Positions 1 to 51,971 are shown, numbered from the stretch's first letter. The stretch is DNA of 51,971 nucleotides from a virus (IMGVR_UViG_3300023274_000005:1-51971); one strand, 5' to 3'. The notes: a model not told the origin generated them from the letters alone. Numbers and translations: made by a program.

Positions 1-42
1 TTTTTTTTGTTATAACTATATTATAATGGGGATCTTGAGAGA

Positions 43-65
43 GTGGGGGACCGGTACGTTGGAAG
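43..65. repeat. Terminal overlap/direct repeat core GTGGGGGACCGGTACGTTGGAAG (left copy)
   Basis: Identical 23-mer at 51936-51958; flanks 1-78 and ~51894-51971 also align, with T/A-biased mismatches. Confidence 0.85.
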
Positions 66-127
66 TACAGAAGTGGGCGGAAAACATGTGTTACCGTGTG
101 TAAGATGATGGCGAGGTCACATGTCCG

Positions 128-157
128 TTGTGTCCCCGCGAGTAACCGATATATAAT
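128..157 (+). promoter_or_regulatory. Sigma70/HrdB-like promoter for packaging genes
   Basis: TTGTGT-N18-TATAAT, then GGGAGG RBS and ATG at 177. Confidence 0.6.
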
Positions 158-176
158 AGGCGTAGGGAGGTACACT

Positions 177-542
177 ATGGGCTGGGATCCGGATGACGGC
201 GAGGTTGAGCGGCTGCGTTCGCAGGACCGTGCCTGGGTGAGCGACGACGACATCAGCGCGCTTCTAATGGAGCGACTCACGGGTGCAAAGACCGACGGGG
301 ACTCTGAATCGCCAACGGCGCAGGCGCGTCGCATGATTCAGGAGGCTTCTCCGATGGCCGCTGCGTCCCTTGTGCGACTAGCCCAACACTCAGAGCACGA
401 CAGCATCAGGATGAGGGCTGCGCTGGAGATCCTCAACCGCGCCGAAGCCATGGGCGCGACCGTGGATGGCAAGGAGCCCTGGGCGGAGCTGATCGACACG
501 ACCTCCGTCGAGGCGCACGCCAACAAGGGGGGTGAGAAGTAA
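177..542 (+). CDS. terS: Terminase small subunit (probable)
   Basis: First gene, upstream of terL; helical 'AAASLVRLAQHSEHDSIRMRAALEILNRA' segment; strong RBS. Confidence 0.6.
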   Translation: MGWDPDDGEVERLRSQDRAWVSDDDISALLMERLTGAKTDGDSESPTAQARRMIQEASPMAAASLVRLAQHSEHDSIRMRAALEILNRAEAMGATVDGKEPWAELIDTTSVEAHANKGGEK

Positions 543-670
543 TGCCGGTAGACAAGGTATTCCTGGTCATCGCAGTGGTTCTGTTCCTGGTTTCGGCCTT
601 CTGGAACCCGCCACGTGTTTCCCTGATCAGCCTGGGTCTGGCTTCGCTGGCTCTGGCATTCCTGCTGTAA
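542..670 (+). CDS. Small two-TM membrane protein (42 aa, below the ORF-track cutoff)
   Basis: MPVDKVFLVIAVVLFLVSAFWNPPRVSLISLGLASLALAFLL*; ATG overlaps terS stop (TAATG). Confidence 0.65.
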   Translation: MPVDKVFLVIAVVLFLVSAFWNPPRVSLISLGLASLALAFLL

Positions 671-758
671 CCACTTCTCGCTGACCACCTACGGCAAAAG
701 GCCGAACCAGCGAACAGCACACGCACAAGCGCCAACAGGAGCGCAAAGAAACCCCAGG

Positions 759-798
759 CGTGTGGAGTTTGGAAGGCGGCTCGAGCGGTTAGTTTAAC
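759..798 (+). repeat. Dispersed element, arm+core copy
   Basis: CGTGTGGAGTTT-N21-GTTTAAC directly before the RBS of gene 815. Confidence 0.75.
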
Positions 799-814
799 AC
801 GGTAGGGAGCCGCA

Positions 815-1018
815 GTGACGGTCACGCATTTCAAGATCAGGTTCCTGACTATTATATTAGGCGTCTGGGGGATTGTTGTCGCAGCCGCCTTGTATAAGTA
901 CCTTTTCCGCGACGGGCCGCTTCCCGATCCAGTACTGCTAGGTATACCTACGGGGGCTTGGCTAGTGGTGTTCCCGCCATTGCCCAGACCGAGGGAAGAG
1001 GCAAATGCAGAGGCTTAG
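815..1018 (+). CDS. Two-TM membrane protein
   Basis: Two hydrophobic stretches; GGGAG RBS. Confidence 0.65.
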   Translation: MTVTHFKIRFLTIILGVWGIVVAAALYKYLFRDGPLPDPVLLGIPTGAWLVVFPPLPRPREEANAEA

Positions 1019-1208
1019 TTACCTAGAGCAAGTGGCGTTCTCCATTGTGACCATTGGCGGAACGGGGTGGTTCTTGGGTACGGTAATTGAGCTGGTGAGA
1101 AGGAAGGTGACGCGTGCGAACACTAAGCCCCCAGTGGCGCTCGGTCCTGATCGGGTCGTGGGTCATGATTCTCGTCCTAAGCATAGGCTTCCTCATCCTC
1201 TACGTTGA
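1005..1208 (+). CDS. Small membrane protein
   Basis: N-terminal TM segment, RBS GGAAGAGG; 3' part overlaps the next gene. Confidence 0.5.
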   Translation: MQRLSYLEQVAFSIVTIGGTGWFLGTVIELVRRKVTRANTKPPVALGPDRVVGHDSRPKHRLPHPLR

Positions 1209-1452
1209 CAACAAGCGGACGCGCGAGTGCATGGCAACGTACATGCGTAAGGATGCAGCGGCTACGGCTCCGCGCCTTCAGGCAGCCGCTGAAAGGAACG
1301 CTGCCATGGACAAGCTCGTGGCGACAATGCTGACGGTCAAGACGGGTGCTGAGACGCGTAGGGCGTTGGAGGAGTACGACGCGACTACGGAGGCGGCTGA
1401 GACGAAGCGCCTAGCTAGCCCGCCGCCACCATTCCCGGAGGGATGTGCCTGA
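1114..1452 (+). CDS. Single-TM protein with coiled coil (possible lysis accessory)
   Basis: TM VLIGSWVMILVLSIGFLILYV, Ala-rich helix, Pro-rich C-terminus ending in Cys-Ala; RBS AAGGAAGG. Confidence 0.65.
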   Translation: MRTLSPQWRSVLIGSWVMILVLSIGFLILYVDNKRTRECMATYMRKDAAATAPRLQAAAERNAAMDKLVATMLTVKTGAETRRALEEYDATTEAAETKRLASPPPPFPEGCA

Positions 1453-2897
1453 TGGGCAAGGTCATTGACAAGCGCCTGTTCTTCAAGAAGGTGGGCTACG
1501 AGCCCCACCCGAAGCAGTGGCTGTTTCACGACAGCACTGCTCGCTTCAGGGTGCCTGTCTGTGGCCGGCGCTTCGGCAAGTCGCGTATGTCCTCTATGGA
1601 CGAAGCTCCTGGCTTGATGATGCCGAACCGGCGAGGCTGGATCGTGGGTCCGACCTACGATCTGGCCGAGAAGGAGTTTCGGGTTCTCTGGGACTTGTTC
1701 ATCATCCAGCTCGAGTTCGGTCGGAACAAGAAGGTCAAGAAGGCGTATAACAAACGTTCGGGAGACATGTACATTGAGTTTCCCTGGCGCACGCGCGTGG
1801 AATGTCGCTCTGCAGATCACCCCGAGAATCTGGTTGGTGAGAAGCTCGACTTTGCCATCATGTCTGAGGCCGCGAAGCATAAGAAGGATACCTGGGAGCG
1901 ATTCATTCGTCCTGCTCTTGCTGACAAGCGGGGCAATGCCTCATTCCCTACTACGCCTGAAGGCTTCAACTGGCTTCATGGTCTTTGGCAGGTGGGCCGT
2001 GATCCGAACGAGCCCCAGTATGAGTCCTGGCAGTTCCCGTCGTGGGACAATCCATACGTGTACCCACTTGGCCGTCAAGATCCGGAGATCCTCGGTATTG
2101 AGCGAACGACTGCTCACGAGTGGTTCCTTCAGGAATATGGCGCCGACTTCTCGGCGTTCGTAGGTAAGATCTATGGCGAGTGGCAGGAGAACATACATGT
2201 CACAGACGTCAAGTTTAACCCTGCATGGCCGAGCTACGTTGGTTACGACCCTGGCTACACCAACCCATGGGCTTGGGTGTTCTTCCAGATGGACCCTCAA
2301 GACAACGTGTACGTTTGGCGAGAGCACTACGCTCCGTACCTACAGCTCGCTGAGCACATCGCTCTTATGCGAAACCTGCCGGAGCCCGAAGGGTACCACC
2401 TGGATCTCGCCTTCGGTGACGCAGCTGATCCCGAGGCTTGTGTTGCGATCTCCCAGAACTTCGTACCCGCGTTCGCTGAACCGGAAGCTAAGAAGAATTG
2501 GCGAGAGGGTATCGACCTCGTCAAGAGCTTCCTGAAGCTCCAAGACGTTCTTAGCCCCGCTGGGAACTTGGTGGTGACGGATGAACATGGGACGCCTCTT
2601 AAGCGGCCCAAGCTCTTTGTTGATCATTCGTGCAAGAACCTCATCTTCGAATTCAACAACTATCGTGCTCCGGACACTCGCCCGGAACAAAACGTGCGGG
2701 AGCAGGCGAAGAAGCACGCTGATCATGCATTGGACGCACTCCGATACGGACTGATGCATATCGTCAAGCTCGGCTGCAATTCGCGACTCACCGACCTTTA
2801 CCAGGGTCTGAACGACCCTAACGAGAGTCGATTCGGTGACATGCTGGAACCTTCTGGTGATGGTGGGTTCTTCGACTGGGACAGTTTGGAGTTCTGA
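1452..2897 (+). CDS. terL: Terminase large subunit
   Basis: Walker A CGRRFGKS, VGPTY, Walker B AIMSEAA, TTPEGFNW, nuclease GYDPG and DHALDALRY. Confidence 0.97.
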   Translation: MGKVIDKRLFFKKVGYEPHPKQWLFHDSTARFRVPVCGRRFGKSRMSSMDEAPGLMMPNRRGWIVGPTYDLAEKEFRVLWDLFIIQLEFGRNKKVKKAYNKRSGDMYIEFPWRTRVECRSADHPENLVGEKLDFAIMSEAAKHKKDTWERFIRPALADKRGNASFPTTPEGFNWLHGLWQVGRDPNEPQYESWQFPSWDNPYVYPLGRQDPEILGIERTTAHEWFLQEYGADFSAFVGKIYGEWQENIHVTDVKFNPAWPSYVGYDPGYTNPWAWVFFQMDPQDNVYVWREHYAPYLQLAEHIALMRNLPEPEGYHLDLAFGDAADPEACVAISQNFVPAFAEPEAKKNWREGIDLVKSFLKLQDVLSPAGNLVVTDEHGTPLKRPKLFVDHSCKNLIFEFNNYRAPDTRPEQNVREQAKKHADHALDALRYGLMHIVKLGCNSRLTDLYQGLNDPNESRFGDMLEPSGDGGFFDWDSLEF

Positions 2898-4411
2898 TGG
2901 CAGAAAAGGAAGACCCGGGCTCCGTCGCACTGTCGGAGGTCTTGGAATCGCACGCAGTCGTCGACGCCTACCCCAGCGCCGACGGCTCCTTCATGGTCGT
3001 GGCATCGAAGACGGACGAGAGCAAGCAGCTCGTGGAGGTGATCGATGTTGGTCCGGAGATCGGGTATTCGTCCCCTTCTCCGTGGACCTCCTGGACGCGT
3101 GAGGAGTGGAACCCGAAGCTCCGTGACAAGCTCGGCGTTACGGAATACTACCGCATGAAGCGTCTCGATGGCATCGTGCGAGGCTCTCTGCGTGTGTTCA
3201 AGACGCCTGTGATGTCGGCACGCTGGTTCATCAAGCCTGGCGGAGAGTCCAAGGCGGATATCAACGCTGCTGAGTGGCTCGAGGACAACATTCGCAATCG
3301 GATGAATGTCTCGTGGTCGCGGACGCTGGAAGACATCCTGCTCATGTGCGAGTACGGCTACATGTGCATGGAGAAGGTGTACCAGCTCGACTCGGACGGC
3401 CGGGTCTCCTTGCGTAAGCTGGCTCCGCGTCATCCTGCGGACATCCAGAAGTTCGAGTATGACGAGAATGGTGGCCCTGCCGGCATCGTCATGGAGCCAC
3501 TGTCGATCAACACCGCGTCTGCTTCGGACTACACGAGTGTGTCTGTTGACACCCAAGGCATCAGGATCCCCATCAGCAAGCTGGTGATCTACAGCCTCGA
3601 GGCCGAGGCAGGCGACCTCCAAGGCATCTCGATCCTGCGCTCCGCGTACAAGCACTACAAGTACAAGGACACGCTGTACAAGATCGACGCCATCCAGAAG
3701 GAGCGTCACGGCATCGGCGTTCCGATCATCAAGATGCCTCCTGGCTGGACGCGGGAGGATAAGATTCTGGCTGAGCGAATCGGCCGCAACCTGCGAACGA
3801 ACGAGCGTGCGCATATCACACTGCCTCCGCAGTGGGAGATCATGTTTGCCAAGCTCGAGGGCCAGCCGGTCGATTGCATGAAGTCGATCGAGCACCACAA
3901 CAACATGATCATGGTCAACGTGCTGGCCCCGTTCCTGACGGAGGTCAACACGAGCAAGGAGGGTCTGGAAACCTTCTACAAGGCTACCAGATACGTAGCG
4001 GATACGGTGGCTGAAACCACCACACGCCATGTCTTCGACGACCTGATCAAGATGAACTTCTCACGCGTCAAGACGCCTGAGATGAAGGTCCGTCGGATTG
4101 GAGAATGGGAAGATGCACGTACCCAGTCCTTCACCCTCCGTAACCACGTCGGGGCAGGGCTCATTCTGCCTGACGACGTCCTCGAAGAGCACCTTCGTGA
4201 AGAGAACGACCTCCCGCCCATCGACTGGGAGACTCGACGAGAAATTGAGGCGCCGCAGGATCCGACTACAGAAGACGGTGACGGTCCTGGGAGCGAGACC
4301 AACGCTCCCGGTAGTCCTAAGCCTCCTCGGGTTGGGCCTCCTCGTCAAGCTGCTCCGAAGGCGCAGCCGCCTCGTGGCAACGCGGGCGTAGACCGTTCGG
4401 GAGGTAAGTGA
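2897..4411 (+). CDS. Portal protein (DUF935/Mu gp29-like)
   Basis: Follows terL; GYMCMEKVY, GISILRSAYKHY, ERHGIGVP motifs; 504 aa. Confidence 0.9.
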   Translation: MAEKEDPGSVALSEVLESHAVVDAYPSADGSFMVVASKTDESKQLVEVIDVGPEIGYSSPSPWTSWTREEWNPKLRDKLGVTEYYRMKRLDGIVRGSLRVFKTPVMSARWFIKPGGESKADINAAEWLEDNIRNRMNVSWSRTLEDILLMCEYGYMCMEKVYQLDSDGRVSLRKLAPRHPADIQKFEYDENGGPAGIVMEPLSINTASASDYTSVSVDTQGIRIPISKLVIYSLEAEAGDLQGISILRSAYKHYKYKDTLYKIDAIQKERHGIGVPIIKMPPGWTREDKILAERIGRNLRTNERAHITLPPQWEIMFAKLEGQPVDCMKSIEHHNNMIMVNVLAPFLTEVNTSKEGLETFYKATRYVADTVAETTTRHVFDDLIKMNFSRVKTPEMKVRRIGEWEDARTQSFTLRNHVGAGLILPDDVLEEHLREENDLPPIDWETRREIEAPQDPTTEDGDGPGSETNAPGSPKPPRVGPPRQAAPKAQPPRGNAGVDRSGGK

Positions 4412-5622
4412 TGGCTGCTCCTGCGACGGTAACCGTTACTGGTGACTTTAACCCTGAGTTGAAGGTGCGCGAGGTTCAGTTCTTCATTCCTACTCTGATT
4501 CGCCACAACGCAGGGCCGTCGATCGTCCCTCGAATGACGATCGTGGCTGAGGTGTCGGAGGTCGATGGTACCTTCACAGTTCCGCTGTATGGTACCAACG
4601 ATCCTGACTGGAGTCCTGCGAACTGGAACTACAGAGTACGTATCCTTGGGGATAACATCACCGAGGAGTTCTTCGCGCAGGTGCCATACGATGCAGGCAC
4701 GCTGAACTTCTCAGCGCTGCTGCCTGCACAGTCAGCTTCCCTGGGGACTCTCTATGCAGCATTCAACCATACGCACGATGGAGGAGGTAGCGGAGGATCT
4801 GGCCCTTCTCCTGCCACAAGCGTACAGGCAGCTACTTCCTACGGAGTCGCCTCTTCCGTCGGCGCAGCAACGACTTATGCGCGAGGCGACCATCAACATG
4901 GAACGCCTTCGCTTGGAACGACAGGTACGACGGCGGCTGCGGGAAATCACAACCACTCGGGCACTTATGATCCCGCAGGCACGGCAGCGTCTGCTGTAGC
5001 TGCACATGTTGCAGCAGGCGACCCTCACGTGCAGTACCAGTTGGAGTCGACTCTTACTGAAGTAGTTCAGGACATCGTAGGCGCCATGCTCGTTGCGGGC
5101 GCCAACGCTACGGTGAGCTACGACGACAATGCTGGCACTGTCACCATCTCCGCTAGTGGCGGTGGCGGTGGAGGAGCTGTTGCTACGTTTGCACGCAATC
5201 GCATAAGCTCGGGCAGCTTCACTACGACGAGCGATGCCAGCTTCACCGTTGTGCCGGGCCTGACGATGTCGATTGCAGCAGTGGCAGGCGACAATGTGAC
5301 GCTGAGTGTTGAGTGCCTACTCGACATGACCTCTAGCGCTACAGAGTTCTTCGATGCAGTCGTTCTGGTAGGTGGATCGGCTGTCCGCTACTCGTCGACG
5401 GGTACCAACACCCCCGCAACTGAGGGTGACCCTTCTCTGTACCCGAATAACAACGTACGCTTCTTCCGCACGACGTTCCAGTGGAACCTAGCGGTAGCCG
5501 GCGGTGACCTATCCGGAGGTAACGTCACCTTCGCATTTGCACACAAGGGTGCAGGTGCCGCGATCATCCTGGCAAATGCCAACTACCCGTTCCGATGGAC
5601 TATCCGGAACGATCACCAATAG
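4411..5622 (+). CDS. Virion fibre-like protein (head or tail fibre)
   Basis: Gly/Ala/Thr-rich with HxH repeats (HTH, HQH, HNH), DPHVQY motif, beta-rich C-terminal domain. Confidence 0.6.
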   Translation: MAAPATVTVTGDFNPELKVREVQFFIPTLIRHNAGPSIVPRMTIVAEVSEVDGTFTVPLYGTNDPDWSPANWNYRVRILGDNITEEFFAQVPYDAGTLNFSALLPAQSASLGTLYAAFNHTHDGGGSGGSGPSPATSVQAATSYGVASSVGAATTYARGDHQHGTPSLGTTGTTAAAGNHNHSGTYDPAGTAASAVAAHVAAGDPHVQYQLESTLTEVVQDIVGAMLVAGANATVSYDDNAGTVTISASGGGGGGAVATFARNRISSGSFTTTSDASFTVVPGLTMSIAAVAGDNVTLSVECLLDMTSSATEFFDAVVLVGGSAVRYSSTGTNTPATEGDPSLYPNNNVRFFRTTFQWNLAVAGGDLSGGNVTFAFAHKGAGAAIILANANYPFRWTIRNDHQ

Positions 5623-5628
5623 GATACG

Positions 5629-5658
5629 TTGATTTTTCCTAGGGTCCCACTATATAAT
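5629..5658 (+). promoter_or_regulatory. Sigma70-like promoter for capsid operon
   Basis: TTGATT-N18-TATAAT upstream of GGAGG RBS. Confidence 0.7.
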
Positions 5659-5689
5659 AAGGTCAGCCGAGTCAGGGCGGGGAGGTGAA

Positions 5690-6952
5690 ATGGCACGCTT
5701 CGGGTACTATGCAGATCTTCGAGGCACTCAGTTCAGTGAGGCCAACAAGTCGTGGATCTGTGCGATGCGAGTGGGTGAGTACAAGCACCCGACGTACGGC
5801 AAGATCAGCTTCACCGCCGATCGGCTGAAGCGCTTTGCCGATAGCGTCAAGAACAAGGTCCGTGGCATTGCCTTGGACATCGACTACGATCACAAGGCCG
5901 ACCCTACGAAGGGGAACGAGGCTGCGGGCTGGGTCGAGGACGCGAAGGTCGAAGGGGACAGTCTTCAGCTGTTGGTCGACTGGACGGCACCAGCCGTGCA
6001 GAAGATCAAGGAGAAGGCATACCGCTACTTCAGTCCGGAGTTCCAGGACGAGTGGACGGATTCCGACGGTGTTGTCCACCGGGACGTGCTCTTCGGTGGT
6101 GGCATTACGAACAGGCCCTTCCTGAAGGACCTGCTTCCGGTCAACCTGAGCGAGCTCACGTTCGCCGAACAGAAGAAGGAAAGGAAGGGTATGGACATCA
6201 AGGAGCTTCGCCAGCTCTACGGTCTGCCGGAAGACGGTTCCCAGGACGACCAGATCGTCACGCGGGCCAAGTCGGATCGTGAGGCGGCCACCAACAAGAG
6301 CCAGCCGGTGGACCGTACGGCCACCACTCACGCACCGAACACCGGTGCGACGACCAACCCGCAGGGCACGCTGGACGGCTTGCCGTTCGACGCGACCACG
6401 GCGACGCAGGTCGACAACAAGGGCAACATGGTCACGCCGGGCGAGGTCGAGCTCTCCGAGCTGGCCAAGACCAACCCGGCGCTGGCGATCATGCTGCGGG
6501 AGCAGATCAAGACCAACCAGGCCATGCAGAAGCAGCTCGCCGAGCTGTCGCAGAGCAACAAGCTCAACAGCATCAAGGTCAAGCTCAACGAGTACCGCAG
6601 TGGCGACCACGTCGTCGCGCCGGCGATCCTCGACGAGGCGACCAAGGCGCTGACGGCCCTGCCCGAGAGCATGCACGCCCCGATCCACGCGATGCTGGCG
6701 GAGGTGCAGAAGCTCGGCGGAAACGCGTCCGTCAAGCTCGGCGAGAGTGGTGCCACCGGGCAGCAGTCCCGTCGCACCGACGGCAAGTCCGCCTTCCAGC
6801 TGGCCGAGGAGCGAATCGGTGCGCTGCGCAAGCAGTTCTCGGAGTCGGGCAAGGGCGAACTGTCCTACGCCGACGCGATGACGCAGGTCTTCGAAGAGGA
6901 CCACGAGCTCTTCGCCGCGTACCAGACCGAGTCCTACAGCTTCCAGGCCTGA
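5690..6952 (+). CDS. Capsid maturation protease/scaffold (Mu gpI-like)
   Basis: IDYDH, AAGWV, YRYFSPEF, GITNRPFL protease motifs plus a helical scaffold C-terminus. Confidence 0.9.
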   Translation: MARFGYYADLRGTQFSEANKSWICAMRVGEYKHPTYGKISFTADRLKRFADSVKNKVRGIALDIDYDHKADPTKGNEAAGWVEDAKVEGDSLQLLVDWTAPAVQKIKEKAYRYFSPEFQDEWTDSDGVVHRDVLFGGGITNRPFLKDLLPVNLSELTFAEQKKERKGMDIKELRQLYGLPEDGSQDDQIVTRAKSDREAATNKSQPVDRTATTHAPNTGATTNPQGTLDGLPFDATTATQVDNKGNMVTPGEVELSELAKTNPALAIMLREQIKTNQAMQKQLAELSQSNKLNSIKVKLNEYRSGDHVVAPAILDEATKALTALPESMHAPIHAMLAEVQKLGGNASVKLGESGATGQQSRRTDGKSAFQLAEERIGALRKQFSESGKGELSYADAMTQVFEEDHELFAAYQTESYSFQA

Positions 6953-6968
6953 GGGGAGGTAACATAAT

Positions 6969-7391
6969 ATGAGTGGTCCGAACTACGTCCTCGACAAGGG
7001 GTACAACCTCTCCAACTCGAGCGCGGCGCAGAGCATCTACCGCTTCATGAAGCTCGCCGCGGACGAGAACAAGGTCGTCCAGTGCTCCGCCGTCACCGAC
7101 AAGCCGCTCGGCGTTACGCAGCAGCGTATCGACGCGGCCGACTCGGCGACCGGTAACGTACAGGTCCCCGTTCGTATCCTCGGCATCTCCAAGGTCGAGG
7201 TCGGCGCCGCGAATGCCGGCGTCGTCGGTCTCATGGCCTTCGTGGCAACCGATGCCTCAGGGTGTGCCCAGGTCGCAGCCGCGACGCAGTACGCGATGGG
7301 CATCGCGCTCCAGGCATCCACGGCCGCCGGCCAGTGGATCGACGTCCTGCTCCTGCCCTACTGCCGTTCGACGGCAATGGGTACGGCGTAA
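6969..7391 (+). CDS. Capsid decoration/cement protein (DUF2190-like)
   Basis: Between scaffold and capsid genes; GIALQASTAAGQWIDVLL motif. Confidence 0.75.
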   Translation: MSGPNYVLDKGYNLSNSSAAQSIYRFMKLAADENKVVQCSAVTDKPLGVTQQRIDAADSATGNVQVPVRILGISKVEVGAANAGVVGLMAFVATDASGCAQVAAATQYAMGIALQASTAAGQWIDVLLLPYCRSTAMGTA

Positions 7392-7417
7392 CAACTATCT
7401 GAGGAAGGAGGAATACC

Positions 7418-8410
7418 GTGCCGGTTTACAACGCAAACGGTGGCGGCAACGTTCACATCGACAAGATCCTGACTCAGATCAGTATCGCGTGGCCCCAGAA
7501 CGGCTTCGTCGGTGAGGCACTCTTCCCCGCCGTTCCCGTCAACAAGCAGTCGGACATCTACTACGTCTACGGGCGTGAGGCCTGGCTGCCGGAGCGTGGC
7601 GACGAACGTGCGCCGGGTACCGAGGCGAACGAGATCCCGGGCATGCAGGTCTCGACGCAGCCGTACTACTGCAAGGAGCACGCGCTCCAGATCGCGGTGA
7701 CGGACGAGGAGCGGGAGAACGCGGACAGTCCGCTGTCGCCCGACCGAGACGCCACCGAGCTCGTCACGTCCAAGATCATCCTGGGTCGCGAGCTCGGCAT
7801 CCGCAACCTGGCCGTCACGGCGGCCAACTACGCGACCGGCAACAGCGTTACGCTCGCCGGCGTCGACCGTTGGGACTCGGGTGACGCGGCAGGCTCCCAG
7901 CCGATCGCGGACATGAAGCTTGGCATCACCGCGGTGCACGCCAAGCTCTTCATGCGGGTCAACACGGTCATCATGCCCTACCAGGTCATGGCGGCGCTGG
8001 AGGACCACGCGACGCTGCTGGACCGTATCAAGTACTCCGAGCGCGCCATCTTCACGCCGGAGCTGCTGGCGGCCCTCGTCGGCATCGACCGCTGGATCGT
8101 ACCGGGCGTGGGCTACAACACGGCGATCAACTACGGTGCCGCGGAGACGCTCGGCTACGTCTGGGGCGACGACGTGGTGATGGCCTGGGTGCCGCCGCGC
8201 CCGGGCCTCAAGACGCCGGCCTACGGGTACGAGTTCGTCTGGCGCTACCCGGGTGCCGGTGTGCAGGCCACCGACCGCTGGCGGGAGGAGAAGCGGAAGA
8301 GCGACGTCATCCGCGTCTCGCGCCGGTACGACCTCAAGCACACGGCCCTCGACGGGTCGGGCAAGGTCGTCGCCGGCTACCTCATCAAGGACGTCCTCGC
8401 GGCGAGCTAA
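7418..8410 (+). CDS. Major capsid protein
   Basis: 330 aa, position, strong codon bias, HK97/lambda gpE-like motifs (LTQISIAW, LFPAVPV, RAPGTEA). Confidence 0.92.
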   Translation: MPVYNANGGGNVHIDKILTQISIAWPQNGFVGEALFPAVPVNKQSDIYYVYGREAWLPERGDERAPGTEANEIPGMQVSTQPYYCKEHALQIAVTDEERENADSPLSPDRDATELVTSKIILGRELGIRNLAVTAANYATGNSVTLAGVDRWDSGDAAGSQPIADMKLGITAVHAKLFMRVNTVIMPYQVMAALEDHATLLDRIKYSERAIFTPELLAALVGIDRWIVPGVGYNTAINYGAAETLGYVWGDDVVMAWVPPRPGLKTPAYGYEFVWRYPGAGVQATDRWREEKRKSDVIRVSRRYDLKHTALDGSGKVVAGYLIKDVLAAS

Positions 8411-8419
8411 GGAGCCAAC

Positions 8420-8782
8420 ATGGCAAGCAAGACCTGGTACGCCGTGACCAAGATCCAGCACGGCAAGCGCACCGAAGACGGCTCGGCCGAGGGCAAGTAC
8501 AAGCGTACGACCTTCGAGCCGGGTGACAAGGTCACCGGCCTCACCAAGGAAGACATGGTGGGTCTGTACAACGCCGGCGCGATCTCCAGTCGACGTCCGG
8601 AGTGGCTGGACGACGAAGAGGACGAGGTCGAGGTCGAGGAATCTCCGGCCAAGGAGACCCCCTCCGAGGAGGCCCCCTCCGAGACCTCGTCGACTCCTGC
8701 CAAGAAGGCCGTACCGGCGAAGAAGGCCGCGCCGGCCGCGGCGCCTCCCGCTCCGACTTCCTCCGGGTCGAGCGGGAGCTGA
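8420..8782 (+). CDS. Small acidic/low-complexity head-associated protein
   Basis: RBS AAGGAG, high codon bias, follows capsid gene. Confidence 0.7.
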   Translation: MASKTWYAVTKIQHGKRTEDGSAEGKYKRTTFEPGDKVTGLTKEDMVGLYNAGAISSRRPEWLDDEEDEVEVEESPAKETPSEEAPSETSSTPAKKAVPAKKAAPAAAPPAPTSSGSSGS

Positions 8783-8787
8783 GGGGA

Positions 8788-8824
8788 TGGGGCCCATAGG
8801 CTAGTCCGTCGTCTATGGGCCCCA
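8788..8824 (+). terminator. Hairpin (terminator/attenuator) after capsid genes
   Basis: 12-bp inverted repeat TGGGGCCCATAG/CTATGGGCCCCA; no U-tail. Confidence 0.6.
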
Positions 8825-8842
8825 CACAGATAGGAGTAGACA

Positions 8843-9259
8843 ATGCCACTGATCACTCTCCAGGAAGCTTCTGCCTGGGGCGAGAAGTCTAAGCTGGCAC
8901 CTGCTCTTGTCGAGCTCGATCTCGATCTGCTGGCACAGATTGAGGTAGAGGTACTTGGTCGTATCGCAGCAGTAGCAGATACGGTCACTTGGGTAGACTC
9001 GTCATCGGCGCCGAGTCTAGTCAAGACGATCATTGCCAAGTACTACGTGGCGTGGCTGATCGACAGGCAGTACTCCGAAGACGAGGAACTGTCAGCATAT
9101 GCAACGCTCCTGCGTACATCGGCACTGCGCTTGCAAGAGGCTATCCTGAGCTCGGAGATTGACATTCCGGGCGCTACTGTCAACTCGGACGGACTTCCCA
9201 GCATCTGGCCGATCGACGATGACCCGTACTTTACCATGGCCGAAGGCCCAGCACGCTGA
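8843..9259 (+). CDS. Head-tail adaptor (Mu gp36-like)
   Basis: Position and size; helical 'PSLVKTIIAKYYVAWL'. Confidence 0.65.
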   Translation: MPLITLQEASAWGEKSKLAPALVELDLDLLAQIEVEVLGRIAAVADTVTWVDSSSAPSLVKTIIAKYYVAWLIDRQYSEDEELSAYATLLRTSALRLQEAILSSEIDIPGATVNSDGLPSIWPIDDDPYFTMAEGPAR

Positions 9260-9269
9260 GGAGGGGATA

Positions 9270-9980
9270 ATGGCTAGTGGTGATGGCCAGGTGTCCATTG
9301 CTCAGATTGCTGAGGCTGTCGGCAAGATCAGATTCGACAGGCACCTTGAGCGATTCGAGTTCAAGCCGTCGATCGGCATCGTTGCCAAGCAGCTTCAGGC
9401 TCTCGGCGAAGAGCTTAAGGACATGCGGGAACCTTTGACCAAGTCGGTCAAGGATGTCATGACCATTTCGCTGCTTGAGAACTTCATGTCGGGTGGCCGT
9501 CCGGACAAGTGGGAAGAGCTTACCTACTACACCAAGAAGCGTCGCCGCGAAGCTGCGCCTATGATCCTGGTACGTACTGGTGCCCTTGCGGACGTTGCAT
9601 CGTCACCAGGCATCTGGTCGATCGGGTCGCAGACGGCAGTCATTCGTGACATCCCCCAGAAGGTCTGGTACGGTAAGGTACACCAGGGCGGTGCCGAGGG
9701 CGATGACGCGTCAGGCAGCGTCTCAGCAGGTCAGTGGTTCAAGAAGTATCAGGACGCTGCACGCAAGGTAGAAGGTTCTGAGGCGACCCAGAAAGAAATT
9801 GACGACACTGCGTACAAGCTCTTCGACAAGCGTCTCTCCAAGCACGGCTTGGCTCCTCAGGCTACAGCCGACATTCCTGCACGTCCGTGGGCACTCTTCC
9901 AGGAAGAGGACATCGACGCCATCCAGAACATCTTCGCCGAGTGGGTTGAAGAGAAGCTCGAAGCCTTCGGGAGGATGTGA
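9270..9980 (+). CDS. Virion morphogenesis/neck protein (Mu gpG-like)
   Basis: F..GGRPDKW, LVRTGAL, YGKVHQGG, IPARPW motifs. Confidence 0.8.
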   Translation: MASGDGQVSIAQIAEAVGKIRFDRHLERFEFKPSIGIVAKQLQALGEELKDMREPLTKSVKDVMTISLLENFMSGGRPDKWEELTYYTKKRRREAAPMILVRTGALADVASSPGIWSIGSQTAVIRDIPQKVWYGKVHQGGAEGDDASGSVSAGQWFKKYQDAARKVEGSEATQKEIDDTAYKLFDKRLSKHGLAPQATADIPARPWALFQEEDIDAIQNIFAEWVEEKLEAFGRM

Positions 9981-10462
9981 TGGCACACGCGAAGATGCCT
10001 TCGGAGGTGGCTCAGCGCATTCTAGCACTGTTCGAGCGTGACAAGGATACGCTCTATCCGCCGGCTGACAATGCAGGTCAGAGTGCTCAGGTGCTCTACG
10101 GTGACCAGGATAGGATTGGCATTACGCCAACCATCTGCGTTGAAGCAGGTGTCGTAGATCGATCCTTGGCAAGTGCTATGGGTCCTCGTGGACGTGTCGA
10201 GAATGCCATCACCGTCTTCATCATCGTGTACTATGCACGTGTTGACGACAATCAGGTCACAAAGTTGGCTGCTGAGCAGTGCGCTGAGGCAGCAGCCAAC
10301 TACATAGACAGCAACCCTCAACTGGTTCTGGACGATGACGGCAAGGTTATTCACGGTTATGTCCGCTCAGTTGACCATGGCTACGCACGTAAGAACAAGA
10401 CATTGATGTACGGTAGCCGACTCACTTGGGTTGGCAAGACGAAGATGCAGTTGGGGGTGTAA
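9980..10462 (+). CDS. Tail terminator/completion protein
   Basis: Position before major tail gene; ~160 aa. Confidence 0.6.
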   Translation: MAHAKMPSEVAQRILALFERDKDTLYPPADNAGQSAQVLYGDQDRIGITPTICVEAGVVDRSLASAMGPRGRVENAITVFIIVYYARVDDNQVTKLAAEQCAEAAANYIDSNPQLVLDDDGKVIHGYVRSVDHGYARKNKTLMYGSRLTWVGKTKMQLGV

Positions 10463-10755
10463 TGAACTACTACAAGGTGACAGCACCTAAGGGTGAGGGC
10501 GATCAGATCGTTCCTCACCTGGGCATCTTCCAGCCAGGTGAGACGCGTCACTTCAGCCAGGACGAGATCGACCAGTACGTCGCCATGAACGGTGTTCCTC
10601 TCGAAGGTGAGCCCCTTCCGAAGGGATTCAAGATCGAGCGCGGCACCAAGAAGGCCGCCACCGAAGAGGCCGAGGAGCGGGAAGAGGCAGCCGTCACGGA
10701 GCAGGAGGAGAACGCCGCAGCGCTTCTCAAGCAGGCCCAGAAGGAGGGTAACTGA
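10462..10755 (+). CDS. Hypothetical protein
   Basis: Stop/start coupled on both sides; typical codon usage. Confidence 0.65.
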   Translation: MNYYKVTAPKGEGDQIVPHLGIFQPGETRHFSQDEIDQYVAMNGVPLEGEPLPKGFKIERGTKKAATEEAEEREEAAVTEQEENAAALLKQAQKEGN

Positions 10756-11696
10756 TGGCAATCGGCGTTGGCGCCAGCGGCGTTCTCGGCGTGTCACTCG
10801 AGACGGTTTCCGGGACGTATGTCGCTCCCGTGAAGTTCGTACCGTTCAACAGTGAGAGCCTTAACTTCATTACCGAGACCAACTTCCGTCGGTCCATCCG
10901 GAACAGTCCCGACGTGAACTTCGCGGTGCCCGGCAACACGCGCATCGAGGGCGACATCGAGATGGACGCCACGGACGACGTCGTTCCGTGGTTCATGTAC
11001 GCATCGCGTATGTCGGTCGTCAAGACCGGTGCCGGCCCGAACTACACCTACACCGGCACGCCGAACGCGAACGCCACACCGGCGAAGACGATGTCGATCA
11101 CGATCGTCCGCAACGGCATCGTCTTCGGGTACGTCGGGTGCGTGGTGGGCTCGTTCACATTCGGCATCGACGACGGCACGCTCACGTACAACGTGTCGAT
11201 CGTCGGGCAGGACGAAGCAACGCAGTCGGCACCCACCCCGACCTGGCCCACCACGACGCCGTTCGGTATGGGTCAGTACAGCATCGAGATCCCGACCTCG
11301 ACACCCGTGACCGACACCGACACGTTCGAGTTCCAGGTCGAGGACAACGCCGAGGCGAACTACCGTCTCAAGACGCCGTCACGTGGTGCACAGTTCGTCG
11401 CATTCGGCGAGCGCGAGGTCACGCTGTCGCTCACCCGCGACTTCGAGTCCAAGACCGACTACGACGCGTTCAAGGCGCTCACGTCGCAGACGCTGACCCT
11501 CACGGCCACCAAGGGTGCGAACAACTCGATCAGCATCGTCACGCCGGTGGCCCTGAAGGACACCTACGAGACCAACCTGGACTCCCAGGGAGACGTCGTG
11601 CGTGCGGAGATCGAATACCAGTGCCTGGTGGGCGCTGCGACGCCGTCATACACCCTGACAGTCAAGTCGCAGGAGACGCACGCCCAGCTGACGTAG
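10755..11696 (+). CDS. Major tail (tube) protein
   Basis: 313 aa, Thr-rich beta protein, strong codon bias, upstream of chaperone and tape measure genes. Confidence 0.88.
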   Translation: MAIGVGASGVLGVSLETVSGTYVAPVKFVPFNSESLNFITETNFRRSIRNSPDVNFAVPGNTRIEGDIEMDATDDVVPWFMYASRMSVVKTGAGPNYTYTGTPNANATPAKTMSITIVRNGIVFGYVGCVVGSFTFGIDDGTLTYNVSIVGQDEATQSAPTPTWPTTTPFGMGQYSIEIPTSTPVTDTDTFEFQVEDNAEANYRLKTPSRGAQFVAFGEREVTLSLTRDFESKTDYDAFKALTSQTLTLTATKGANNSISIVTPVALKDTYETNLDSQGDVVRAEIEYQCLVGAATPSYTLTVKSQETHAQLT

Positions 11697-11702
11697 CAGC
11701 GG

Positions 11703-11746
11703 AGAGGCGTGTGGAGTTTGAGTCTGCACGCCTCTACCAGTTAAAC
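11703..11746 (+). repeat. Dispersed element, arm+core copy embedded in a hairpin
   Basis: CGTGTGGAGTTT(11708)-N20-GTTAAAC; 9-bp stem AGAGGCGTG/CACGCCTCT. Confidence 0.75.
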
Positions 11747-11838
11747 AAGGTGGGAAGATGATCGAGGCAGTCGTCTTTGCTATCCACTTGTTCGAGTTTC
11801 AAGTGTTCATGTATTACCTGTTCAGAAGGAGAACAGCA

Positions 11839-12255
11839 ATGCCAGTCGCAACCATCATCGCCGCGCCGCAGCGTTACGAGCTGAAGACGCTGCCGGACGC
11901 CTACGTCATCATCCGACAGATGACGTACGGTGAGAAGATGCATCGACAGAATCTCACCGGTGCCATGAAGATCCTCAAGGACATCAAGTCCGACTTCGCA
12001 GGCGAGCTCGCCATGGAGACCCAGAAGCTCACCGAGTGGGACTTCGCCAACCTGGTCGTGGAGCACAACCTGGAGGGTCTGAACGATCCGCAGGACTCGA
12101 GCAAGGGCACGTTCAAGCTCGACTTCAAGAACTCCCGACACGTGTCGATGCTGAATCCTCTCGTCGGTGAAGAGGTGGGCACCTACATCGACAAGCTGAA
12201 CACCTTCGACGAGGTGGAGCAGGGAAACTTCGAAGGCGATTCAGAGCAGCGGTAG
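11839..12255 (+). CDS. Tail assembly chaperone (gpG-like)
   Basis: Between tail tube and tape measure genes; RBS AAGGAG; slippery GGGAAAC near the end. Confidence 0.85.
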   Translation: MPVATIIAAPQRYELKTLPDAYVIIRQMTYGEKMHRQNLTGAMKILKDIKSDFAGELAMETQKLTEWDFANLVVEHNLEGLNDPQDSSKGTFKLDFKNSRHVSMLNPLVGEEVGTYIDKLNTFDEVEQGNFEGDSEQR

Positions 12256-12467
12256 TTCAGAATCGCCCTGATGCTGAGCTGGCCGAGTTTCTGAACCTTC
12301 ACTCGATGTGCAAAGAGTTCGGCCAGCTCCCTTACCCTGGTGGACTGTTAGATCAGCCGTTCAAGCTGTATCTAGTCTTGGAGATGATCCAGACAGCCTA
12401 CTTTGAGAAGCAAGCCAAGGACGCGGAGAAGCAGCATAAGGAGGCGGCACGTGCCCGCAGCCGTTAG
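11839..12467 (+). CDS. Tail assembly chaperone gpGT via -1 programmed frameshift at GGGAAAC (12222-12228)
   Basis: The -1 frame is open from the slippery site to TAG at 12467 and encodes ...CKEFGQLPYPGGLLDQPFKL... Confidence 0.8.
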
Positions 12468-15400
12468 GGATATTCTCCTCCTGATTCGCTCTAAGGAGGA
12501 GGCAAGCCGCGCCATCAACAACGTGGCTGCTTCGATGCGTCGTGCGGGTGCCGCTGCTGAGGCCGCCAGTGCGAGGGCGCGAGCTGCCCAGCTGCGTGCA
12601 GCTGCTAGGCAGGCACAGCTCGCAGGTGCAACGCGTGCTCAGGTCGTGGCGCTTCAGCAGCAGGCACGTGCTTACGATCAGCAGGCTGCCAAGATTGAGC
12701 AGAATCGCAAGCGCTCCATGAACCTTGGCCATGCCATGGAAAACGTGGGACGGACTGCTCAGACTGTTGGCATGGTAATGATCGGTGCGGGGGTTGCTAC
12801 TGCATATGGTTTGAAGAAGGCTGTCGATGCGGCAGTTGCCTGGGACAAGCAGGTACGTCTGACGTACACTCAGGTGGACAAGCGCTTCAAGCCTAGTCTC
12901 CAGGAACTGTCGGCTATCGGGTTGCGAGTGGCGCACGACATTGCTATCCCGTTCGAGAACGTGCAGGAAGCACTGTTCGACGTCTTCTCGTCGACCGAAG
13001 CCAATCTGCCGCAGGCCGAGAAGCTCTTGCGTAGCTTCGCCAAGGCTGCCGTGGCAGGTAACACCGACGTGCAGACCGCTTCGCGTGCGACGATCGGTCT
13101 GATGAATGCCTACCAGGTACCTTTCAAGGATGTCAACAAGCTGCTTGACATTCAGTTCCAGCTGGTGCAGGAAGGTGTTGGTACCTATGAGGAGTGGGCA
13201 CAGCGAATCGGTCTCGTTACGCCGTCAGCTGTCCGTGCCGGTCAGTCCATTGAGACTATGGCCGCCGCGCTGGCGACTGCTACGCGACTGGGTACGTCTG
13301 CTGCTCGAGCGGGAACTGCTGTTGCTCGAGCTTTCGATGCGATGTCGAATCCTAAGACGGAAGCATCGCTGAAGCGCATTGGGGTTAATGTTCGTGATGC
13401 TAAGGGTAACTTCAGGCCACTAGTTGCAGTGCTTGCCGACTGGCGCAAAGAGCTGGAGAAGATGCCCAAGGAAGATCGCATCAAGAACATCCTTGACACG
13501 CTAAAGGGTGCTGGCTCAACTATCGAGGCACGTCGCTTCCTCCAGAACATCCTGCTCACTAAGGGCGGTCTCGAACTCTTCCAGGATCAGATTAAGGAGT
13601 TCGCGACTGACAAAGGTGCGTTCCAGAATGCGTACAACGAGATGGCAGGATCTGTTGCTGCCAAGACGCAGCTCCTGCGCAACGCCTGGATGTCGCTTAA
13701 GGTGTCAATCGGCGAAGCACTGATGCCTACCTTCAGTGCCTTGATTGGTAAGCTCCAGGGTTTGCTAGACTGGTTCAATCGTCTGCCCAAGAGTACGAAG
13801 AGTCTGATCGCACAGTTCCTGCTTTGGGGTTCTATCCTAGCAGTCGTAGGCGGTGCGATAGCAATCTTCATCGGCGCAGTAGTTACGCTTGCAGGCATCC
13901 TAGCTGTTGCAGGCGCCGCGTTGACTCCTATGCTGGCTGCCTTTGCCGCTGTCGGTGCTGTCGTCACTGTAGCAACAGCTGCCATTGCTGCATTTGGTAT
14001 TGCACTCTATACTGCTTACCAGCGCATGGGTCCGATTCGTAGTCTTCTGATCACTCTTAAGGAGTTCTTCGCAGCCGCCTTCAATAGCCTACGCGAATCG
14101 GCAATTAAGACTTGGCAGACGCTCTCGACTACCCTAGGACCTGGCCTGCGAGCCATCTGGGACGTAATTCAGAACAAGGTTGTGCCAGCGATCACTACCA
14201 TGGTCAACTGGCTCCGCAATAATCTTCTCCCGGTCTTGCAGGCTGCATGGCGAATCTTCTTGCAGCAGATACAACCCGCCTTGCAGCACCTCGGCGACAC
14301 GATGCGTAACTACGTAGCACCAGCGATCGCACAGCTCACAGCGTGGTGGAATCGTAACAAGGCTTCCATCTTGCCCCTCATCAAGATCCTCGGCGTGCTA
14401 GTTGCGATGATGCTACTCACGGCTGGTACCGTTCTTGGTGCAGTGATCACCGCTGTCAGTTCAGGGATTCGCATCTTCTTGATGTGGGCTAAGATCCTGA
14501 CGACGACTGTTAGGGTTGCGTGGCTGATCATCAAGGCTGCAATGTCTACCACGATTGCAGTCATCAAGGCGATCATCAACTGGTTCTCTAACCTTGGCAG
14601 CAAGGTGCAGGCCACGATGAGCCTCGCCAAGAATGCTGTGCAGAATGGCATCAATGCCATTAAGGGCTTCTTCAGTGGTGCCGGTAGTTGGCTTATCAGC
14701 GCCGGACGTGACATGGTCATGGGCCTTGTAAATGGCATTAGAGGTGCTATCGGCTCCGCTGCTAGTGCGGCGGCAGATATGGCTAAGTCTGCTATCACTG
14801 CTGCCAAGAATGCGTTGATCATCAAGTCGCCTTCTCGTGTGTTCAGAGACATTGGTGCTAACGTCGTTCGAGGCTTTGTCCTAGGCGTGCAGGGGAACCG
14901 CAAGAAGATCCAGAGTACCATGTTCGCGTTGGCTCGAGACATTCGCCGTTCGATCAACGATGCTGACATCAGCCGTACTGCCAAGCGTCAGATGTTGACT
15001 AAGTGGAACAAGCAGCTAGCGTTCAGCGAGAGTACTCTTCTGTCGCTAGAAGCGAAGCGTGCGAAGCTCCAGACGAAGCTGAACGCCGCAACTACTACGT
15101 ACAACAATCTGGTGAAGGCACGTACTGAGCTAGTCGACAAGATCAGGGACTCGCTTAGTTCGCTAACCGACCTCACCAGTCTGGACGAGGCACAGCAAGC
15201 GAATCCCCAGTCCATGATTCAGGGGCTCAAGGATCGCTTCAAGGCGCTAGTTGACTTCCAGAACAACCTGCTCAAACTTCGCCAGAGAGGTTTCGACCAG
15301 CTGACGATTGCCGACCTGGCGACTAAGGGAGTAGACGCTGCTGGTGGCATTGCGTCGCAGTTGGCTAACGCGACCGATGCTCAGCTGAGCGAGATCAACA

Positions 15401-15867
15401 GCCTTCAGCAGCAGATTCGCAATGCGTCTGACATGACTGCCAATAACATTGGCGACAGCCTTTACAAGGCAGGCATTCAGGCTGCACAGGGTCTGATCAA
15501 GGGTCTTGACAGTCAGATCGACAAGATCACTGCGCAGATGGTTCGCATTGCTAATGCTCTCGTGGCTGCAATCAAGAAGCAGCTGGGCATTCGCTCGCCT
15601 TCGACTGTGTTCCAGAACCTTGGTGTCAATACGGCTCAGGGTTACATCAACGGATACGTAGAGAGCATGAACGCGGCGCAGGCACGCCTAGCGCACGCTA
15701 CGATGTTCAATCCCGCCGCACCCATAATGCCTCCAGCTGGTGGTGGTAACGTTTTGGGTACACAGGTCATCAAGAACTACTACCAGGACATCAACATCTC
15801 CACACAGGAGATTGACCCGCGCAAGCACTCCGCTGAGCTGGGCTGGGAATTGCAGGCGAGGATGTGA
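12451..15867 (+). CDS. Tape measure protein
   Basis: ~1138 aa, Ala-rich helical, hydrophobic middle, IKSPSRVF/IRSPSTVF motifs; RBS AAGGAGG before GTG 12451. Confidence 0.95.
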   Translation: MPAAVRDILLLIRSKEEASRAINNVAASMRRAGAAAEAASARARAAQLRAAARQAQLAGATRAQVVALQQQARAYDQQAAKIEQNRKRSMNLGHAMENVGRTAQTVGMVMIGAGVATAYGLKKAVDAAVAWDKQVRLTYTQVDKRFKPSLQELSAIGLRVAHDIAIPFENVQEALFDVFSSTEANLPQAEKLLRSFAKAAVAGNTDVQTASRATIGLMNAYQVPFKDVNKLLDIQFQLVQEGVGTYEEWAQRIGLVTPSAVRAGQSIETMAAALATATRLGTSAARAGTAVARAFDAMSNPKTEASLKRIGVNVRDAKGNFRPLVAVLADWRKELEKMPKEDRIKNILDTLKGAGSTIEARRFLQNILLTKGGLELFQDQIKEFATDKGAFQNAYNEMAGSVAAKTQLLRNAWMSLKVSIGEALMPTFSALIGKLQGLLDWFNRLPKSTKSLIAQFLLWGSILAVVGGAIAIFIGAVVTLAGILAVAGAALTPMLAAFAAVGAVVTVATAAIAAFGIALYTAYQRMGPIRSLLITLKEFFAAAFNSLRESAIKTWQTLSTTLGPGLRAIWDVIQNKVVPAITTMVNWLRNNLLPVLQAAWRIFLQQIQPALQHLGDTMRNYVAPAIAQLTAWWNRNKASILPLIKILGVLVAMMLLTAGTVLGAVITAVSSGIRIFLMWAKILTTTVRVAWLIIKAAMSTTIAVIKAIINWFSNLGSKVQATMSLAKNAVQNGINAIKGFFSGAGSWLISAGRDMVMGLVNGIRGAIGSAASAAADMAKSAITAAKNALIIKSPSRVFRDIGANVVRGFVLGVQGNRKKIQSTMFALARDIRRSINDADISRTAKRQMLTKWNKQLAFSESTLLSLEAKRAKLQTKLNAATTTYNNLVKARTELVDKIRDSLSSLTDLTSLDEAQQANPQSMIQGLKDRFKALVDFQNNLLKLRQRGFDQLTIADLATKGVDAAGGIASQLANATDAQLSEINSLQQQIRNASDMTANNIGDSLYKAGIQAAQGLIKGLDSQIDKITAQMVRIANALVAAIKKQLGIRSPSTVFQNLGVNTAQGYINGYVESMNAAQARLAHATMFNPAAPIMPPAGGGNVLGTQVIKNYYQDINISTQEIDPRKHSAELGWELQARM

Positions 15868-16718
15868 TGGACGAGTTCGAGTACAAGCTAGGCGACACTG
15901 GCACTATTCTGAACCCTACGGATCAGACGGTGCCCTTCGTCGACATCACCAAGGTCAAGGGCCTTGACTCACCTGACTTCCGGTCGACCGAGCGTGACCA
16001 CGAAGGCGTCGACGGTGGCTTCCTGGATGCCGAGTTCGAGAAGATGCGTACCTTCACTTTTGAGGGACGCATTATCACGAACCACATCAATACGGAGACC
16101 TTCCTGGATACGTTGCGAGAGGAGTGGGCACCAAGTCGTACTCTGAAGCCCTTCTACTTCCAGCATCCAGGCATCGCAGAGCGTGTGGCGTTTGTTAAGC
16201 CCCTGGGCGTCAAGTTTGACATCGATGAGCTCCGTCGCGTTGGAAGCGTAGACGTGCAGTTTATGTGTCAGGCCGAGAATCCTATGCTCTTCGATAGCAC
16301 GTTGCAGACGCTGCCTATCGCGCAGGGCGTCAGTGCTATGACGGGTTTCGGATTCCCTCTCGGATTCCCATTCGGCTATGGTGCTCCTGTTGACCCTACT
16401 ACGACCAATGCTTACAATGGTGGCAATAGGCCAACACCGCCTACATTCACCATTCCTGGACCTGTAACCAATCCTCGCATCTTCCACCAGGGACAGTCTA
16501 AGGAGATGGTGTTCAGCATTACCCTTGGTGCTTCGGATACGCTTGTAGTCGATGCCTACTACCGAACGGTAAAGTTGAACGACACTGTATCACGCAGAGG
16601 TGCGTTGGTGCGTCCTGATTGGTTCTTCCTCGATAAGGGCGACAACTTCTTACAGTACCGCGCAGACACCACGGGCAACCCGCCAATGTCTGTCTCCTAC
16701 CGAAACGCCTGGAGGTAA
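15864..16718 (+). CDS. Distal tail protein (Dit)
   Basis: Follows tape measure gene; GFGFPLGFPFGY, GPVTNPRI, C-terminal YRNAW. Confidence 0.85.
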   Translation: MMDEFEYKLGDTGTILNPTDQTVPFVDITKVKGLDSPDFRSTERDHEGVDGGFLDAEFEKMRTFTFEGRIITNHINTETFLDTLREEWAPSRTLKPFYFQHPGIAERVAFVKPLGVKFDIDELRRVGSVDVQFMCQAENPMLFDSTLQTLPIAQGVSAMTGFGFPLGFPFGYGAPVDPTTTNAYNGGNRPTPPTFTIPGPVTNPRIFHQGQSKEMVFSITLGASDTLVVDAYYRTVKLNDTVSRRGALVRPDWFFLDKGDNFLQYRADTTGNPPMSVSYRNAWR

Positions 16719-16720
16719 CC

Positions 16721-18031
16721 ATGGCAATTCTGAACCCTCCAGCGTTCATGCAGAACGCTGGCGCTACTCACAGTGCCGAGCTGACGCGGCAGGCTATGGG
16801 CATGGGACAGGCGGGCCCCCGATCCGCCGCGTCCATGGTGCCGCGCAGTGGTGTGCACCCCCACCTGGGTGGCATGATGGCCGTCACTCAGAACGGCTCC
16901 CCCAACATGTCGGTGAACGTCGCCAACGGCGTAGCGTTCATCGGTGGTAGTGAGGGCCAGCAGTCCGGCTACGTCGTCTGTGCTACGTCAACTACGAATG
17001 TTACGATCACCGCTGCGCATGCATCGCTGCCGCGCATTGACATCATCGTGGCCAACATTCGTGACTCGGCCTACAGTGGTGCGAACAACGACTGGCAGCT
17101 GCAAGCCATTGCAGGCACGCCGGCAGGTTCTCCTACGGTACCGACTGCACCAGCCAATTCGATCGTACTGGCACAGGTTGCTGTAGCTGCTGCCGCTACG
17201 ACGATCACCAACGCCAACATCACCGACGTCCGTCCGTACTCTGCATATGGCGTCACGGTATGTCGTAGCACTGCCGACTACCCGAACCCTGCCGTTGAGG
17301 GTATGGTCGTGTACGACATGGCACTCAACGGTCTTGCCACCTACGACGGCACTACGTGGACGAACCCTCGCGGTGTACAGTTCTGGCAGCGAGTCATCTT
17401 CACTGCTTCAGGAACCTTCACCAAGGCAAGCTACGCCGGCCTCAAGAAGGTGTTCGTTCAGGTGCAGGGTGCGGGAGGTGGCGGCGGTGGCTCAGGTGCT
17501 GCCGGCGTTGGTGCTGACTCCTGTGGTAGCGGCGGGGGAGGTGGCGCCTATGCTGAATCGTGGCTCGATGCTTCGGCTCTTGCGAGCTCAGTGACAGTCA
17601 CAGTTGGTACTGGTGGTGCTGGTGGCGTTGGTGCCGCTAACGGTACTGCCGGCGGGTCCAGTTCGTTCGGTGCGCACGTTGTATGTGCGGGCGGTGCGCT
17701 AGGGGTCAACCGTCCTGCGAACATCAACAGCTTCGCAACCGCTGGTGGTGCTGGAGGTGCTGCCTCGGCTGGGGACGTACGCGTTGCTGGCGGTGCTGGT
17801 CAGTGGTGCTACGGTGACGCTAGCTACGCTGCCGGAGGCACTGGTGGTCATGCACGTATGGGCGGAGGCGGAGTAGCACCTGCGCTGAACGCCACAAGCA
17901 GCAATGCTAGTGGCAACGCTGGTGGCCTCTACGGCGGTGGTGGTAGTGGTGCAGCTACTACTGCTTCGGGAGCGGCTGCAACGGGAGGAGCGGGCGCTGC
18001 CGGCATTGTCATCGTGGATCTGTACATCTAA
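16721..18031 (+). CDS. Minor tail/fibre protein with glycine-rich C-terminus
   Basis: LPRIDIIV, PANSIVLAQVAV N-domain; GAGGGGGG repeats, GAAGIVIV end. Confidence 0.85.
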   Translation: MAILNPPAFMQNAGATHSAELTRQAMGMGQAGPRSAASMVPRSGVHPHLGGMMAVTQNGSPNMSVNVANGVAFIGGSEGQQSGYVVCATSTTNVTITAAHASLPRIDIIVANIRDSAYSGANNDWQLQAIAGTPAGSPTVPTAPANSIVLAQVAVAAAATTITNANITDVRPYSAYGVTVCRSTADYPNPAVEGMVVYDMALNGLATYDGTTWTNPRGVQFWQRVIFTASGTFTKASYAGLKKVFVQVQGAGGGGGGSGAAGVGADSCGSGGGGGAYAESWLDASALASSVTVTVGTGGAGGVGAANGTAGGSSSFGAHVVCAGGALGVNRPANINSFATAGGAGGAASAGDVRVAGGAGQWCYGDASYAAGGTGGHARMGGGGVAPALNATSSNASGNAGGLYGGGGSGAATTASGAAATGGAGAAGIVIVDLYI

Positions 18032-18043
18032 GGGAGGTGAGAC

Positions 18044-18892
18044 ATGTCTAGCTGGGTAGTCGTTCCGTGTCTACTGACGCTGCGAGACGAGTTCAACTAC
18101 GTCAGTCCGAACCGCGACAAGGGTGCCGACGGAACGATCGGCGACAGTGCACACACGAGTAGTTCCGACCACACGCCCGATGAGGACAGCGACGTCCTAC
18201 GTAGTAAGGACGCGGACAGCAAGAACGAAGTGCACGGTCTCGACATCGACTCGACCGGTCCGTGGCCGTGGTCGTTCGACTCGAAGATCAAGGCAATCGT
18301 CGCACAAGAGCGGTCGCGTTGGCTCGACCCGAACGACGTCTGTCGTCTCCAGAACGTGATCTGGAATGGGAAGATCGCTTCTGTCTCGTGGGACTTCGAG
18401 TGGCGCGACTACGACGGTTCCGATCCCCACACCAACCACGCACACTTCAGCGCAAGGTACCTAACACAGGCCGAGAACGATACGCGCCCCTGGGGCGTCA
18501 AGGGAGGTTGTCCGCTCATGGGAGTCTGGGATAGCGAAGCGGAGTACAAGGCATACCACGAGAGCCTGATCAGTCCTACCACCAAGGGCATCCGGAACGC
18601 GGTGCAGGACGACGAGGAGACTCGGGCGGCACTGATCCAGCTCTACGCGGACGGCATGACCGAGTGGATGTGGCGTGGGCTGCACTACCTGCGCAACGAC
18701 TCGACGTACCAGAACGCACCCGAGAGTTCGACGGATCCGGCGGTGCTCACCAAGAAGAAGATGCGGAGCGCCGGCGATACCTACCGGATCATGTGGCGCG
18801 CGGCCTTCCTCGCTGAAACGTCGAAGCATGCCGGAACGGCTCCTCCGCTGCTGCCGATCGAACCGCCCCCGCCGGGCTCGACGAGTAAGTAA
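18044..18892 (+). CDS. Endolysin-like zinc peptidase (M15-like fold)
   Basis: SDH...GLDID and DPHTNHAHFS metal-binding motifs, VIWNGKI. Confidence 0.7.
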   Translation: MSSWVVVPCLLTLRDEFNYVSPNRDKGADGTIGDSAHTSSSDHTPDEDSDVLRSKDADSKNEVHGLDIDSTGPWPWSFDSKIKAIVAQERSRWLDPNDVCRLQNVIWNGKIASVSWDFEWRDYDGSDPHTNHAHFSARYLTQAENDTRPWGVKGGCPLMGVWDSEAEYKAYHESLISPTTKGIRNAVQDDEETRAALIQLYADGMTEWMWRGLHYLRNDSTYQNAPESSTDPAVLTKKKMRSAGDTYRIMWRAAFLAETSKHAGTAPPLLPIEPPPPGSTSK

Positions 18893-18901
18893 GGGATCGC
18901 A

Positions 18902-19984
18902 ATGAGCTCCGAGATCCGCTACATCTTTGGCGATGTTCTCACCAATGAGGTCATCGAGGAGATCCCCTGCTTCGGCGTCTCGATCTCTGACAGCCTAGAC
19001 GGTGGCGAGTTTCGGGGCTCATTCGCCCTTGATCTAACCGGTAAGAACAATGCTGATCTGATCACTGCTACGCTGCCTGGCAAGACGTGGATCATAGTAG
19101 AGCGTAATGGTGTACCCATCTGGGGTGGGCTCAACTGGTCGCGCACCTACCAGAGCCAGGCTAAGAGCGTGCAGCTCTTTTCCAAGACGATGGATCAGTA
19201 TCTGACTCTGCGGAACATCGATACTGACCAGACGTTCGTAGGAGTCGATCCTCGTAACATCTTCAGGACGTTGCTATCCGACATGATGCTCACGGCTAAC
19301 ACTCCTCAGTGGGTACTGCCTGGTGTATTCGATACTGTAACGCCTGTCGACTTCAGCATACCTGGCTCGGAGCTTCAGTCCTACATAGAAGCCGTCGACA
19401 ACCTGAGTACGGTTCAGGATGGCTTCGAGTGGCGCGTCAACGTATCTAAGGCTGACGATGCATACAGCTGGTCCGTGCAAGTAGGCCTTCCGATGATCGG
19501 GCAGCCGCTGTCTGACTCTAGCGTGGCCTTCGATTACCCTGGCAACATCTTGAACTACTGGCAGAATGATACGCTTGGCGGTGCTGGCACTAACATCCAC
19601 GTTGCTGGTGCTGGTGAGGGTGATGCCATGGCAGTGGTGGAGATTGTGCATCAGGATCTGCTCGATGCCGGCTTCATCCGTATCGATCAGAACATCTCCC
19701 TCAAGCAGGTAGACGACATCGATCGCTTGGAGCAGCTGGCACAGGTTCAGGCGCAGATTCGTAAGGCACCTATGCCTGTCTACACAGTGGAGACCAAGGC
19801 CGATCGCGATCCGCAGTTTACCGACTGGACCTTGGGTGACTACGCTATCCTGAACTTTGAGGACGCGCTGCATCCTGAAGGACTACAACACGCCACACGC
19901 ATTCTGAAGTGGGAGTACACACCTCCGTCGAGCGACGCGACAGAAGAGGTTCGGCTGACCTTTGAAGGAGAGGATGCCGAATGA
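18902..19984 (+). CDS. Minor tail/baseplate hub protein
   Basis: VERNGVPIWGG, FDYPGNI, GAGEGD motifs typical of actinophage minor tail proteins. Confidence 0.8.
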   Translation: MSSEIRYIFGDVLTNEVIEEIPCFGVSISDSLDGGEFRGSFALDLTGKNNADLITATLPGKTWIIVERNGVPIWGGLNWSRTYQSQAKSVQLFSKTMDQYLTLRNIDTDQTFVGVDPRNIFRTLLSDMMLTANTPQWVLPGVFDTVTPVDFSIPGSELQSYIEAVDNLSTVQDGFEWRVNVSKADDAYSWSVQVGLPMIGQPLSDSSVAFDYPGNILNYWQNDTLGGAGTNIHVAGAGEGDAMAVVEIVHQDLLDAGFIRIDQNISLKQVDDIDRLEQLAQVQAQIRKAPMPVYTVETKADRDPQFTDWTLGDYAILNFEDALHPEGLQHATRILKWEYTPPSSDATEEVRLTFEGEDAE

Positions 19985-20691
19985 CAAGCAACATCCAGCA
20001 GTACAGAAACGTACCCGACCTGATCGAACAGATCAAGCGTCTCGAGAAGCGCATTGCGGTCCTCGAGACGTCTAAGCGTATCGGCTCGTCCTCCGTTGAC
20101 AGCGGCTCGCTCATCATCAACGACGGCGACCTGATCATCAAGGACGCCAGTGGCAGTGAGCGCATCAGGTTGACTCGAGGCGTCAACCCTAGTGTGTATC
20201 AGCGTGCAGCCAATGCAACAGACGAAGCGAGAGCGCGTGCCGTAGCGTTCGAGCAAGACGGCAAGCTTCAGTATCAGCTGTACGTGGTGCGGGACTCAGA
20301 CGGAGCAGGTGACGGAGGCAAGCTCCTGCTGACTCGCGAGTACGCGTACCTGTCGCACCAGCCAGCGTCTGGCGAGGAAACGTTCATTGGCCTCTCGGCT
20401 TATGCTGCCTATGACAACCACTTCCTCTTCAGGGGCAAGTGGATCTCTGACAACCAGTTCGCTGACTGGAATGCAGTGTTCATGGGCACTGCGAAGGTGG
20501 AGTCGGGGTTCAGTGGGTACGCACACACCTACGACTATCCCTATCCGACGACGCCGCTAGTCCTGTACTCTGTGACTGGCAACCCGGCAACCTTCACGCA
20601 CAGCATCACAGCCACCAGCACTACGGGCTTCACCGTAACATGGTCTGGTACGGCAGCCCACGATGTCAACTACTTGATCCTGCGGAGGTAA
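19981..20691 (+). CDS. Minor tail protein
   Basis: N-terminal coiled coil then beta domain ending STTGFTV...VNYL. Confidence 0.7.
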   Translation: MTSNIQQYRNVPDLIEQIKRLEKRIAVLETSKRIGSSSVDSGSLIINDGDLIIKDASGSERIRLTRGVNPSVYQRAANATDEARARAVAFEQDGKLQYQLYVVRDSDGAGDGGKLLLTREYAYLSHQPASGEETFIGLSAYAAYDNHFLFRGKWISDNQFADWNAVFMGTAKVESGFSGYAHTYDYPYPTTPLVLYSVTGNPATFTHSITATSTTGFTVTWSGTAAHDVNYLILRR

Positions 20692-20692
20692 C

Positions 20693-21100
20693 GTGAAGAT
20701 CCAAAACCCCGCACGGGCTGACGACCGCGTTGCCGTGGAGATCATCATGGCAGATGACAGCAAGCTGCTGTTCACATTCGCGGGGGCTACCGTACAGGCT
20801 ATCATGGATGAGGAGAGTGTCGGACGCGAGGAGGCCGTTCGCAAGATCATCCAGCAGCACATACCGACCGAGGAGCTTGATCCCCTGGGGGACTTGCTTC
20901 CGACTCTGGAGGGAGTCATCGATGAAGTACAGCAAATTGATCGCAGCGCTACTCGCTGGGCTGGTAGTGGCGGTTCCGATCCTGACGGCGGGAGCGCAGG
21001 ACGGACACCTGAGCCTCTTCGAAGTCCTGTCGACACTGGCGACGTTCTTCCCGGCAGTCGTCGTCGGGTTGTCGCCGGCGAACAAGCTCGACACCGCTGA
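20693..21100 (+). CDS. Hypothetical protein (3' part overlaps holin)
   Basis: RBS GGAGG before GTG; first ~80 aa look globular. Confidence 0.5.
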   Translation: MKIQNPARADDRVAVEIIMADDSKLLFTFAGATVQAIMDEESVGREEAVRKIIQQHIPTEELDPLGDLLPTLEGVIDEVQQIDRSATRWAGSGGSDPDGGSAGRTPEPLRSPVDTGDVLPGSRRRVVAGEQARHR

Positions 21101-21200
21101 CCTGGTCAGCCAGATCAACAAGAACCCCGACATCAACCTCGTCGACATCAAGGCGGACGTATCTGGCCTCATCAAGAGGCCCGGAGAGGAACTGAAGTGA
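20922..21200 (+). CDS. Holin-like two-TM protein
   Basis: MKYSKLIAALLAGLVVAVPILTAGAQDGHLSLFEVLSTLATFFPAVVVGLSPAN; RBS GGAGGGAG. Confidence 0.7.
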   Translation: MKYSKLIAALLAGLVVAVPILTAGAQDGHLSLFEVLSTLATFFPAVVVGLSPANKLDTADLVSQINKNPDINLVDIKADVSGLIKRPGEELK

Positions 21201-22246
21201 TCAACCGTATCAGCAGGGCGCTCGCGGCGCTCGTCATCGTCCTGGGGATCGGTATCGCCGCCCCGCCCAGCCAGGCAGCTCCGGCGAGCAAGGCTGACCC
21301 CGCTAAGGGCTCGCCCATCGTCGACCAGAAGACCCACAAGGTCATCGGCGACCTCGGCAACCACAAGGCAAGCAAGTCGCCCTGCGGAGGCGTGTGCCGG
21401 CAGTACCTGGAGAGCATCCAGTTCATCGGAACCGGTTCCCCCGGTACCGGTGCGTCGGCCGTGAAGCTGGCCACGAGCCAGCACAACACGTACCGGTCGT
21501 CGAACAGCTACCACACGCTCTGGGAGGTGTCGGCTCAGGGAGTCTCGTCCAACGGTACCGACGGCAACATCGTCGAGATCGGCTGGCGCAAGACGGGTAC
21601 CACCACCGGCCAGGCCGGCTGCTCGAGTACCACGAACCCGTGCCTCTTCCTGTACGCATGGGTGAACGGCGTCGGTCAGGGCTACGGCTCGGACGCGGGC
21701 TCGAACTACGTGGACAACCCCAACGAGCCCGTCGACAACACCACACCCCTTGCGGTTACCGCCGGTGGTGCATCGCCGACTGTGTTCTACGAGTACGGTG
21801 CGCGACACATGACGACGCCGCCGTCGTGGTGTACGACGACTCCGGGTGTCGGTGCTTGGGTCATGACGCAGCAGAACGTGGGGGCCACCCGTGACATCGC
21901 GTGCTACAAGGACACGCTGTGGACCAGTCAGGGGGAGACCTTCACGGAGATCCACCTGACGCAGGCGTTCAACGAGATCGCCGGCACCGACTCCAACCCG
22001 TGTACCGATATGGGCTCAGGAGTGTTCGGCGTGTCCACGACACCGTCGGCCGCGCAGTGGGTGAAGAACTACACCCTCACCGGGGCTACGGCTTCCTGGG
22101 CTGTAGCGGACGTGCATGCGAGTCCTTCCACTCTGTCGCCGACAGCGTTCCGCATCAACAGGAACAGCTCGACGGAGACTCGCAACGGTGGTCCGGGGTA
22201 CAACGGTCTCGGCGGCACTTCAACCGGAACCGTGGGCTCCTGCTAA
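21197..22246 (+). CDS. Secreted neprosin-family (DUF239) glutamic peptidase
   Basis: Sec signal peptide (…ALVIVLGIGIAAPPSQA); NIVEIGW, PCLFLYAWVNG, FNEI…CTDMGSG resemble the neprosin EAGW and GGE…QMGSG motifs. Confidence 0.7.
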   Translation: MINRISRALAALVIVLGIGIAAPPSQAAPASKADPAKGSPIVDQKTHKVIGDLGNHKASKSPCGGVCRQYLESIQFIGTGSPGTGASAVKLATSQHNTYRSSNSYHTLWEVSAQGVSSNGTDGNIVEIGWRKTGTTTGQAGCSSTTNPCLFLYAWVNGVGQGYGSDAGSNYVDNPNEPVDNTTPLAVTAGGASPTVFYEYGARHMTTPPSWCTTTPGVGAWVMTQQNVGATRDIACYKDTLWTSQGETFTEIHLTQAFNEIAGTDSNPCTDMGSGVFGVSTTPSAAQWVKNYTLTGATASWAVADVHASPSTLSPTAFRINRNSSTETRNGGPGYNGLGGTSTGTVGSC

Positions 22247-22257
22247 CTGAATAGACA

Positions 22258-22310
22258 CCAGGCCCCGAACCGCCTACTGCCTCGGTAGGTCCTTCCGGTT
22301 CGGGGCCTGG
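22258..22310. terminator. Bidirectional terminator between convergent arms
   Basis: 15-bp perfect inverted repeat CCAGGCCCCGAACCG/CGGTTCGGGGCCTGG. Confidence 0.85.
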
Positions 22311-22313
22311 CTT

Positions 22314-22505
22314 CTAGTTGATGACGCCCATCTGATGTGCTGTGTGTACCAGGTGTGCGCGGTTGCGACTGGCCGTACGCTTGTACAGCTTGACCAGAAT
22401 CGAGCCTATGGCTGCCGGCGTGGTGTCCATCGCCTTGGCGATCTCTGTGTCGGTCAGACCGTCGGCCACGTGCTGGATGATGAGTGTTTCGTCCTTGTCA
22501 AACAT
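22314..22505 (-). CDS. Stand-alone LuxR-type HTH protein
   Basis: VADGLTDTEIAKAM…ILVKLYKRTASRNRAHLV pattern. Confidence 0.8.
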   Translation of the reverse strand: MFDKDETLIIQHVADGLTDTEIAKAMDTTPAAIGSILVKLYKRTASRNRAHLVHTAHQMGVIN

Positions 22506-22996
22506 CAGCGCAGCTTCTCCAGCCAGGTGTTGTCCTTCAGCGTGAAGGTGACGTAGTAGAGGTAGTGCCGTGCAGCGTCTCGGGCATGGCGATCCATGCC
22601 TTTCCACAACCCCACACGCTTGAGCTTGTCGTCGTTCCAGAAGGTCTTCCCCTCCTTGCTGACGACGGTAGAGGGGCTCTGGAGGATGAGGTCGAGATTC
22701 CGTTGTGCACACCAGAGCTTGACGACACCGACGTACTCTGCCGCGTCGAAGTTCAGGTGCTCGCGGGTCTGTGCCTTCTCCTTCTGGTACTCGAACTTCT
22801 CCAGGATGACTGTGGTGACGGTATCCTGGTGCGCGTCTAGCCAGTCGTACAGGTACTCGTGCGGACAGCTCCAGCCACCTGCCTTGGTTGCCTCTGCGCC
22901 GAGGTCGAGGGTGACGGCCCAGTGTCCGGGGTAGCCGTTCCGACGGGAATCTGCGAAGACGCCTGTGTGAGGTCCGGGATCAATTGCCAGGAGCAT
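22505..22996 (-). CDS. RuvC-like Holliday junction resolvase
   Basis: LAIDPGPHTG, VILEKF, HARDAARH motifs. Confidence 0.8.
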   Translation of the reverse strand: MLLAIDPGPHTGVFADSRRNGYPGHWAVTLDLGAEATKAGGWSCPHEYLYDWLDAHQDTVTTVILEKFEYQKEKAQTREHLNFDAAEYVGVVKLWCAQRNLDLILQSPSTVVSKEGKTFWNDDKLKRVGLWKGMDRHARDAARHYLYYVTFTLKDNTWLEKLR

Positions 22997-23408
22997 AAAG
23001 CTCTCCCTCCACGACGATGATGCTCGGCCGATGCGGCATGCAGGCTAGCTGACCCGTCTGCGCCAGCATCCCATCCAGGTTGTCCAGTGCGTACTCGAAT
23101 TTCAGTCCGCTGCGGAAGTTGTTCTGGAGATCGCCCAAACTCCACACGCACTTGTAGACATCGACGAGCGCGCGGTTGTGGTCCGCGGGCTGGTGTGGGA
23201 GCATCTTTCCGCAGGGGCCCCAGTTGGTCTTCTCCACATGCATCTGAACCATGCGGAAGGTGCTCATCACTGCATTGGCGTTCGGCTCCACGATGACTCG
23301 TGACCAGTAGGGGTAGCCACTGGTCTCCATCCCGTCGAGCAGCCACTCGATCAGCTTGGTGGTTCGTCCCGTTCGCCTGTCTCCTACGATGACCTTCATG
23401 ATCTCCAT
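22980..23408 (-). CDS. Hypothetical protein with degenerate P-loop
   Basis: VIVGDRRTGRTTKL; start uncertain. Confidence 0.55.
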   Translation of the reverse strand: MEIMKVIVGDRRTGRTTKLIEWLLDGMETSGYPYWSRVIVEPNANAVMSTFRMVQMHVEKTNWGPCGKMLPHQPADHNRALVDVYKCVWSLGDLQNNFRSGLKFEYALDNLDGMLAQTGQLACMPHRPSIIVVEGELYAPGN

Positions 23409-23444
23409 CCCATCGGCCGTGTGGTGTTTGTCGGTTACAGCTAA

Positions 23445-23555
23445 CAGATAGACGAGAGATAGACACAAAGGATCTTGTGGGCTTATAGAGGTATTTAACC
23501 TGCCACGTCCTTTGGTCTAAACTCTCGTCTATCTGGTCTAACTACTCGTCTATCT
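23445..23555. repeat. TAGAC/GTCTA repeat cluster with 14-bp inverted repeat
   Basis: CAGATAGACGAGAG (23445) / CTCTCGTCTATCTG (23522); imperfect tandem 21-bp GGTCTAA…CTCGTCTATCT units. Confidence 0.7.
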
Positions 23556-23562
23556 TACCCTG

Positions 23563-23868
23563 CTAGAGCTCTTTCTCGAGCTCGATGATCCACTCTTGCC
23601 GGTCCTCGATCTCCTTGCGGTACTTGGCGATCCTGGCCTGAATGGACTTCTTCTTGTGGCTCTCGGCTAGGACGATGTTGTCCGGATGCAGGTTGCGGTG
23701 GCTGCCGTCTTCAAAGACGGCACGCTCGCCTGGGAGGAGCTTCCTGCCGAGCTTCTTCTCCAGGATCAGGACGTGCTTGCCAACCCAGCCGTTCTCCGTC
23801 TTGACCTGCGTGTAGCCGTTGGCGTTGATCGTCTCAGTCCCGATCGGACTTGGCTTCCCTCTAGGCAT
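23563..23868 (-). CDS. HNH endonuclease-like protein (active site looks degenerate)
   Basis: NGY, HVLILEKKLGRKL, DG…N…DNI; lacks the canonical HH. Confidence 0.65.
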   Translation of the reverse strand: MPRGKPSPIGTETINANGYTQVKTENGWVGKHVLILEKKLGRKLLPGERAVFEDGSHRNLHPDNIVLAESHKKKSIQARIAKYRKEIEDRQEWIIELEKEL

Positions 23869-24121
23869 CGAACCCTCTCAGGGTTGACTTCTTCTCCTGC
23901 GGGTCGAGCTCGTCGGCCTTGGCACGAAGGAAGCCGGCGATGACCTTCGGGCTGTGGCTCGAGAGGTCCTCGGTCTCGACCCACTCTTCGAAGATGTCCG
24001 GGAGGGACCTTCCCTCCGAGGCCGCAACCTTCCGCTCCTCCGGGTCGTAGTAGACCGTACCGCTCTGGAGCTCCGAGATCACGACGCGGTACTTGTTGAT
24101 GAGGTTCTTGGACCTACGCAT
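23861..24121 (-). CDS. Hypothetical protein
   Basis: Coupled to polymerase stop; normal codon usage. Confidence 0.6.
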   Translation of the reverse strand: MRRSKNLINKYRVVISELQSGTVYYDPEERKVAASEGRSLPDIFEEWVETEDLSSHSPKVIAGFLRAKADELDPQEKKSTLRGFDA

Positions 24122-26526
24122 TACAGTTCTCCCCAGTTCTTTCCGTGACTGATGTCAACAGCGAATGGAACGTATTCAGTTATCTCACGAGCTGCTTGGA
24201 CCATCTCAGCTCGTAGCATCTCAGACACCTGCTCCAGTCGTGACTCGTGGCACTCGACGACGAGCGCGTCATGGATCGTAAGGCGAATGAAGCCCAGACC
24301 ACGAAGCTTGGGTCGAAGCCGAATGAGAGCTGTGAGGCAGATGTCGGAAGCGATCGATTGTGGCAGGTAGCTGAGTGCTTCCTTGAGGACGTCTTGCTTG
24401 GTCTGTTCGGTGATGAGTGCGAACCGACGACGACGTCCGAACGGACTGATGAGATCGTGCCCTTCGAGGACGCGACGCTTGATCTCAAGCTGCCATTCAG
24501 CGACCTGCGGAATCGTAGCGAAGAAGGCTTCCAGGTCGCGCTGAACCGTCGAGACAGGAAGTTTGTACTCCTTGGCGATCGAGTAGGCTTCCCGGCCGTA
24601 GCTGAGGCCGTAGAAGTACGCCTTGACTCGGACACGTTGCTCCTTGTTCTCCGTACTGAATCTTTCCTTGTACAGCCCAGCGCCTAGGCTGTTGAAGAGG
24701 TCTTCCCCCGACTCGAAGATGTTCCGAAGGAATTCATCCCGGGACAGCCACGCAATGACGCGGCCTTCAGCCTGTTTGTAATCCGCCTGGATGAATATGT
24801 TCTCAGAGCGACTAACGGCGAATTGCCGCCGAATAGCCTTGTCCCGAACAATATTCTGAAGGTTGGGGTTACGTGAAGCCAGTCGTCCCGACGTGGTACC
24901 GTGCAGGAGATAGTTGGTAAAGACACGTCCACCGTAGAGCCTTTGACGAATACCCTTGACGAACGTTCCGTAACGCTTCGCCTCGAAGCGATGAACCAGT
25001 AGCCCGTTGACAAACATTCCCGCAGGCAACGTCGGGTTGAGTCGCTCGTCGAGTGCATTCAATACCTCCTTGTCGGTCTTCTCGACCTTGATCCCCTGGC
25101 TGTAGAGGAACTCCTTGACCTGCTTGGGCGACCTCGGGTTGATTCGAGGAATCTGTCCGTCGGTTGCGAAGTTGACGATGTCGCTGAGGCTGTCTTCCAT
25201 CTCGTTCAGCTTGCGGACGTAAGCGAGAGACAGCTGGGTGTTGTACTCGACATCGACAGCAATGCCGTTGAGCTCCAGGAACATCAGCTGGTTGCTGGCA
25301 CTGACTAGGAAGTCGTGCCAGTCTCGAAGAGTCTTGACGGGAAGATTTGGGTACGGCCACTCTTTCTTCCCGCAGCCAATTGGATCCTCCGCCATCTCTG
25401 CTGTGAAGACTTCGTAGAGGTCCCAGGTGCAGGCGACGTCGTAGGCGTTATACTTGAAGAGGAGCTCTCTGGGAATGTTGGCGTAGCTTCTTCCGCCGGA
25501 GACGTACTGCTTGATCTCGTCATCATATTGCGGAGCGCCAAGCCGTTCCACGGAAAGGACCTTGAGACCATGGCCTCCAGACCTCTCGTCCAACGCATAG
25601 TGAGCAAGCATGGTATCGAACCACAGTTCCAGTCGCGGGAAGAGTGGCCAGAGACCAGCGAGATCGAACTTGCCGTTGTGCGCAATAAGCCTGCTGCGGC
25701 GAAGAAGTCGTTCCAGACGGCCACGCACCTGGGCCGATTCAAGCGCGCCAGAGCCAATGACACCTGCTGCTCCCTTCTCCCAGCACAGTCCGATGCAGAG
25801 CATCTCGTACATGTTCGGGTGATCGAAGGACGTGTCCTTCTCGATGCCGACCTCGATGTCGGTGACCAGCTCGTAGTGCCCCGTGATGTCTTGCCACTTC
25901 CAGAGCCAGTCGAGGAACTGAACCGCTACGAGCGGTTCGTCGAATGCCTGCCACTTCGGCTCTTGCCACGGAGCCACCTGGCGATGCGTAACCTTCTCGA
26001 TGTCCGCTGCCATTGTGGGAAATGCGTCAGGGTTACGGAGGCAGTAAGCTGGGTGCCAGGTCGGTACAACTCGTTCAACAGTTCCACCGCGAACGCGCTG
26101 TCCAGGTGCCTTGGGAGGACCGACGCGAAGTTGCGTGATGGAGCGTGGATCGTCCACAGTTGCTCCTGCTGCGGTCCCACCAAGTGCAAGGATATCTCGC
26201 ACCCCTGCCCTATGGAGTTCTCCACGTAGACGTCCACTACATGCAGCTTGCGCAGCTGCAGGAGGCGTAGCGTTGTCCGGAGGACGACAAAGTACGACAT
26301 TGGTGTATAGCACCTCCTTCTTGTCGATCCCGTGGTAGTCCAGAACGGTCTTGAGGAGCTTACCGGAAGGTCCCACAAAGGGCCGACCGTATACCACTTC
26401 CTGGAAGCCTGGTGCCTCACCGATGACTGCGAGGGTGGCCCCTCCCACCGGAATGGTGGAAGGAGCCATCTTCTCGTCCTGGAGAGGGCAGTTGGAGCAG
26501 TCAGCTCCGGGTGCCTTCGATTCCAC
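24121..26526 (-). CDS. polA: Family A DNA polymerase with N-terminal uracil-DNA glycosylase (family 4) domain and 3'-5' exonuclease
   Basis: UDG: CSNCPL, GEAPG, CRPPDN, WHPAY; exonuclease: TDIE, HNGKFD, YNAYD; polymerase: GRLASRNPNLQN, ADYKQAEGR, KAYFYGLSYG, IHDAL. Confidence 0.95.
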   Translation of the reverse strand: MESKAPGADCSNCPLQDEKMAPSTIPVGGATLAVIGEAPGFQEVVYGRPFVGPSGKLLKTVLDYHGIDKKEVLYTNVVLCRPPDNATPPAAAQAACSGRLRGELHRAGVRDILALGGTAAGATVDDPRSITQLRVGPPKAPGQRVRGGTVERVVPTWHPAYCLRNPDAFPTMAADIEKVTHRQVAPWQEPKWQAFDEPLVAVQFLDWLWKWQDITGHYELVTDIEVGIEKDTSFDHPNMYEMLCIGLCWEKGAAGVIGSGALESAQVRGRLERLLRRSRLIAHNGKFDLAGLWPLFPRLELWFDTMLAHYALDERSGGHGLKVLSVERLGAPQYDDEIKQYVSGGRSYANIPRELLFKYNAYDVACTWDLYEVFTAEMAEDPIGCGKKEWPYPNLPVKTLRDWHDFLVSASNQLMFLELNGIAVDVEYNTQLSLAYVRKLNEMEDSLSDIVNFATDGQIPRINPRSPKQVKEFLYSQGIKVEKTDKEVLNALDERLNPTLPAGMFVNGLLVHRFEAKRYGTFVKGIRQRLYGGRVFTNYLLHGTTSGRLASRNPNLQNIVRDKAIRRQFAVSRSENIFIQADYKQAEGRVIAWLSRDEFLRNIFESGEDLFNSLGAGLYKERFSTENKEQRVRVKAYFYGLSYGREAYSIAKEYKLPVSTVQRDLEAFFATIPQVAEWQLEIKRRVLEGHDLISPFGRRRRFALITEQTKQDVLKEALSYLPQSIASDICLTALIRLRPKLRGLGFIRLTIHDALVVECHESRLEQVSEMLRAEMVQAAREITEYVPFAVDISHGKNWGEL

Positions 26527-27268
26527 GAGCCCACTCCATGTACGTCTTGATGTTCTTGTCGAGCAGCTCTGACCACAGGTTCCAGTTGCGCTCGAAGTAC
26601 CCTTCGGGTCGGTGCACTCGAGTAGTTGCGTCCAACGCCACCCCTGCTGCCGTGTAGTTGAACGGCATGGAACTGTCGACTGAACGCACCCAGGGATGCC
26701 GCCGTGCGATGTGCAGGATCTCGCTCGGGAAGATGGGACTAGTACCGAGCAGGTGCACCCTGAACCGCTTGTCGAATCCGTTGTTCCGAATCCAGGTGAG
26801 GATGCGATCTCTCATCCAGACGTCGGATTCTGTGTTCAGGTGTCGCGGAACGCCTAGCGTCTTGATCCTGGGAATATCGGCGAAGTGTCTGATGCACTTG
26901 ATGACGCTACCCATGTCACCTTGGGCCTGAACCACTCCCATGAAGGAGTGACCAGCAGTCTCGATGAGCTTGCTGTACTCCTTCATGAAGGAGTCGACCG
27001 CGTCGATGGTAGCGTCGGCACTACCGAGCACATCCGGTAGTACGATCTCGTCCGCACCGTAGAGGTACGCCTTCTCGAAGAGGATGTCCGGCTGGACCAT
27101 CTGCCCTTCCGCCGCACCGTTGTCGACGATGATGTGGTCGTCCGCACTGACGTCGTACTGGTAGACGCCGACGTACGTAGGATCGCACACCTGCGCCAGT
27201 ACGAGGTGGATGTCCGACCGTGTCGCGTAGTTGTAGTATCCCCTAGGAGGGATCAGTGCGGCTCTCAT
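26501..27268 (-). CDS. TGT-fold protein, candidate DNA-guanine transglycosylase (DpdA-like)
   Basis: Ordered motifs IVDNGA, VLPD, GVVQ, HLLG, SVDSS mirror TGT catalytic motifs; lies in the que/folE cluster. Confidence 0.7.
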   Translation of the reverse strand: MRAALIPPRGYYNYATRSDIHLVLAQVCDPTYVGVYQYDVSADDHIIVDNGAAEGQMVQPDILFEKAYLYGADEIVLPDVLGSADATIDAVDSFMKEYSKLIETAGHSFMGVVQAQGDMGSVIKCIRHFADIPRIKTLGVPRHLNTESDVWMRDRILTWIRNNGFDKRFRVHLLGTSPIFPSEILHIARRHPWVRSVDSSMPFNYTAAGVALDATTRVHRPEGYFERNWNLWSELLDKNIKTYMEWARGIEGTRS

Positions 27269-27582
27269 ATCTCCCTCTTCCCGTCGATGAAGTGGGGCTG
27301 CGCGAGAGGACCGTCGTAGCCCTCCTTAGCCAGTCCGATCTCGCCGGCCGTTTCGATCACCTTGACGATGTCGTCGCGGAGCATGGCGAGCTTGATGTAC
27401 GTGAACATGGCGTAGTTGCCAAGGTCGAGTACTTCGTCCATGGCGTGCTGGATCGTGTCGACCTTGAGCCACGTGCCGGGACCGTACTTCTTCTCACCCT
27501 GCTCGTGACGCTGTCGACGTAGCGCTTCGAACTCGTTGGCGTACTCGTTGAGCTTCTTCGCCATCTCTTCGGAAGCACTCAT
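27265..27582 (-). CDS. All-alpha (d)NTP pyrophosphatase-like protein
   Basis: GEKKYG…HAMDEVLDLGNY motif. Confidence 0.6.
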   Translation of the reverse strand: MSASEEMAKKLNEYANEFEALRRQRHEQGEKKYGPGTWLKVDTIQHAMDEVLDLGNYAMFTYIKLAMLRDDIVKVIETAGEIGLAKEGYDGPLAQPHFIDGKREI

Positions 27583-27965
27583 CAGTAGGGACGCTCCGAG
27601 TCACCGTAGGGGTTGTGCACGTGGAAGTCGTGCTTGTCCTGTTCGCCGAAGCGTGCCTGGTTGAAGTCACGCTTCTCGTTCCAGATGCTCTCCCAGTTCA
27701 CATCACGGAACTCCGGAAGGCCCATCATGTTGATGAGGTAGATGAGAACGTCTACCATCTCCTCGCTGACGAGCATCTTGACCTCGTCGAGCGTCTTGCT
27801 GCCGCGCTCGACCTTCTTGATGAGGTTACACACCTCACCGACCTCACCGGCCATGGCCAGAGCCATGAAGGCGGGCGACTGCGCCTGAGGGAACCACTTC
27901 ACGCTATCCGTAGCGCAGGCGTAGATCATGTCGGATAGATTGAGGTTCATCTTACCCTGTGCCAT
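27582..27965 (-). CDS. MazG-like nucleotide pyrophosphohydrolase
   Basis: GEVGEVCNLIKK…EEMVDVLIY. Confidence 0.88.
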   Translation of the reverse strand: MAQGKMNLNLSDMIYACATDSVKWFPQAQSPAFMALAMAGEVGEVCNLIKKVERGSKTLDEVKMLVSEEMVDVLIYLINMMGLPEFRDVNWESIWNEKRDFNQARFGEQDKHDFHVHNPYGDSERPY

Positions 27966-28639
27966 TACTTGATCGCCTCCAGGAATTCCATCTTGGCGGT
28001 ACGGGAGTGATCGGCGAACACTCCGAGGGTCTCGACGATGCGAGTAGTGGTACCAGGAACCTGAGCACCACGAAGCGTCATGCAGAAGTGCTCGGCCTCA
28101 GTGACCACCATAAGGCCCTTCGGCTTAAGGTGTCCTTCCAGGAAGTTCACCACTTCCTGTGTGAGTACCTCCTGCACTTGCAGCTTGCGTGCGAAGTGGT
28201 TGAGCACGCGTGCGAACTTGGACAGGCCGGCGACCTTGCCATCGGGCACGTAGCCGACCCACGCGAAGCCGGAGAACGGAATGACGTGGTGGTTGCAGAC
28301 CGAGTAGAATGGGATCTTCTTGACCACGATCATCTGGTCGACGCTCTCGGGGAACGTCTTCCACTTCATGCAGTCACCGTTGCAGTTCTTGTGCGACGTG
28401 AGTTCGTTCAGCATCGCCAGGAACCGTCGAGGCGTATCCTTGCCGTGCTCCGAGTTCAGATCGAGCCCGGCGTAGACCGCGAGAAGGTCTTCGGCGCAAC
28501 CAGGAACCTCGTGCTTCTCGTCTTGGGAGAGCATCGGACGCTGCACGTCCCTTATGTCCCGCTCCATCTCATCCAACGGAATGTCCACCTTTCGAAAGGG
28601 TGAGGGAAAGACTTCACCTAGGTTCTTGAACTGCTGCAC
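27965..28639 (-). CDS. folE: GTP cyclohydrolase I
   Basis: DTPRR, SVCNHHVIPF, GLSKFAR, LQVQE, HFCMTLRG. Confidence 0.95.
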   Translation of the reverse strand: MQQFKNLGEVFPSPFRKVDIPLDEMERDIRDVQRPMLSQDEKHEVPGCAEDLLAVYAGLDLNSEHGKDTPRRFLAMLNELTSHKNCNGDCMKWKTFPESVDQMIVVKKIPFYSVCNHHVIPFSGFAWVGYVPDGKVAGLSKFARVLNHFARKLQVQEVLTQEVVNFLEGHLKPKGLMVVTEAEHFCMTLRGAQVPGTTTRIVETLGVFADHSRTAKMEFLEAIK

Positions 28640-28640
28640 G

Positions 28641-29372
28641 TTAGACCCCCTGCTTGTCCGGGTGCCAAACGTACTTGTGCACCTGTACGTTGAGGTTCCA
28701 GGGGAGGCGATCCTCGATCATCCAGGCACACAGCTGCTCGGTGGTCAGCTCCTGCCCCCAGACGACTCCTGCGTACACCCGAGGCCCGCTACGAGTGACG
28801 TCGACGTACTCCTCGTAGCGGCGCTTGGCTTCGACGTAGTCCTTACGATCCTTGATCGTAAACTTGACTGCATCCTCCTGGTTGAGCTTCTCGAGGTTCG
28901 AGAAGAAGGCGGCTTCGTCCTTGTACACCTCACCAGAGCCAGGAAGTTTCCAGTCCAGGATGAAGTTTCCGATGAGATGCACGATGTTGTGATCCCACCA
29001 TAGCGCTCCGTTGGTAAAGCACTCGACGTTGGCGAAGCTGTTGACCTCACTCACGAACGCCTTGAGTGCCTCCGTGTTCTGGAGGAAGACCTCGCCACCG
29101 GTGAGGCAGACGTTGTCGACACCGAGTTCCACCACTTCCTGGGCCAGAACCAGAGGGTCGACGACGCGCTGCGTCTTGGTGAAGAGCTTCGGATCGATGG
29201 CGTGCTGTGTGTCACATGGCCACCCAGGGCACTTGAAGTTGCAGCCCGCGAAGCGGACGAAGACAGTGGGCCGAGAGGTGTTCGGTCCTTCTCCCTGATA
29301 CGAGACATAGGTCTCCACCACCCTCAGCTTGGGACCGGATACGGCCTCCGAGATGACGTCTGTGTAGGTCAT
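28641..29372 (-). CDS. queE: 7-carboxy-7-deazaguanine synthase (radical SAM)
   Basis: SYQGEG, FVRFAGCNFKCPGWPCDT, LTGGE, QVHKY. Confidence 0.93.
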   Translation of the reverse strand: MTYTDVISEAVSGPKLRVVETYVSYQGEGPNTSRPTVFVRFAGCNFKCPGWPCDTQHAIDPKLFTKTQRVVDPLVLAQEVVELGVDNVCLTGGEVFLQNTEALKAFVSEVNSFANVECFTNGALWWDHNIVHLIGNFILDWKLPGSGEVYKDEAAFFSNLEKLNQEDAVKFTIKDRKDYVEAKRRYEEYVDVTRSGPRVYAGVVWGQELTTEQLCAWMIEDRLPWNLNVQVHKYVWHPDKQGV

Positions 29373-29854
29373 CGAACGATCGCTTCCCTGTTGCCGTAGA
29401 TCGCCATGACCTCTGCACCGTTGGTTCGCGTCTCAGCGATTCGACAGATGACGTCTACGTGGAACGATTCGGCCGCCCACAGTGCGATCCACTTGCAGAG
29501 GTTCTCGACGGTCGGATCGCCCGGGAAGGTCTTCAGGCCAGGCAACTTCTGCTCGACCCCATTCTCCCACTCCTCACCATGGAAGTAGAGGTTCTGTGCC
29601 CAGTCATCACGCTCGTTGAGGAGCAAGTGGTGGTCGTAGTCCTCGTCGATGTGGGCACGGAACGACTTCTTGATGGCGGAGAAGTCGAGGATGTTTCCCT
29701 CGCGGTCCTTCGCCATACCGGTTTCGAGGTCCTGCGCAAGTTCGAGCAGCACCAGTTCGATCTGAAGACCGTGCCCGTGGATCTGTTGGCACTTGCCGGG
29801 TGACTGCGACAAGCGATGTGCAATCTCCGCATTGTGCCGAACCATCATTCTCAC
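29369..29854 (-). CDS. queD: 6-carboxy-tetrahydropterin synthase
   Basis: AHRL, CQQIHGH, DHHLLLN, PTVEN, AET; GTG start after GAGGGAG RBS. Confidence 0.9.
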   Translation of the reverse strand: MRMMVRHNAEIAHRLSQSPGKCQQIHGHGLQIELVLLELAQDLETGMAKDREGNILDFSAIKKSFRAHIDEDYDHHLLLNERDDWAQNLYFHGEEWENGVEQKLPGLKTFPGDPTVENLCKWIALWAAESFHVDVICRIAETRTNGAEVMAIYGNREAIVR

Positions 29855-29870
29855 AGCGCGCTCCCTCGTG

Positions 29871-29942
29871 CGTGTGGAGTTTTGTCCACTACGGATGTCT
29901 AGTTTAACACAGGCCGCATGAAGCTGATTCAAACTCCACACG
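29871..29942. repeat. Full symmetric dispersed element (arm-core-arm) between queC and queD
   Basis: CGTGTGGAGTTT-N19-GTTTAAC-N22-AAACTCCACACG; perfect 12-bp inverted arms. Confidence 0.85.
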
Positions 29943-29956
29943 GCCTGTGGGTCCTA

Positions 29957-30832
29957 TTACTTCTTGACGGCCGTCTTCCAGAACTCGGCGTCCTCGTACT
30001 TGGTGTTGTCTCGGGGTTCGTTCACCTGGTACTCGTGGCTGTTGTCCCACAGCTTGATGGCCTCGTCGATGGCCTCCAGGCGCTCGACGCACGTGCCGCA
30101 CTTGCCGCAGTGCATGCTGTCGCCCTTGTAGCAGCTCCAGGTGTTCTCGAAGGGCACCTTCAGCTTGAGTGCCTCGTAGGCGATGTCCGCCTTGGACATC
30201 TCCAGGTACGGAGCCATGATGAACTGCGGAACCTCCGTACCCGGCTCCAGCTTCGGAATGCTGCCGAAGCCCTCGTTGCCGAGGACGATCGCGACGCTGG
30301 TTGCCATGATGAACTGCGGGCGACAGTCCGGGTACACGAAGTGGTCGCCGGCGTGTACTGCCGTTGCGACACCCTGGTAGCCGTTGTTGACGGCGATGCC
30401 GGCTGCGATGGACAGCATGATCATGTTCCGATTCGGAACGACCGTGAGCTTCATGTTGTCCTCGGCGTAGTGGCCCTCCGGTACCTCGATCTCGTCCTCG
30501 TGCCTGACGGGACCGTTGGGGTCGACGTTCTTCGAGGAGGTGAGGGCCGAGTTGCTGATCAGGTGGGTCAGGTCGGAGAGGTCGATGCAGTCCCAACGCA
30601 GTCCGAGGAGCTGTGCGGTACGTTCGGCGAACACGAGTTCCTTCTTGTGTCGCTGTCCGTAGTTGAACGAGACTAGGTGGGGCGTGTAGCCCCTGCTGAG
30701 CAGGCCGTAGACCAACGTCGTCGAGTCCATGCCCCCGCTGAAGATCACGGCAATGTCCGGCTCCTTGGTGAAGTCGGGGTTCTCTCGCCTGAAGTCCAGG
30801 TAGGACTGCTCAGTGTTGATGGGCTGGGTCAC
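29957..30832 (-). CDS. queC: 7-cyano-7-deazaguanine (preQ0) synthase
   Basis: SGGMDST, FNYGQRH, VPNRN, YPDCR, TWSCY, CGKCGTC. Confidence 0.96.
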   Translation of the reverse strand: MTQPINTEQSYLDFRRENPDFTKEPDIAVIFSGGMDSTTLVYGLLSRGYTPHLVSFNYGQRHKKELVFAERTAQLLGLRWDCIDLSDLTHLISNSALTSSKNVDPNGPVRHEDEIEVPEGHYAEDNMKLTVVPNRNMIMLSIAAGIAVNNGYQGVATAVHAGDHFVYPDCRPQFIMATSVAIVLGNEGFGSIPKLEPGTEVPQFIMAPYLEMSKADIAYEALKLKVPFENTWSCYKGDSMHCGKCGTCVERLEAIDEAIKLWDNSHEYQVNEPRDNTKYEDAEFWKTAVKK

Positions 30833-33021
30833 TTTACTCCTCCGATGAGTGGGTAGTACATCTGTGCACCAGACTCAGTCCGCTTCATGGTGATCTGGCC
30901 ACGTTGGATGAGGGTGTCGAACGTCGTGTTCGCTTGCTGTGCTGTCAGATGGTACGATTGCATCAGGCGCGACCTAGTGATGCCTGGCCGCTTCAGGATG
31001 GCGGCGAGGATCCTTTCGAGCTCACGCTCGTACATGTTCTTGCCGATACCGCCGACTACTTCGATTGCGTAGGCCCTCCACTGGATGCAGTAGCGGATGG
31101 CATGCAGGATGTCCTCTACTTCTACGACAACGTTGTCTTCTCCTACCTGTCTAGCTGCCGATATGAGTACGGCAGCCTTCAGCGTGTTCTTAGCTAGGCG
31201 GTCGAACAGCGGTGTCATCAACTCGGGCTTCTCCGAGTTGAGTCCACTCTGGAGTAATGCACTCTCCAGTTCGTTGTAGCGTACCCAGGCTTCTCGAGTC
31301 AGTGAAGCATCCCAGGTCTCGCGAGCAGGTACGCGTTGTCCTAATGCCTTGACGTACGCCTGCCTGCTCTGACCATAGTGTGCAACCATGGCCTCCATCC
31401 TCTCGAGGAGGATGTCACGATTGCCTAGATCCCTTGCGGTGGGGGGCCCAAGGGGCTGTAGCCTGGACGTGTCAGACTCAGCCGTGACGAAGATGAAACG
31501 GGGGATGAAGCCTGAGGAAACGTGCTCATGTGTGAGCAGTCCCTGTACGCGATTGCGAATGCCTCCCGCAAGGATAAGGAGGATAGGGTGCCTAACCACA
31601 ATCTCTTCCTTGCGCAGGATTCGCTTCTGCATCTTTCCGTCATACAGCTTGGTGAGCACCTCAGCCATGCCAGCATAGTAGTCCTTCTTCGTGATCATCT
31701 CCAGCAAGCCGGAGAACTCATCCCTCAAGAAGATCGATGGTCGCCTCGGCCTCGTGGAGAGACCTTGCATGAGGCCTTCCACCGAGCCGTCGGTAGCCAG
31801 GATTGCGTCCGGATCCACATCCATCAGAAGGTCCGTTGCGATGTCCATCGCCGTCGTCTTGCGTGTCAAGGTCGTGTCGCCCAGGATCATGAACCACAGG
31901 TTCGGTACTACCGGGCCGTAGCTCGTCGGAAGTGTAACACGTCCCGACAGCAATGCACTCAGGATTGTAAATGCACCAGCCTGATGGTACTGGGTCGCAG
32001 CGTCTCCCAGTGATGAGGCCCATTCGATGTACTCCTCTACGAATCCCGTCTGCCTGTTGGCTATCTTGAGTTCCTCCTCCGTCAGGAGCTCAGCGATATC
32101 CGCACCGGGGTAGATGGTCGCGTTGACGCGATCGGTGTACGCAACGAACGCTCTACAGACTTCGACCCAGAGGTAGCTCTTGTCCTTTCCATCTCGGCGA
32201 TACTTGTTGCAGGCACTCTCCCAGGCCACGACAAAAACCTCTTCGCGTGACATGCCCATCTCAAGGAGACACATCTCCAGCTTCCAAAGCTTTTCCGACC
32301 AGCTGTTGTCGTCTGGCGTTACGGCGAACAGGTCGTATACGTTCGGAAGCAACGCGTGCTTGTACTTCTGGAGAATGTCCTCTGCTGGCTCTTGCGGAAG
32401 CTCGGCCGCAGAGGGCATAGGCGTCCGCATGAACTGGCTGGTCTTGACTTCAGGGTAGTCTTCGAAGTCTCGAGGGCTGTACATCGCCCTGAGCTCGCCA
32501 CCCTTGATCATGACCTCGGGCTCGCCGGCATACTTGTAGTTGACGGTACTAGGAACACGAAGCAGCTGAGTCAGATCCCAGCCACTCCTGTCGCAACCGT
32601 CCTCTGCATGGAAGTAGGCGATGCGCTTGCAGAGGTCTTCTGCGATGTGCCCAGGCAGCGGGTGACTCATTCGCCAGAGTGCTTGGTAACGTCTGGGCGA
32701 GCTCTCGACGATGACCGAAGGAGGCTTCAGCATCTTGGTAGGAGGGCAAGTGTCCAGGTCTGCCCAGAGGGTAGGACACGACGCAACAGCGCTCTTGGTC
32801 CTGGTAGTAGTTTCGAACAGCTGAGGACAGTAGTACACGTCGGCGGAGAACTTGCTGTCGTTTGCAAACTTGGCCGCGGCATCAACCTGCTCAGGGTAGC
32901 GGAAGAACCTCTCCTGCATCGACCGCTTGCCTGAGCCAAGGCCGAGTAGCGATACGCACAGGTAGCCTCTAGCTGATGCGCCGAAGACCAGCTGGAAGAA
33001 GGTCTTGATCTGTTGTTCCAT
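30829..33021 (-). CDS. Primase-helicase (RepB-type primase + DUF3987-like P-loop domain)
   Basis: VYYCP, LWADLD, VESSPRRYQALW, LLRVPSTVNYK; C-terminal GDTTLTRKTT and LRDEFSG. Confidence 0.85.
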   Translation of the reverse strand: MEQQIKTFFQLVFGASARGYLCVSLLGLGSGKRSMQERFFRYPEQVDAAAKFANDSKFSADVYYCPQLFETTTRTKSAVASCPTLWADLDTCPPTKMLKPPSVIVESSPRRYQALWRMSHPLPGHIAEDLCKRIAYFHAEDGCDRSGWDLTQLLRVPSTVNYKYAGEPEVMIKGGELRAMYSPRDFEDYPEVKTSQFMRTPMPSAAELPQEPAEDILQKYKHALLPNVYDLFAVTPDDNSWSEKLWKLEMCLLEMGMSREEVFVVAWESACNKYRRDGKDKSYLWVEVCRAFVAYTDRVNATIYPGADIAELLTEEELKIANRQTGFVEEYIEWASSLGDAATQYHQAGAFTILSALLSGRVTLPTSYGPVVPNLWFMILGDTTLTRKTTAMDIATDLLMDVDPDAILATDGSVEGLMQGLSTRPRRPSIFLRDEFSGLLEMITKKDYYAGMAEVLTKLYDGKMQKRILRKEEIVVRHPILLILAGGIRNRVQGLLTHEHVSSGFIPRFIFVTAESDTSRLQPLGPPTARDLGNRDILLERMEAMVAHYGQSRQAYVKALGQRVPARETWDASLTREAWVRYNELESALLQSGLNSEKPELMTPLFDRLAKNTLKAAVLISAARQVGEDNVVVEVEDILHAIRYCIQWRAYAIEVVGGIGKNMYERELERILAAILKRPGITRSRLMQSYHLTAQQANTTFDTLIQRGQITMKRTESGAQMYYPLIGGVK

Positions 33022-33040
33022 ATACTGCCCTAGAGGTTAA

Positions 33041-33073
33041 GAACCGCCCCGAGAGGTGCGCTCGGGGCGGTTC
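33041..33073 (-). terminator. Hairpin terminator after SSB
   Basis: 13-bp inverted repeat GAACCGCCCCGAG/CTCGGGGCGGTTC. Confidence 0.75.
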
Positions 33074-33082
33074 GAAGGCGGA

Positions 33083-33577
33083 TCAGGAAGGCAGCAGCGA
33101 GGTACCCGTCTTGGCGGACGCGGTCTGACTCTGCGAGCCGACCTTCACCTGCTGCTCGGCCAGCGTGGCGAACGACTTGATGTCGTTGCGCTCGTCGTAC
33201 TCCTTGTCGCCGACCTTGCGCGGCGGGGTGATGGTGATGCGGGCCATCAGCTCACCGCCGATCAGGTCGTCGCCCTCGGGGATCTCGAGTTCACCCTCGT
33301 CGACCTCGTAGCCGAGGCCCTTGAGGATGGCGATGATCGTGTAGAGGGCGCCGTCCCAGAGGCAGGCGTTCGTGAAGACCTTGCGGCCCTCGAACTCGGC
33401 CGGCTCGTTGACGGTGAACTCCATGGCGTACATCGGCTTGCCGTTGTTCTTCTCGGACTTCGACTCCTTGAGTGCGACGTCCGAGATGGTCACCTTGTAC
33501 CAGCCCCGGGGGAGCATGACGAGGTTGCCGGCTTCCGACTCCTTCTTGGAGACGTTGACCTGAATGCCCATTGTCAC
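33083..33577 (-). CDS. Single-stranded DNA-binding protein (DUF669-like)
   Basis: LPRGWYKVTI, GRKVF, ERNDIK; adjacent to Sak4-like ATPase; high codon bias. Confidence 0.8.
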   Translation of the reverse strand: MTMGIQVNVSKKESEAGNLVMLPRGWYKVTISDVALKESKSEKNNGKPMYAMEFTVNEPAEFEGRKVFTNACLWDGALYTIIAILKGLGYEVDEGELEIPEGDDLIGGELMARITITPPRKVGDKEYDERNDIKSFATLAEQQVKVGSQSQTASAKTGTSLLPS

Positions 33578-34356
33578 TTCTTCTCTCGTGTAGTGGTGTA
33601 GTAGTCGAGGATCGTTTTCATGGTTACGGGTTCCTCTACCCCGATCACAGCCGGCATGCGGCAGCCACGCACCTTGGCCGTCGCGTTGTCCGTCTGTGCG
33701 GTCAGAAGCAAACGCTTCTGATCCCCGTCGACCTCCTGGTTGTACATGAAGAAGACGAGATCGGGAATCTGTGGGACCTTCATCTGCGTCTTACCGTTCA
33801 GCAGCGGCATCCACTTCTGCTTGCCGCTGTTGAGCTTGACGCGCTCGGCGTGAGCGATGAAGATCACATTCATCGGCAGGTCACGGTACAGGCGAATGAG
33901 GCGGAGCAGGCGAACCTGCATCTTACCCCACTCGCGAAGGGAAGGCACGTCCGCGTCGCGGCTCTCGTTCTCCGGATCGGCCTTCATCTCGACCATGACC
34001 TGTTCGCGGTTCTGTTCGTTGATCTCCGACAGCGAGTCCAGAACCACCGTCTGGTATCCGTGCCCGCCTGCCTTGAGGGCATGGTAGACACTGGTGTAGT
34101 CCTGCCAGGCGGTACACCTGAGCATCTCTACTTCCGGCCACTCCCGAAGCGTGACAGAACCGCCCTCAGCATCGAGGTACAGTACGTTACGCATAGTTGG
34201 AACAGCCGAAGCAGAACCAGCAAGCCAAGTCTTGCCAACGCCAGCCTCCCCGTAGAGGAGCATGTTGATCCTGTCGATGCCCTGCGTCTGTGGTCGCTGG
34301 ATCTTCAGCCCTGCGAAGTTGGTAGGGGTGAGAATCTCAGAAGCGGAACTCACCAT
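33574..34356 (-). CDS. Sak4/AAA_24-like ATPase (single-strand annealing)
   Basis: LLYGEAGVGKT, LDAEGG, VVLDSL, IFIAH. Confidence 0.88.
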   Translation of the reverse strand: MVSSASEILTPTNFAGLKIQRPQTQGIDRINMLLYGEAGVGKTWLAGSASAVPTMRNVLYLDAEGGSVTLREWPEVEMLRCTAWQDYTSVYHALKAGGHGYQTVVLDSLSEINEQNREQVMVEMKADPENESRDADVPSLREWGKMQVRLLRLIRLYRDLPMNVIFIAHAERVKLNSGKQKWMPLLNGKTQMKVPQIPDLVFFMYNQEVDGDQKRLLLTAQTDNATAKVRGCRMPAVIGVEEPVTMKTILDYYTTTREKK

Positions 34357-34570
34357 TCTTCACCCCCTTGACGAAGGCGTCCCACTCTTCGTGGGTGAAC
34401 GCCAAGACCTGATCAGGCCTGTTGCTGTTACGGATGAGGACGGAGCTGCCCACCTCGGCAACCTCGACGCACTGTCCACCGCTACAGAACGATGCCTTGC
34501 GCCACTGAGCCTGCTGCACCTCAACGCAGGAGCCGTTCGCGCAGTGTGCTGCGCGCTGCCACTCGCTCAT
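34337..34570 (-). CDS. DUF397 (BldB-family) protein with duplicated N-terminal motif
   Basis: WQRAAHCANGSCVEV + WRKASFCSGGQCVEVA…IRNSNRPDQVLAFTHEEWDAFVKGVKNGEF. Confidence 0.92.
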   Translation of the reverse strand: MSEWQRAAHCANGSCVEVQQAQWRKASFCSGGQCVEVAEVGSSVLIRNSNRPDQVLAFTHEEWDAFVKGVKNGEFRF

Positions 34571-35913
34571 ACCTGTTCCATCCTCTTGTCTGTACTGGGC
34601 TCCTGATCTTCCCAGTAGTGCCTGTCGAGCTTGTCGAACATTGTGTTCAGCCCGTACTGGACATCTTCGCCACGATTAGTACCGAGGCATACTTCGAAGA
34701 AGGCGCATCCAGAAAAGGTGCTGAAGCCCTTGCAGTGGAACCGGCCAGCGTTGGGGTAGATCGGCAGGCTCGGGTTGGTCATGTCTCGAGCCTCGAGGTA
34801 GATCATCCTCTGGGCCTCTTCGCATTCAGAGTCGTTGCGCTGCACCTCGTGGCGGTAGTGGAAGATTGGTCCCTCTTCCTTCAAGTAGTCCAGGAAGTCA
34901 TCGTACCTACCCGACTCGAAGGCGATGGGATCGTTTTCCTCTACTGTCGACTTGTAGAGGTCATACGTCGTGTCGAGGTTCTTCGAGACAGAGAAGCGAC
35001 GCCCGAGGCGAACGACCTTGAGGGGTTCTGGTTCGTCGGGGACGGCCTTCTTGAGCTCCATGTAGATGAAGCCGAGGATGGGCAGACCAAGCATCCGTAG
35101 CGCCCACACGTAGGAAGTGATCTGGTCGTCGAGTTCCAGGTACTCGTCGTTAACTTCCACTCCGGAGAGACGTGCCGCCGTCTTCCAGTCGCCGATCCAG
35201 TAGTTACCGAACTCGTCCTCGAAGAGGATGTCAAGTCGACCTCCGTAGGTGACGGGCAGACCCTTCCAGATCTTGAAGTACTCCTGCTCAGCAGTCTCAC
35301 CCTGTCCGCCGCAGAGCTCGTCGATGGCCTCGAGGTAACGCTCCCAGCTCCCGTACTCCTTGCGGTACACATCTGACTTCTTAAAGCGACGCCAGCACCA
35401 GTCACACTTGCACCAGAGGTCCTGCTCGCCGGTATCAGGGTTGAGGATGGGGACTTCGAACTTGATCTCGACCTTAACGGGCTTGAGTCGACCGAAGTGC
35501 TCGAGTCTATCGACGTCTGGGTAGAGCTTGCCGAAGTAGTACCTCAGCATACCCTCGCCGAGTCGGACGCGATCGTCGTAGTCGGCCTTCATCTCATCGT
35601 CGATGCCACCGTTCAGGCGGATGTACTTCTCCCGCTGCTCTCGGGTGACTCGCTTGAAGGTAGCGAGTGCAATGGCGAGGGTTGCGGTGGGATCAGGATC
35701 GACGAAGAGTTCCAGACGATTGCGATATGCTGCCTCCATAGCTGCGTGGAAAGCAACTCCGAACTCAAGCGGGCGAGGAGTGACACGTGGGTAGTAGAAC
35801 TGTCGCGAGATCCAGTCCCACCGTCTACGGCATCCACGGAATGACCTCCTCTCAGAGGTATGTATCGAGTGGGTCAAGCCTGCCTCGATGTAGTCGTTCA
35901 CAGTTGAGAGCAT
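34567..35913 (-). CDS. PD-(D/E)XK (Cas4/RecB-like) exonuclease
   Basis: SERRSFRGCRRRW, FGVAFH, GRLDIL, IGDWKT, QITSY, C-terminal Cys cluster. Confidence 0.88.
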   Translation of the reverse strand: MLSTVNDYIEAGLTHSIHTSERRSFRGCRRRWDWISRQFYYPRVTPRPLEFGVAFHAAMEAAYRNRLELFVDPDPTATLAIALATFKRVTREQREKYIRLNGGIDDEMKADYDDRVRLGEGMLRYYFGKLYPDVDRLEHFGRLKPVKVEIKFEVPILNPDTGEQDLWCKCDWCWRRFKKSDVYRKEYGSWERYLEAIDELCGGQGETAEQEYFKIWKGLPVTYGGRLDILFEDEFGNYWIGDWKTAARLSGVEVNDEYLELDDQITSYVWALRMLGLPILGFIYMELKKAVPDEPEPLKVVRLGRRFSVSKNLDTTYDLYKSTVEENDPIAFESGRYDDFLDYLKEEGPIFHYRHEVQRNDSECEEAQRMIYLEARDMTNPSLPIYPNAGRFHCKGFSTFSGCAFFEVCLGTNRGEDVQYGLNTMFDKLDRHYWEDQEPSTDKRMEQV

Positions 35914-35953
35914 CTGCGCGTCCTTGAGGCTATGTTGTTCTTTGTTACCTCTA

Positions 35954-35982
35954 AGTATAATAGACCCCAAGTGGAAAATCAA
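35954..35982 (-). promoter_or_regulatory. Sigma70-like promoter for replication/modification operon
   Basis: Minus strand TTGATT-N17-TATACT. Confidence 0.65.
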
Positions 35983-36143
35983 GCCACGCGCTTGTAGTCC
36001 AAGAGGTCTACGTTGGGCATCAAGTCCACCTGGATCTTGTGCCCGTCGAACCAGACGACGCAGAGCAGATTTGCACTGTACCCCGCTACGTAGATCGTGC
36101 CGCGGTACTTAGTCCTGCGTCGCCTGTGGTAGACGCCGATCAC
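35979..36143 (-). CDS. Small hypothetical protein
   Basis: GTG start overlapping the upstream stop (GTGA). Confidence 0.45.
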   Translation of the reverse strand: MIGVYHRRRRTKYRGTIYVAGYSANLLCVVWFDGHKIQVDLMPNVDLLDYKRVA

Positions 36144-36556
36144 TTGACGACCTTGTCGGTTCGGAAGCCGAGGACGAACTTGCGGTCCTTCAGATCTTCC
36201 TCTTCCGGCCCCAACAAGTTCTTCGGGTGGATGGTCTGGAAGCCATGAGGCTTCATGCACAGCGTACAGAGAAGCCACCCGTACTTCTTGGAGCGACCTC
36301 TAGCGACGCAGGTCAGTCCCGTGCCCTGCTTGGCCAGTGCGTTGGGAAGTACGTAGGGCGGGTGACACTCACACATCTTCGTCGGTGCTTGCCACATAGC
36401 CTCGACAGTCACCCGCTCTAGGCTCTTGTAGCCGTACTCTCCTGTCCCGTTGCCGTTGTCCTTCTCGAAGGCGAAGAGTACATTGCCCTGCCTGACGGCC
36501 TCGACAAAGGCGTCGGCCTCGTCGTTGTCCTCGACGGCGATCAGTACGAGCCTCAC
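36140..36556 (-). CDS. Hypothetical Cys-containing protein
   Basis: CECH and CTLC pairs; GGAGG RBS. Confidence 0.65.
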   Translation of the reverse strand: MRLVLIAVEDNDEADAFVEAVRQGNVLFAFEKDNGNGTGEYGYKSLERVTVEAMWQAPTKMCECHPPYVLPNALAKQGTGLTCVARGRSKKYGWLLCTLCMKPHGFQTIHPKNLLGPEEEDLKDRKFVLGFRTDKVVK

Positions 36557-36864
36557 TTGACCTCCAGAACGCGAATGAGTTCCGACAGGAACTCGTTGGT
36601 GACTCGTTGCTGTTGCAGCACCTGCTCGAGCAGCTCAGCATGTGCTAGGTTGGCGTACATGTTGCACTGCTGCATGTTCCACTGGTTGTCGGCGATCAGC
36701 TCCTTCGCCTGGACGCTCTGCATGAAGGCATAGATCTCGTCCTTCACCCTAGTACCTTTGGCAAAGGCTGCCTGCCTTGCCTCACCCTGGCCCTTGTAGA
36801 TGTCCTCGCGGGACTTGAGGGCTCGCGAGAACATCTCGTACATGTTCCTCAGGTTTACGGACAT
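36553..36864 (-). CDS. Hypothetical helical protein
   Basis: GAGGAG RBS before ATG 36864. Confidence 0.65.
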   Translation of the reverse strand: MSVNLRNMYEMFSRALKSREDIYKGQGEARQAAFAKGTRVKDEIYAFMQSVQAKELIADNQWNMQQCNMYANLAHAELLEQVLQQQRVTNEFLSELIRVLEVK

Positions 36865-36865
36865 T

Positions 36866-37019
36866 GTTTTACACTCCTCTCGTATGCCCACACAACTCCA
36901 CACGCACATCTGAATACGTTAATTGTTAAGAAACCATTTAACGTATACCGCGAAGTCACGTTAAATGTACTCTCACCTGCTCTCACAATTCCAGTGAGAG
37001 TACACCGGGCGTGTGGAGT
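36866..37019. promoter_or_regulatory. AT-rich structured intergenic region bounded by outward-facing element arms
   Basis: Arms at 36893-36904 (-) and 37010-37019 (+); three internal inverted repeats. Confidence 0.6.
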
Positions 37020-37034
37020 AGTGAAGCCATACGG

Positions 37035-37340
37035 CTACTCGGTGGACACGCCGGTCATGTTCTCGGTCAGTGCCTCCTGGGGGATCTTGCGCGTCTCACC
37101 GTTCAGGTGGTACTGCTCGTGCAGGTAGCCGATGCACGGCTGGTCCTTCTTGTGCACGTGGAACGTGGTGGTCTGTGGCTCCGGGCTACCGTACTTTCCC
37201 TGCACGCGCTTCCGCGCCTGCTCTCGTACGACGTCGTGGTCGACGTTGAGGTCCGGTCCGCCGAAGACGTGGTGGTCGCTCTCGAAGATGCCGATCTTGA
37301 TCACGCGGGACGCTCCGTCTGGTTGTGGTCGACGAGACAT
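37035..37340 (-). CDS. Hypothetical protein
   Basis: ORF in operon; typical codon usage. Confidence 0.55.
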   Translation of the reverse strand: MSRRPQPDGASRVIKIGIFESDHHVFGGPDLNVDHDVVREQARKRVQGKYGSPEPQTTTFHVHKKDQPCIGYLHEQYHLNGETRKIPQEALTENMTGVSTE

Positions 37341-37738
37341 TCGGGGTCGACGCAGATGGTCTTCTGCGGCTCTTCCGCCGGCTTGATGGTGACGTACTTC
37401 TCGAAGTGAATCGGGTCATCGTAGGGGTTGCCCTGCAAGGCATCGGCGACCCAGTCCGTGATACCGACGTCGCCCGCCTTCAGGTAGCCGAACTCCATCT
37501 CGGCCATCTGCTGCGGCGTCAGCGTTGTGACGTCGACGTCCTCGCCCGTCTCGGGGTCCTCGGCGTAGGCTTCCCTGTCCACCTCGATCTGGAGCTTGAT
37601 CTCGATGTCGAGCTTGACCTTCGGGTCCTTGTCGGCCTGCATGGCCTTCGTGACGCTCCCGATCTCGTTCACGCTGGTACTCCTCTCGTGTCCTAGTCCA
37701 GTACATTCCCGGCCGTGATCGGGACAATCCTGGCTCAT
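37301..37738 (-). CDS. Hypothetical acidic protein
   Basis: ATGA overlap with upstream gene; high codon bias. Confidence 0.65.
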   Translation of the reverse strand: MSQDCPDHGRECTGLGHERSTSVNEIGSVTKAMQADKDPKVKLDIEIKLQIEVDREAYAEDPETGEDVDVTTLTPQQMAEMEFGYLKAGDVGITDWVADALQGNPYDDPIHFEKYVTIKPAEEPQKTICVDPECLVDHNQTERPA

Positions 37739-38001
37739 CGCCAGGTCCTCCCCGTGGTGTCCTTGTGGACGGCCTTCTTGGGGTTGCGGTGCTGCTTGAC
37801 GATGCAGGGCAGCGCGTAGGTGATGGTGCCGGTCGTGCCGTTGGGGTATGCGATCTCGTCGTGCTTGGCGAGGCTGTGCAGACAGCCCTTGCTGCCGCGC
37901 ATCACCGGCGGACGGAGGTGCCGCCGTCGCTGGTTGTACGTCAGGTTGCCCTTGGACTTGTTACGGAGTCGACGCTTGCGTGCGTTCAGGCCAACGTTCA
38001 T
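37735..38001 (-). CDS. Hypothetical basic protein
   Basis: ATGA overlap with helicase stop. Confidence 0.55.
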   Translation of the reverse strand: MNVGLNARKRRLRNKSKGNLTYNQRRRHLRPPVMRGSKGCLHSLAKHDEIAYPNGTTGTITYALPCIVKQHRNPKKAVHKDTTGRTWR

Positions 38002-39464
38002 GCTGCCACCTTCTCTCGGTCGAGGAGTCGTTTGACCCACTCCCACTTCATTTCGATCTTCTCGTTCCGTTCGAGGTCCACAGTGTCTCTGGCAACCAAA
38101 CGGATGTAGGTACAGGCGTTCTTCTGTCCCAGACGATGAAGCCTATCCTCAGCCTGCTTGTTCGCCGTCGGCGACCAATCCCAGTCCAGGAATACAGCCG
38201 TCGAAGCAGCAGTGAGGGTGATACCGACCCCACCAGCCTTGATAGTACTACAGAATACTCGAAGGCGACCTGCTTGGAACTCTTGTACCGCCAGATCACG
38301 ATCCTTCTGCGATACATCCCCAGTGAGAAGCCCTGTAGGTATTCCCACCTTTGCCAGCCGCGCTCCCAATAGGTTGATGGCTTGCTTGCTCTGTCCGAAC
38401 ACAACCACTTGACCATTGGTAGCCTCAATGATATCCATGGCCGCGTCGAGCTTGGCGCTCGGCTCGGTCAGTACCAACTGCCGGATGACTTCTCCGTCTT
38501 TGTGCTTCACCTCCAGTTGTCCGTAGGCCACAGCGAACTGTTGCAGCCGGATCAATTGACTGATGACGGCTGGCGCTGCGATGGGTTGGTCTTCGTGTGC
38601 GCCAACCCAGGCCAACATGTCCTTGGCCATGGCGTCGTATGCCTTACGCTGCAAGGGCAGCAGTTCGACGGGACGGTCTTCGTAGAGCTTCTCTGGTAGG
38701 TCCTTCCAGACCTCCAACTTGGTTCGACGAAGGTAGGCACCGCCCATCTTCTGATGGATGATGTCCTCCCCGTGTAGCCCAAGCGTCTCCCTGAAGGAGC
38801 GCTTGTGGCTCTTCCCGCAGTCCTCGGCGAGGCAGTAGCCCTCGGTGTGGTTGCGAACGATGACGTGGTGATTGACGAAGCTCCAGAAGCTTCGCCACTC
38901 TTGTGGCCAGAGCCAGTTCAGAATCGACCAGGCGTCCTGTGGCTTGTTGTCGACCCAGGTTCCAGACATGCCACACTTGTAGTACGTGTTCAGCTTCTTG
39001 AAGACCTGTGTCTGCTGCGCCTCACGGTTCTTGATGTTCTGGATCTCGTCGCCGATGACGTTGAACCACTTCACCGCCATGAGCTCTTTCCTGATGAAGC
39101 GAAGCCCCTGCCAGTGGATGACGAAGTAGTGGTACTTCGGGTTGCCCTTACTGTCCTTGGCCTGCAAGGCTTGGACGAACTTCGACCTGTTCTTCCGATC
39201 GATGATGCAGACCTTCGCCCAGGGTGCCCACTCCTTGATGTGCTTCTCCCATGCGCCCATGACGGACGTCTGGGTGACAATGAGCGTCTGCGCCGAGTAC
39301 CAGCACTTGTGCTTCTTGCGCCGCTCGATGTCCAGCACGAGGCCCTCGATCGTCTTGCCGAGGCCCATGTCGTCGCCGATCATGGATGATCGATCGCCCG
39401 TCTCATGCTCCCACTTCAAGAGCTGCGTCAGGCCGGTAGCCTGGAAGTCGAACAGCTTAGGCAT
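37998..39464 (-). CDS. SNF2-family helicase
   Basis: DDMGLGKT, GDEIQNIKN, SGT, LRRTK, AGGVGITL, QAEDRLHRLGQ. Confidence 0.95.
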   Translation of the reverse strand: MPKLFDFQATGLTQLLKWEHETGDRSSMIGDDMGLGKTIEGLVLDIERRKKHKCWYSAQTLIVTQTSVMGAWEKHIKEWAPWAKVCIIDRKNRSKFVQALQAKDSKGNPKYHYFVIHWQGLRFIRKELMAVKWFNVIGDEIQNIKNREAQQTQVFKKLNTYYKCGMSGTWVDNKPQDAWSILNWLWPQEWRSFWSFVNHHVIVRNHTEGYCLAEDCGKSHKRSFRETLGLHGEDIIHQKMGGAYLRRTKLEVWKDLPEKLYEDRPVELLPLQRKAYDAMAKDMLAWVGAHEDQPIAAPAVISQLIRLQQFAVAYGQLEVKHKDGEVIRQLVLTEPSAKLDAAMDIIEATNGQVVVFGQSKQAINLLGARLAKVGIPTGLLTGDVSQKDRDLAVQEFQAGRLRVFCSTIKAGGVGITLTAASTAVFLDWDWSPTANKQAEDRLHRLGQKNACTYIRLVARDTVDLERNEKIEMKWEWVKRLLDREKVAA

Positions 39465-39652
39465 TAGTCCTTGAGCACCTTTCCGCTCAGCCACCACACG
39501 GCTCCGATGAGTCCTGGAAAGCCAGCTATCAGCGAGACGGCGATCAGGGCTCCCCAGTCGCCGGTCGTAAAGCCCACACCAATGGCGAACATCACAATAG
39601 GTGTGAAGCAGACAGCTAGTGTCCAGAGAGCGCGCTTGTCAGTTCGATTCAT
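39464..39652 (-). CDS. Two-TM membrane protein
   Basis: Two hydrophobic helices; coupled stop/start. Confidence 0.65.
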   Translation of the reverse strand: MNRTDKRALWTLAVCFTPIVMFAIGVGFTTGDWGALIAVSLIAGFPGLIGAVWWLSGKVLKD

Positions 39653-39870
39653 CAGTTCGGTCCTCCCATGATCGTGCTCTCCAGGATAGGGAGTTCTACC
39701 ATCACGGCGGGTGGTAGGATTACGCCGTAGTCACACTCCAGCGACACCTCTCCCCCTTTGCCCAGAAGACGTCTGCGCAGGCAAGCGTCGACAACGAGAT
39801 CGAGGAATGCATGCTCCTCGTCATGGTCCAGTTCGACCGGCAGCTCGAAGGTCACCGTCACCTTCGTCAT
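39652..39870 (-). CDS. Hypothetical protein
   Basis: GAGGAGG RBS. Confidence 0.6.
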   Translation of the reverse strand: MTKVTVTFELPVELDHDEEHAFLDLVVDACLRRRLLGKGGEVSLECDYGVILPPAVMVELPILESTIMGGPN

Positions 39871-39882
39871 CCGTCCTCCTCT

Positions 39883-40152
39883 TCAGTTGGCCCAGTCCCA
39901 ACAGTTCTTGCACGCCCTACGTCGACCGAACTGCTCAGCCAGGCCACCGTAGCCCTTGACCCAAGCCTTCGCGTCCTGTTCGGACAATAGGGCCAGATGC
40001 TTGGCAGCAATCACGTTCAGACATATACCCTCGATGTGCAGGGTCAAATGTCTGCCTCTGAGCAGCTTTGTCCGTTCGTGGCTGATCATGTGGACAACCT
40101 TGGCCTGCGGGTGGGTGCTGGCAAAGTAGTCATATGTCAGTATTCTCGGCAC
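39883..40152 (-). CDS. Hypothetical protein with C-terminal CxxC
   Basis: GGGAGG RBS; ACKNC. Confidence 0.55.
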   Translation of the reverse strand: MPRILTYDYFASTHPQAKVVHMISHERTKLLRGRHLTLHIEGICLNVIAAKHLALLSEQDAKAWVKGYGGLAEQFGRRRACKNCWDWAN

Positions 40153-40417
40153 CAGACCTCCCCTTCAGCGGTTGATCCTTGAGGACGTCTCCGTACTTCT
40201 CGCAGTACCAGAGTATGTGCCAGACACCGTCACGCTCCTCGTAGCTGATACCTAGCCCGCCCTTGGCCATGTAGCCGTGCCTGAGCTTGTGCTTCGGGCA
40301 CCAAACGCCGTCTGGCTTGTCAGCCGACTTCGTCGTCGGAGTCCACGTCGCTCCCTGGTATCTCCTCCGTGGCCTGTACGGCCGGCTGGCTGGAGTATCG
40401 TCCGAGCTTGAAGTACT
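40130..40417 (-). CDS. Hypothetical protein (start uncertain)
   Basis: WCPKH and WYCEK Cys motifs; overlaps upstream gene. Confidence 0.45.
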   Translation of the reverse strand, partial: STSSSDDTPASRPYRPRRRYQGATWTPTTKSADKPDGVWCPKHKLRHGYMAKGGLGISYEERDGVWHILWYCEKYGDVLKDQPLKGRSGAENTDI

Positions 40418-40634
40418 CATCCGCTCTCTCCACGTCGATGACGGTCCTCCCGCATGCACAGTGCTCCGCTTCGATCTTGTGGTGCCGAATAGCGCCGTAG
40501 ACCTTCTGCGGGTAAATGCCTCGCGACTTAGCGTACGGGATGGGCGCCATCTTGGTAGCGCCCTCTAGGTCGGCCAGCTTCATCTCCTCGATGAAGGCGT
40601 CGATGTCCGCCGCCGTCGCCTTCCTCTCGGTCAT
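40320..40634 (-). CDS. Xis/MerR-like HTH DNA-binding protein
   Basis: MAPIPYAKSRGIYPQKVYGAIRHHKI…GRTVID. Confidence 0.55.
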   Translation of the reverse strand: MTERKATAADIDAFIEEMKLADLEGATKMAPIPYAKSRGIYPQKVYGAIRHHKIEAEHCACGRTVIDVERADEYFKLGRYSSQPAVQATEEIPGSDVDSDDEVG

Positions 40635-40636
40635 AG

Positions 40637-41005
40637 CTACCCTACCAGGATGAGCTTGTAGATCTTCCCGTCCGTGACGTCCTCACAGAGGATGTACGTG
40701 TCACGCTCCTTCAGGATCTCCAGCGTGATGTCACCTCGTTCGAGCTGCTTCGCCTCACCCGTATTCCCGTCTACGTCCAGACGCCACACCCACCGTCGAT
40801 CCGTGGTCTTGATCGGCGTCCCGTTGGTTCGGCGTCCTGTCTCGCTGGTGACGTGCGAGAGCGAAGCCAGGATGGCTCCGCGATTGTACTTGCCCTTGAA
40901 GTGCGTCTCGAGCTCGGCGATCGGGATGTCGCGGTTGGGGTATGCGTAGAAGTAGTCGATGATGTCCCGTAGCCGTCCACGCTTGAACGACGACTTTTCG
41001 TCCAT
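40637..41005 (-). CDS. Hypothetical protein, possible winged helix
   Basis: IIDYFYAYPNRDIPIAEL…RWVWRL. Confidence 0.6.
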   Translation of the reverse strand: MDEKSSFKRGRLRDIIDYFYAYPNRDIPIAELETHFKGKYNRGAILASLSHVTSETGRRTNGTPIKTTDRRWVWRLDVDGNTGEAKQLERGDITLEILKERDTYILCEDVTDGKIYKLILVG

Positions 41006-41028
41006 GATTTTTCTCTCTTCACGAGGTT

Positions 41029-41125
41029 GATTAGACGATGATTAGACGAGTTAGCAGGTGGGTTAGACGCGAGGACGTAGTTGTTTGAACCCACTACGTA
41101 AGGGCTTTAGACGCTTGAGTTAGAC
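41029..41125. repeat. TTAGAC(G) direct-repeat array
   Basis: Copies at 41031, 41042, 41063, 41107, 41120 in an intergenic gap. Confidence 0.7.
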
Positions 41126-41140
41126 TCTGAACGTCTGGTG

Positions 41141-41476
41141 TCAGACGTTTCGAATCTCGCCGCCACCACGCTGCTCGAGTTCAACCTGCTCCGCCAAGGC
41201 ATCGCGGACCGCCTGTGCACGAGTCGCAGACCCCGGCAGCACTGGGAAGCTCCGCTCACGCTGACCGCGCTCGACCGGCTCCGGAATTGTTCCGTCTGGA
41301 CGAAGCTGAACCGTCCAGCCGATGCCGTTGTACTCGCAGTTGGTTCCAGGGCAGGTGAGTGTGACCAGCTGTCCACCGACCTCTGCTGCTCCCTTCGGGA
41401 TTCGCCTTCTGCTCTCGACCTTGCCGGTCAGTCCGTCCCGCGGACACTGACTTGCTTCGTCCCAGCTGATAGACAC
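41141..41476 (-). CDS. Hypothetical zinc-ribbon-like protein
   Basis: CPRD…CPGTNC. Confidence 0.6.
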   Translation of the reverse strand: MSISWDEASQCPRDGLTGKVESRRRIPKGAAEVGGQLVTLTCPGTNCEYNGIGWTVQLRPDGTIPEPVERGQRERSFPVLPGSATRAQAVRDALAEQVELEQRGGGEIRNV

Positions 41477-41478
41477 TA

Positions 41479-41673
41479 CTACCCCCAGATGAACCAGGAC
41501 ACGACCATGATCGTGCCGAAGAACAGGATCAGAGAGAAGATGACCAGCGTGACGAACGCCCAGTCGCCTCCACTACTACCCTTGCGATGAAGGGCCTCCA
41601 GCGTACGGATACGCTCGTTGAGGTCCCGTAGTCCCAGCAGCACGCCTTCCCAGCGGGGGTCGTTGTTTATCAT
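41479..41673 (-). CDS. Coiled-coil protein with C-terminal TM
   Basis: LNERIRTLE; WAFVTLVIFSLILFFGTIMVVSWFIWG. Confidence 0.6.
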   Translation of the reverse strand: MINNDPRWEGVLLGLRDLNERIRTLEALHRKGSSGGDWAFVTLVIFSLILFFGTIMVVSWFIWG

Positions 41674-42170
41674 CGGACAGCTGCCTCCAGGCGCTCGATC
41701 CGAGCGTCCTGGTCCTGCGTGATACGTACGAGGTCCTTGATGCGCTGCTCCAGCTGGTGGAGTCGCGTCTGCGGCTGACGTTTCCGTTCGACGAAGTCCT
41801 TGAAGATGTCCTCGACGGGCGCCTTGCACAGCACCCACTTCGACTGCGCCTTGCCACCGCCTCGCCGCAACTGCTCGACGCAGCCCAGCTCGACCAGCGT
41901 GTTCATGATCTTGGTGTAGTACGGGTTCGCGATGTTCAGATCCGCGAACAGTCGCGTCAGGTGGCCGGTGTAAACGTCCACCTCGGACACGGGCTCGAGC
42001 TCTTCGCCCGGGGGCAGCTCCTTGCGACTCTGCTTCAGCATCTCCTCGTACACACGCACAGCGTGGTCGAAGAGAGCCGGAGTAGGCTTCTCGTCGTCAC
42101 TCACAGTCACGCTCCAGTTGTTCGTAGAGCCCTTCCATGGCTCTTCGGTCTTGACGAAGCTCGGCGTCAT
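41670..42170 (-). CDS. Winged-helix-like protein with C-terminal coiled coil
   Basis: YYTKIMNTLVELGCVEQLRRGGG…W; heptad C-terminus. Confidence 0.6.
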   Translation of the reverse strand: MTPSFVKTEEPWKGSTNNWSVTVSDDEKPTPALFDHAVRVYEEMLKQSRKELPPGEELEPVSEVDVYTGHLTRLFADLNIANPYYTKIMNTLVELGCVEQLRRGGGKAQSKWVLCKAPVEDIFKDFVERKRQPQTRLHQLEQRIKDLVRITQDQDARIERLEAAVR

Positions 42171-42301
42171 CTTTGAGAAACGCTTCCGGCGACGTATACG
42201 ATTCGTCGGACTGACGATCCTCGAGGATGGCAGAGTTGTCCTCCAGCCACTCCCCTACGATGCGGCGAGCACGCGGCTTATCGAACTCCACGCTACCTCT
42301 T

Positions 42302-42330
42302 ATTATACTAGATCTAACAATGGAAGTCAC
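42302..42330 (-). promoter_or_regulatory. Sigma70-like promoter
   Basis: GTGACT-N17-TATAAT on minus strand. Confidence 0.6.
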
Positions 42331-42348
42331 TGTGTAACTAGATCGAGA

Positions 42349-42388
42349 TTAAAAGGAAGGCCGCCAACATGGTGGCTGGCGGCCTTCC
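42349..42388 (-). terminator. Intrinsic terminator
   Basis: 12-bp stem GGAAGGCCGCCA/TGGCGGCCTTCC followed by TTTT on the minus strand. Confidence 0.8.
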
Positions 42389-42427
42389 CTGGACAGTAGC
42401 CCTACACGCCCTGCTTGGGCCTCGTAG

Positions 42428-43021
42428 CTACTCCGCCTCTTCGAGGACCTGCTCGACGGTCGCGGTCTCGGTGACCGTCTCGTCCTTCTTCGCGGCCTTC
42501 TTGGAGGCCTTCTCGGCCGCCGCCTGCTTCGTGGCCTTGACGCGCTCGACCTTGGCGTCCCACCAGGCGATGCCCTCCTCGGCCTTGAGGACGACCTTGC
42601 GACCCGGCGCGTACGGCTGGCCGGTCTCCGGGTTGATCGCGTCGCCGGCGTACTGCGGGAACGGGTTCTTGCTGTTCGGGCCGTTGTTCTTGACGTAGGA
42701 GTAGACCTCCTGCGGCTTGACCTCGGTCTTGCCCTCGGGCATCTGACCGTTCTTCTTGAGGTGCTCCGTCAGCACCTTGGCGAACTCGACCGGGGCGATG
42801 AAGCCCTCCGGCACGGCCGGTCGGGTGGTCTTGCTCTCCTTGGCCGGCTTCTCGTCGGCGGTCGGGGCCTCGACGGTGTCCTCGGCGGCGTCCGCCGGCG
42901 CCGGGGCGTCCACGTCGAAGTCGGGCTCGGTGAAGTCGGGGGTGGTGGTCTCGGTCGTCATCTCGGTGGTCTCCTGGGTCTCCTGCGCGGCCTTGCTGCC
43001 GCGACGTCCTCGCACTGCCAT
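42428..43021 (-). CDS. Probable abundant DNA-binding protein (acidic N-terminus, HTH-like core, Lys/Ala tail)
   Basis: Very high GC3, own promoter and terminator; IAPVEFAK…KPQEVYSYVKN. Confidence 0.7.
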   Translation of the reverse strand: MAVRGRRGSKAAQETQETTEMTTETTTPDFTEPDFDVDAPAPADAAEDTVEAPTADEKPAKESKTTRPAVPEGFIAPVEFAKVLTEHLKKNGQMPEGKTEVKPQEVYSYVKNNGPNSKNPFPQYAGDAINPETGQPYAPGRKVVLKAEEGIAWWDAKVERVKATKQAAAEKASKKAAKKDETVTETATVEQVLEEAE

Positions 43022-43027
43022 GATCTT

Positions 43028-43056
43028 ATTATACTCCGTCCTTGTGGGAATCTCAC
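43028..43056 (-). promoter_or_regulatory. Promoter, possibly giving a leaderless mRNA
   Basis: GTGAGA-N17-TATAAT then 6 nt to ATG 43021. Confidence 0.55.
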
Positions 43057-43075
43057 GCCCTCTAGCGCAAGATCT

Positions 43076-43474
43076 TTACCTGTACGTCCTTGACGTAGTG
43101 TTCTGAAGCTCGAGCTCCGTGAGCTTGAACTTCATGATGATTCCGGTCGATCTGCCCGCCTCGTCCAGCGGGTACTGGAAGGCGAAGCGGCGGCCGAAGC
43201 GTCGCACCATCTCCATTCGCGCACCCACGTACGTACCGCGCAGCTTGACAAACCTCTTGAAGAGGGTCTCGCCGGTGATCGGGTTGACGTGGTCGTAGCC
43301 GAAGGTGAAGATCCAGTCCTGAATCGGCTCTTCCGGCAGCACGCCGCTGCCCATGTCACTGCACACATCCGGCTGCGTCGTGACACGCTCCTGGATTGCG
43401 GCATCGTCTTCCAGCGCTTGCTGGTAGTCGACCTCGGCGTCCTCTTGGAGCTGTTTGCGAAGTGCGTCGTCCAC
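43076..43474 (-). CDS. Hypothetical phage protein
   Basis: WIFTFGYDH…FVKLRGTY…FAFQY; AGGAGG RBS. Confidence 0.7.
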   Translation of the reverse strand: MDDALRKQLQEDAEVDYQQALEDDAAIQERVTTQPDVCSDMGSGVLPEEPIQDWIFTFGYDHVNPITGETLFKRFVKLRGTYVGARMEMVRRFGRRFAFQYPLDEAGRSTGIIMKFKLTELELQNTTSRTYR

Positions 43475-43506
43475 CTTTGACCTCCTAGCTTTTTTGGCTT
43501 GACTTA

Positions 43507-43537
43507 ATTATAGCTGAGGTCCCGCGGCACCCTTCAA
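43507..43537 (-). promoter_or_regulatory. Early-type promoter
   Basis: TTGAAG-N19-TATAATTAAGT; resembles the promoter at 46397-46426. Confidence 0.55.
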
Positions 43538-44028
43538 GGGGCAACTTTCATCTCAGAATTGCCCGCAGTAGGTCCAGGCTCGGCGTCTCCGGCTTCGCAG
43601 GGTGCGATGCAAGGCTTCGGCGTAGGAGGCTCGATAGGTCGGGGCGATTCCTCTTCAGGGTTCGGCTCTCTGACCGGTGTTGCAGTCTCTTCTGCCGTCG
43701 GCTCGGGGGCTGACGTGGTAGGTTCATCTTGCACCCCCTCCCGGGCCCGTGTGGTGTTTTGCTTCGACGACTTCGGGGCTTGTTTAACCCGACGCGTGGG
43801 AATCGTTACAGACTCCACACGGGCCTTGGTGCTCTTCGTGCTCTTCGTAGGAACAGGCGTCACGTTACACGTGGTGCAGCTCCCGAAGTCCTGTCGAGGC
43901 GTACCCATTGGCGTGGGGGTCACGACAGGGGTGTAGTCCTTGTGCTCGATTGCCATGACGTGACCGACACCCACGGCGGGCAGCAGTCCGACGCCTACGA
44001 TGGCTGCGAACAATCCTAACGGTTTCAT
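43534..44028 (-). CDS. Exported/membrane-anchored Pro/Thr-rich protein
   Basis: N-terminal hydrophobic MKPLGLFAAIVGVGLLPAVGVG; low-complexity P/T/E body; GGAGG RBS. Confidence 0.65.
   Translation of the reverse strand: MKPLGLFAAIVGVGLLPAVGVGHVMAIEHKDYTPVVTPTPMGTPRQDFGSCTTCNVTPVPTKSTKSTKARVESVTIPTRRVKQAPKSSKQNTTRAREGVQDEPTTSAPEPTAEETATPVREPNPEEESPRPIEPPTPKPCIAPCEAGDAEPGPTAGNSEMKVAP
43748..43821. repeat. Second full symmetric dispersed element, inside a CDS
   Basis: CGTGTGGTGTTT-N22-GTTTAAC-N21-AGACTCCACACG, flanked by GGCC on both sides. Confidence 0.75.
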
Positions 44029-44288
44029 GTCACCTCCTCTTCTTCCCGATATGCCAACGGCCACAGAAGTCGCAGACATATGCATCCTTGTTGTTCCTCT
44101 TTGCGCCGTTGACCATTTACCCAGACGAAGTGCTGCCTGGGCCATGTCTCTGGCGGTGCACGATCGGGATGTGGCCTACCTGCGCAGGCGTACGAATCGT
44201 ACAGGCCATCTATGATGGTGATGCCAAGGTACTTCCTGCACCGATAGCATCGCTTCCTGTCGGGATAGATCCAGGTCAGTCCACGCAT
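44025..44288 (-). CDS. Cys-rich hypothetical protein, possibly frameshifted
   Basis: GGAGGTG RBS; CYRC; an alternative frame near the 3' end encodes AYVCDFCGRWHIG. Confidence 0.45.
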   Translation of the reverse strand: MRGLTWIYPDRKRCYRCRKYLGITIIDGLYDSYACAGRPHPDRAPPETWPRQHFVWVNGQRRKEEQQGCICLRLLWPLAYREEEEVT

Positions 44289-44418
44289 GCTATCACCTCC
44301 AAGTTGAGTACCCCATCGGGTGGACGGAGTTCCGGCTCCATCCACCCTCATGCAGTCCTCATCAATGGGTGTATCCTGTGCAGTTCTAACGTCAGACCAT
44401 GACTCTGCCCTCCCTTCT

Positions 44419-44501
44419 CGCTCCGTACACCGGATTCGAACCGGCGCTTCCCCCTTGCCCTGTCCTCAGAGGGCGGATCCCTAACGGAATCTCCACGGAG
44501 C
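44419..44501 (-). tRNA. Atypical tRNA-like gene (possible Leu-GAG-derived; 8-nt anticodon loop)
   Basis: Acceptor GCTCCGT/ACGGAGC, T-loop TTCGAAT, anticodon stem GCCCT/AGGGC with loop CTGAGGAC; no encoded CCA. Confidence 0.55.
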
Positions 44502-44543
44502 CCCCATCCCATGGTGCCTGTACACCGAATGGAGGTGTAATGC

Positions 44544-44684
44544 CTATCCGAACAGGTACAGTGCTACGCCGCCGACGAGTCCGCCTACGCCGACGACTAC
44601 CGCGAATGCGGTTCCGACCAGCTCGCCGCACGCCAACGTAGGACCATCCCAGTTGCCGTCACGGAGCTTGAACGGGTTCCTCAC
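44544..44684 (-). CDS. Small membrane protein
   Basis: GTGA overlap with upstream stop; C-terminal TM. Confidence 0.5.
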   Translation of the reverse strand: MRNPFKLRDGNWDGPTLACGELVGTAFAVVVGVGGLVGGVALYLFG

Positions 44685-44923
44685 AGCACGTACCCACCGG
44701 GCCAGATCTGGATTCGCTTGTCCTGTTCGATCTTGTAGCTCGGGTCGACGACGACCTTGTAGCTGGCGTTCGGGTAGAGCCGGCTGCCCGGCGTCTTGAG
44801 GACGACCTTCTTCTTGCCGTACACCTCGGGGTCCTTGTCGCGGATCTCGCACAAGGCCTCGATCAGCTCGGCCAGGGTGTAGTCGTCCTTGGGCGCCTTG
44901 ATCGGCGACTTCTCTTGGGCCAT
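44681..44923 (-). CDS. Hypothetical protein
   Basis: Coupled to bldC stop; high codon bias. Confidence 0.65.
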   Translation of the reverse strand: MAQEKSPIKAPKDDYTLAELIEALCEIRDKDPEVYGKKKVVLKTPGSRLYPNASYKVVVDPSYKIEQDKRIQIWPGGYVL

Positions 44924-45135
44924 CAGACGTACCCTTCCGTGTTGCTCTGGCTAAAAAGCTCCCCCAGGAGCAGGCGAACTTCGGACTCGTGGAACCGACG
45001 GTGCCCACCAGGCGTCTTGATGCTGCTGATGCGGCCAGCAGCAGCCCAGCGGGTCACCGTCTTAGGGTCGACGCGGAACAGTCTGGCCACCTCACTGGGG
45101 GTGAGCAGTCTGTCCTCGTCGTCACTCAGCGGCAT
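44923..45135 (-). CDS. bldC: BldC-like MerR-family developmental regulator
   Basis: LLTPSEVARLFRVDPKTVTRWAAAGRISSIKTPGGHRRFHESEVRLLL closely follows Streptomyces BldC as recalled (LLTPAEVATMFRVDPKTVTRWAKAGKLTSIRTLGGHRRY). Confidence 0.9.
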   Translation of the reverse strand: MPLSDDEDRLLTPSEVARLFRVDPKTVTRWAAAGRISSIKTPGGHRRFHESEVRLLLGELFSQSNTEGYV

Positions 45136-45883
45136 CCTGCACCGCCGGCGGCATCTCGATCTCGGCCTCGAGAGCCTCCTGCACGCCCTTGACCCACTCC
45201 TTCAGCGGGATCGACGAGTCCACGTCGAGGACCTCGATGGTGTACAGGTTCTCGACGCCGATGCCCTCGAGCAGGCCGTACCAGCTCAGCCGTCCCATCA
45301 GTGCGCCCGGACGCTGTGACGTGGTGTACCAGTACTCGCCAGCGCGGATCGCGGCGACCTTGACAGCGGCGTAGCTGTAGGCACGCCCGGTGTTGAACTT
45401 CTTCTTGAACGTGATGACCTGACCGTCCTGGAACAGGTCGTTCTGCGGAACGCCGTCCATGGCGTCGGCCTGCTGGAGCAGGAGCCGGGCCTCTCGGCGC
45501 AGGGCTTCGGTGTCGAACATGTTGTTCCTCTCATTCATCTTCTTGGCGAGGCGGTCGAGGATCTCCTGCTGCACATCGGACATGTACACCGTCTTGCCGG
45601 TGAGCTTGTCGGGCGAAAGCATGCCGTAGGCAGCTGCCTGAATCGTGGCCTTGAGCGGTGCGTCGTCCTGCGGACCGTAGTCGCGAACGAGCTTGTAGTC
45701 CTCGATGACCTGGTCGATCTCGTCCTTCCAGATCATTCCGAACTCCGGATACTTCCGGCAGTGGATGTACCCCGGGTTGGCACGAGTCAGTAGACGCTCG
45801 CGGATCCACTTGAGGTACGCGAGCTTCGGATCGCGCTCTTCGTCCTCGAACATCTCTCTGTCGTGGTCTGCCATCTCTCCCAT
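45122..45883 (-). CDS. Hypothetical protein (possibly two fused domains)
   Basis: 253-aa ORF; internal RBS-ATG near MFDTEA. Confidence 0.65.
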   Translation of the reverse strand: MGEMADHDREMFEDEERDPKLAYLKWIRERLLTRANPGYIHCRKYPEFGMIWKDEIDQVIEDYKLVRDYGPQDDAPLKATIQAAAYGMLSPDKLTGKTVYMSDVQQEILDRLAKKMNERNNMFDTEALRREARLLLQQADAMDGVPQNDLFQDGQVITFKKKFNTGRAYSYAAVKVAAIRAGEYWYTTSQRPGALMGRLSWYGLLEGIGVENLYTIEVLDVDSSIPLKEWVKGVQEALEAEIEMPPAVQDAAE

Positions 45884-45885
45884 GG

Positions 45886-46116
45886 CTACTCCTGTCGGTC
45901 GTTGTGCTCCAGGTTCTCCTTCAGCCCCTGGAGCATCACGTCCCGAGCCTGACTGACGTCGAGATCACCGTTGACCTGGATCTCGGCCTCGTAGGCCTCG
46001 GCGACGTCAACCAGGAGGTTGAACAGGATCTCCTCGACGGTCATGTCACTCAGTGCACCGTCGTAGGTGTTCTCGCGTGCCAACCGCTCGATACGGTCCT
46101 TCTTGTGACTGTCCAC
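45886..46116 (-). CDS. Hypothetical acidic protein
   Basis: AAGGAG RBS. Confidence 0.65.
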   Translation of the reverse strand: MDSHKKDRIERLARENTYDGALSDMTVEEILFNLLVDVAEAYEAEIQVNGDLDVSQARDVMLQGLKENLEHNDRQE

Positions 46117-46138
46117 GGTGGACTCCTTTCTTGTTGCG

Positions 46139-46222
46139 TATCTCCGGCAGGAATCGAACCTGCTACAAACGCCTTACCCCATGCTGCAGCGGGAGGCTGC
46201 TCTGCCATTGAGCTACGGAGAC
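46139..46222 (-). tRNA. tRNA-like gene with canonical acceptor/D/T arms but enlarged anticodon arm
   Basis: GTCTCCG/CGGAGAT, TA, GCTC-AATGGCA-GAGC, GCAGG-TTCGATT-CCTGC; 27-nt irregular anticodon arm. Confidence 0.65.
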
Positions 46223-46396
46223 TTGGGAGCCGCTAACGGCGGCAAGTCGGATGCAGCGAAGGATGCATCAGTTCCTCTAGTTGGAATTGGAGACGCGCCG
46301 GATCGTGCTCAGCCCCACTCGGTACCCTTGCGGGTCCAGACGAAGTCCTTCATGTGAGTCACCTCCTCCGTTAGCCAGCTTGCTTGGCTAACTTAA

Positions 46397-46426
46397 TTAT
46401 ACATGAGGATCAAGGGAACATTCAAG
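46397..46426 (-). promoter_or_regulatory. Early-type promoter
   Basis: TTGAAT-N18-TATAATTAAGT. Confidence 0.65.
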
Positions 46427-46452
46427 GGAATTCTTTGAAGATCTTTTTGACC

Positions 46453-46596
46453 TTACCTCCCGTTCGGCCAGAAGTGGTACTTGTGTGTGCTGTCGCCGAA
46501 CTTCTTCTCTTCGAAGTGGTGGATCGTCGACCCGAGGAGAAACCCACCTGCGAGGCAGGAGGTCAGGAGTCCTACTAGCACCAGGACGATCTCCAT
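46453..46596 (-). CDS. Small membrane protein (47 aa)
   Basis: MEIVLVLVGLLTSCLAGGFLLGS…; TGATG coupling. Confidence 0.5.
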   Translation of the reverse strand: MEIVLVLVGLLTSCLAGGFLLGSTIHHFEEKKFGDSTHKYHFWPNGR

Positions 46597-46724
46597 CAGA
46601 TCACTCCCAGGACGATGGAGACGATCAGGCCGACGATGCCCAGGAAGAACGTGAGACCGATGACGATCTCACCTACGGGCGTAGGATCACCCATCTCGAT
46701 GCGCTGACGCTCCTCCTCGTTCAT
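46596..46724 (-). CDS. Small membrane protein
   Basis: C-terminal TM IVIGLTFFLGIVGLIVSIVLGVI; TGATG coupling. Confidence 0.55.
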   Translation of the reverse strand: MNEEERQRIEMGDPTPVGEIVIGLTFFLGIVGLIVSIVLGVI

Positions 46725-47515
46725 CAGATGTCGTTCCTGGCCGGAGTGAAGCCCTTGATCATCTCCGCGTTCACCTTGAACAGGTGACGATGCTTCGGCG
46801 GAATGACTCCCTGGAACCAGCAGTTGCGTGTGACCACGATCCACCGCCGGCCGTCGTCGGGCTCGACCGCGTCGAGTTCCTCGACCCTGAACTCCTGCTT
46901 CCGGAAGCGTTCCGCCGTCTCCTCGTCGATCACGAAGCGGAACTCCGTACCTCCGTGACCTCCTCCGCCAGCGGCGACTGCCTCGGGGTTGTCCTTCGAG
47001 ATGGTGCGGTGCACCCAGTCCGTGGTGACGATGTGCGACATGCGCGCACTGTCGGCCAGTGTGAGCCAGTACTCGTCGTACGAGTCCGTGAACGGCCCGT
47101 CGACATCGACCTTGACGTTCTTGTCGCGGTCGATGTAGGCTTCGATGTGGAAGACGTCCACCGTGCCGTCGTCGGGCCTGTTGATCCTGCGTCCCTTGTA
47201 GACGCAGAACAGGCCCCGCTGTTTGGCTCCACTTCGGGGCATCTGGTAGCTCGCCGACCTCGACGCCAGACGGTAGCCGCCCGCTTCGAGCGTCTTGATC
47301 TTGTCCAGGATGGCTTCCCAGCACGGATCCTTCGGTGCGTTGAGGTCGAAGGTGTCGTACACCTTCTCGTCCTCGCACTTCAGGATCGTCCAGCCGGAGC
47401 TGGCCGGAACGTTCTTGCTGGTGAGGGAACTCAGGCCAGCCTCGAAGTTGCGGAAACCCTGTTCCTCCGCGGCATCCTGCACGGCGATCTCGATGGTGTA
47501 CTTCCGCCGAGTCAT
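46724..47515 (-). CDS. Hypothetical protein
   Basis: 263 aa, GGHGGTEF and NCWFQGVIP motifs; ATGA overlap. Confidence 0.7.
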   Translation of the reverse strand: MTRRKYTIEIAVQDAAEEQGFRNFEAGLSSLTSKNVPASSGWTILKCEDEKVYDTFDLNAPKDPCWEAILDKIKTLEAGGYRLASRSASYQMPRSGAKQRGLFCVYKGRRINRPDDGTVDVFHIEAYIDRDKNVKVDVDGPFTDSYDEYWLTLADSARMSHIVTTDWVHRTISKDNPEAVAAGGGGHGGTEFRFVIDEETAERFRKQEFRVEELDAVEPDDGRRWIVVTRNCWFQGVIPPKHRHLFKVNAEMIKGFTPARNDI

Positions 47516-47784
47516 CCCAGCTCCTTGAAGTACGTCTGCTGCTTGGCCGCCTCGATGTACACCTGCGTGTACATCAGGGACAACGTGGACCAGTAGAGGA
47601 GCACGATGGGCTTGCCCTCCAGGTTCTCGTCGGCCAACTGGTCGGCGCGAACTCCCGAAGCCGCCATCGCAGCCTTGTGAACCTCCTGGTTGACGCGGTC
47701 CAGGACATCCTCGGCGTTGCCGAACTGCCCGTACTGGCTGTGAGGCAGGCCGGCCATCAACTTACCCAATTCCTCGAGCTTCAC
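47512..47784 (-). CDS. Hypothetical protein
   Basis: In operon; GAGG RBS. Confidence 0.6.
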   Translation of the reverse strand: MKLEELGKLMAGLPHSQYGQFGNAEDVLDRVNQEVHKAAMAASGVRADQLADENLEGKPIVLLYWSTLSLMYTQVYIEAAKQQTYFKELG

Positions 47785-47974
47785 GGTACTTAACCTCTCT
47801 TCGAATCTTGTTCTTGATGTGGTACTCGGCGTTCCCCATCGCTTCCTGGTACGTCGCTCTCCATCTCGAGATCAACGTGCCGCAGGAACACTCCGCTCGG
47901 AACTTCTTGGACTGGTGCTCACGATCAGCAACCCGTATCTGGTGCTTGTTCCGAACAAATTCTTCGGGTGTCAT
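47762..47974 (-). CDS. Small CxC/His protein
   Basis: AECSCG…AEYH; AAGGAGG RBS. Confidence 0.6.
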   Translation of the reverse strand: MTPEEFVRNKHQIRVADREHQSKKFRAECSCGTLISRWRATYQEAMGNAEYHIKNKIRREVKYREARGIG

Positions 47975-48024
47975 ATCACCTCCTTAGGACATGGCCACCC
48001 TCACAGTGTGAGGATGACTACGAA

Positions 48025-48580
48025 CTAAGGAACGATCTTGCCGGGCGGGTCGATCATGACCACGTCGCCCTTAACACGCAGCACGAACGTGTGCTCCGTC
48101 GGATCCGAACTACCGTACCGGCAGTACAGGTGGTCCTCGTCGACCTGCATCACCCCGAGCTCGAGGTGCCGAATTGTATTGTCGTCAGTGAGCGCAGGGG
48201 CATCGTGCCTGGTGCACCAGATCTGGAACTTCACTTGTCCTCCTCGAACTTCACGGTACCACTGAAGGCAGTACCCTTGATGTCGTCATCGGTCAGACGA
48301 CCCTCTGCGTACGCCCTTCGCATCTCCTCGGCACCCTCCTCGTCCTGATCCTCGATCAGGTACGTGTAGGTGACCTTCACGATCTTGGTCACGAGTGGTT
48401 CCCTTCCCCGTAGGTCCTGCCGCACGTGTCACACGGCTCGTGGTCCGCAGCGGCCTGGTGGGGGTGCGGCATGTTGGCCAGAATGGCCTTCTCCAGCTCG
48501 GCAGCCTCACGAACGGTCAGCTTGCTGTCCAGTTGTGTCTGCTCCAGAGCGGCCCAGATGGCGTAGCGCAGCTTGCTCAT
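48025..48580 (-). CDS. Three small coupled hypothetical genes (48025-48234, ~48231-48392, 48389-48580)
   Basis: Overlapping stop/start codons and RBSs. Confidence 0.55.
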
Positions 48581-48894
48581 CGTCCGTCCTTCTTGAAGTA
48601 CATCAGCGACCCGCGGCAGTTGCAGTCCTCGTCAAAGAACGGCTCTGCCCCACTGACTCCGGCCAGCATGAACACCGAGCGGTCGAACGGGTTCTTCGAG
48701 CTGTACCGCGTCCTCGGGTGGTTCTTGCAGACCAGGATCTTGTGGTAGCTCCTGTCCTCCCAGTCCACGTCGGCCTCATCCAGCGGAATCATCTCCCAGC
48801 TGAAGGCCGGCTGCACCGGTGGCTTGAACAGCTTCGGCGAGTCCTCGATCAGGCGACGGTGAATTACCGTCGCCTGCGTCTCCAGTTGCTTCAT
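48577..48894 (-). CDS. Hypothetical protein
   Basis: CKNH…CNC; directly downstream of a dispersed-element copy. Confidence 0.6.
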   Translation of the reverse strand: MKQLETQATVIHRRLIEDSPKLFKPPVQPAFSWEMIPLDEADVDWEDRSYHKILVCKNHPRTRYSSKNPFDRSVFMLAGVSGAEPFFDEDCNCRGSLMYFKKDGR

Positions 48895-48910
48895 CGGTTC
48901 TCCAACCTTA

Positions 48911-48950
48911 GTTAAACTACCTCGAGCAGGTAGCTTCCAAACCCCACACG
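48911..48950 (-). repeat. Dispersed element, arm+core copy
   Basis: Minus strand CGTGTGGGGTTT-N21-GTTTAAC; spacer shares GGAAG…GCTCGAG with the copy at 759. Confidence 0.75.
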
Positions 48951-49061
48951 CACGATTGGATCGCGAAGCGATCTTCGGGCCTGTGAGGAATGGAGGTCAC
49001 CCTTCTAGGTACGCGATGGCTGCTGCTCCGCAGACGGTGAAGACGATCAGGAACACAATGG

Positions 49062-49262
49062 TCATAGCTCTACCACCTTCTGCTCGAGCACCTGGTAGCC
49101 AATGGAACCCTCGGAGTACAACAGGCCTACGATCTCGCCCACGGTCACGTCCTCCGGATTGATGGCATCGTCGCCGGCGAGCTCCCGATCGATCTCCGAA
49201 ACCCACTCCTGTAGGTCCTTCAGGGTCTCGTCGACCTCGATGGTCACGGTTAGCCGTGTCAC
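49062..49262 (-). CDS. Hypothetical acidic protein
   Basis: GGGAGG RBS, GTGA overlap. Confidence 0.55.
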   Translation of the reverse strand: MTRLTVTIEVDETLKDLQEWVSEIDRELAGDDAINPEDVTVGEIVGLLYSEGSIGYQVLEQKVVEL

Positions 49263-49639
49263 ATCCGCCTCCCTTGTGCGTTGCTCACCACGTCACCAGT
49301 CTGGTCTTGCAGCACCGTGGTGTTGTAAGACCCTTGAGTCGTGTTCGCGTTCCGCATCGACTTCATCGTCCCCGGCGCTTTGTCGACCGTCTTCGTACCT
49401 GTGCCCTTGGCCGCGACCATCTTGATGATGGATGCGCCTCCGCGCCCGCCCGGCACACCCTTGAGCGACCGCTCAAACGTGTTCTGCATCTTGTACCCCA
49501 GCGGCTTCGACTTCTTCTTGGCCGGAACGAAGTCCGTGCTCTGACGGCGAACCGTGTTGTCTGCCTGCCGCCACCTCTGAGCCAGAACCTTTTTGCGGTT
49601 CTCCTCGAGTTTTTGTTGCAGGTTGCTCTTCGGCATCAT
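49259..49639 (-). CDS. Basic low-complexity hypothetical protein
   Basis: AGGAGG RBS before ATG 49639. Confidence 0.55.
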   Translation of the reverse strand: MMPKSNLQQKLEENRKKVLAQRWRQADNTVRRQSTDFVPAKKKSKPLGYKMQNTFERSLKGVPGGRGGASIIKMVAAKGTGTKTVDKAPGTMKSMRNANTTQGSYNTTVLQDQTGDVVSNAQGRRM

Positions 49640-49792
49640 CGCCTCCTGTTTGGGGTTGCGGTGGTTTGGAGGGTAGGTGTGCGGAGGGTTTTGGGGTGGG
49701 TGTGTTAGTGGTTGAAGTGTTTTGTTTTTCTTTTTAGTATACCTCAGGTTCTCTAGGACCATTCAAGTGGTCTCAGCTGAAAAGCTGAGTGA

Positions 49793-50182
49793 CTACCAAC
49801 CTCTACGAGTCCTAGGATCGAGCCTTCTTTCCCGCGAGGTCGTGAGTCGCAACACCCGAGCCGGTGGCCTACCGGCCGCTCCGGACGGGCCGGACGCCTT
49901 CGTCATCTCGTAGGCCTTGTCGAGAATGGCCGTGAGAAGGTGCATACTGAGGTAGAACTTGTTCGTATGCATGTCCCAGTGCCTGACCAGCGCCGAATTC
50001 GGGTCGACTCCGGCGCCCACGCTCTCTCCCATGAACCCCTCGTGCAGAGCCTGAGCGAACTCGGGAAGGGCGATCCACCGTTGGAACTCCTCCTCGTTTT
50101 CGAACTGGATACGGAATGCCAAACCCGGCCTTGTCGAGTCTGCTTCGGTTACCAAGGTGACATTGTACTCGTAGATGATCAC
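49793..50182 (-). CDS. Hypothetical protein
   Basis: GAGGGA RBS; promoter TTGCGT-N17-TATAAT upstream at ~50234-50262. Confidence 0.6.
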   Translation of the reverse strand: MIIYEYNVTLVTEADSTRPGLAFRIQFENEEEFQRWIALPEFAQALHEGFMGESVGAGVDPNSALVRHWDMHTNKFYLSMHLLTAILDKAYEMTKASGPSGAAGRPPARVLRLTTSRERRLDPRTRRGW

Positions 50183-50703
50183 TTTTGGTTTCCCTCTCTA
50201 GGTGAGATAGGTGATCGAATTAATCACTATATATATTATAACGTAATAGAGCTGATAACGCAAGCGGCTCGATCTTTGGTAATCCCTCCTACCTCACGAT
50301 ATTTGGCTTTAGTTAGAAACCTATATGTCTGAAACCTCAGTAATTCGCTACCTTTCTACGATCCTGTAATATCGGTCTATTCAGGTTGGAATCTAGCACT
50401 TTTCTCTATTCGATCCGCTATTCAGATTTATTAATTGCCTAATTAGACTACAGCATTATACAAGTATTAATAACTAGGTATAATAGTAAATCCTTCATTC
50501 GAATTCCTAGTTTCATACGTGTATAACATACCCCTTACTAAAATAACGCCCTCAATGCGAGATCGTAACTCTTTACCTACTATTTGCAAGCGTAAACACG
50601 GTTATGAGACCCTAGGAATTCAATGCCGATTACTACCCCGGATATGGAACCTAAGTCCGTGTGGAGTACTGACCGGAGCCAGTACCCCACGTCCCCTTCC
50701 GGA

Positions 50704-50886
50704 CTAGACGTACGATCCGAGGAGATAGTAGTCCGACCCGTACACCGAGAGGCACGACGCCCTCACGATTCGCTCCGCCTCGTGGTTCCTCGACCACTTC
50801 TTGTACGCGATCGTCTCCGGTGCCGATTCCGAAGGAACGTTGCCCTGAGCGAGCTCCTCAAAGTAGACCTTGACCAATGCGGACAT
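50704..50886 (-). CDS. Small hypothetical protein
   Basis: GGAGG RBS before MSALVK. Confidence 0.55.
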   Translation of the reverse strand: MSALVKVYFEELAQGNVPSESAPETIAYKKWSRNHEAERIVRASCLSVYGSDYYLLGSYV

Positions 50887-50992
50887 CTTGTCCTCCAATG
50901 AGACTGATGGTACTCCTGGTTGTGGCCAGACTGGTGCCACAGGGCCGACTCCGTACTCCGAGTACGATTCCGGCTCAGCGGTACCACCCTAT

Positions 50993-51121
50993 TCAGTGGT
51001 TCCTCAGTTCCTCCTCGAGACAAGTTCCACAGACTACTTCCTCGGCGAATGGTTCCTCCTCAGCGACCACTACCACAGTTGCATCGCAACGAATGCACTC
51101 GAGTACGAACTCTTGTTCCAT
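50993..51121 (-). CDS. Small acidic zinc-ribbon protein
   Basis: CIRC…CGTC; GGAAGG RBS. Confidence 0.55.
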   Translation of the reverse strand: MEQEFVLECIRCDATVVVVAEEEPFAEEVVCGTCLEEELRNH

Positions 51122-51210
51122 GATGGTTTCCTTCCAACCAAAGATCTTGGAACCCTTCCAAGATCCATGGAAGGAAGGAACCACTTTCGTGGTTCCTTCG
51201 TTCCCTTGGC

Positions 51211-51516
51211 TCAGTTGGTGTGCTTGGTGACGAACTTCGTGACGAACTTCTTCACCTCTTCGTGGGTGTACCTCTTGGCACCCTTGGTCCCATTGATGAG
51301 ACCATTGCGATCGTAGTTGTACATCATCTGAGAAGGTCGCTTCTGGTCGATTCCGAGTGCTTCGAAGGTCGAGCTCATGACCTTCCAAACCTTGTAGGGT
51401 GAGAAGATCTCGTTCTCGAGACCTTCCAGAAGATCTCCAACGATGGTCTCGATGGAGAGTTCCTCGGTGACCTCGGAACCATCGATGAGATCCATCTGAC
51501 CAGTGATCTCGGACAT
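51211..51516 (-). CDS. HTH-like early protein
   Basis: AAGGAG RBS; FSPYKVWK…PSQMMYNYDRNGLI. Confidence 0.65.
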   Translation of the reverse strand: MSEITGQMDLIDGSEVTEELSIETIVGDLLEGLENEIFSPYKVWKVMSSTFEALGIDQKRPSQMMYNYDRNGLINGTKGAKRYTHEEVKKFVTKFVTKHTN

Positions 51517-51594
51517 TGTACTCTCCTTCTGTTGTACTAGATCCCTTTGATCTAGTAGTACCAAGATCCTTTTCAGGATCATGATACTAGAAGA

Positions 51595-51783
51595 TCAACA
51601 ACTACATTCTCCTGTTACGCTCTTGTACTCGTAACATACGTTACAGAGTACTCTCCTTCTCATGATCCTCTTCTCTTCTTGTTCGATCATTTGATCGATC
51701 GCGAATGAACTGAGTTTCTTAGATCCGAAGTTACCAACCTTTTGGTTGATATGATCCTGACGGATTTTGAGGTTATACATCAT
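51595..51783 (-). CDS. Small zinc-finger early protein
   Basis: CNVC…CSC C-terminus; GAGG RBS. Confidence 0.55.
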   Translation of the reverse strand: MMYNLKIRQDHINQKVGNFGSKKLSSFAIDQMIEQEEKRIMRRRVLCNVCYEYKSVTGECSC

Positions 51784-51935
51784 GGTGAGATCCTCTCTCA
51801 GAGGTGGATATAGGAGGAGATGTATATCCTGAAGCTATTTGATTATCAAGGTACAGTGTTGTAGGGATGATGAGTTAGGATTTGTTTTTTTTTTTTTTTT
51901 TTTTATAAATATTTTTTAATGGGGTTTTTTAGAGG

Positions 51936-51958
51936 GTGGGGGACCGGTACGTTGGAAG
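51936..51958. repeat. Terminal overlap/direct repeat core (right copy)
   Basis: Identical to 43-65. Confidence 0.85.
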
Positions 51959-51971
51959 AAAAGAAGTGGGG

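Follow-up and report, generated by a model that had tools for sequence, protein, structure and literature searches.

Arm-core elements in the phage genome

The window (IMGVR_UViG_3300023274_000005:1-51971, the whole stretch of 51,971 nucleotides analyzed here) is the nearly complete 52-kb genome of an uncultivated soil phage. The phage looks like a lytic, actinophage-like siphovirus with two long transcription units; it looks lytic because no annotated repressor, integrase or partition gene was found among roughly 80 ORFs scanned, many small ones of which are without assignment. It carries genes for 7-deazaguanine synthesis. Along the genome recurs an element composed of a 12-base arm (CGTGTGGAGTTT) and a short palindromic core (GTTWAAC), and its sites mark module boundaries: before the structural block, the tail genes, the queD-to-polymerase genes, the recombination genes and the early small genes. 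The sites in the window are as follows.

712-723, minus strand: degenerate antisense arm CGTGTGCTGTTC with 3 mismatches, 35 nt upstream of S1
759-798, plus strand: S1, sense arm (759-770), 21-nt spacer and core (792-798)
11698-11746, plus strand: S2, sense arm (11708-11719), 20-nt spacer and core (11740-11746), with a hairpin formed by the arm and its 5' flank with the spacer
20704-20715, minus strand: S6, antisense arm of degenerate sequence (CGTGCGGGGTTT) in the gap from gene 19981-20691 to gene 20730-21200
23137-23148, minus strand: perfect arm without a core, inside CDS 22980-23399, kept in relatives G001, G012 and G013
23418-23464, plus strand: S5, antisense arm (23418-23429) followed after 19 nt by TAGAC-N6-TAGAC in place of a core
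29871-29942, unstranded: S3, two arms (29871-29882, plus; 29931-29942, minus) around a shared core (29902-29908), between the queC-like and queD-like genes
36866-36904, minus strand: S4, sense arm CGTGTGGAGTTG and degenerate core GTAAAAC, which abuts the ATG of gene 36553-36864
36917-37021, unstranded: upstream half of S4, in which three TTAACG words (36917, 36938 and 36959; 21-bp phase) lie within an AT-rich stretch and the antisense arm occupies 37010-37021 (plus)
43748-43821, unstranded: S8, two arms (43748-43759, plus; 43810-43821, minus) around a core (43782-43788)
48911-48950, minus strand: S9, sense arm CGTGTGGGGTTT and core with 21 nt between them; the ATG of gene 48577-48894 follows after 16 nt
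50658-50669, plus strand: antisense arm CGTGTGGAGTAC with 2 mismatches, in the gap 50183-50703

The coordinates that a first-pass annotation had given for these elements all hold, and the degenerate copies at 712-723, 36866-36904, 37010 (2 mismatches) and 50658 are as it described them. Of the arms that it called lone, the one at 23137-23148 does lack a core, and the one at 23418 is not truly lone, with the TAGAC repeats taking the place of the core. A second iteron cluster adjoins the gene for a RepA_N-like winged-helix protein.

Gene 815-1018, which opens the structural block, has its GTG 16 nt downstream of S1; on the other side of S1 is an early gene under a strong TATAAT promoter (window 1-30). 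S2 is flanked by the tail protein gene 10755-11696 on one side and by a mini-ORF and the tail-chaperone gene on the other, its core ending 11 nt before an ATG. The S4 spacer contains the RBS (GAGGAG); in seven relatives the site reads GGAGG-GTTWAAC-(A)ATG, with the ATG 0-2 nt after the core. This placement of the RBS inside the spacer at sites of the 36904 type was absent from the first-pass annotation. S8 may lie within the 3' part of ORF 43534-44145.

Enrichment, conservation and geometry

Both blocks are over-represented in the window. The arm has 19 matches at up to 2 mismatches against 4.29 expected, a count reached in 0/100 shuffles, and 11 at up to 1 mismatch, where the reversed pattern used as a control has 0. 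The core occurs 6 times against 1.57 expected (again 0/100 shuffles), and a recount agrees that five of the six sit 19-22 nt 3' of an arm; the sixth (2213-2219) is inside the terminase gene without a nearby arm. These five cores yield seven arm-core pairs, two of the cores being flanked by two arms each. The arm and core counts would predict about 0.009 pairs, and none of 200 third-order Markov simulations of the window produced any pair. Of the 11 arms at up to 1 mismatch, 9 are intergenic in a genome that is 9.6% non-coding by the gene map (binomial P = 3e-8); the count drops to 7/11 if ORF 43534-44145 truly reads through the 43.8-kb element.

Loss of the element from related phages had been named beforehand as evidence that would speak against a network. 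It is present at about nine orthologous places in 8/8 close relatives fetched, and we regard the arm-core network as real and cis-acting in this phage. Orthologous copies of S1 were found in 8/8 close relatives and at 15/15 TerL loci of at least 80% identity, and relatives have a CACGCA-type box at the position equivalent to the 712-723 arm. The S3 element is at the same site in 9/9 genomes, with two arms in eight and with the antisense arm and core only in G013; S9 has orthologous copies in G001, G003 and G012. Lone or antisense arms without a core are conserved as well. The S5 antisense arm is at the corresponding position in 8/8 close relatives, and S6 in seven relatives is an antisense arm within a small ORF whose reading frame differs. 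Relatives keep the 37010 arm in the form CGTGTGGAGTACTGAAGC, which is joined by a core in G002 and G011, and the interval equivalent to 50183-50703 also holds arms in G002, G005, G011 and G012. From one subfamily of the clade to another the arm sequence changes, which is what reading by a phage protein would lead one to expect. A separate observation, new relative to the first pass, is that distant relatives have variant arms (CCTGTGGGT, CCTGTGAGA), which are their most repeated words.

The geometry was taken from 55 arm-core copies in nine genomes. Two conserved blocks flank a spacer of 19-22 nt and variable sequence. The invariant arm positions are C1, G2 and G9; the core is the palindrome tGTTWAACa, whose central T/A is free and toggles between orthologs. 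Among 13 two-arm elements, 10 have arms that are unlike at positions 8 and 10-12, with no compensating change; the arms are therefore read separately and do not pair with each other. Single-arm copies follow the gene direction in 26/29 cases and stand 0-20 nt ahead of a start codon; for every sense copy there is one no more than about 50 nt away, and the arm orientation tracks the two divergent halves of the genome. The core-to-start distance ranges over 0-47 nt across site classes, with intervening sequence that is unconserved between classes. Because the spacers vary, the core center is free and the arms of one element vary independently, the element fits recognition as double-stranded DNA by a protein or by RNA polymerase.

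A hairpin at two site classes

Pairing of the arm and its flank with the spacer, over 8-18 bp, occurs only at S2 (after the major tail gene) and S3 (after queC), the sites where the upstream gene ends directly at the element; on the minus (sense) strand of S3 the arm pairs with its own spacer at about 29908-29949. The S2 hairpin has z = -5.1 in the window and z<=-2.2 in 6/6 orthologous copies; the S3 sense hairpin has z = -6.8 in the window and z<-2 in 6/8 copies. The hairpin, which the first-pass annotation had not noted, covaries (observed values matched in 0/500 shuffles), is rich in G-U pairs and ends 0-4 nt before the core. At S1 (0/8 copies) and S4 (0/7) no hairpin reaches z<-2, nor does any among the 19 copies of S1, S4 and S9 together, and spacer covariation is absent from these three. 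A fixed second box, ACAYGGGCC, accompanies most copies in the distant relatives G008 and G010 and is able to pair with the arm. An intrinsic terminator of hairpin and U-tract was considered and rejected: the hairpin is followed by GUUWAAC with 2-3 U, and the sense hairpins are absent from the terminator scan.

Promoter features and candidate DNA-binding proteins

A TTG stands at the 3' end of the arm in 37/55 copies (the remaining 18 have CTG or no match), and 31 of these 37 have the geometry TTGnnn-N16-18-TTWAAC. The core does not qualify as a canonical sigma-70/sigma-A -10, since TTTAAC/TTAAAC has neither A as its second base nor T as its sixth. TANNNT occurs at a fixed offset from the core in only 8/55 (offset +3) and 5/55 (offset -2) copies, and a sigma-70 consensus scan of the window listed none of the arm-core -10 positions. 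Canonical sigma-70-type promoters form a separate class before early genes, including those of two putative DNA-binding proteins, in keeping with the distinction drawn at first pass. In G002, G004 and G011 a canonical TTGCTT-N18-TATAAT promoter lies ~45 nt downstream of the S2 element, and several relatives have a TATAAT-like box ~100 nt upstream of S1; the element is therefore often inside a transcribed leader. The window sequence was found in no RNA run.

Two genes encode candidates for a protein that would act on the element.

41670-42170, minus strand: winged-helix protein with a C-terminal coiled coil, sigma-70-type promoter (42330-42302) upstream
42428-43021, minus strand: 197-aa protein with a weak HTH_17/Nu1-like fold, sigma-70-type promoter (43056-43028) upstream

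The first has orthologs in 13/13 relatives and 219 unnamed homologs. The second, with orthologs in 12/13 relatives, is a lead only. Among the LuxR-, BldC- and Xis-like proteins suggested earlier, no LuxR-like protein appeared in the scans, and a 70-aa HTH_17/MerR-type protein, Xis/BldC-like, is encoded at 44923-45135.

Models for the function of the element

The element is most likely a signal for turning transcription on or for blocking it, and the promoter (including bidirectional promoter) and operator readings offered at first pass are the leading explanations. Our tentative proposal is that the arm-core copies are phage-factor-dependent promoter modules at module boundaries, two internal ones of which are combined with a terminator-like hairpin. 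The 5' part of the arm is conserved (CGTGTGGnG); centered ~30 bp from the core, it would be the binding site of a phage-encoded factor. The TTG usually straddling the arm 3' end would be a weak -35, and TTWAAC, the final hexamer of the core, 16-18 bp downstream of this -35, would be an AT-rich, non-canonical -10. Host sigma-A alone would read such a promoter poorly, which would leave the sites silent until the phage had made an early protein. With one palindromic -10 in common, two-arm copies would act as promoters in both directions. At S2 and S3 the otherwise free spacer may have evolved pairing with the arm in the upstream mRNA, and the resulting hairpin, terminator-like or stabilising and ending at the core, would combine a stop and a restart within 60 bases.

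The fixed two-block geometry with its free core center, the separately read arms, the TTG-to-TTWAAC spacing, the sense orientation, the module-boundary sites, the arm changes between subfamilies, the separate class of canonical promoters, the covarying hairpin where a gene ends at the element and the precedent of the ESAS signals (see below) count for this promoter model. The absence of A2 and T6 from TTWAAC, the frequent position inside a transcribed leader, the conserved coreless arms and the failure to find sigma, WhiB-like or RNA polymerase genes among the roughly 80 ORFs count against it. With the core as a -10, moreover, the transcript at S2 would start too late and lose its RBS, and at S4, where the RBS is in the spacer and the ATG 0-2 nt past the core, the start would likewise be late.

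A less probable rival is a polar operator or roadblock, much as cluster A stoperators work: a phage DNA-binding protein seated on arm and core in transcribed DNA would halt RNA polymerase that arrives from sigma-A promoters upstream, or slow it down. Early transcription would then be kept out of the following module for as long as the block lasts, or the protein would turn genes off at a later stage. The asymmetric, multi-copy, sense-oriented sites in short intergenic gaps beside start and stop codons suit a roadblock. So do the positions of the S1 and S4 elements downstream of sigma-70-type promoters or in leaders, that of S2 upstream of a canonical promoter in three relatives, and that of S4, which covers RBS and ATG just past a TAACGT box. 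S1 would be a barrier where one is needed, between the strong-promoter early gene and the structural genes; coreless lone arms make sense as additional binding sites, two-arm and back-to-back arms would allow cooperative binding or looping, and at S2 and S3 hairpin and bound protein would reinforce the stop. The roadblock leaves unexplained, however, the fixed arm-core distance and an AT-rich palindrome placed like a -10; the phage looks lytic, without a repressor, integrase or partition gene among the ORFs scanned; and if all sites block, no promoter can be seen that would serve the replication and tail genes.

Recognition in the mRNA, with the arm and GUUWAACA as the landing site of a phage or host RNA-binding factor, is unlikely. 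Possible roles at this level include nut-like antitermination (hairpin plus a boxA-like word), an RNase III-type processing site such as T7 has, and a translational operator by the RBS. Single-arm copies are sense-oriented and directly before an RBS, which arm and core bracket at S4; the covarying S2/S3 hairpin has many G-U pairs that count only in RNA, and the ACAYGGGCC box of G008 and G010 points the same way. In a nut-type antiterminator a boxB hairpin adjoins a boxA word that NusB/NusE bind, and an N- or Q-like factor takes part; U-GUUUAACA (also UGUUUAACA) may resemble the 3' part of E. coli rrn boxA. Yet most sites are without a hairpin, and no N- or Q-like protein was recognised in the phage. 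A palindromic core, its T/A toggle and the antisense arms that two-arm elements keep in all genomes would be useless to a one-stranded signal; hairpins (0/19) and spacer covariation are absent at S1, S4 and S9, the core-to-start distance varies from 0 to 47 nt between site classes, and Rfam has no family matching the element.

Something besides a promoter, an operator or roadblock, or an RNA-level element is a further rival, and a role in another DNA transaction (replication through DnaA-box-like arms or primase/origin signals, packaging, recombination or DNA modification) is improbable. The arm complement contains TCCACA, presumably the 3' two-thirds of the actinobacterial DnaA box (6 of 9), but the invariant C1, G2 and G9 fall outside this match. 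S5 joins an arm to TAGAC iterons, the second iteron cluster neighbors the RepA_N-like gene, arm orientation follows the genome halves and 7-deazaguanine synthesis genes are present; against this, about nine dispersed gene-start sites are unlike an origin, pac/cos or att arrangement, no integrase was found in the ORF scan, and the arm orientations, reasoned from site positions, do not form a fork trap. The recombination or MITE-like mobile unit also suggested at first pass finds no support, since the spacers differ, only arm and core are common to the copies, these occupy the same gene junctions in nine genomes, and neither integrase nor transposase was found among the ORFs scanned.

Comparison with known phage signals

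T4 middle promoters (MotA box) and phi29 p4 sites are activator-dependent phage promoters, in which the binding site of the factor lies beside a weak -35 or stands in for it, at a set distance from a canonical -10. A single factor activates several promoters at module boundaries, and in bidirectional promoters a symmetric -10 can serve both strands. The arm-core element would share this design under the promoter model and differs in its non-canonical -10-like word, and no MotA-, AsiA- or p4-like protein was found in this phage. The stoperators of cluster A mycobacteriophages (e.g. L5) are asymmetric sites of 12-13 bp, present in many copies in short intergenic gaps near starts and stops, with an orientation tied to the direction of transcription; they act on transcribed DNA, and each is one box, to which the immunity repressor of a temperate phage binds. 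The arm-core element shares the asymmetry, the copy number, the orientation and the short intergenic gaps, and is set apart by a second block at a fixed distance, by two-arm forms and by a phage in which lysogeny genes were not found among the ORFs scanned.

The form typical of ESAS, an imperfect inverted repeat of 15-17 bp with a short variable spacer, has a counterpart in the pairing of 8-18 bp at S2 and S3 and in the arm and ACAYGGGCC of G008 and G010, and none at S1, S4 and S9. The ESAS/SAS signals of cluster K mycobacteriophages contain an operator-like repeat, and their function is still unverified (PMC3203893, PMC11373665, PMC12699233); the present interpretation of ESAS is a putative SigA-like promoter combined with an inverted repeat (PMC11373665). 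ESAS/SAS and arm-core are alike in being multi-copy, intergenic and in a single orientation just before start codons, in having, for arm-core at some site classes, an imperfect inverted repeat with a better conserved left half and a variable spacer, and in a consensus that shifts between subclusters while being kept at orthologous genes. They are without sequence similarity. The 13-bp SAS over the RBS, 3-9 bp from the start, is a property of SAS that this phage lacks, and the second ESAS block is a 17-bp repeat 4-14 bp away, whereas that of arm-core is a 7-9-bp palindrome 19-22 nt away. Unlike ESAS, arm-core has two-arm forms around one core that span 72-74 bp, and its -10-like word is not TANNNT. 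Compensatory changes back a hairpin at two arm-core site classes, whereas Pope et al. found none for ESAS.

Microbacterium phages have cluster-specific start-proximal repeats of their own, and by TerL these phages are among the nearest isolated relatives (34-36% identity). The repeats are an 18-bp asymmetric one in cluster EC, an 18-bp inverted repeat in EG, a 30-bp repeat in EI and SAS/ESAS-like ones in EF (PMC7302621). They resemble arm-core in having 5-12 copies per genome in short intergenic gaps, in the same orientation and 14-30 bp before starts, in being conserved within clusters despite diverged flanks, and in belonging to lytic phages, with functions that are unknown (PMC7302621). Their sequences, as described in the text, differ from ours, and none is described there as bipartite with a fixed spacer, as one- or two-armed around a palindrome, or as overlaid by a hairpin (PMC7302621). 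Such phage-specific signals are known from other actinobacterial phages and understood in none. The kind of signal is already known from ESAS/SAS and from the Microbacterium cluster repeats; what is new here is this sequence and its architecture.

Conservation and distribution of the arm-core element

The arm-core element, a 12-base arm followed 19-22 nt downstream by the palindromic core GTTWAAC, had been proposed in the first-pass annotation from sites found by eye, and the counts in the window bear the proposal out. Arms are enriched (19 matches at ≤2 mismatches vs 4.3 expected), cores are enriched (six vs 1.6), and the 19-22-nt spacing is beyond chance: there are seven pairs where approximately 0.009 would be expected, and 200 Markov simulations produced no pair at all. 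On our own gene map, which has a non-coding share of 9.6%, nine of 11 arms at ≤1 mismatch are intergenic, a number that falls to seven of 11 if the ORF at 43534-44145 is real over its full length. Sense arms (those pointing with local transcription) are also seen inside coding sequence, at 22607-22618 in gene 22505-22996 and at 23137-23148 in its neighbor 22980-23399; these are kept in three to four relatives, perhaps for the protein and perhaps as sites.

Related phages carry the element as well. A terminase search returned 80 related loci, and all eight full-length close relatives fetched (terminase 80-89% identical, as opposed to 55-62% for distant ones) hold 5-14 arms at ≤1 mismatch, with 0 in the reversed control. 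Over nine genomes there are 55 arm-core pairs, with the consensus sCGTGTGGaGTtt, t/g-G, a spacer of 19-22 nt and tGTTWAACa; spacers of 19, 20, 21 and 22 nt are found in 7, 26, 17 and 5 copies, respectively. The elements occupy the same gene junctions in each of the nine genomes.

Site classes of the arm-core element in the window
S1, 759-798 (+): ahead of the first structural gene; sense arm and core; also at 15/15 close terminase loci, several near-identical
S2, 11698-11746 (+): junction of tail protein gene and chaperone gene; sense arm and core
S3, 29871-29942: queC/queD junction; two arms in 8/9 genomes, antisense arm and core only in relative G013
S4, 36866-36904 (-), 36.9 kb: sense arm and core; antisense arm upstream
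S5, 23.4 kb: antisense arm, then TAGAC repeats
S6, 20.7 kb: antisense arm; within a small ORF in relatives
S8, 43.8 kb: two arms
S9, 48.9 kb: sense arm and core
Unnamed site, 50.7 kb: antisense arm

The S6 arm falls in two different reading frames of the small ORF in relatives, which argues for selection on the DNA or RNA rather than on a protein. The exact arm is missing from five of seven distant relatives. The top repeated 10-mers in the five distant genomes fetched are variant arms (GCCCGTGTGG, CCCTGTGGAG, CTCCTGTGAG, GGCCCTGTGGGT and GCCCTGTGGG), which again precede the chaperone gene and other genes; the element is thus a signal shared across the family, its sequence drifting along with the phage lineage. 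The arm-core element is clearly real, conserved and functional.

Anatomy of the element

Sense pairs account for 39 of the 55. Among the 16 antisense pairs, 13 have their core in common with a sense arm; of the other three, one is placed back-to-back with such an arm, the partner of another is degenerate, and the last is alone. The two arms of an element are identical in just three of 13 two-arm cases, and their differences, at positions 8 and 10-12, are uncompensated. Pairing of the far arms as an RNA stem was rejected, as mismatches occur in 10 of the 13 two-arm elements. The center of the core switches between T and A among orthologs, and the palindrome reaches 9 bp. The sense/antisense layout, the independence of the arms and the toggling palindromic core indicate that the common denominator of the copies is read as double-stranded DNA, each arm singly and along with a symmetric core.

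The distance from core to start codon is constant inside a site class and differs among classes. At S4, whose spacer contains the RBS (GGAGG-GTTTAAC-AATG), it is 0-2 nt; S2 has 11 nt, S1 and S9 have 14-20 nt, and the two-arm sites have 44-47 nt, with the second arm approximately 8 nt upstream of the RBS. At 36917-36964, in the AT-rich center that separates the back-to-back arms of S4, three TTAACG words on alternating strands are spaced exactly 21 bp apart. The word is found again at the S4 position in three relatives (G001, G005 and G012), and the series resembles an operator array or an unwinding region.

An RNA hairpin at S2 and S3

At S2 a strong hairpin is formed (6/6 copies, z ≤ -2.2), one strand of it being the arm with its non-conserved 5′ flank and the other the 3′ part of the spacer, and the same arm-spacer hairpin forms on the sense strand of S3 in six of eight copies. 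It is missing at S1 (0/8), S4 (0/7) and S9 (0/4), and is seen at 2 of 16 antisense arms. In an alignment of 15 hairpin copies, 85% of cells pair (76.7 ± 2.0 when shuffled) and two-sided changes number 12 cells (4.8 when shuffled); none of 500 shuffles attains either value, and slid controls are much lower. The numerous G-U pairs indicate that the structure matters in RNA. The hairpin is an addition at two sites that lie directly after a stop codon. An Rfam scan of the window gave nothing at the arm-core elements, its single match being the tRNA at 46139-46222.

Genome setting and canonical promoters

The window, a single IMG/VR virus record, is 51,971 bp long (completeness estimate 95%; G+C 58%). 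Its two ends overlap imperfectly around a long T-run, and gggggaccggtacgttggaag is present at both; the record is thus a circular or terminally redundant genome that was cut within a divergent control region. The + strand gene block (96-22246) opens with one small conserved early gene, 96-542, whose reading frame was decided by tblastn, followed by terminase, portal, protease, major head protein and tail proteins. The - strand block runs from the right end down to 22505 and holds small early genes without assigned function, helicase, exonuclease, a Sak4-like annealing protein, primase, the queC/queD/queE/folE set, DNA polymerase and an HNH nuclease. The folE-, queE-, queD- and queC-like genes (27965-30832) suggest 7-deazaguanine modification of the phage DNA; a DpdA-like transglycosylase was not recognized beside them, and a conserved 255-aa protein (26501-27268) carries no annotation. 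No integrase, partition gene or repressor was recognized in the window, and PHROGs and Pfam scans of approximately 80 ORFs lacked any sigma factor, WhiB, RNA polymerase, LuxR/GerE, integrase or repressor.

A DNA-level search against isolated phages gave no match to the window. The nearest terminases of isolated phages, at 34-36% identity, are those of Arthrobacter and Microbacterium phages. The recombination module contains a 77-aa DUF397 protein (34337-34570; Pfam E = 7e-21); this domain is typical of Streptomyces-like actinobacteria, and the protein also points to an actinobacterial host. Among public sequencing runs, the window sequence is listed only in three leaf-litter DNA runs and in no RNA run.

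The earlier statement that the element does not match the canonical promoters stands, as the sigma-70-type promoters form a set of their own.

Sigma-70-type promoters in the window
1-30, rightward: window start, T-run and TATAAT
5629-5658: upstream of the protease gene
46425 (-): upstream of the tRNA
43056 (-): upstream of a putative DNA-binding protein
42330 (-): upstream of another putative DNA-binding protein

At the record ends (1-30 and 51880-51971) the T-run is followed by GTTATAACTATATTATAAT, a strong rightward promoter kept in relatives, downstream of which relatives have core-like words (GTGTTACC, GTTTAAC) without any arm. The tRNA (46139-46222, -; Rfam 45 bits) has a TTGAAT-N18-TATAAT promoter directly upstream; ARAGORN assigns four-base anticodons to it and to a second tRNA-like stretch (44420-44499, -), and there is little conserved coding sequence across 43728-44680. 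In four genomes a mini-ORF (MIEAV..., 16-27 codons; 11758-11838 in the window) separates the S2 core from the tail-chaperone gene. In three others (G002, G004 and G011) it is replaced by another mini-ORF (MV...GLL) and a TTGCTT-N18-TATAAT promoter downstream of the S2 element. Approximately 50 nt upstream of the S1 arm is a single-copy leader motif, GCTGA-N3-CCTA-(hairpin)-AACCAGC (680-711), found also at relatives' terminase loci (L010, L012-L014, L016-L022 and others). Its inner hairpin covaries among relatives by eye (CGGC/GCCG, AGGA/UCCU, GGGU/GCCC), and several relatives have a TATAAT-like box just upstream of the motif, which may serve the late operon as a structured leader RNA.

Possible mechanisms

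We tentatively favor promoters that need an early phage protein, with the two-arm sites as bidirectional promoters and S2 and S3 as sites that would combine a terminator with a promoter. TTG stands at the 3′ end of the arm in 37 of 55 pairs, with TTWAAC 16-18 bp beyond in 31 of those 37, and the centers of arm and core are approximately 30 bp apart, a promoter-like geometry. The -10-like word of the core lacks the two bases required by sigma-A, hence the preference for dependence on a phage protein. Such a promoter set would offer tightly controlled parts for actinobacterial genetics. Further ideas were rejected. A tighter spacing after anchoring on TTG did not appear, the spread being no narrower than that of the raw spacer. 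An ECF-sigma reading (GGAGT as GGAAT, GTT as -10) would require a gap of 21-24 nt, and promoters of the sigma-R/H type have one of approximately 18 nt. The core as a sigma-B-type -35 has no GGGTAT-like word at the proper distance, by eye.

The strongest points against promoters are that a start at S2 or S4 would lose the RBS or ATG and that the element is frequently inside the transcribed leader. Both the start distances at S2 and S4 and the leader location agree with the leading alternative, in which the element would be a polar operator or roadblock comparable to the stoperators. We consider it rather unlikely. It comes without a recognized repressor gene and leaves the -10-like placement of the AT-rich palindrome unexplained. 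A signal acting at the RNA level would account for the hairpins and the sense bias but not for the palindrome, its free center or the conserved antisense arms, and is rather improbable.

A more speculative scheme, which we regard as doubtful, is that one early phage protein reads the arm-core code as polar, genome-wide punctuation, a combined terminator-promoter without a phage sigma factor. The protein would stop or release polymerase where an arm faces it; where arm and core face downstream, it would restart transcription from the non-canonical palindromic -10, which could fire in either direction. At internal sites the 12 bases of the arm would double as the 5′ strand of the RNA hairpin, one sequence thus serving DNA and RNA. 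If true, this would give the start-associated repeats of actinobacteriophages, as a whole class, a model that can be tested. Other DNA transactions are very unlikely, and a replication fork trap was rejected because the pattern of arm orientations does not match.

Candidate reader proteins

The best candidates for the reader are conserved early genes behind sigma-70-type promoters. Other conserved early genes lie at 41141-41476 and 51211-51582. Gene 41670-42170 (166 aa) encodes a winged helix with a C-terminal coiled coil (model mean pLDDT 82). Foldseek matched the model to winged-helix proteins only (best RepA_N initiators, CooA, ArsR and MarR, all E ≥ 2e-3), and a profile search against solved structures matched the protein to coiled coils only (best E 0.0075). 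Its 219 homologs are all unnamed metagenomic proteins. The residue before its PYY helix (N/V/M) tracks the arm types CGTGTGG/CCTGTGG/CCTGTGAG in 14 genomes, a correlation confounded by relatedness. Gene 42428-43021 (197 aa) has a weak HTH_17/Nu1-like fold in Atlas and no match in the solved-structure profile search (best E 1.9), and gene 44923-45135 encodes a 70-aa HTH_17/MerR-type protein.

TAGAC-N4-8-TAGAC clusters (six matches in the window vs 0.32 expected) lie after the S5 arm (23449-23552) and beside the winged-helix gene (41032-41125), and TTAGAC repeats are retained at the S5 position in distant relatives as well. The clusters resemble the iterons of replication origins, of which there would be one or two; given these locations, the winged-helix protein may be an origin binder and not the arm reader.

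Comparison with known start-associated repeats

To our knowledge, reports since 2011 have described start-proximal repeats, each specific to its cluster, for many clusters of actinobacteriophages, none with a proven function. The arm-core element is unusually informative among them, with its two spaced blocks, one- and two-arm forms, lone arms and a hairpin at only two site classes, and its arm sequence varies by subfamily over a large clade of uncultivated phages, in which one marker protein has 219 homologs. These features open clear, cheap tests and a co-variation route to the reader protein.

Cluster K mycobacteriophages have the SAS and ESAS repeats (PMC3203893). In later papers, ESAS are interpreted as putative SigA-like promoters plus an inverted repeat, a possible binding site for a regulator (PMC11373665), and in 2025 the SAS/ESAS role was still termed unverified (PMC12699233). 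Start-proximal repeats of unknown function are also described for Microbacterium phages, a different set for each of the clusters EC, EF, EG and EI (PMC7302621). A search of the literature by description, not by motif sequence, found no account of the arm-core motif. The element belongs with the start-associated actinophage repeats as a new form. Unlike SAS/ESAS and the Microbacterium repeats as described there, it is bipartite, with a set spacing and one or two arms around a common palindrome; lone arms are conserved as well, and two of its site classes bear an RNA hairpin.
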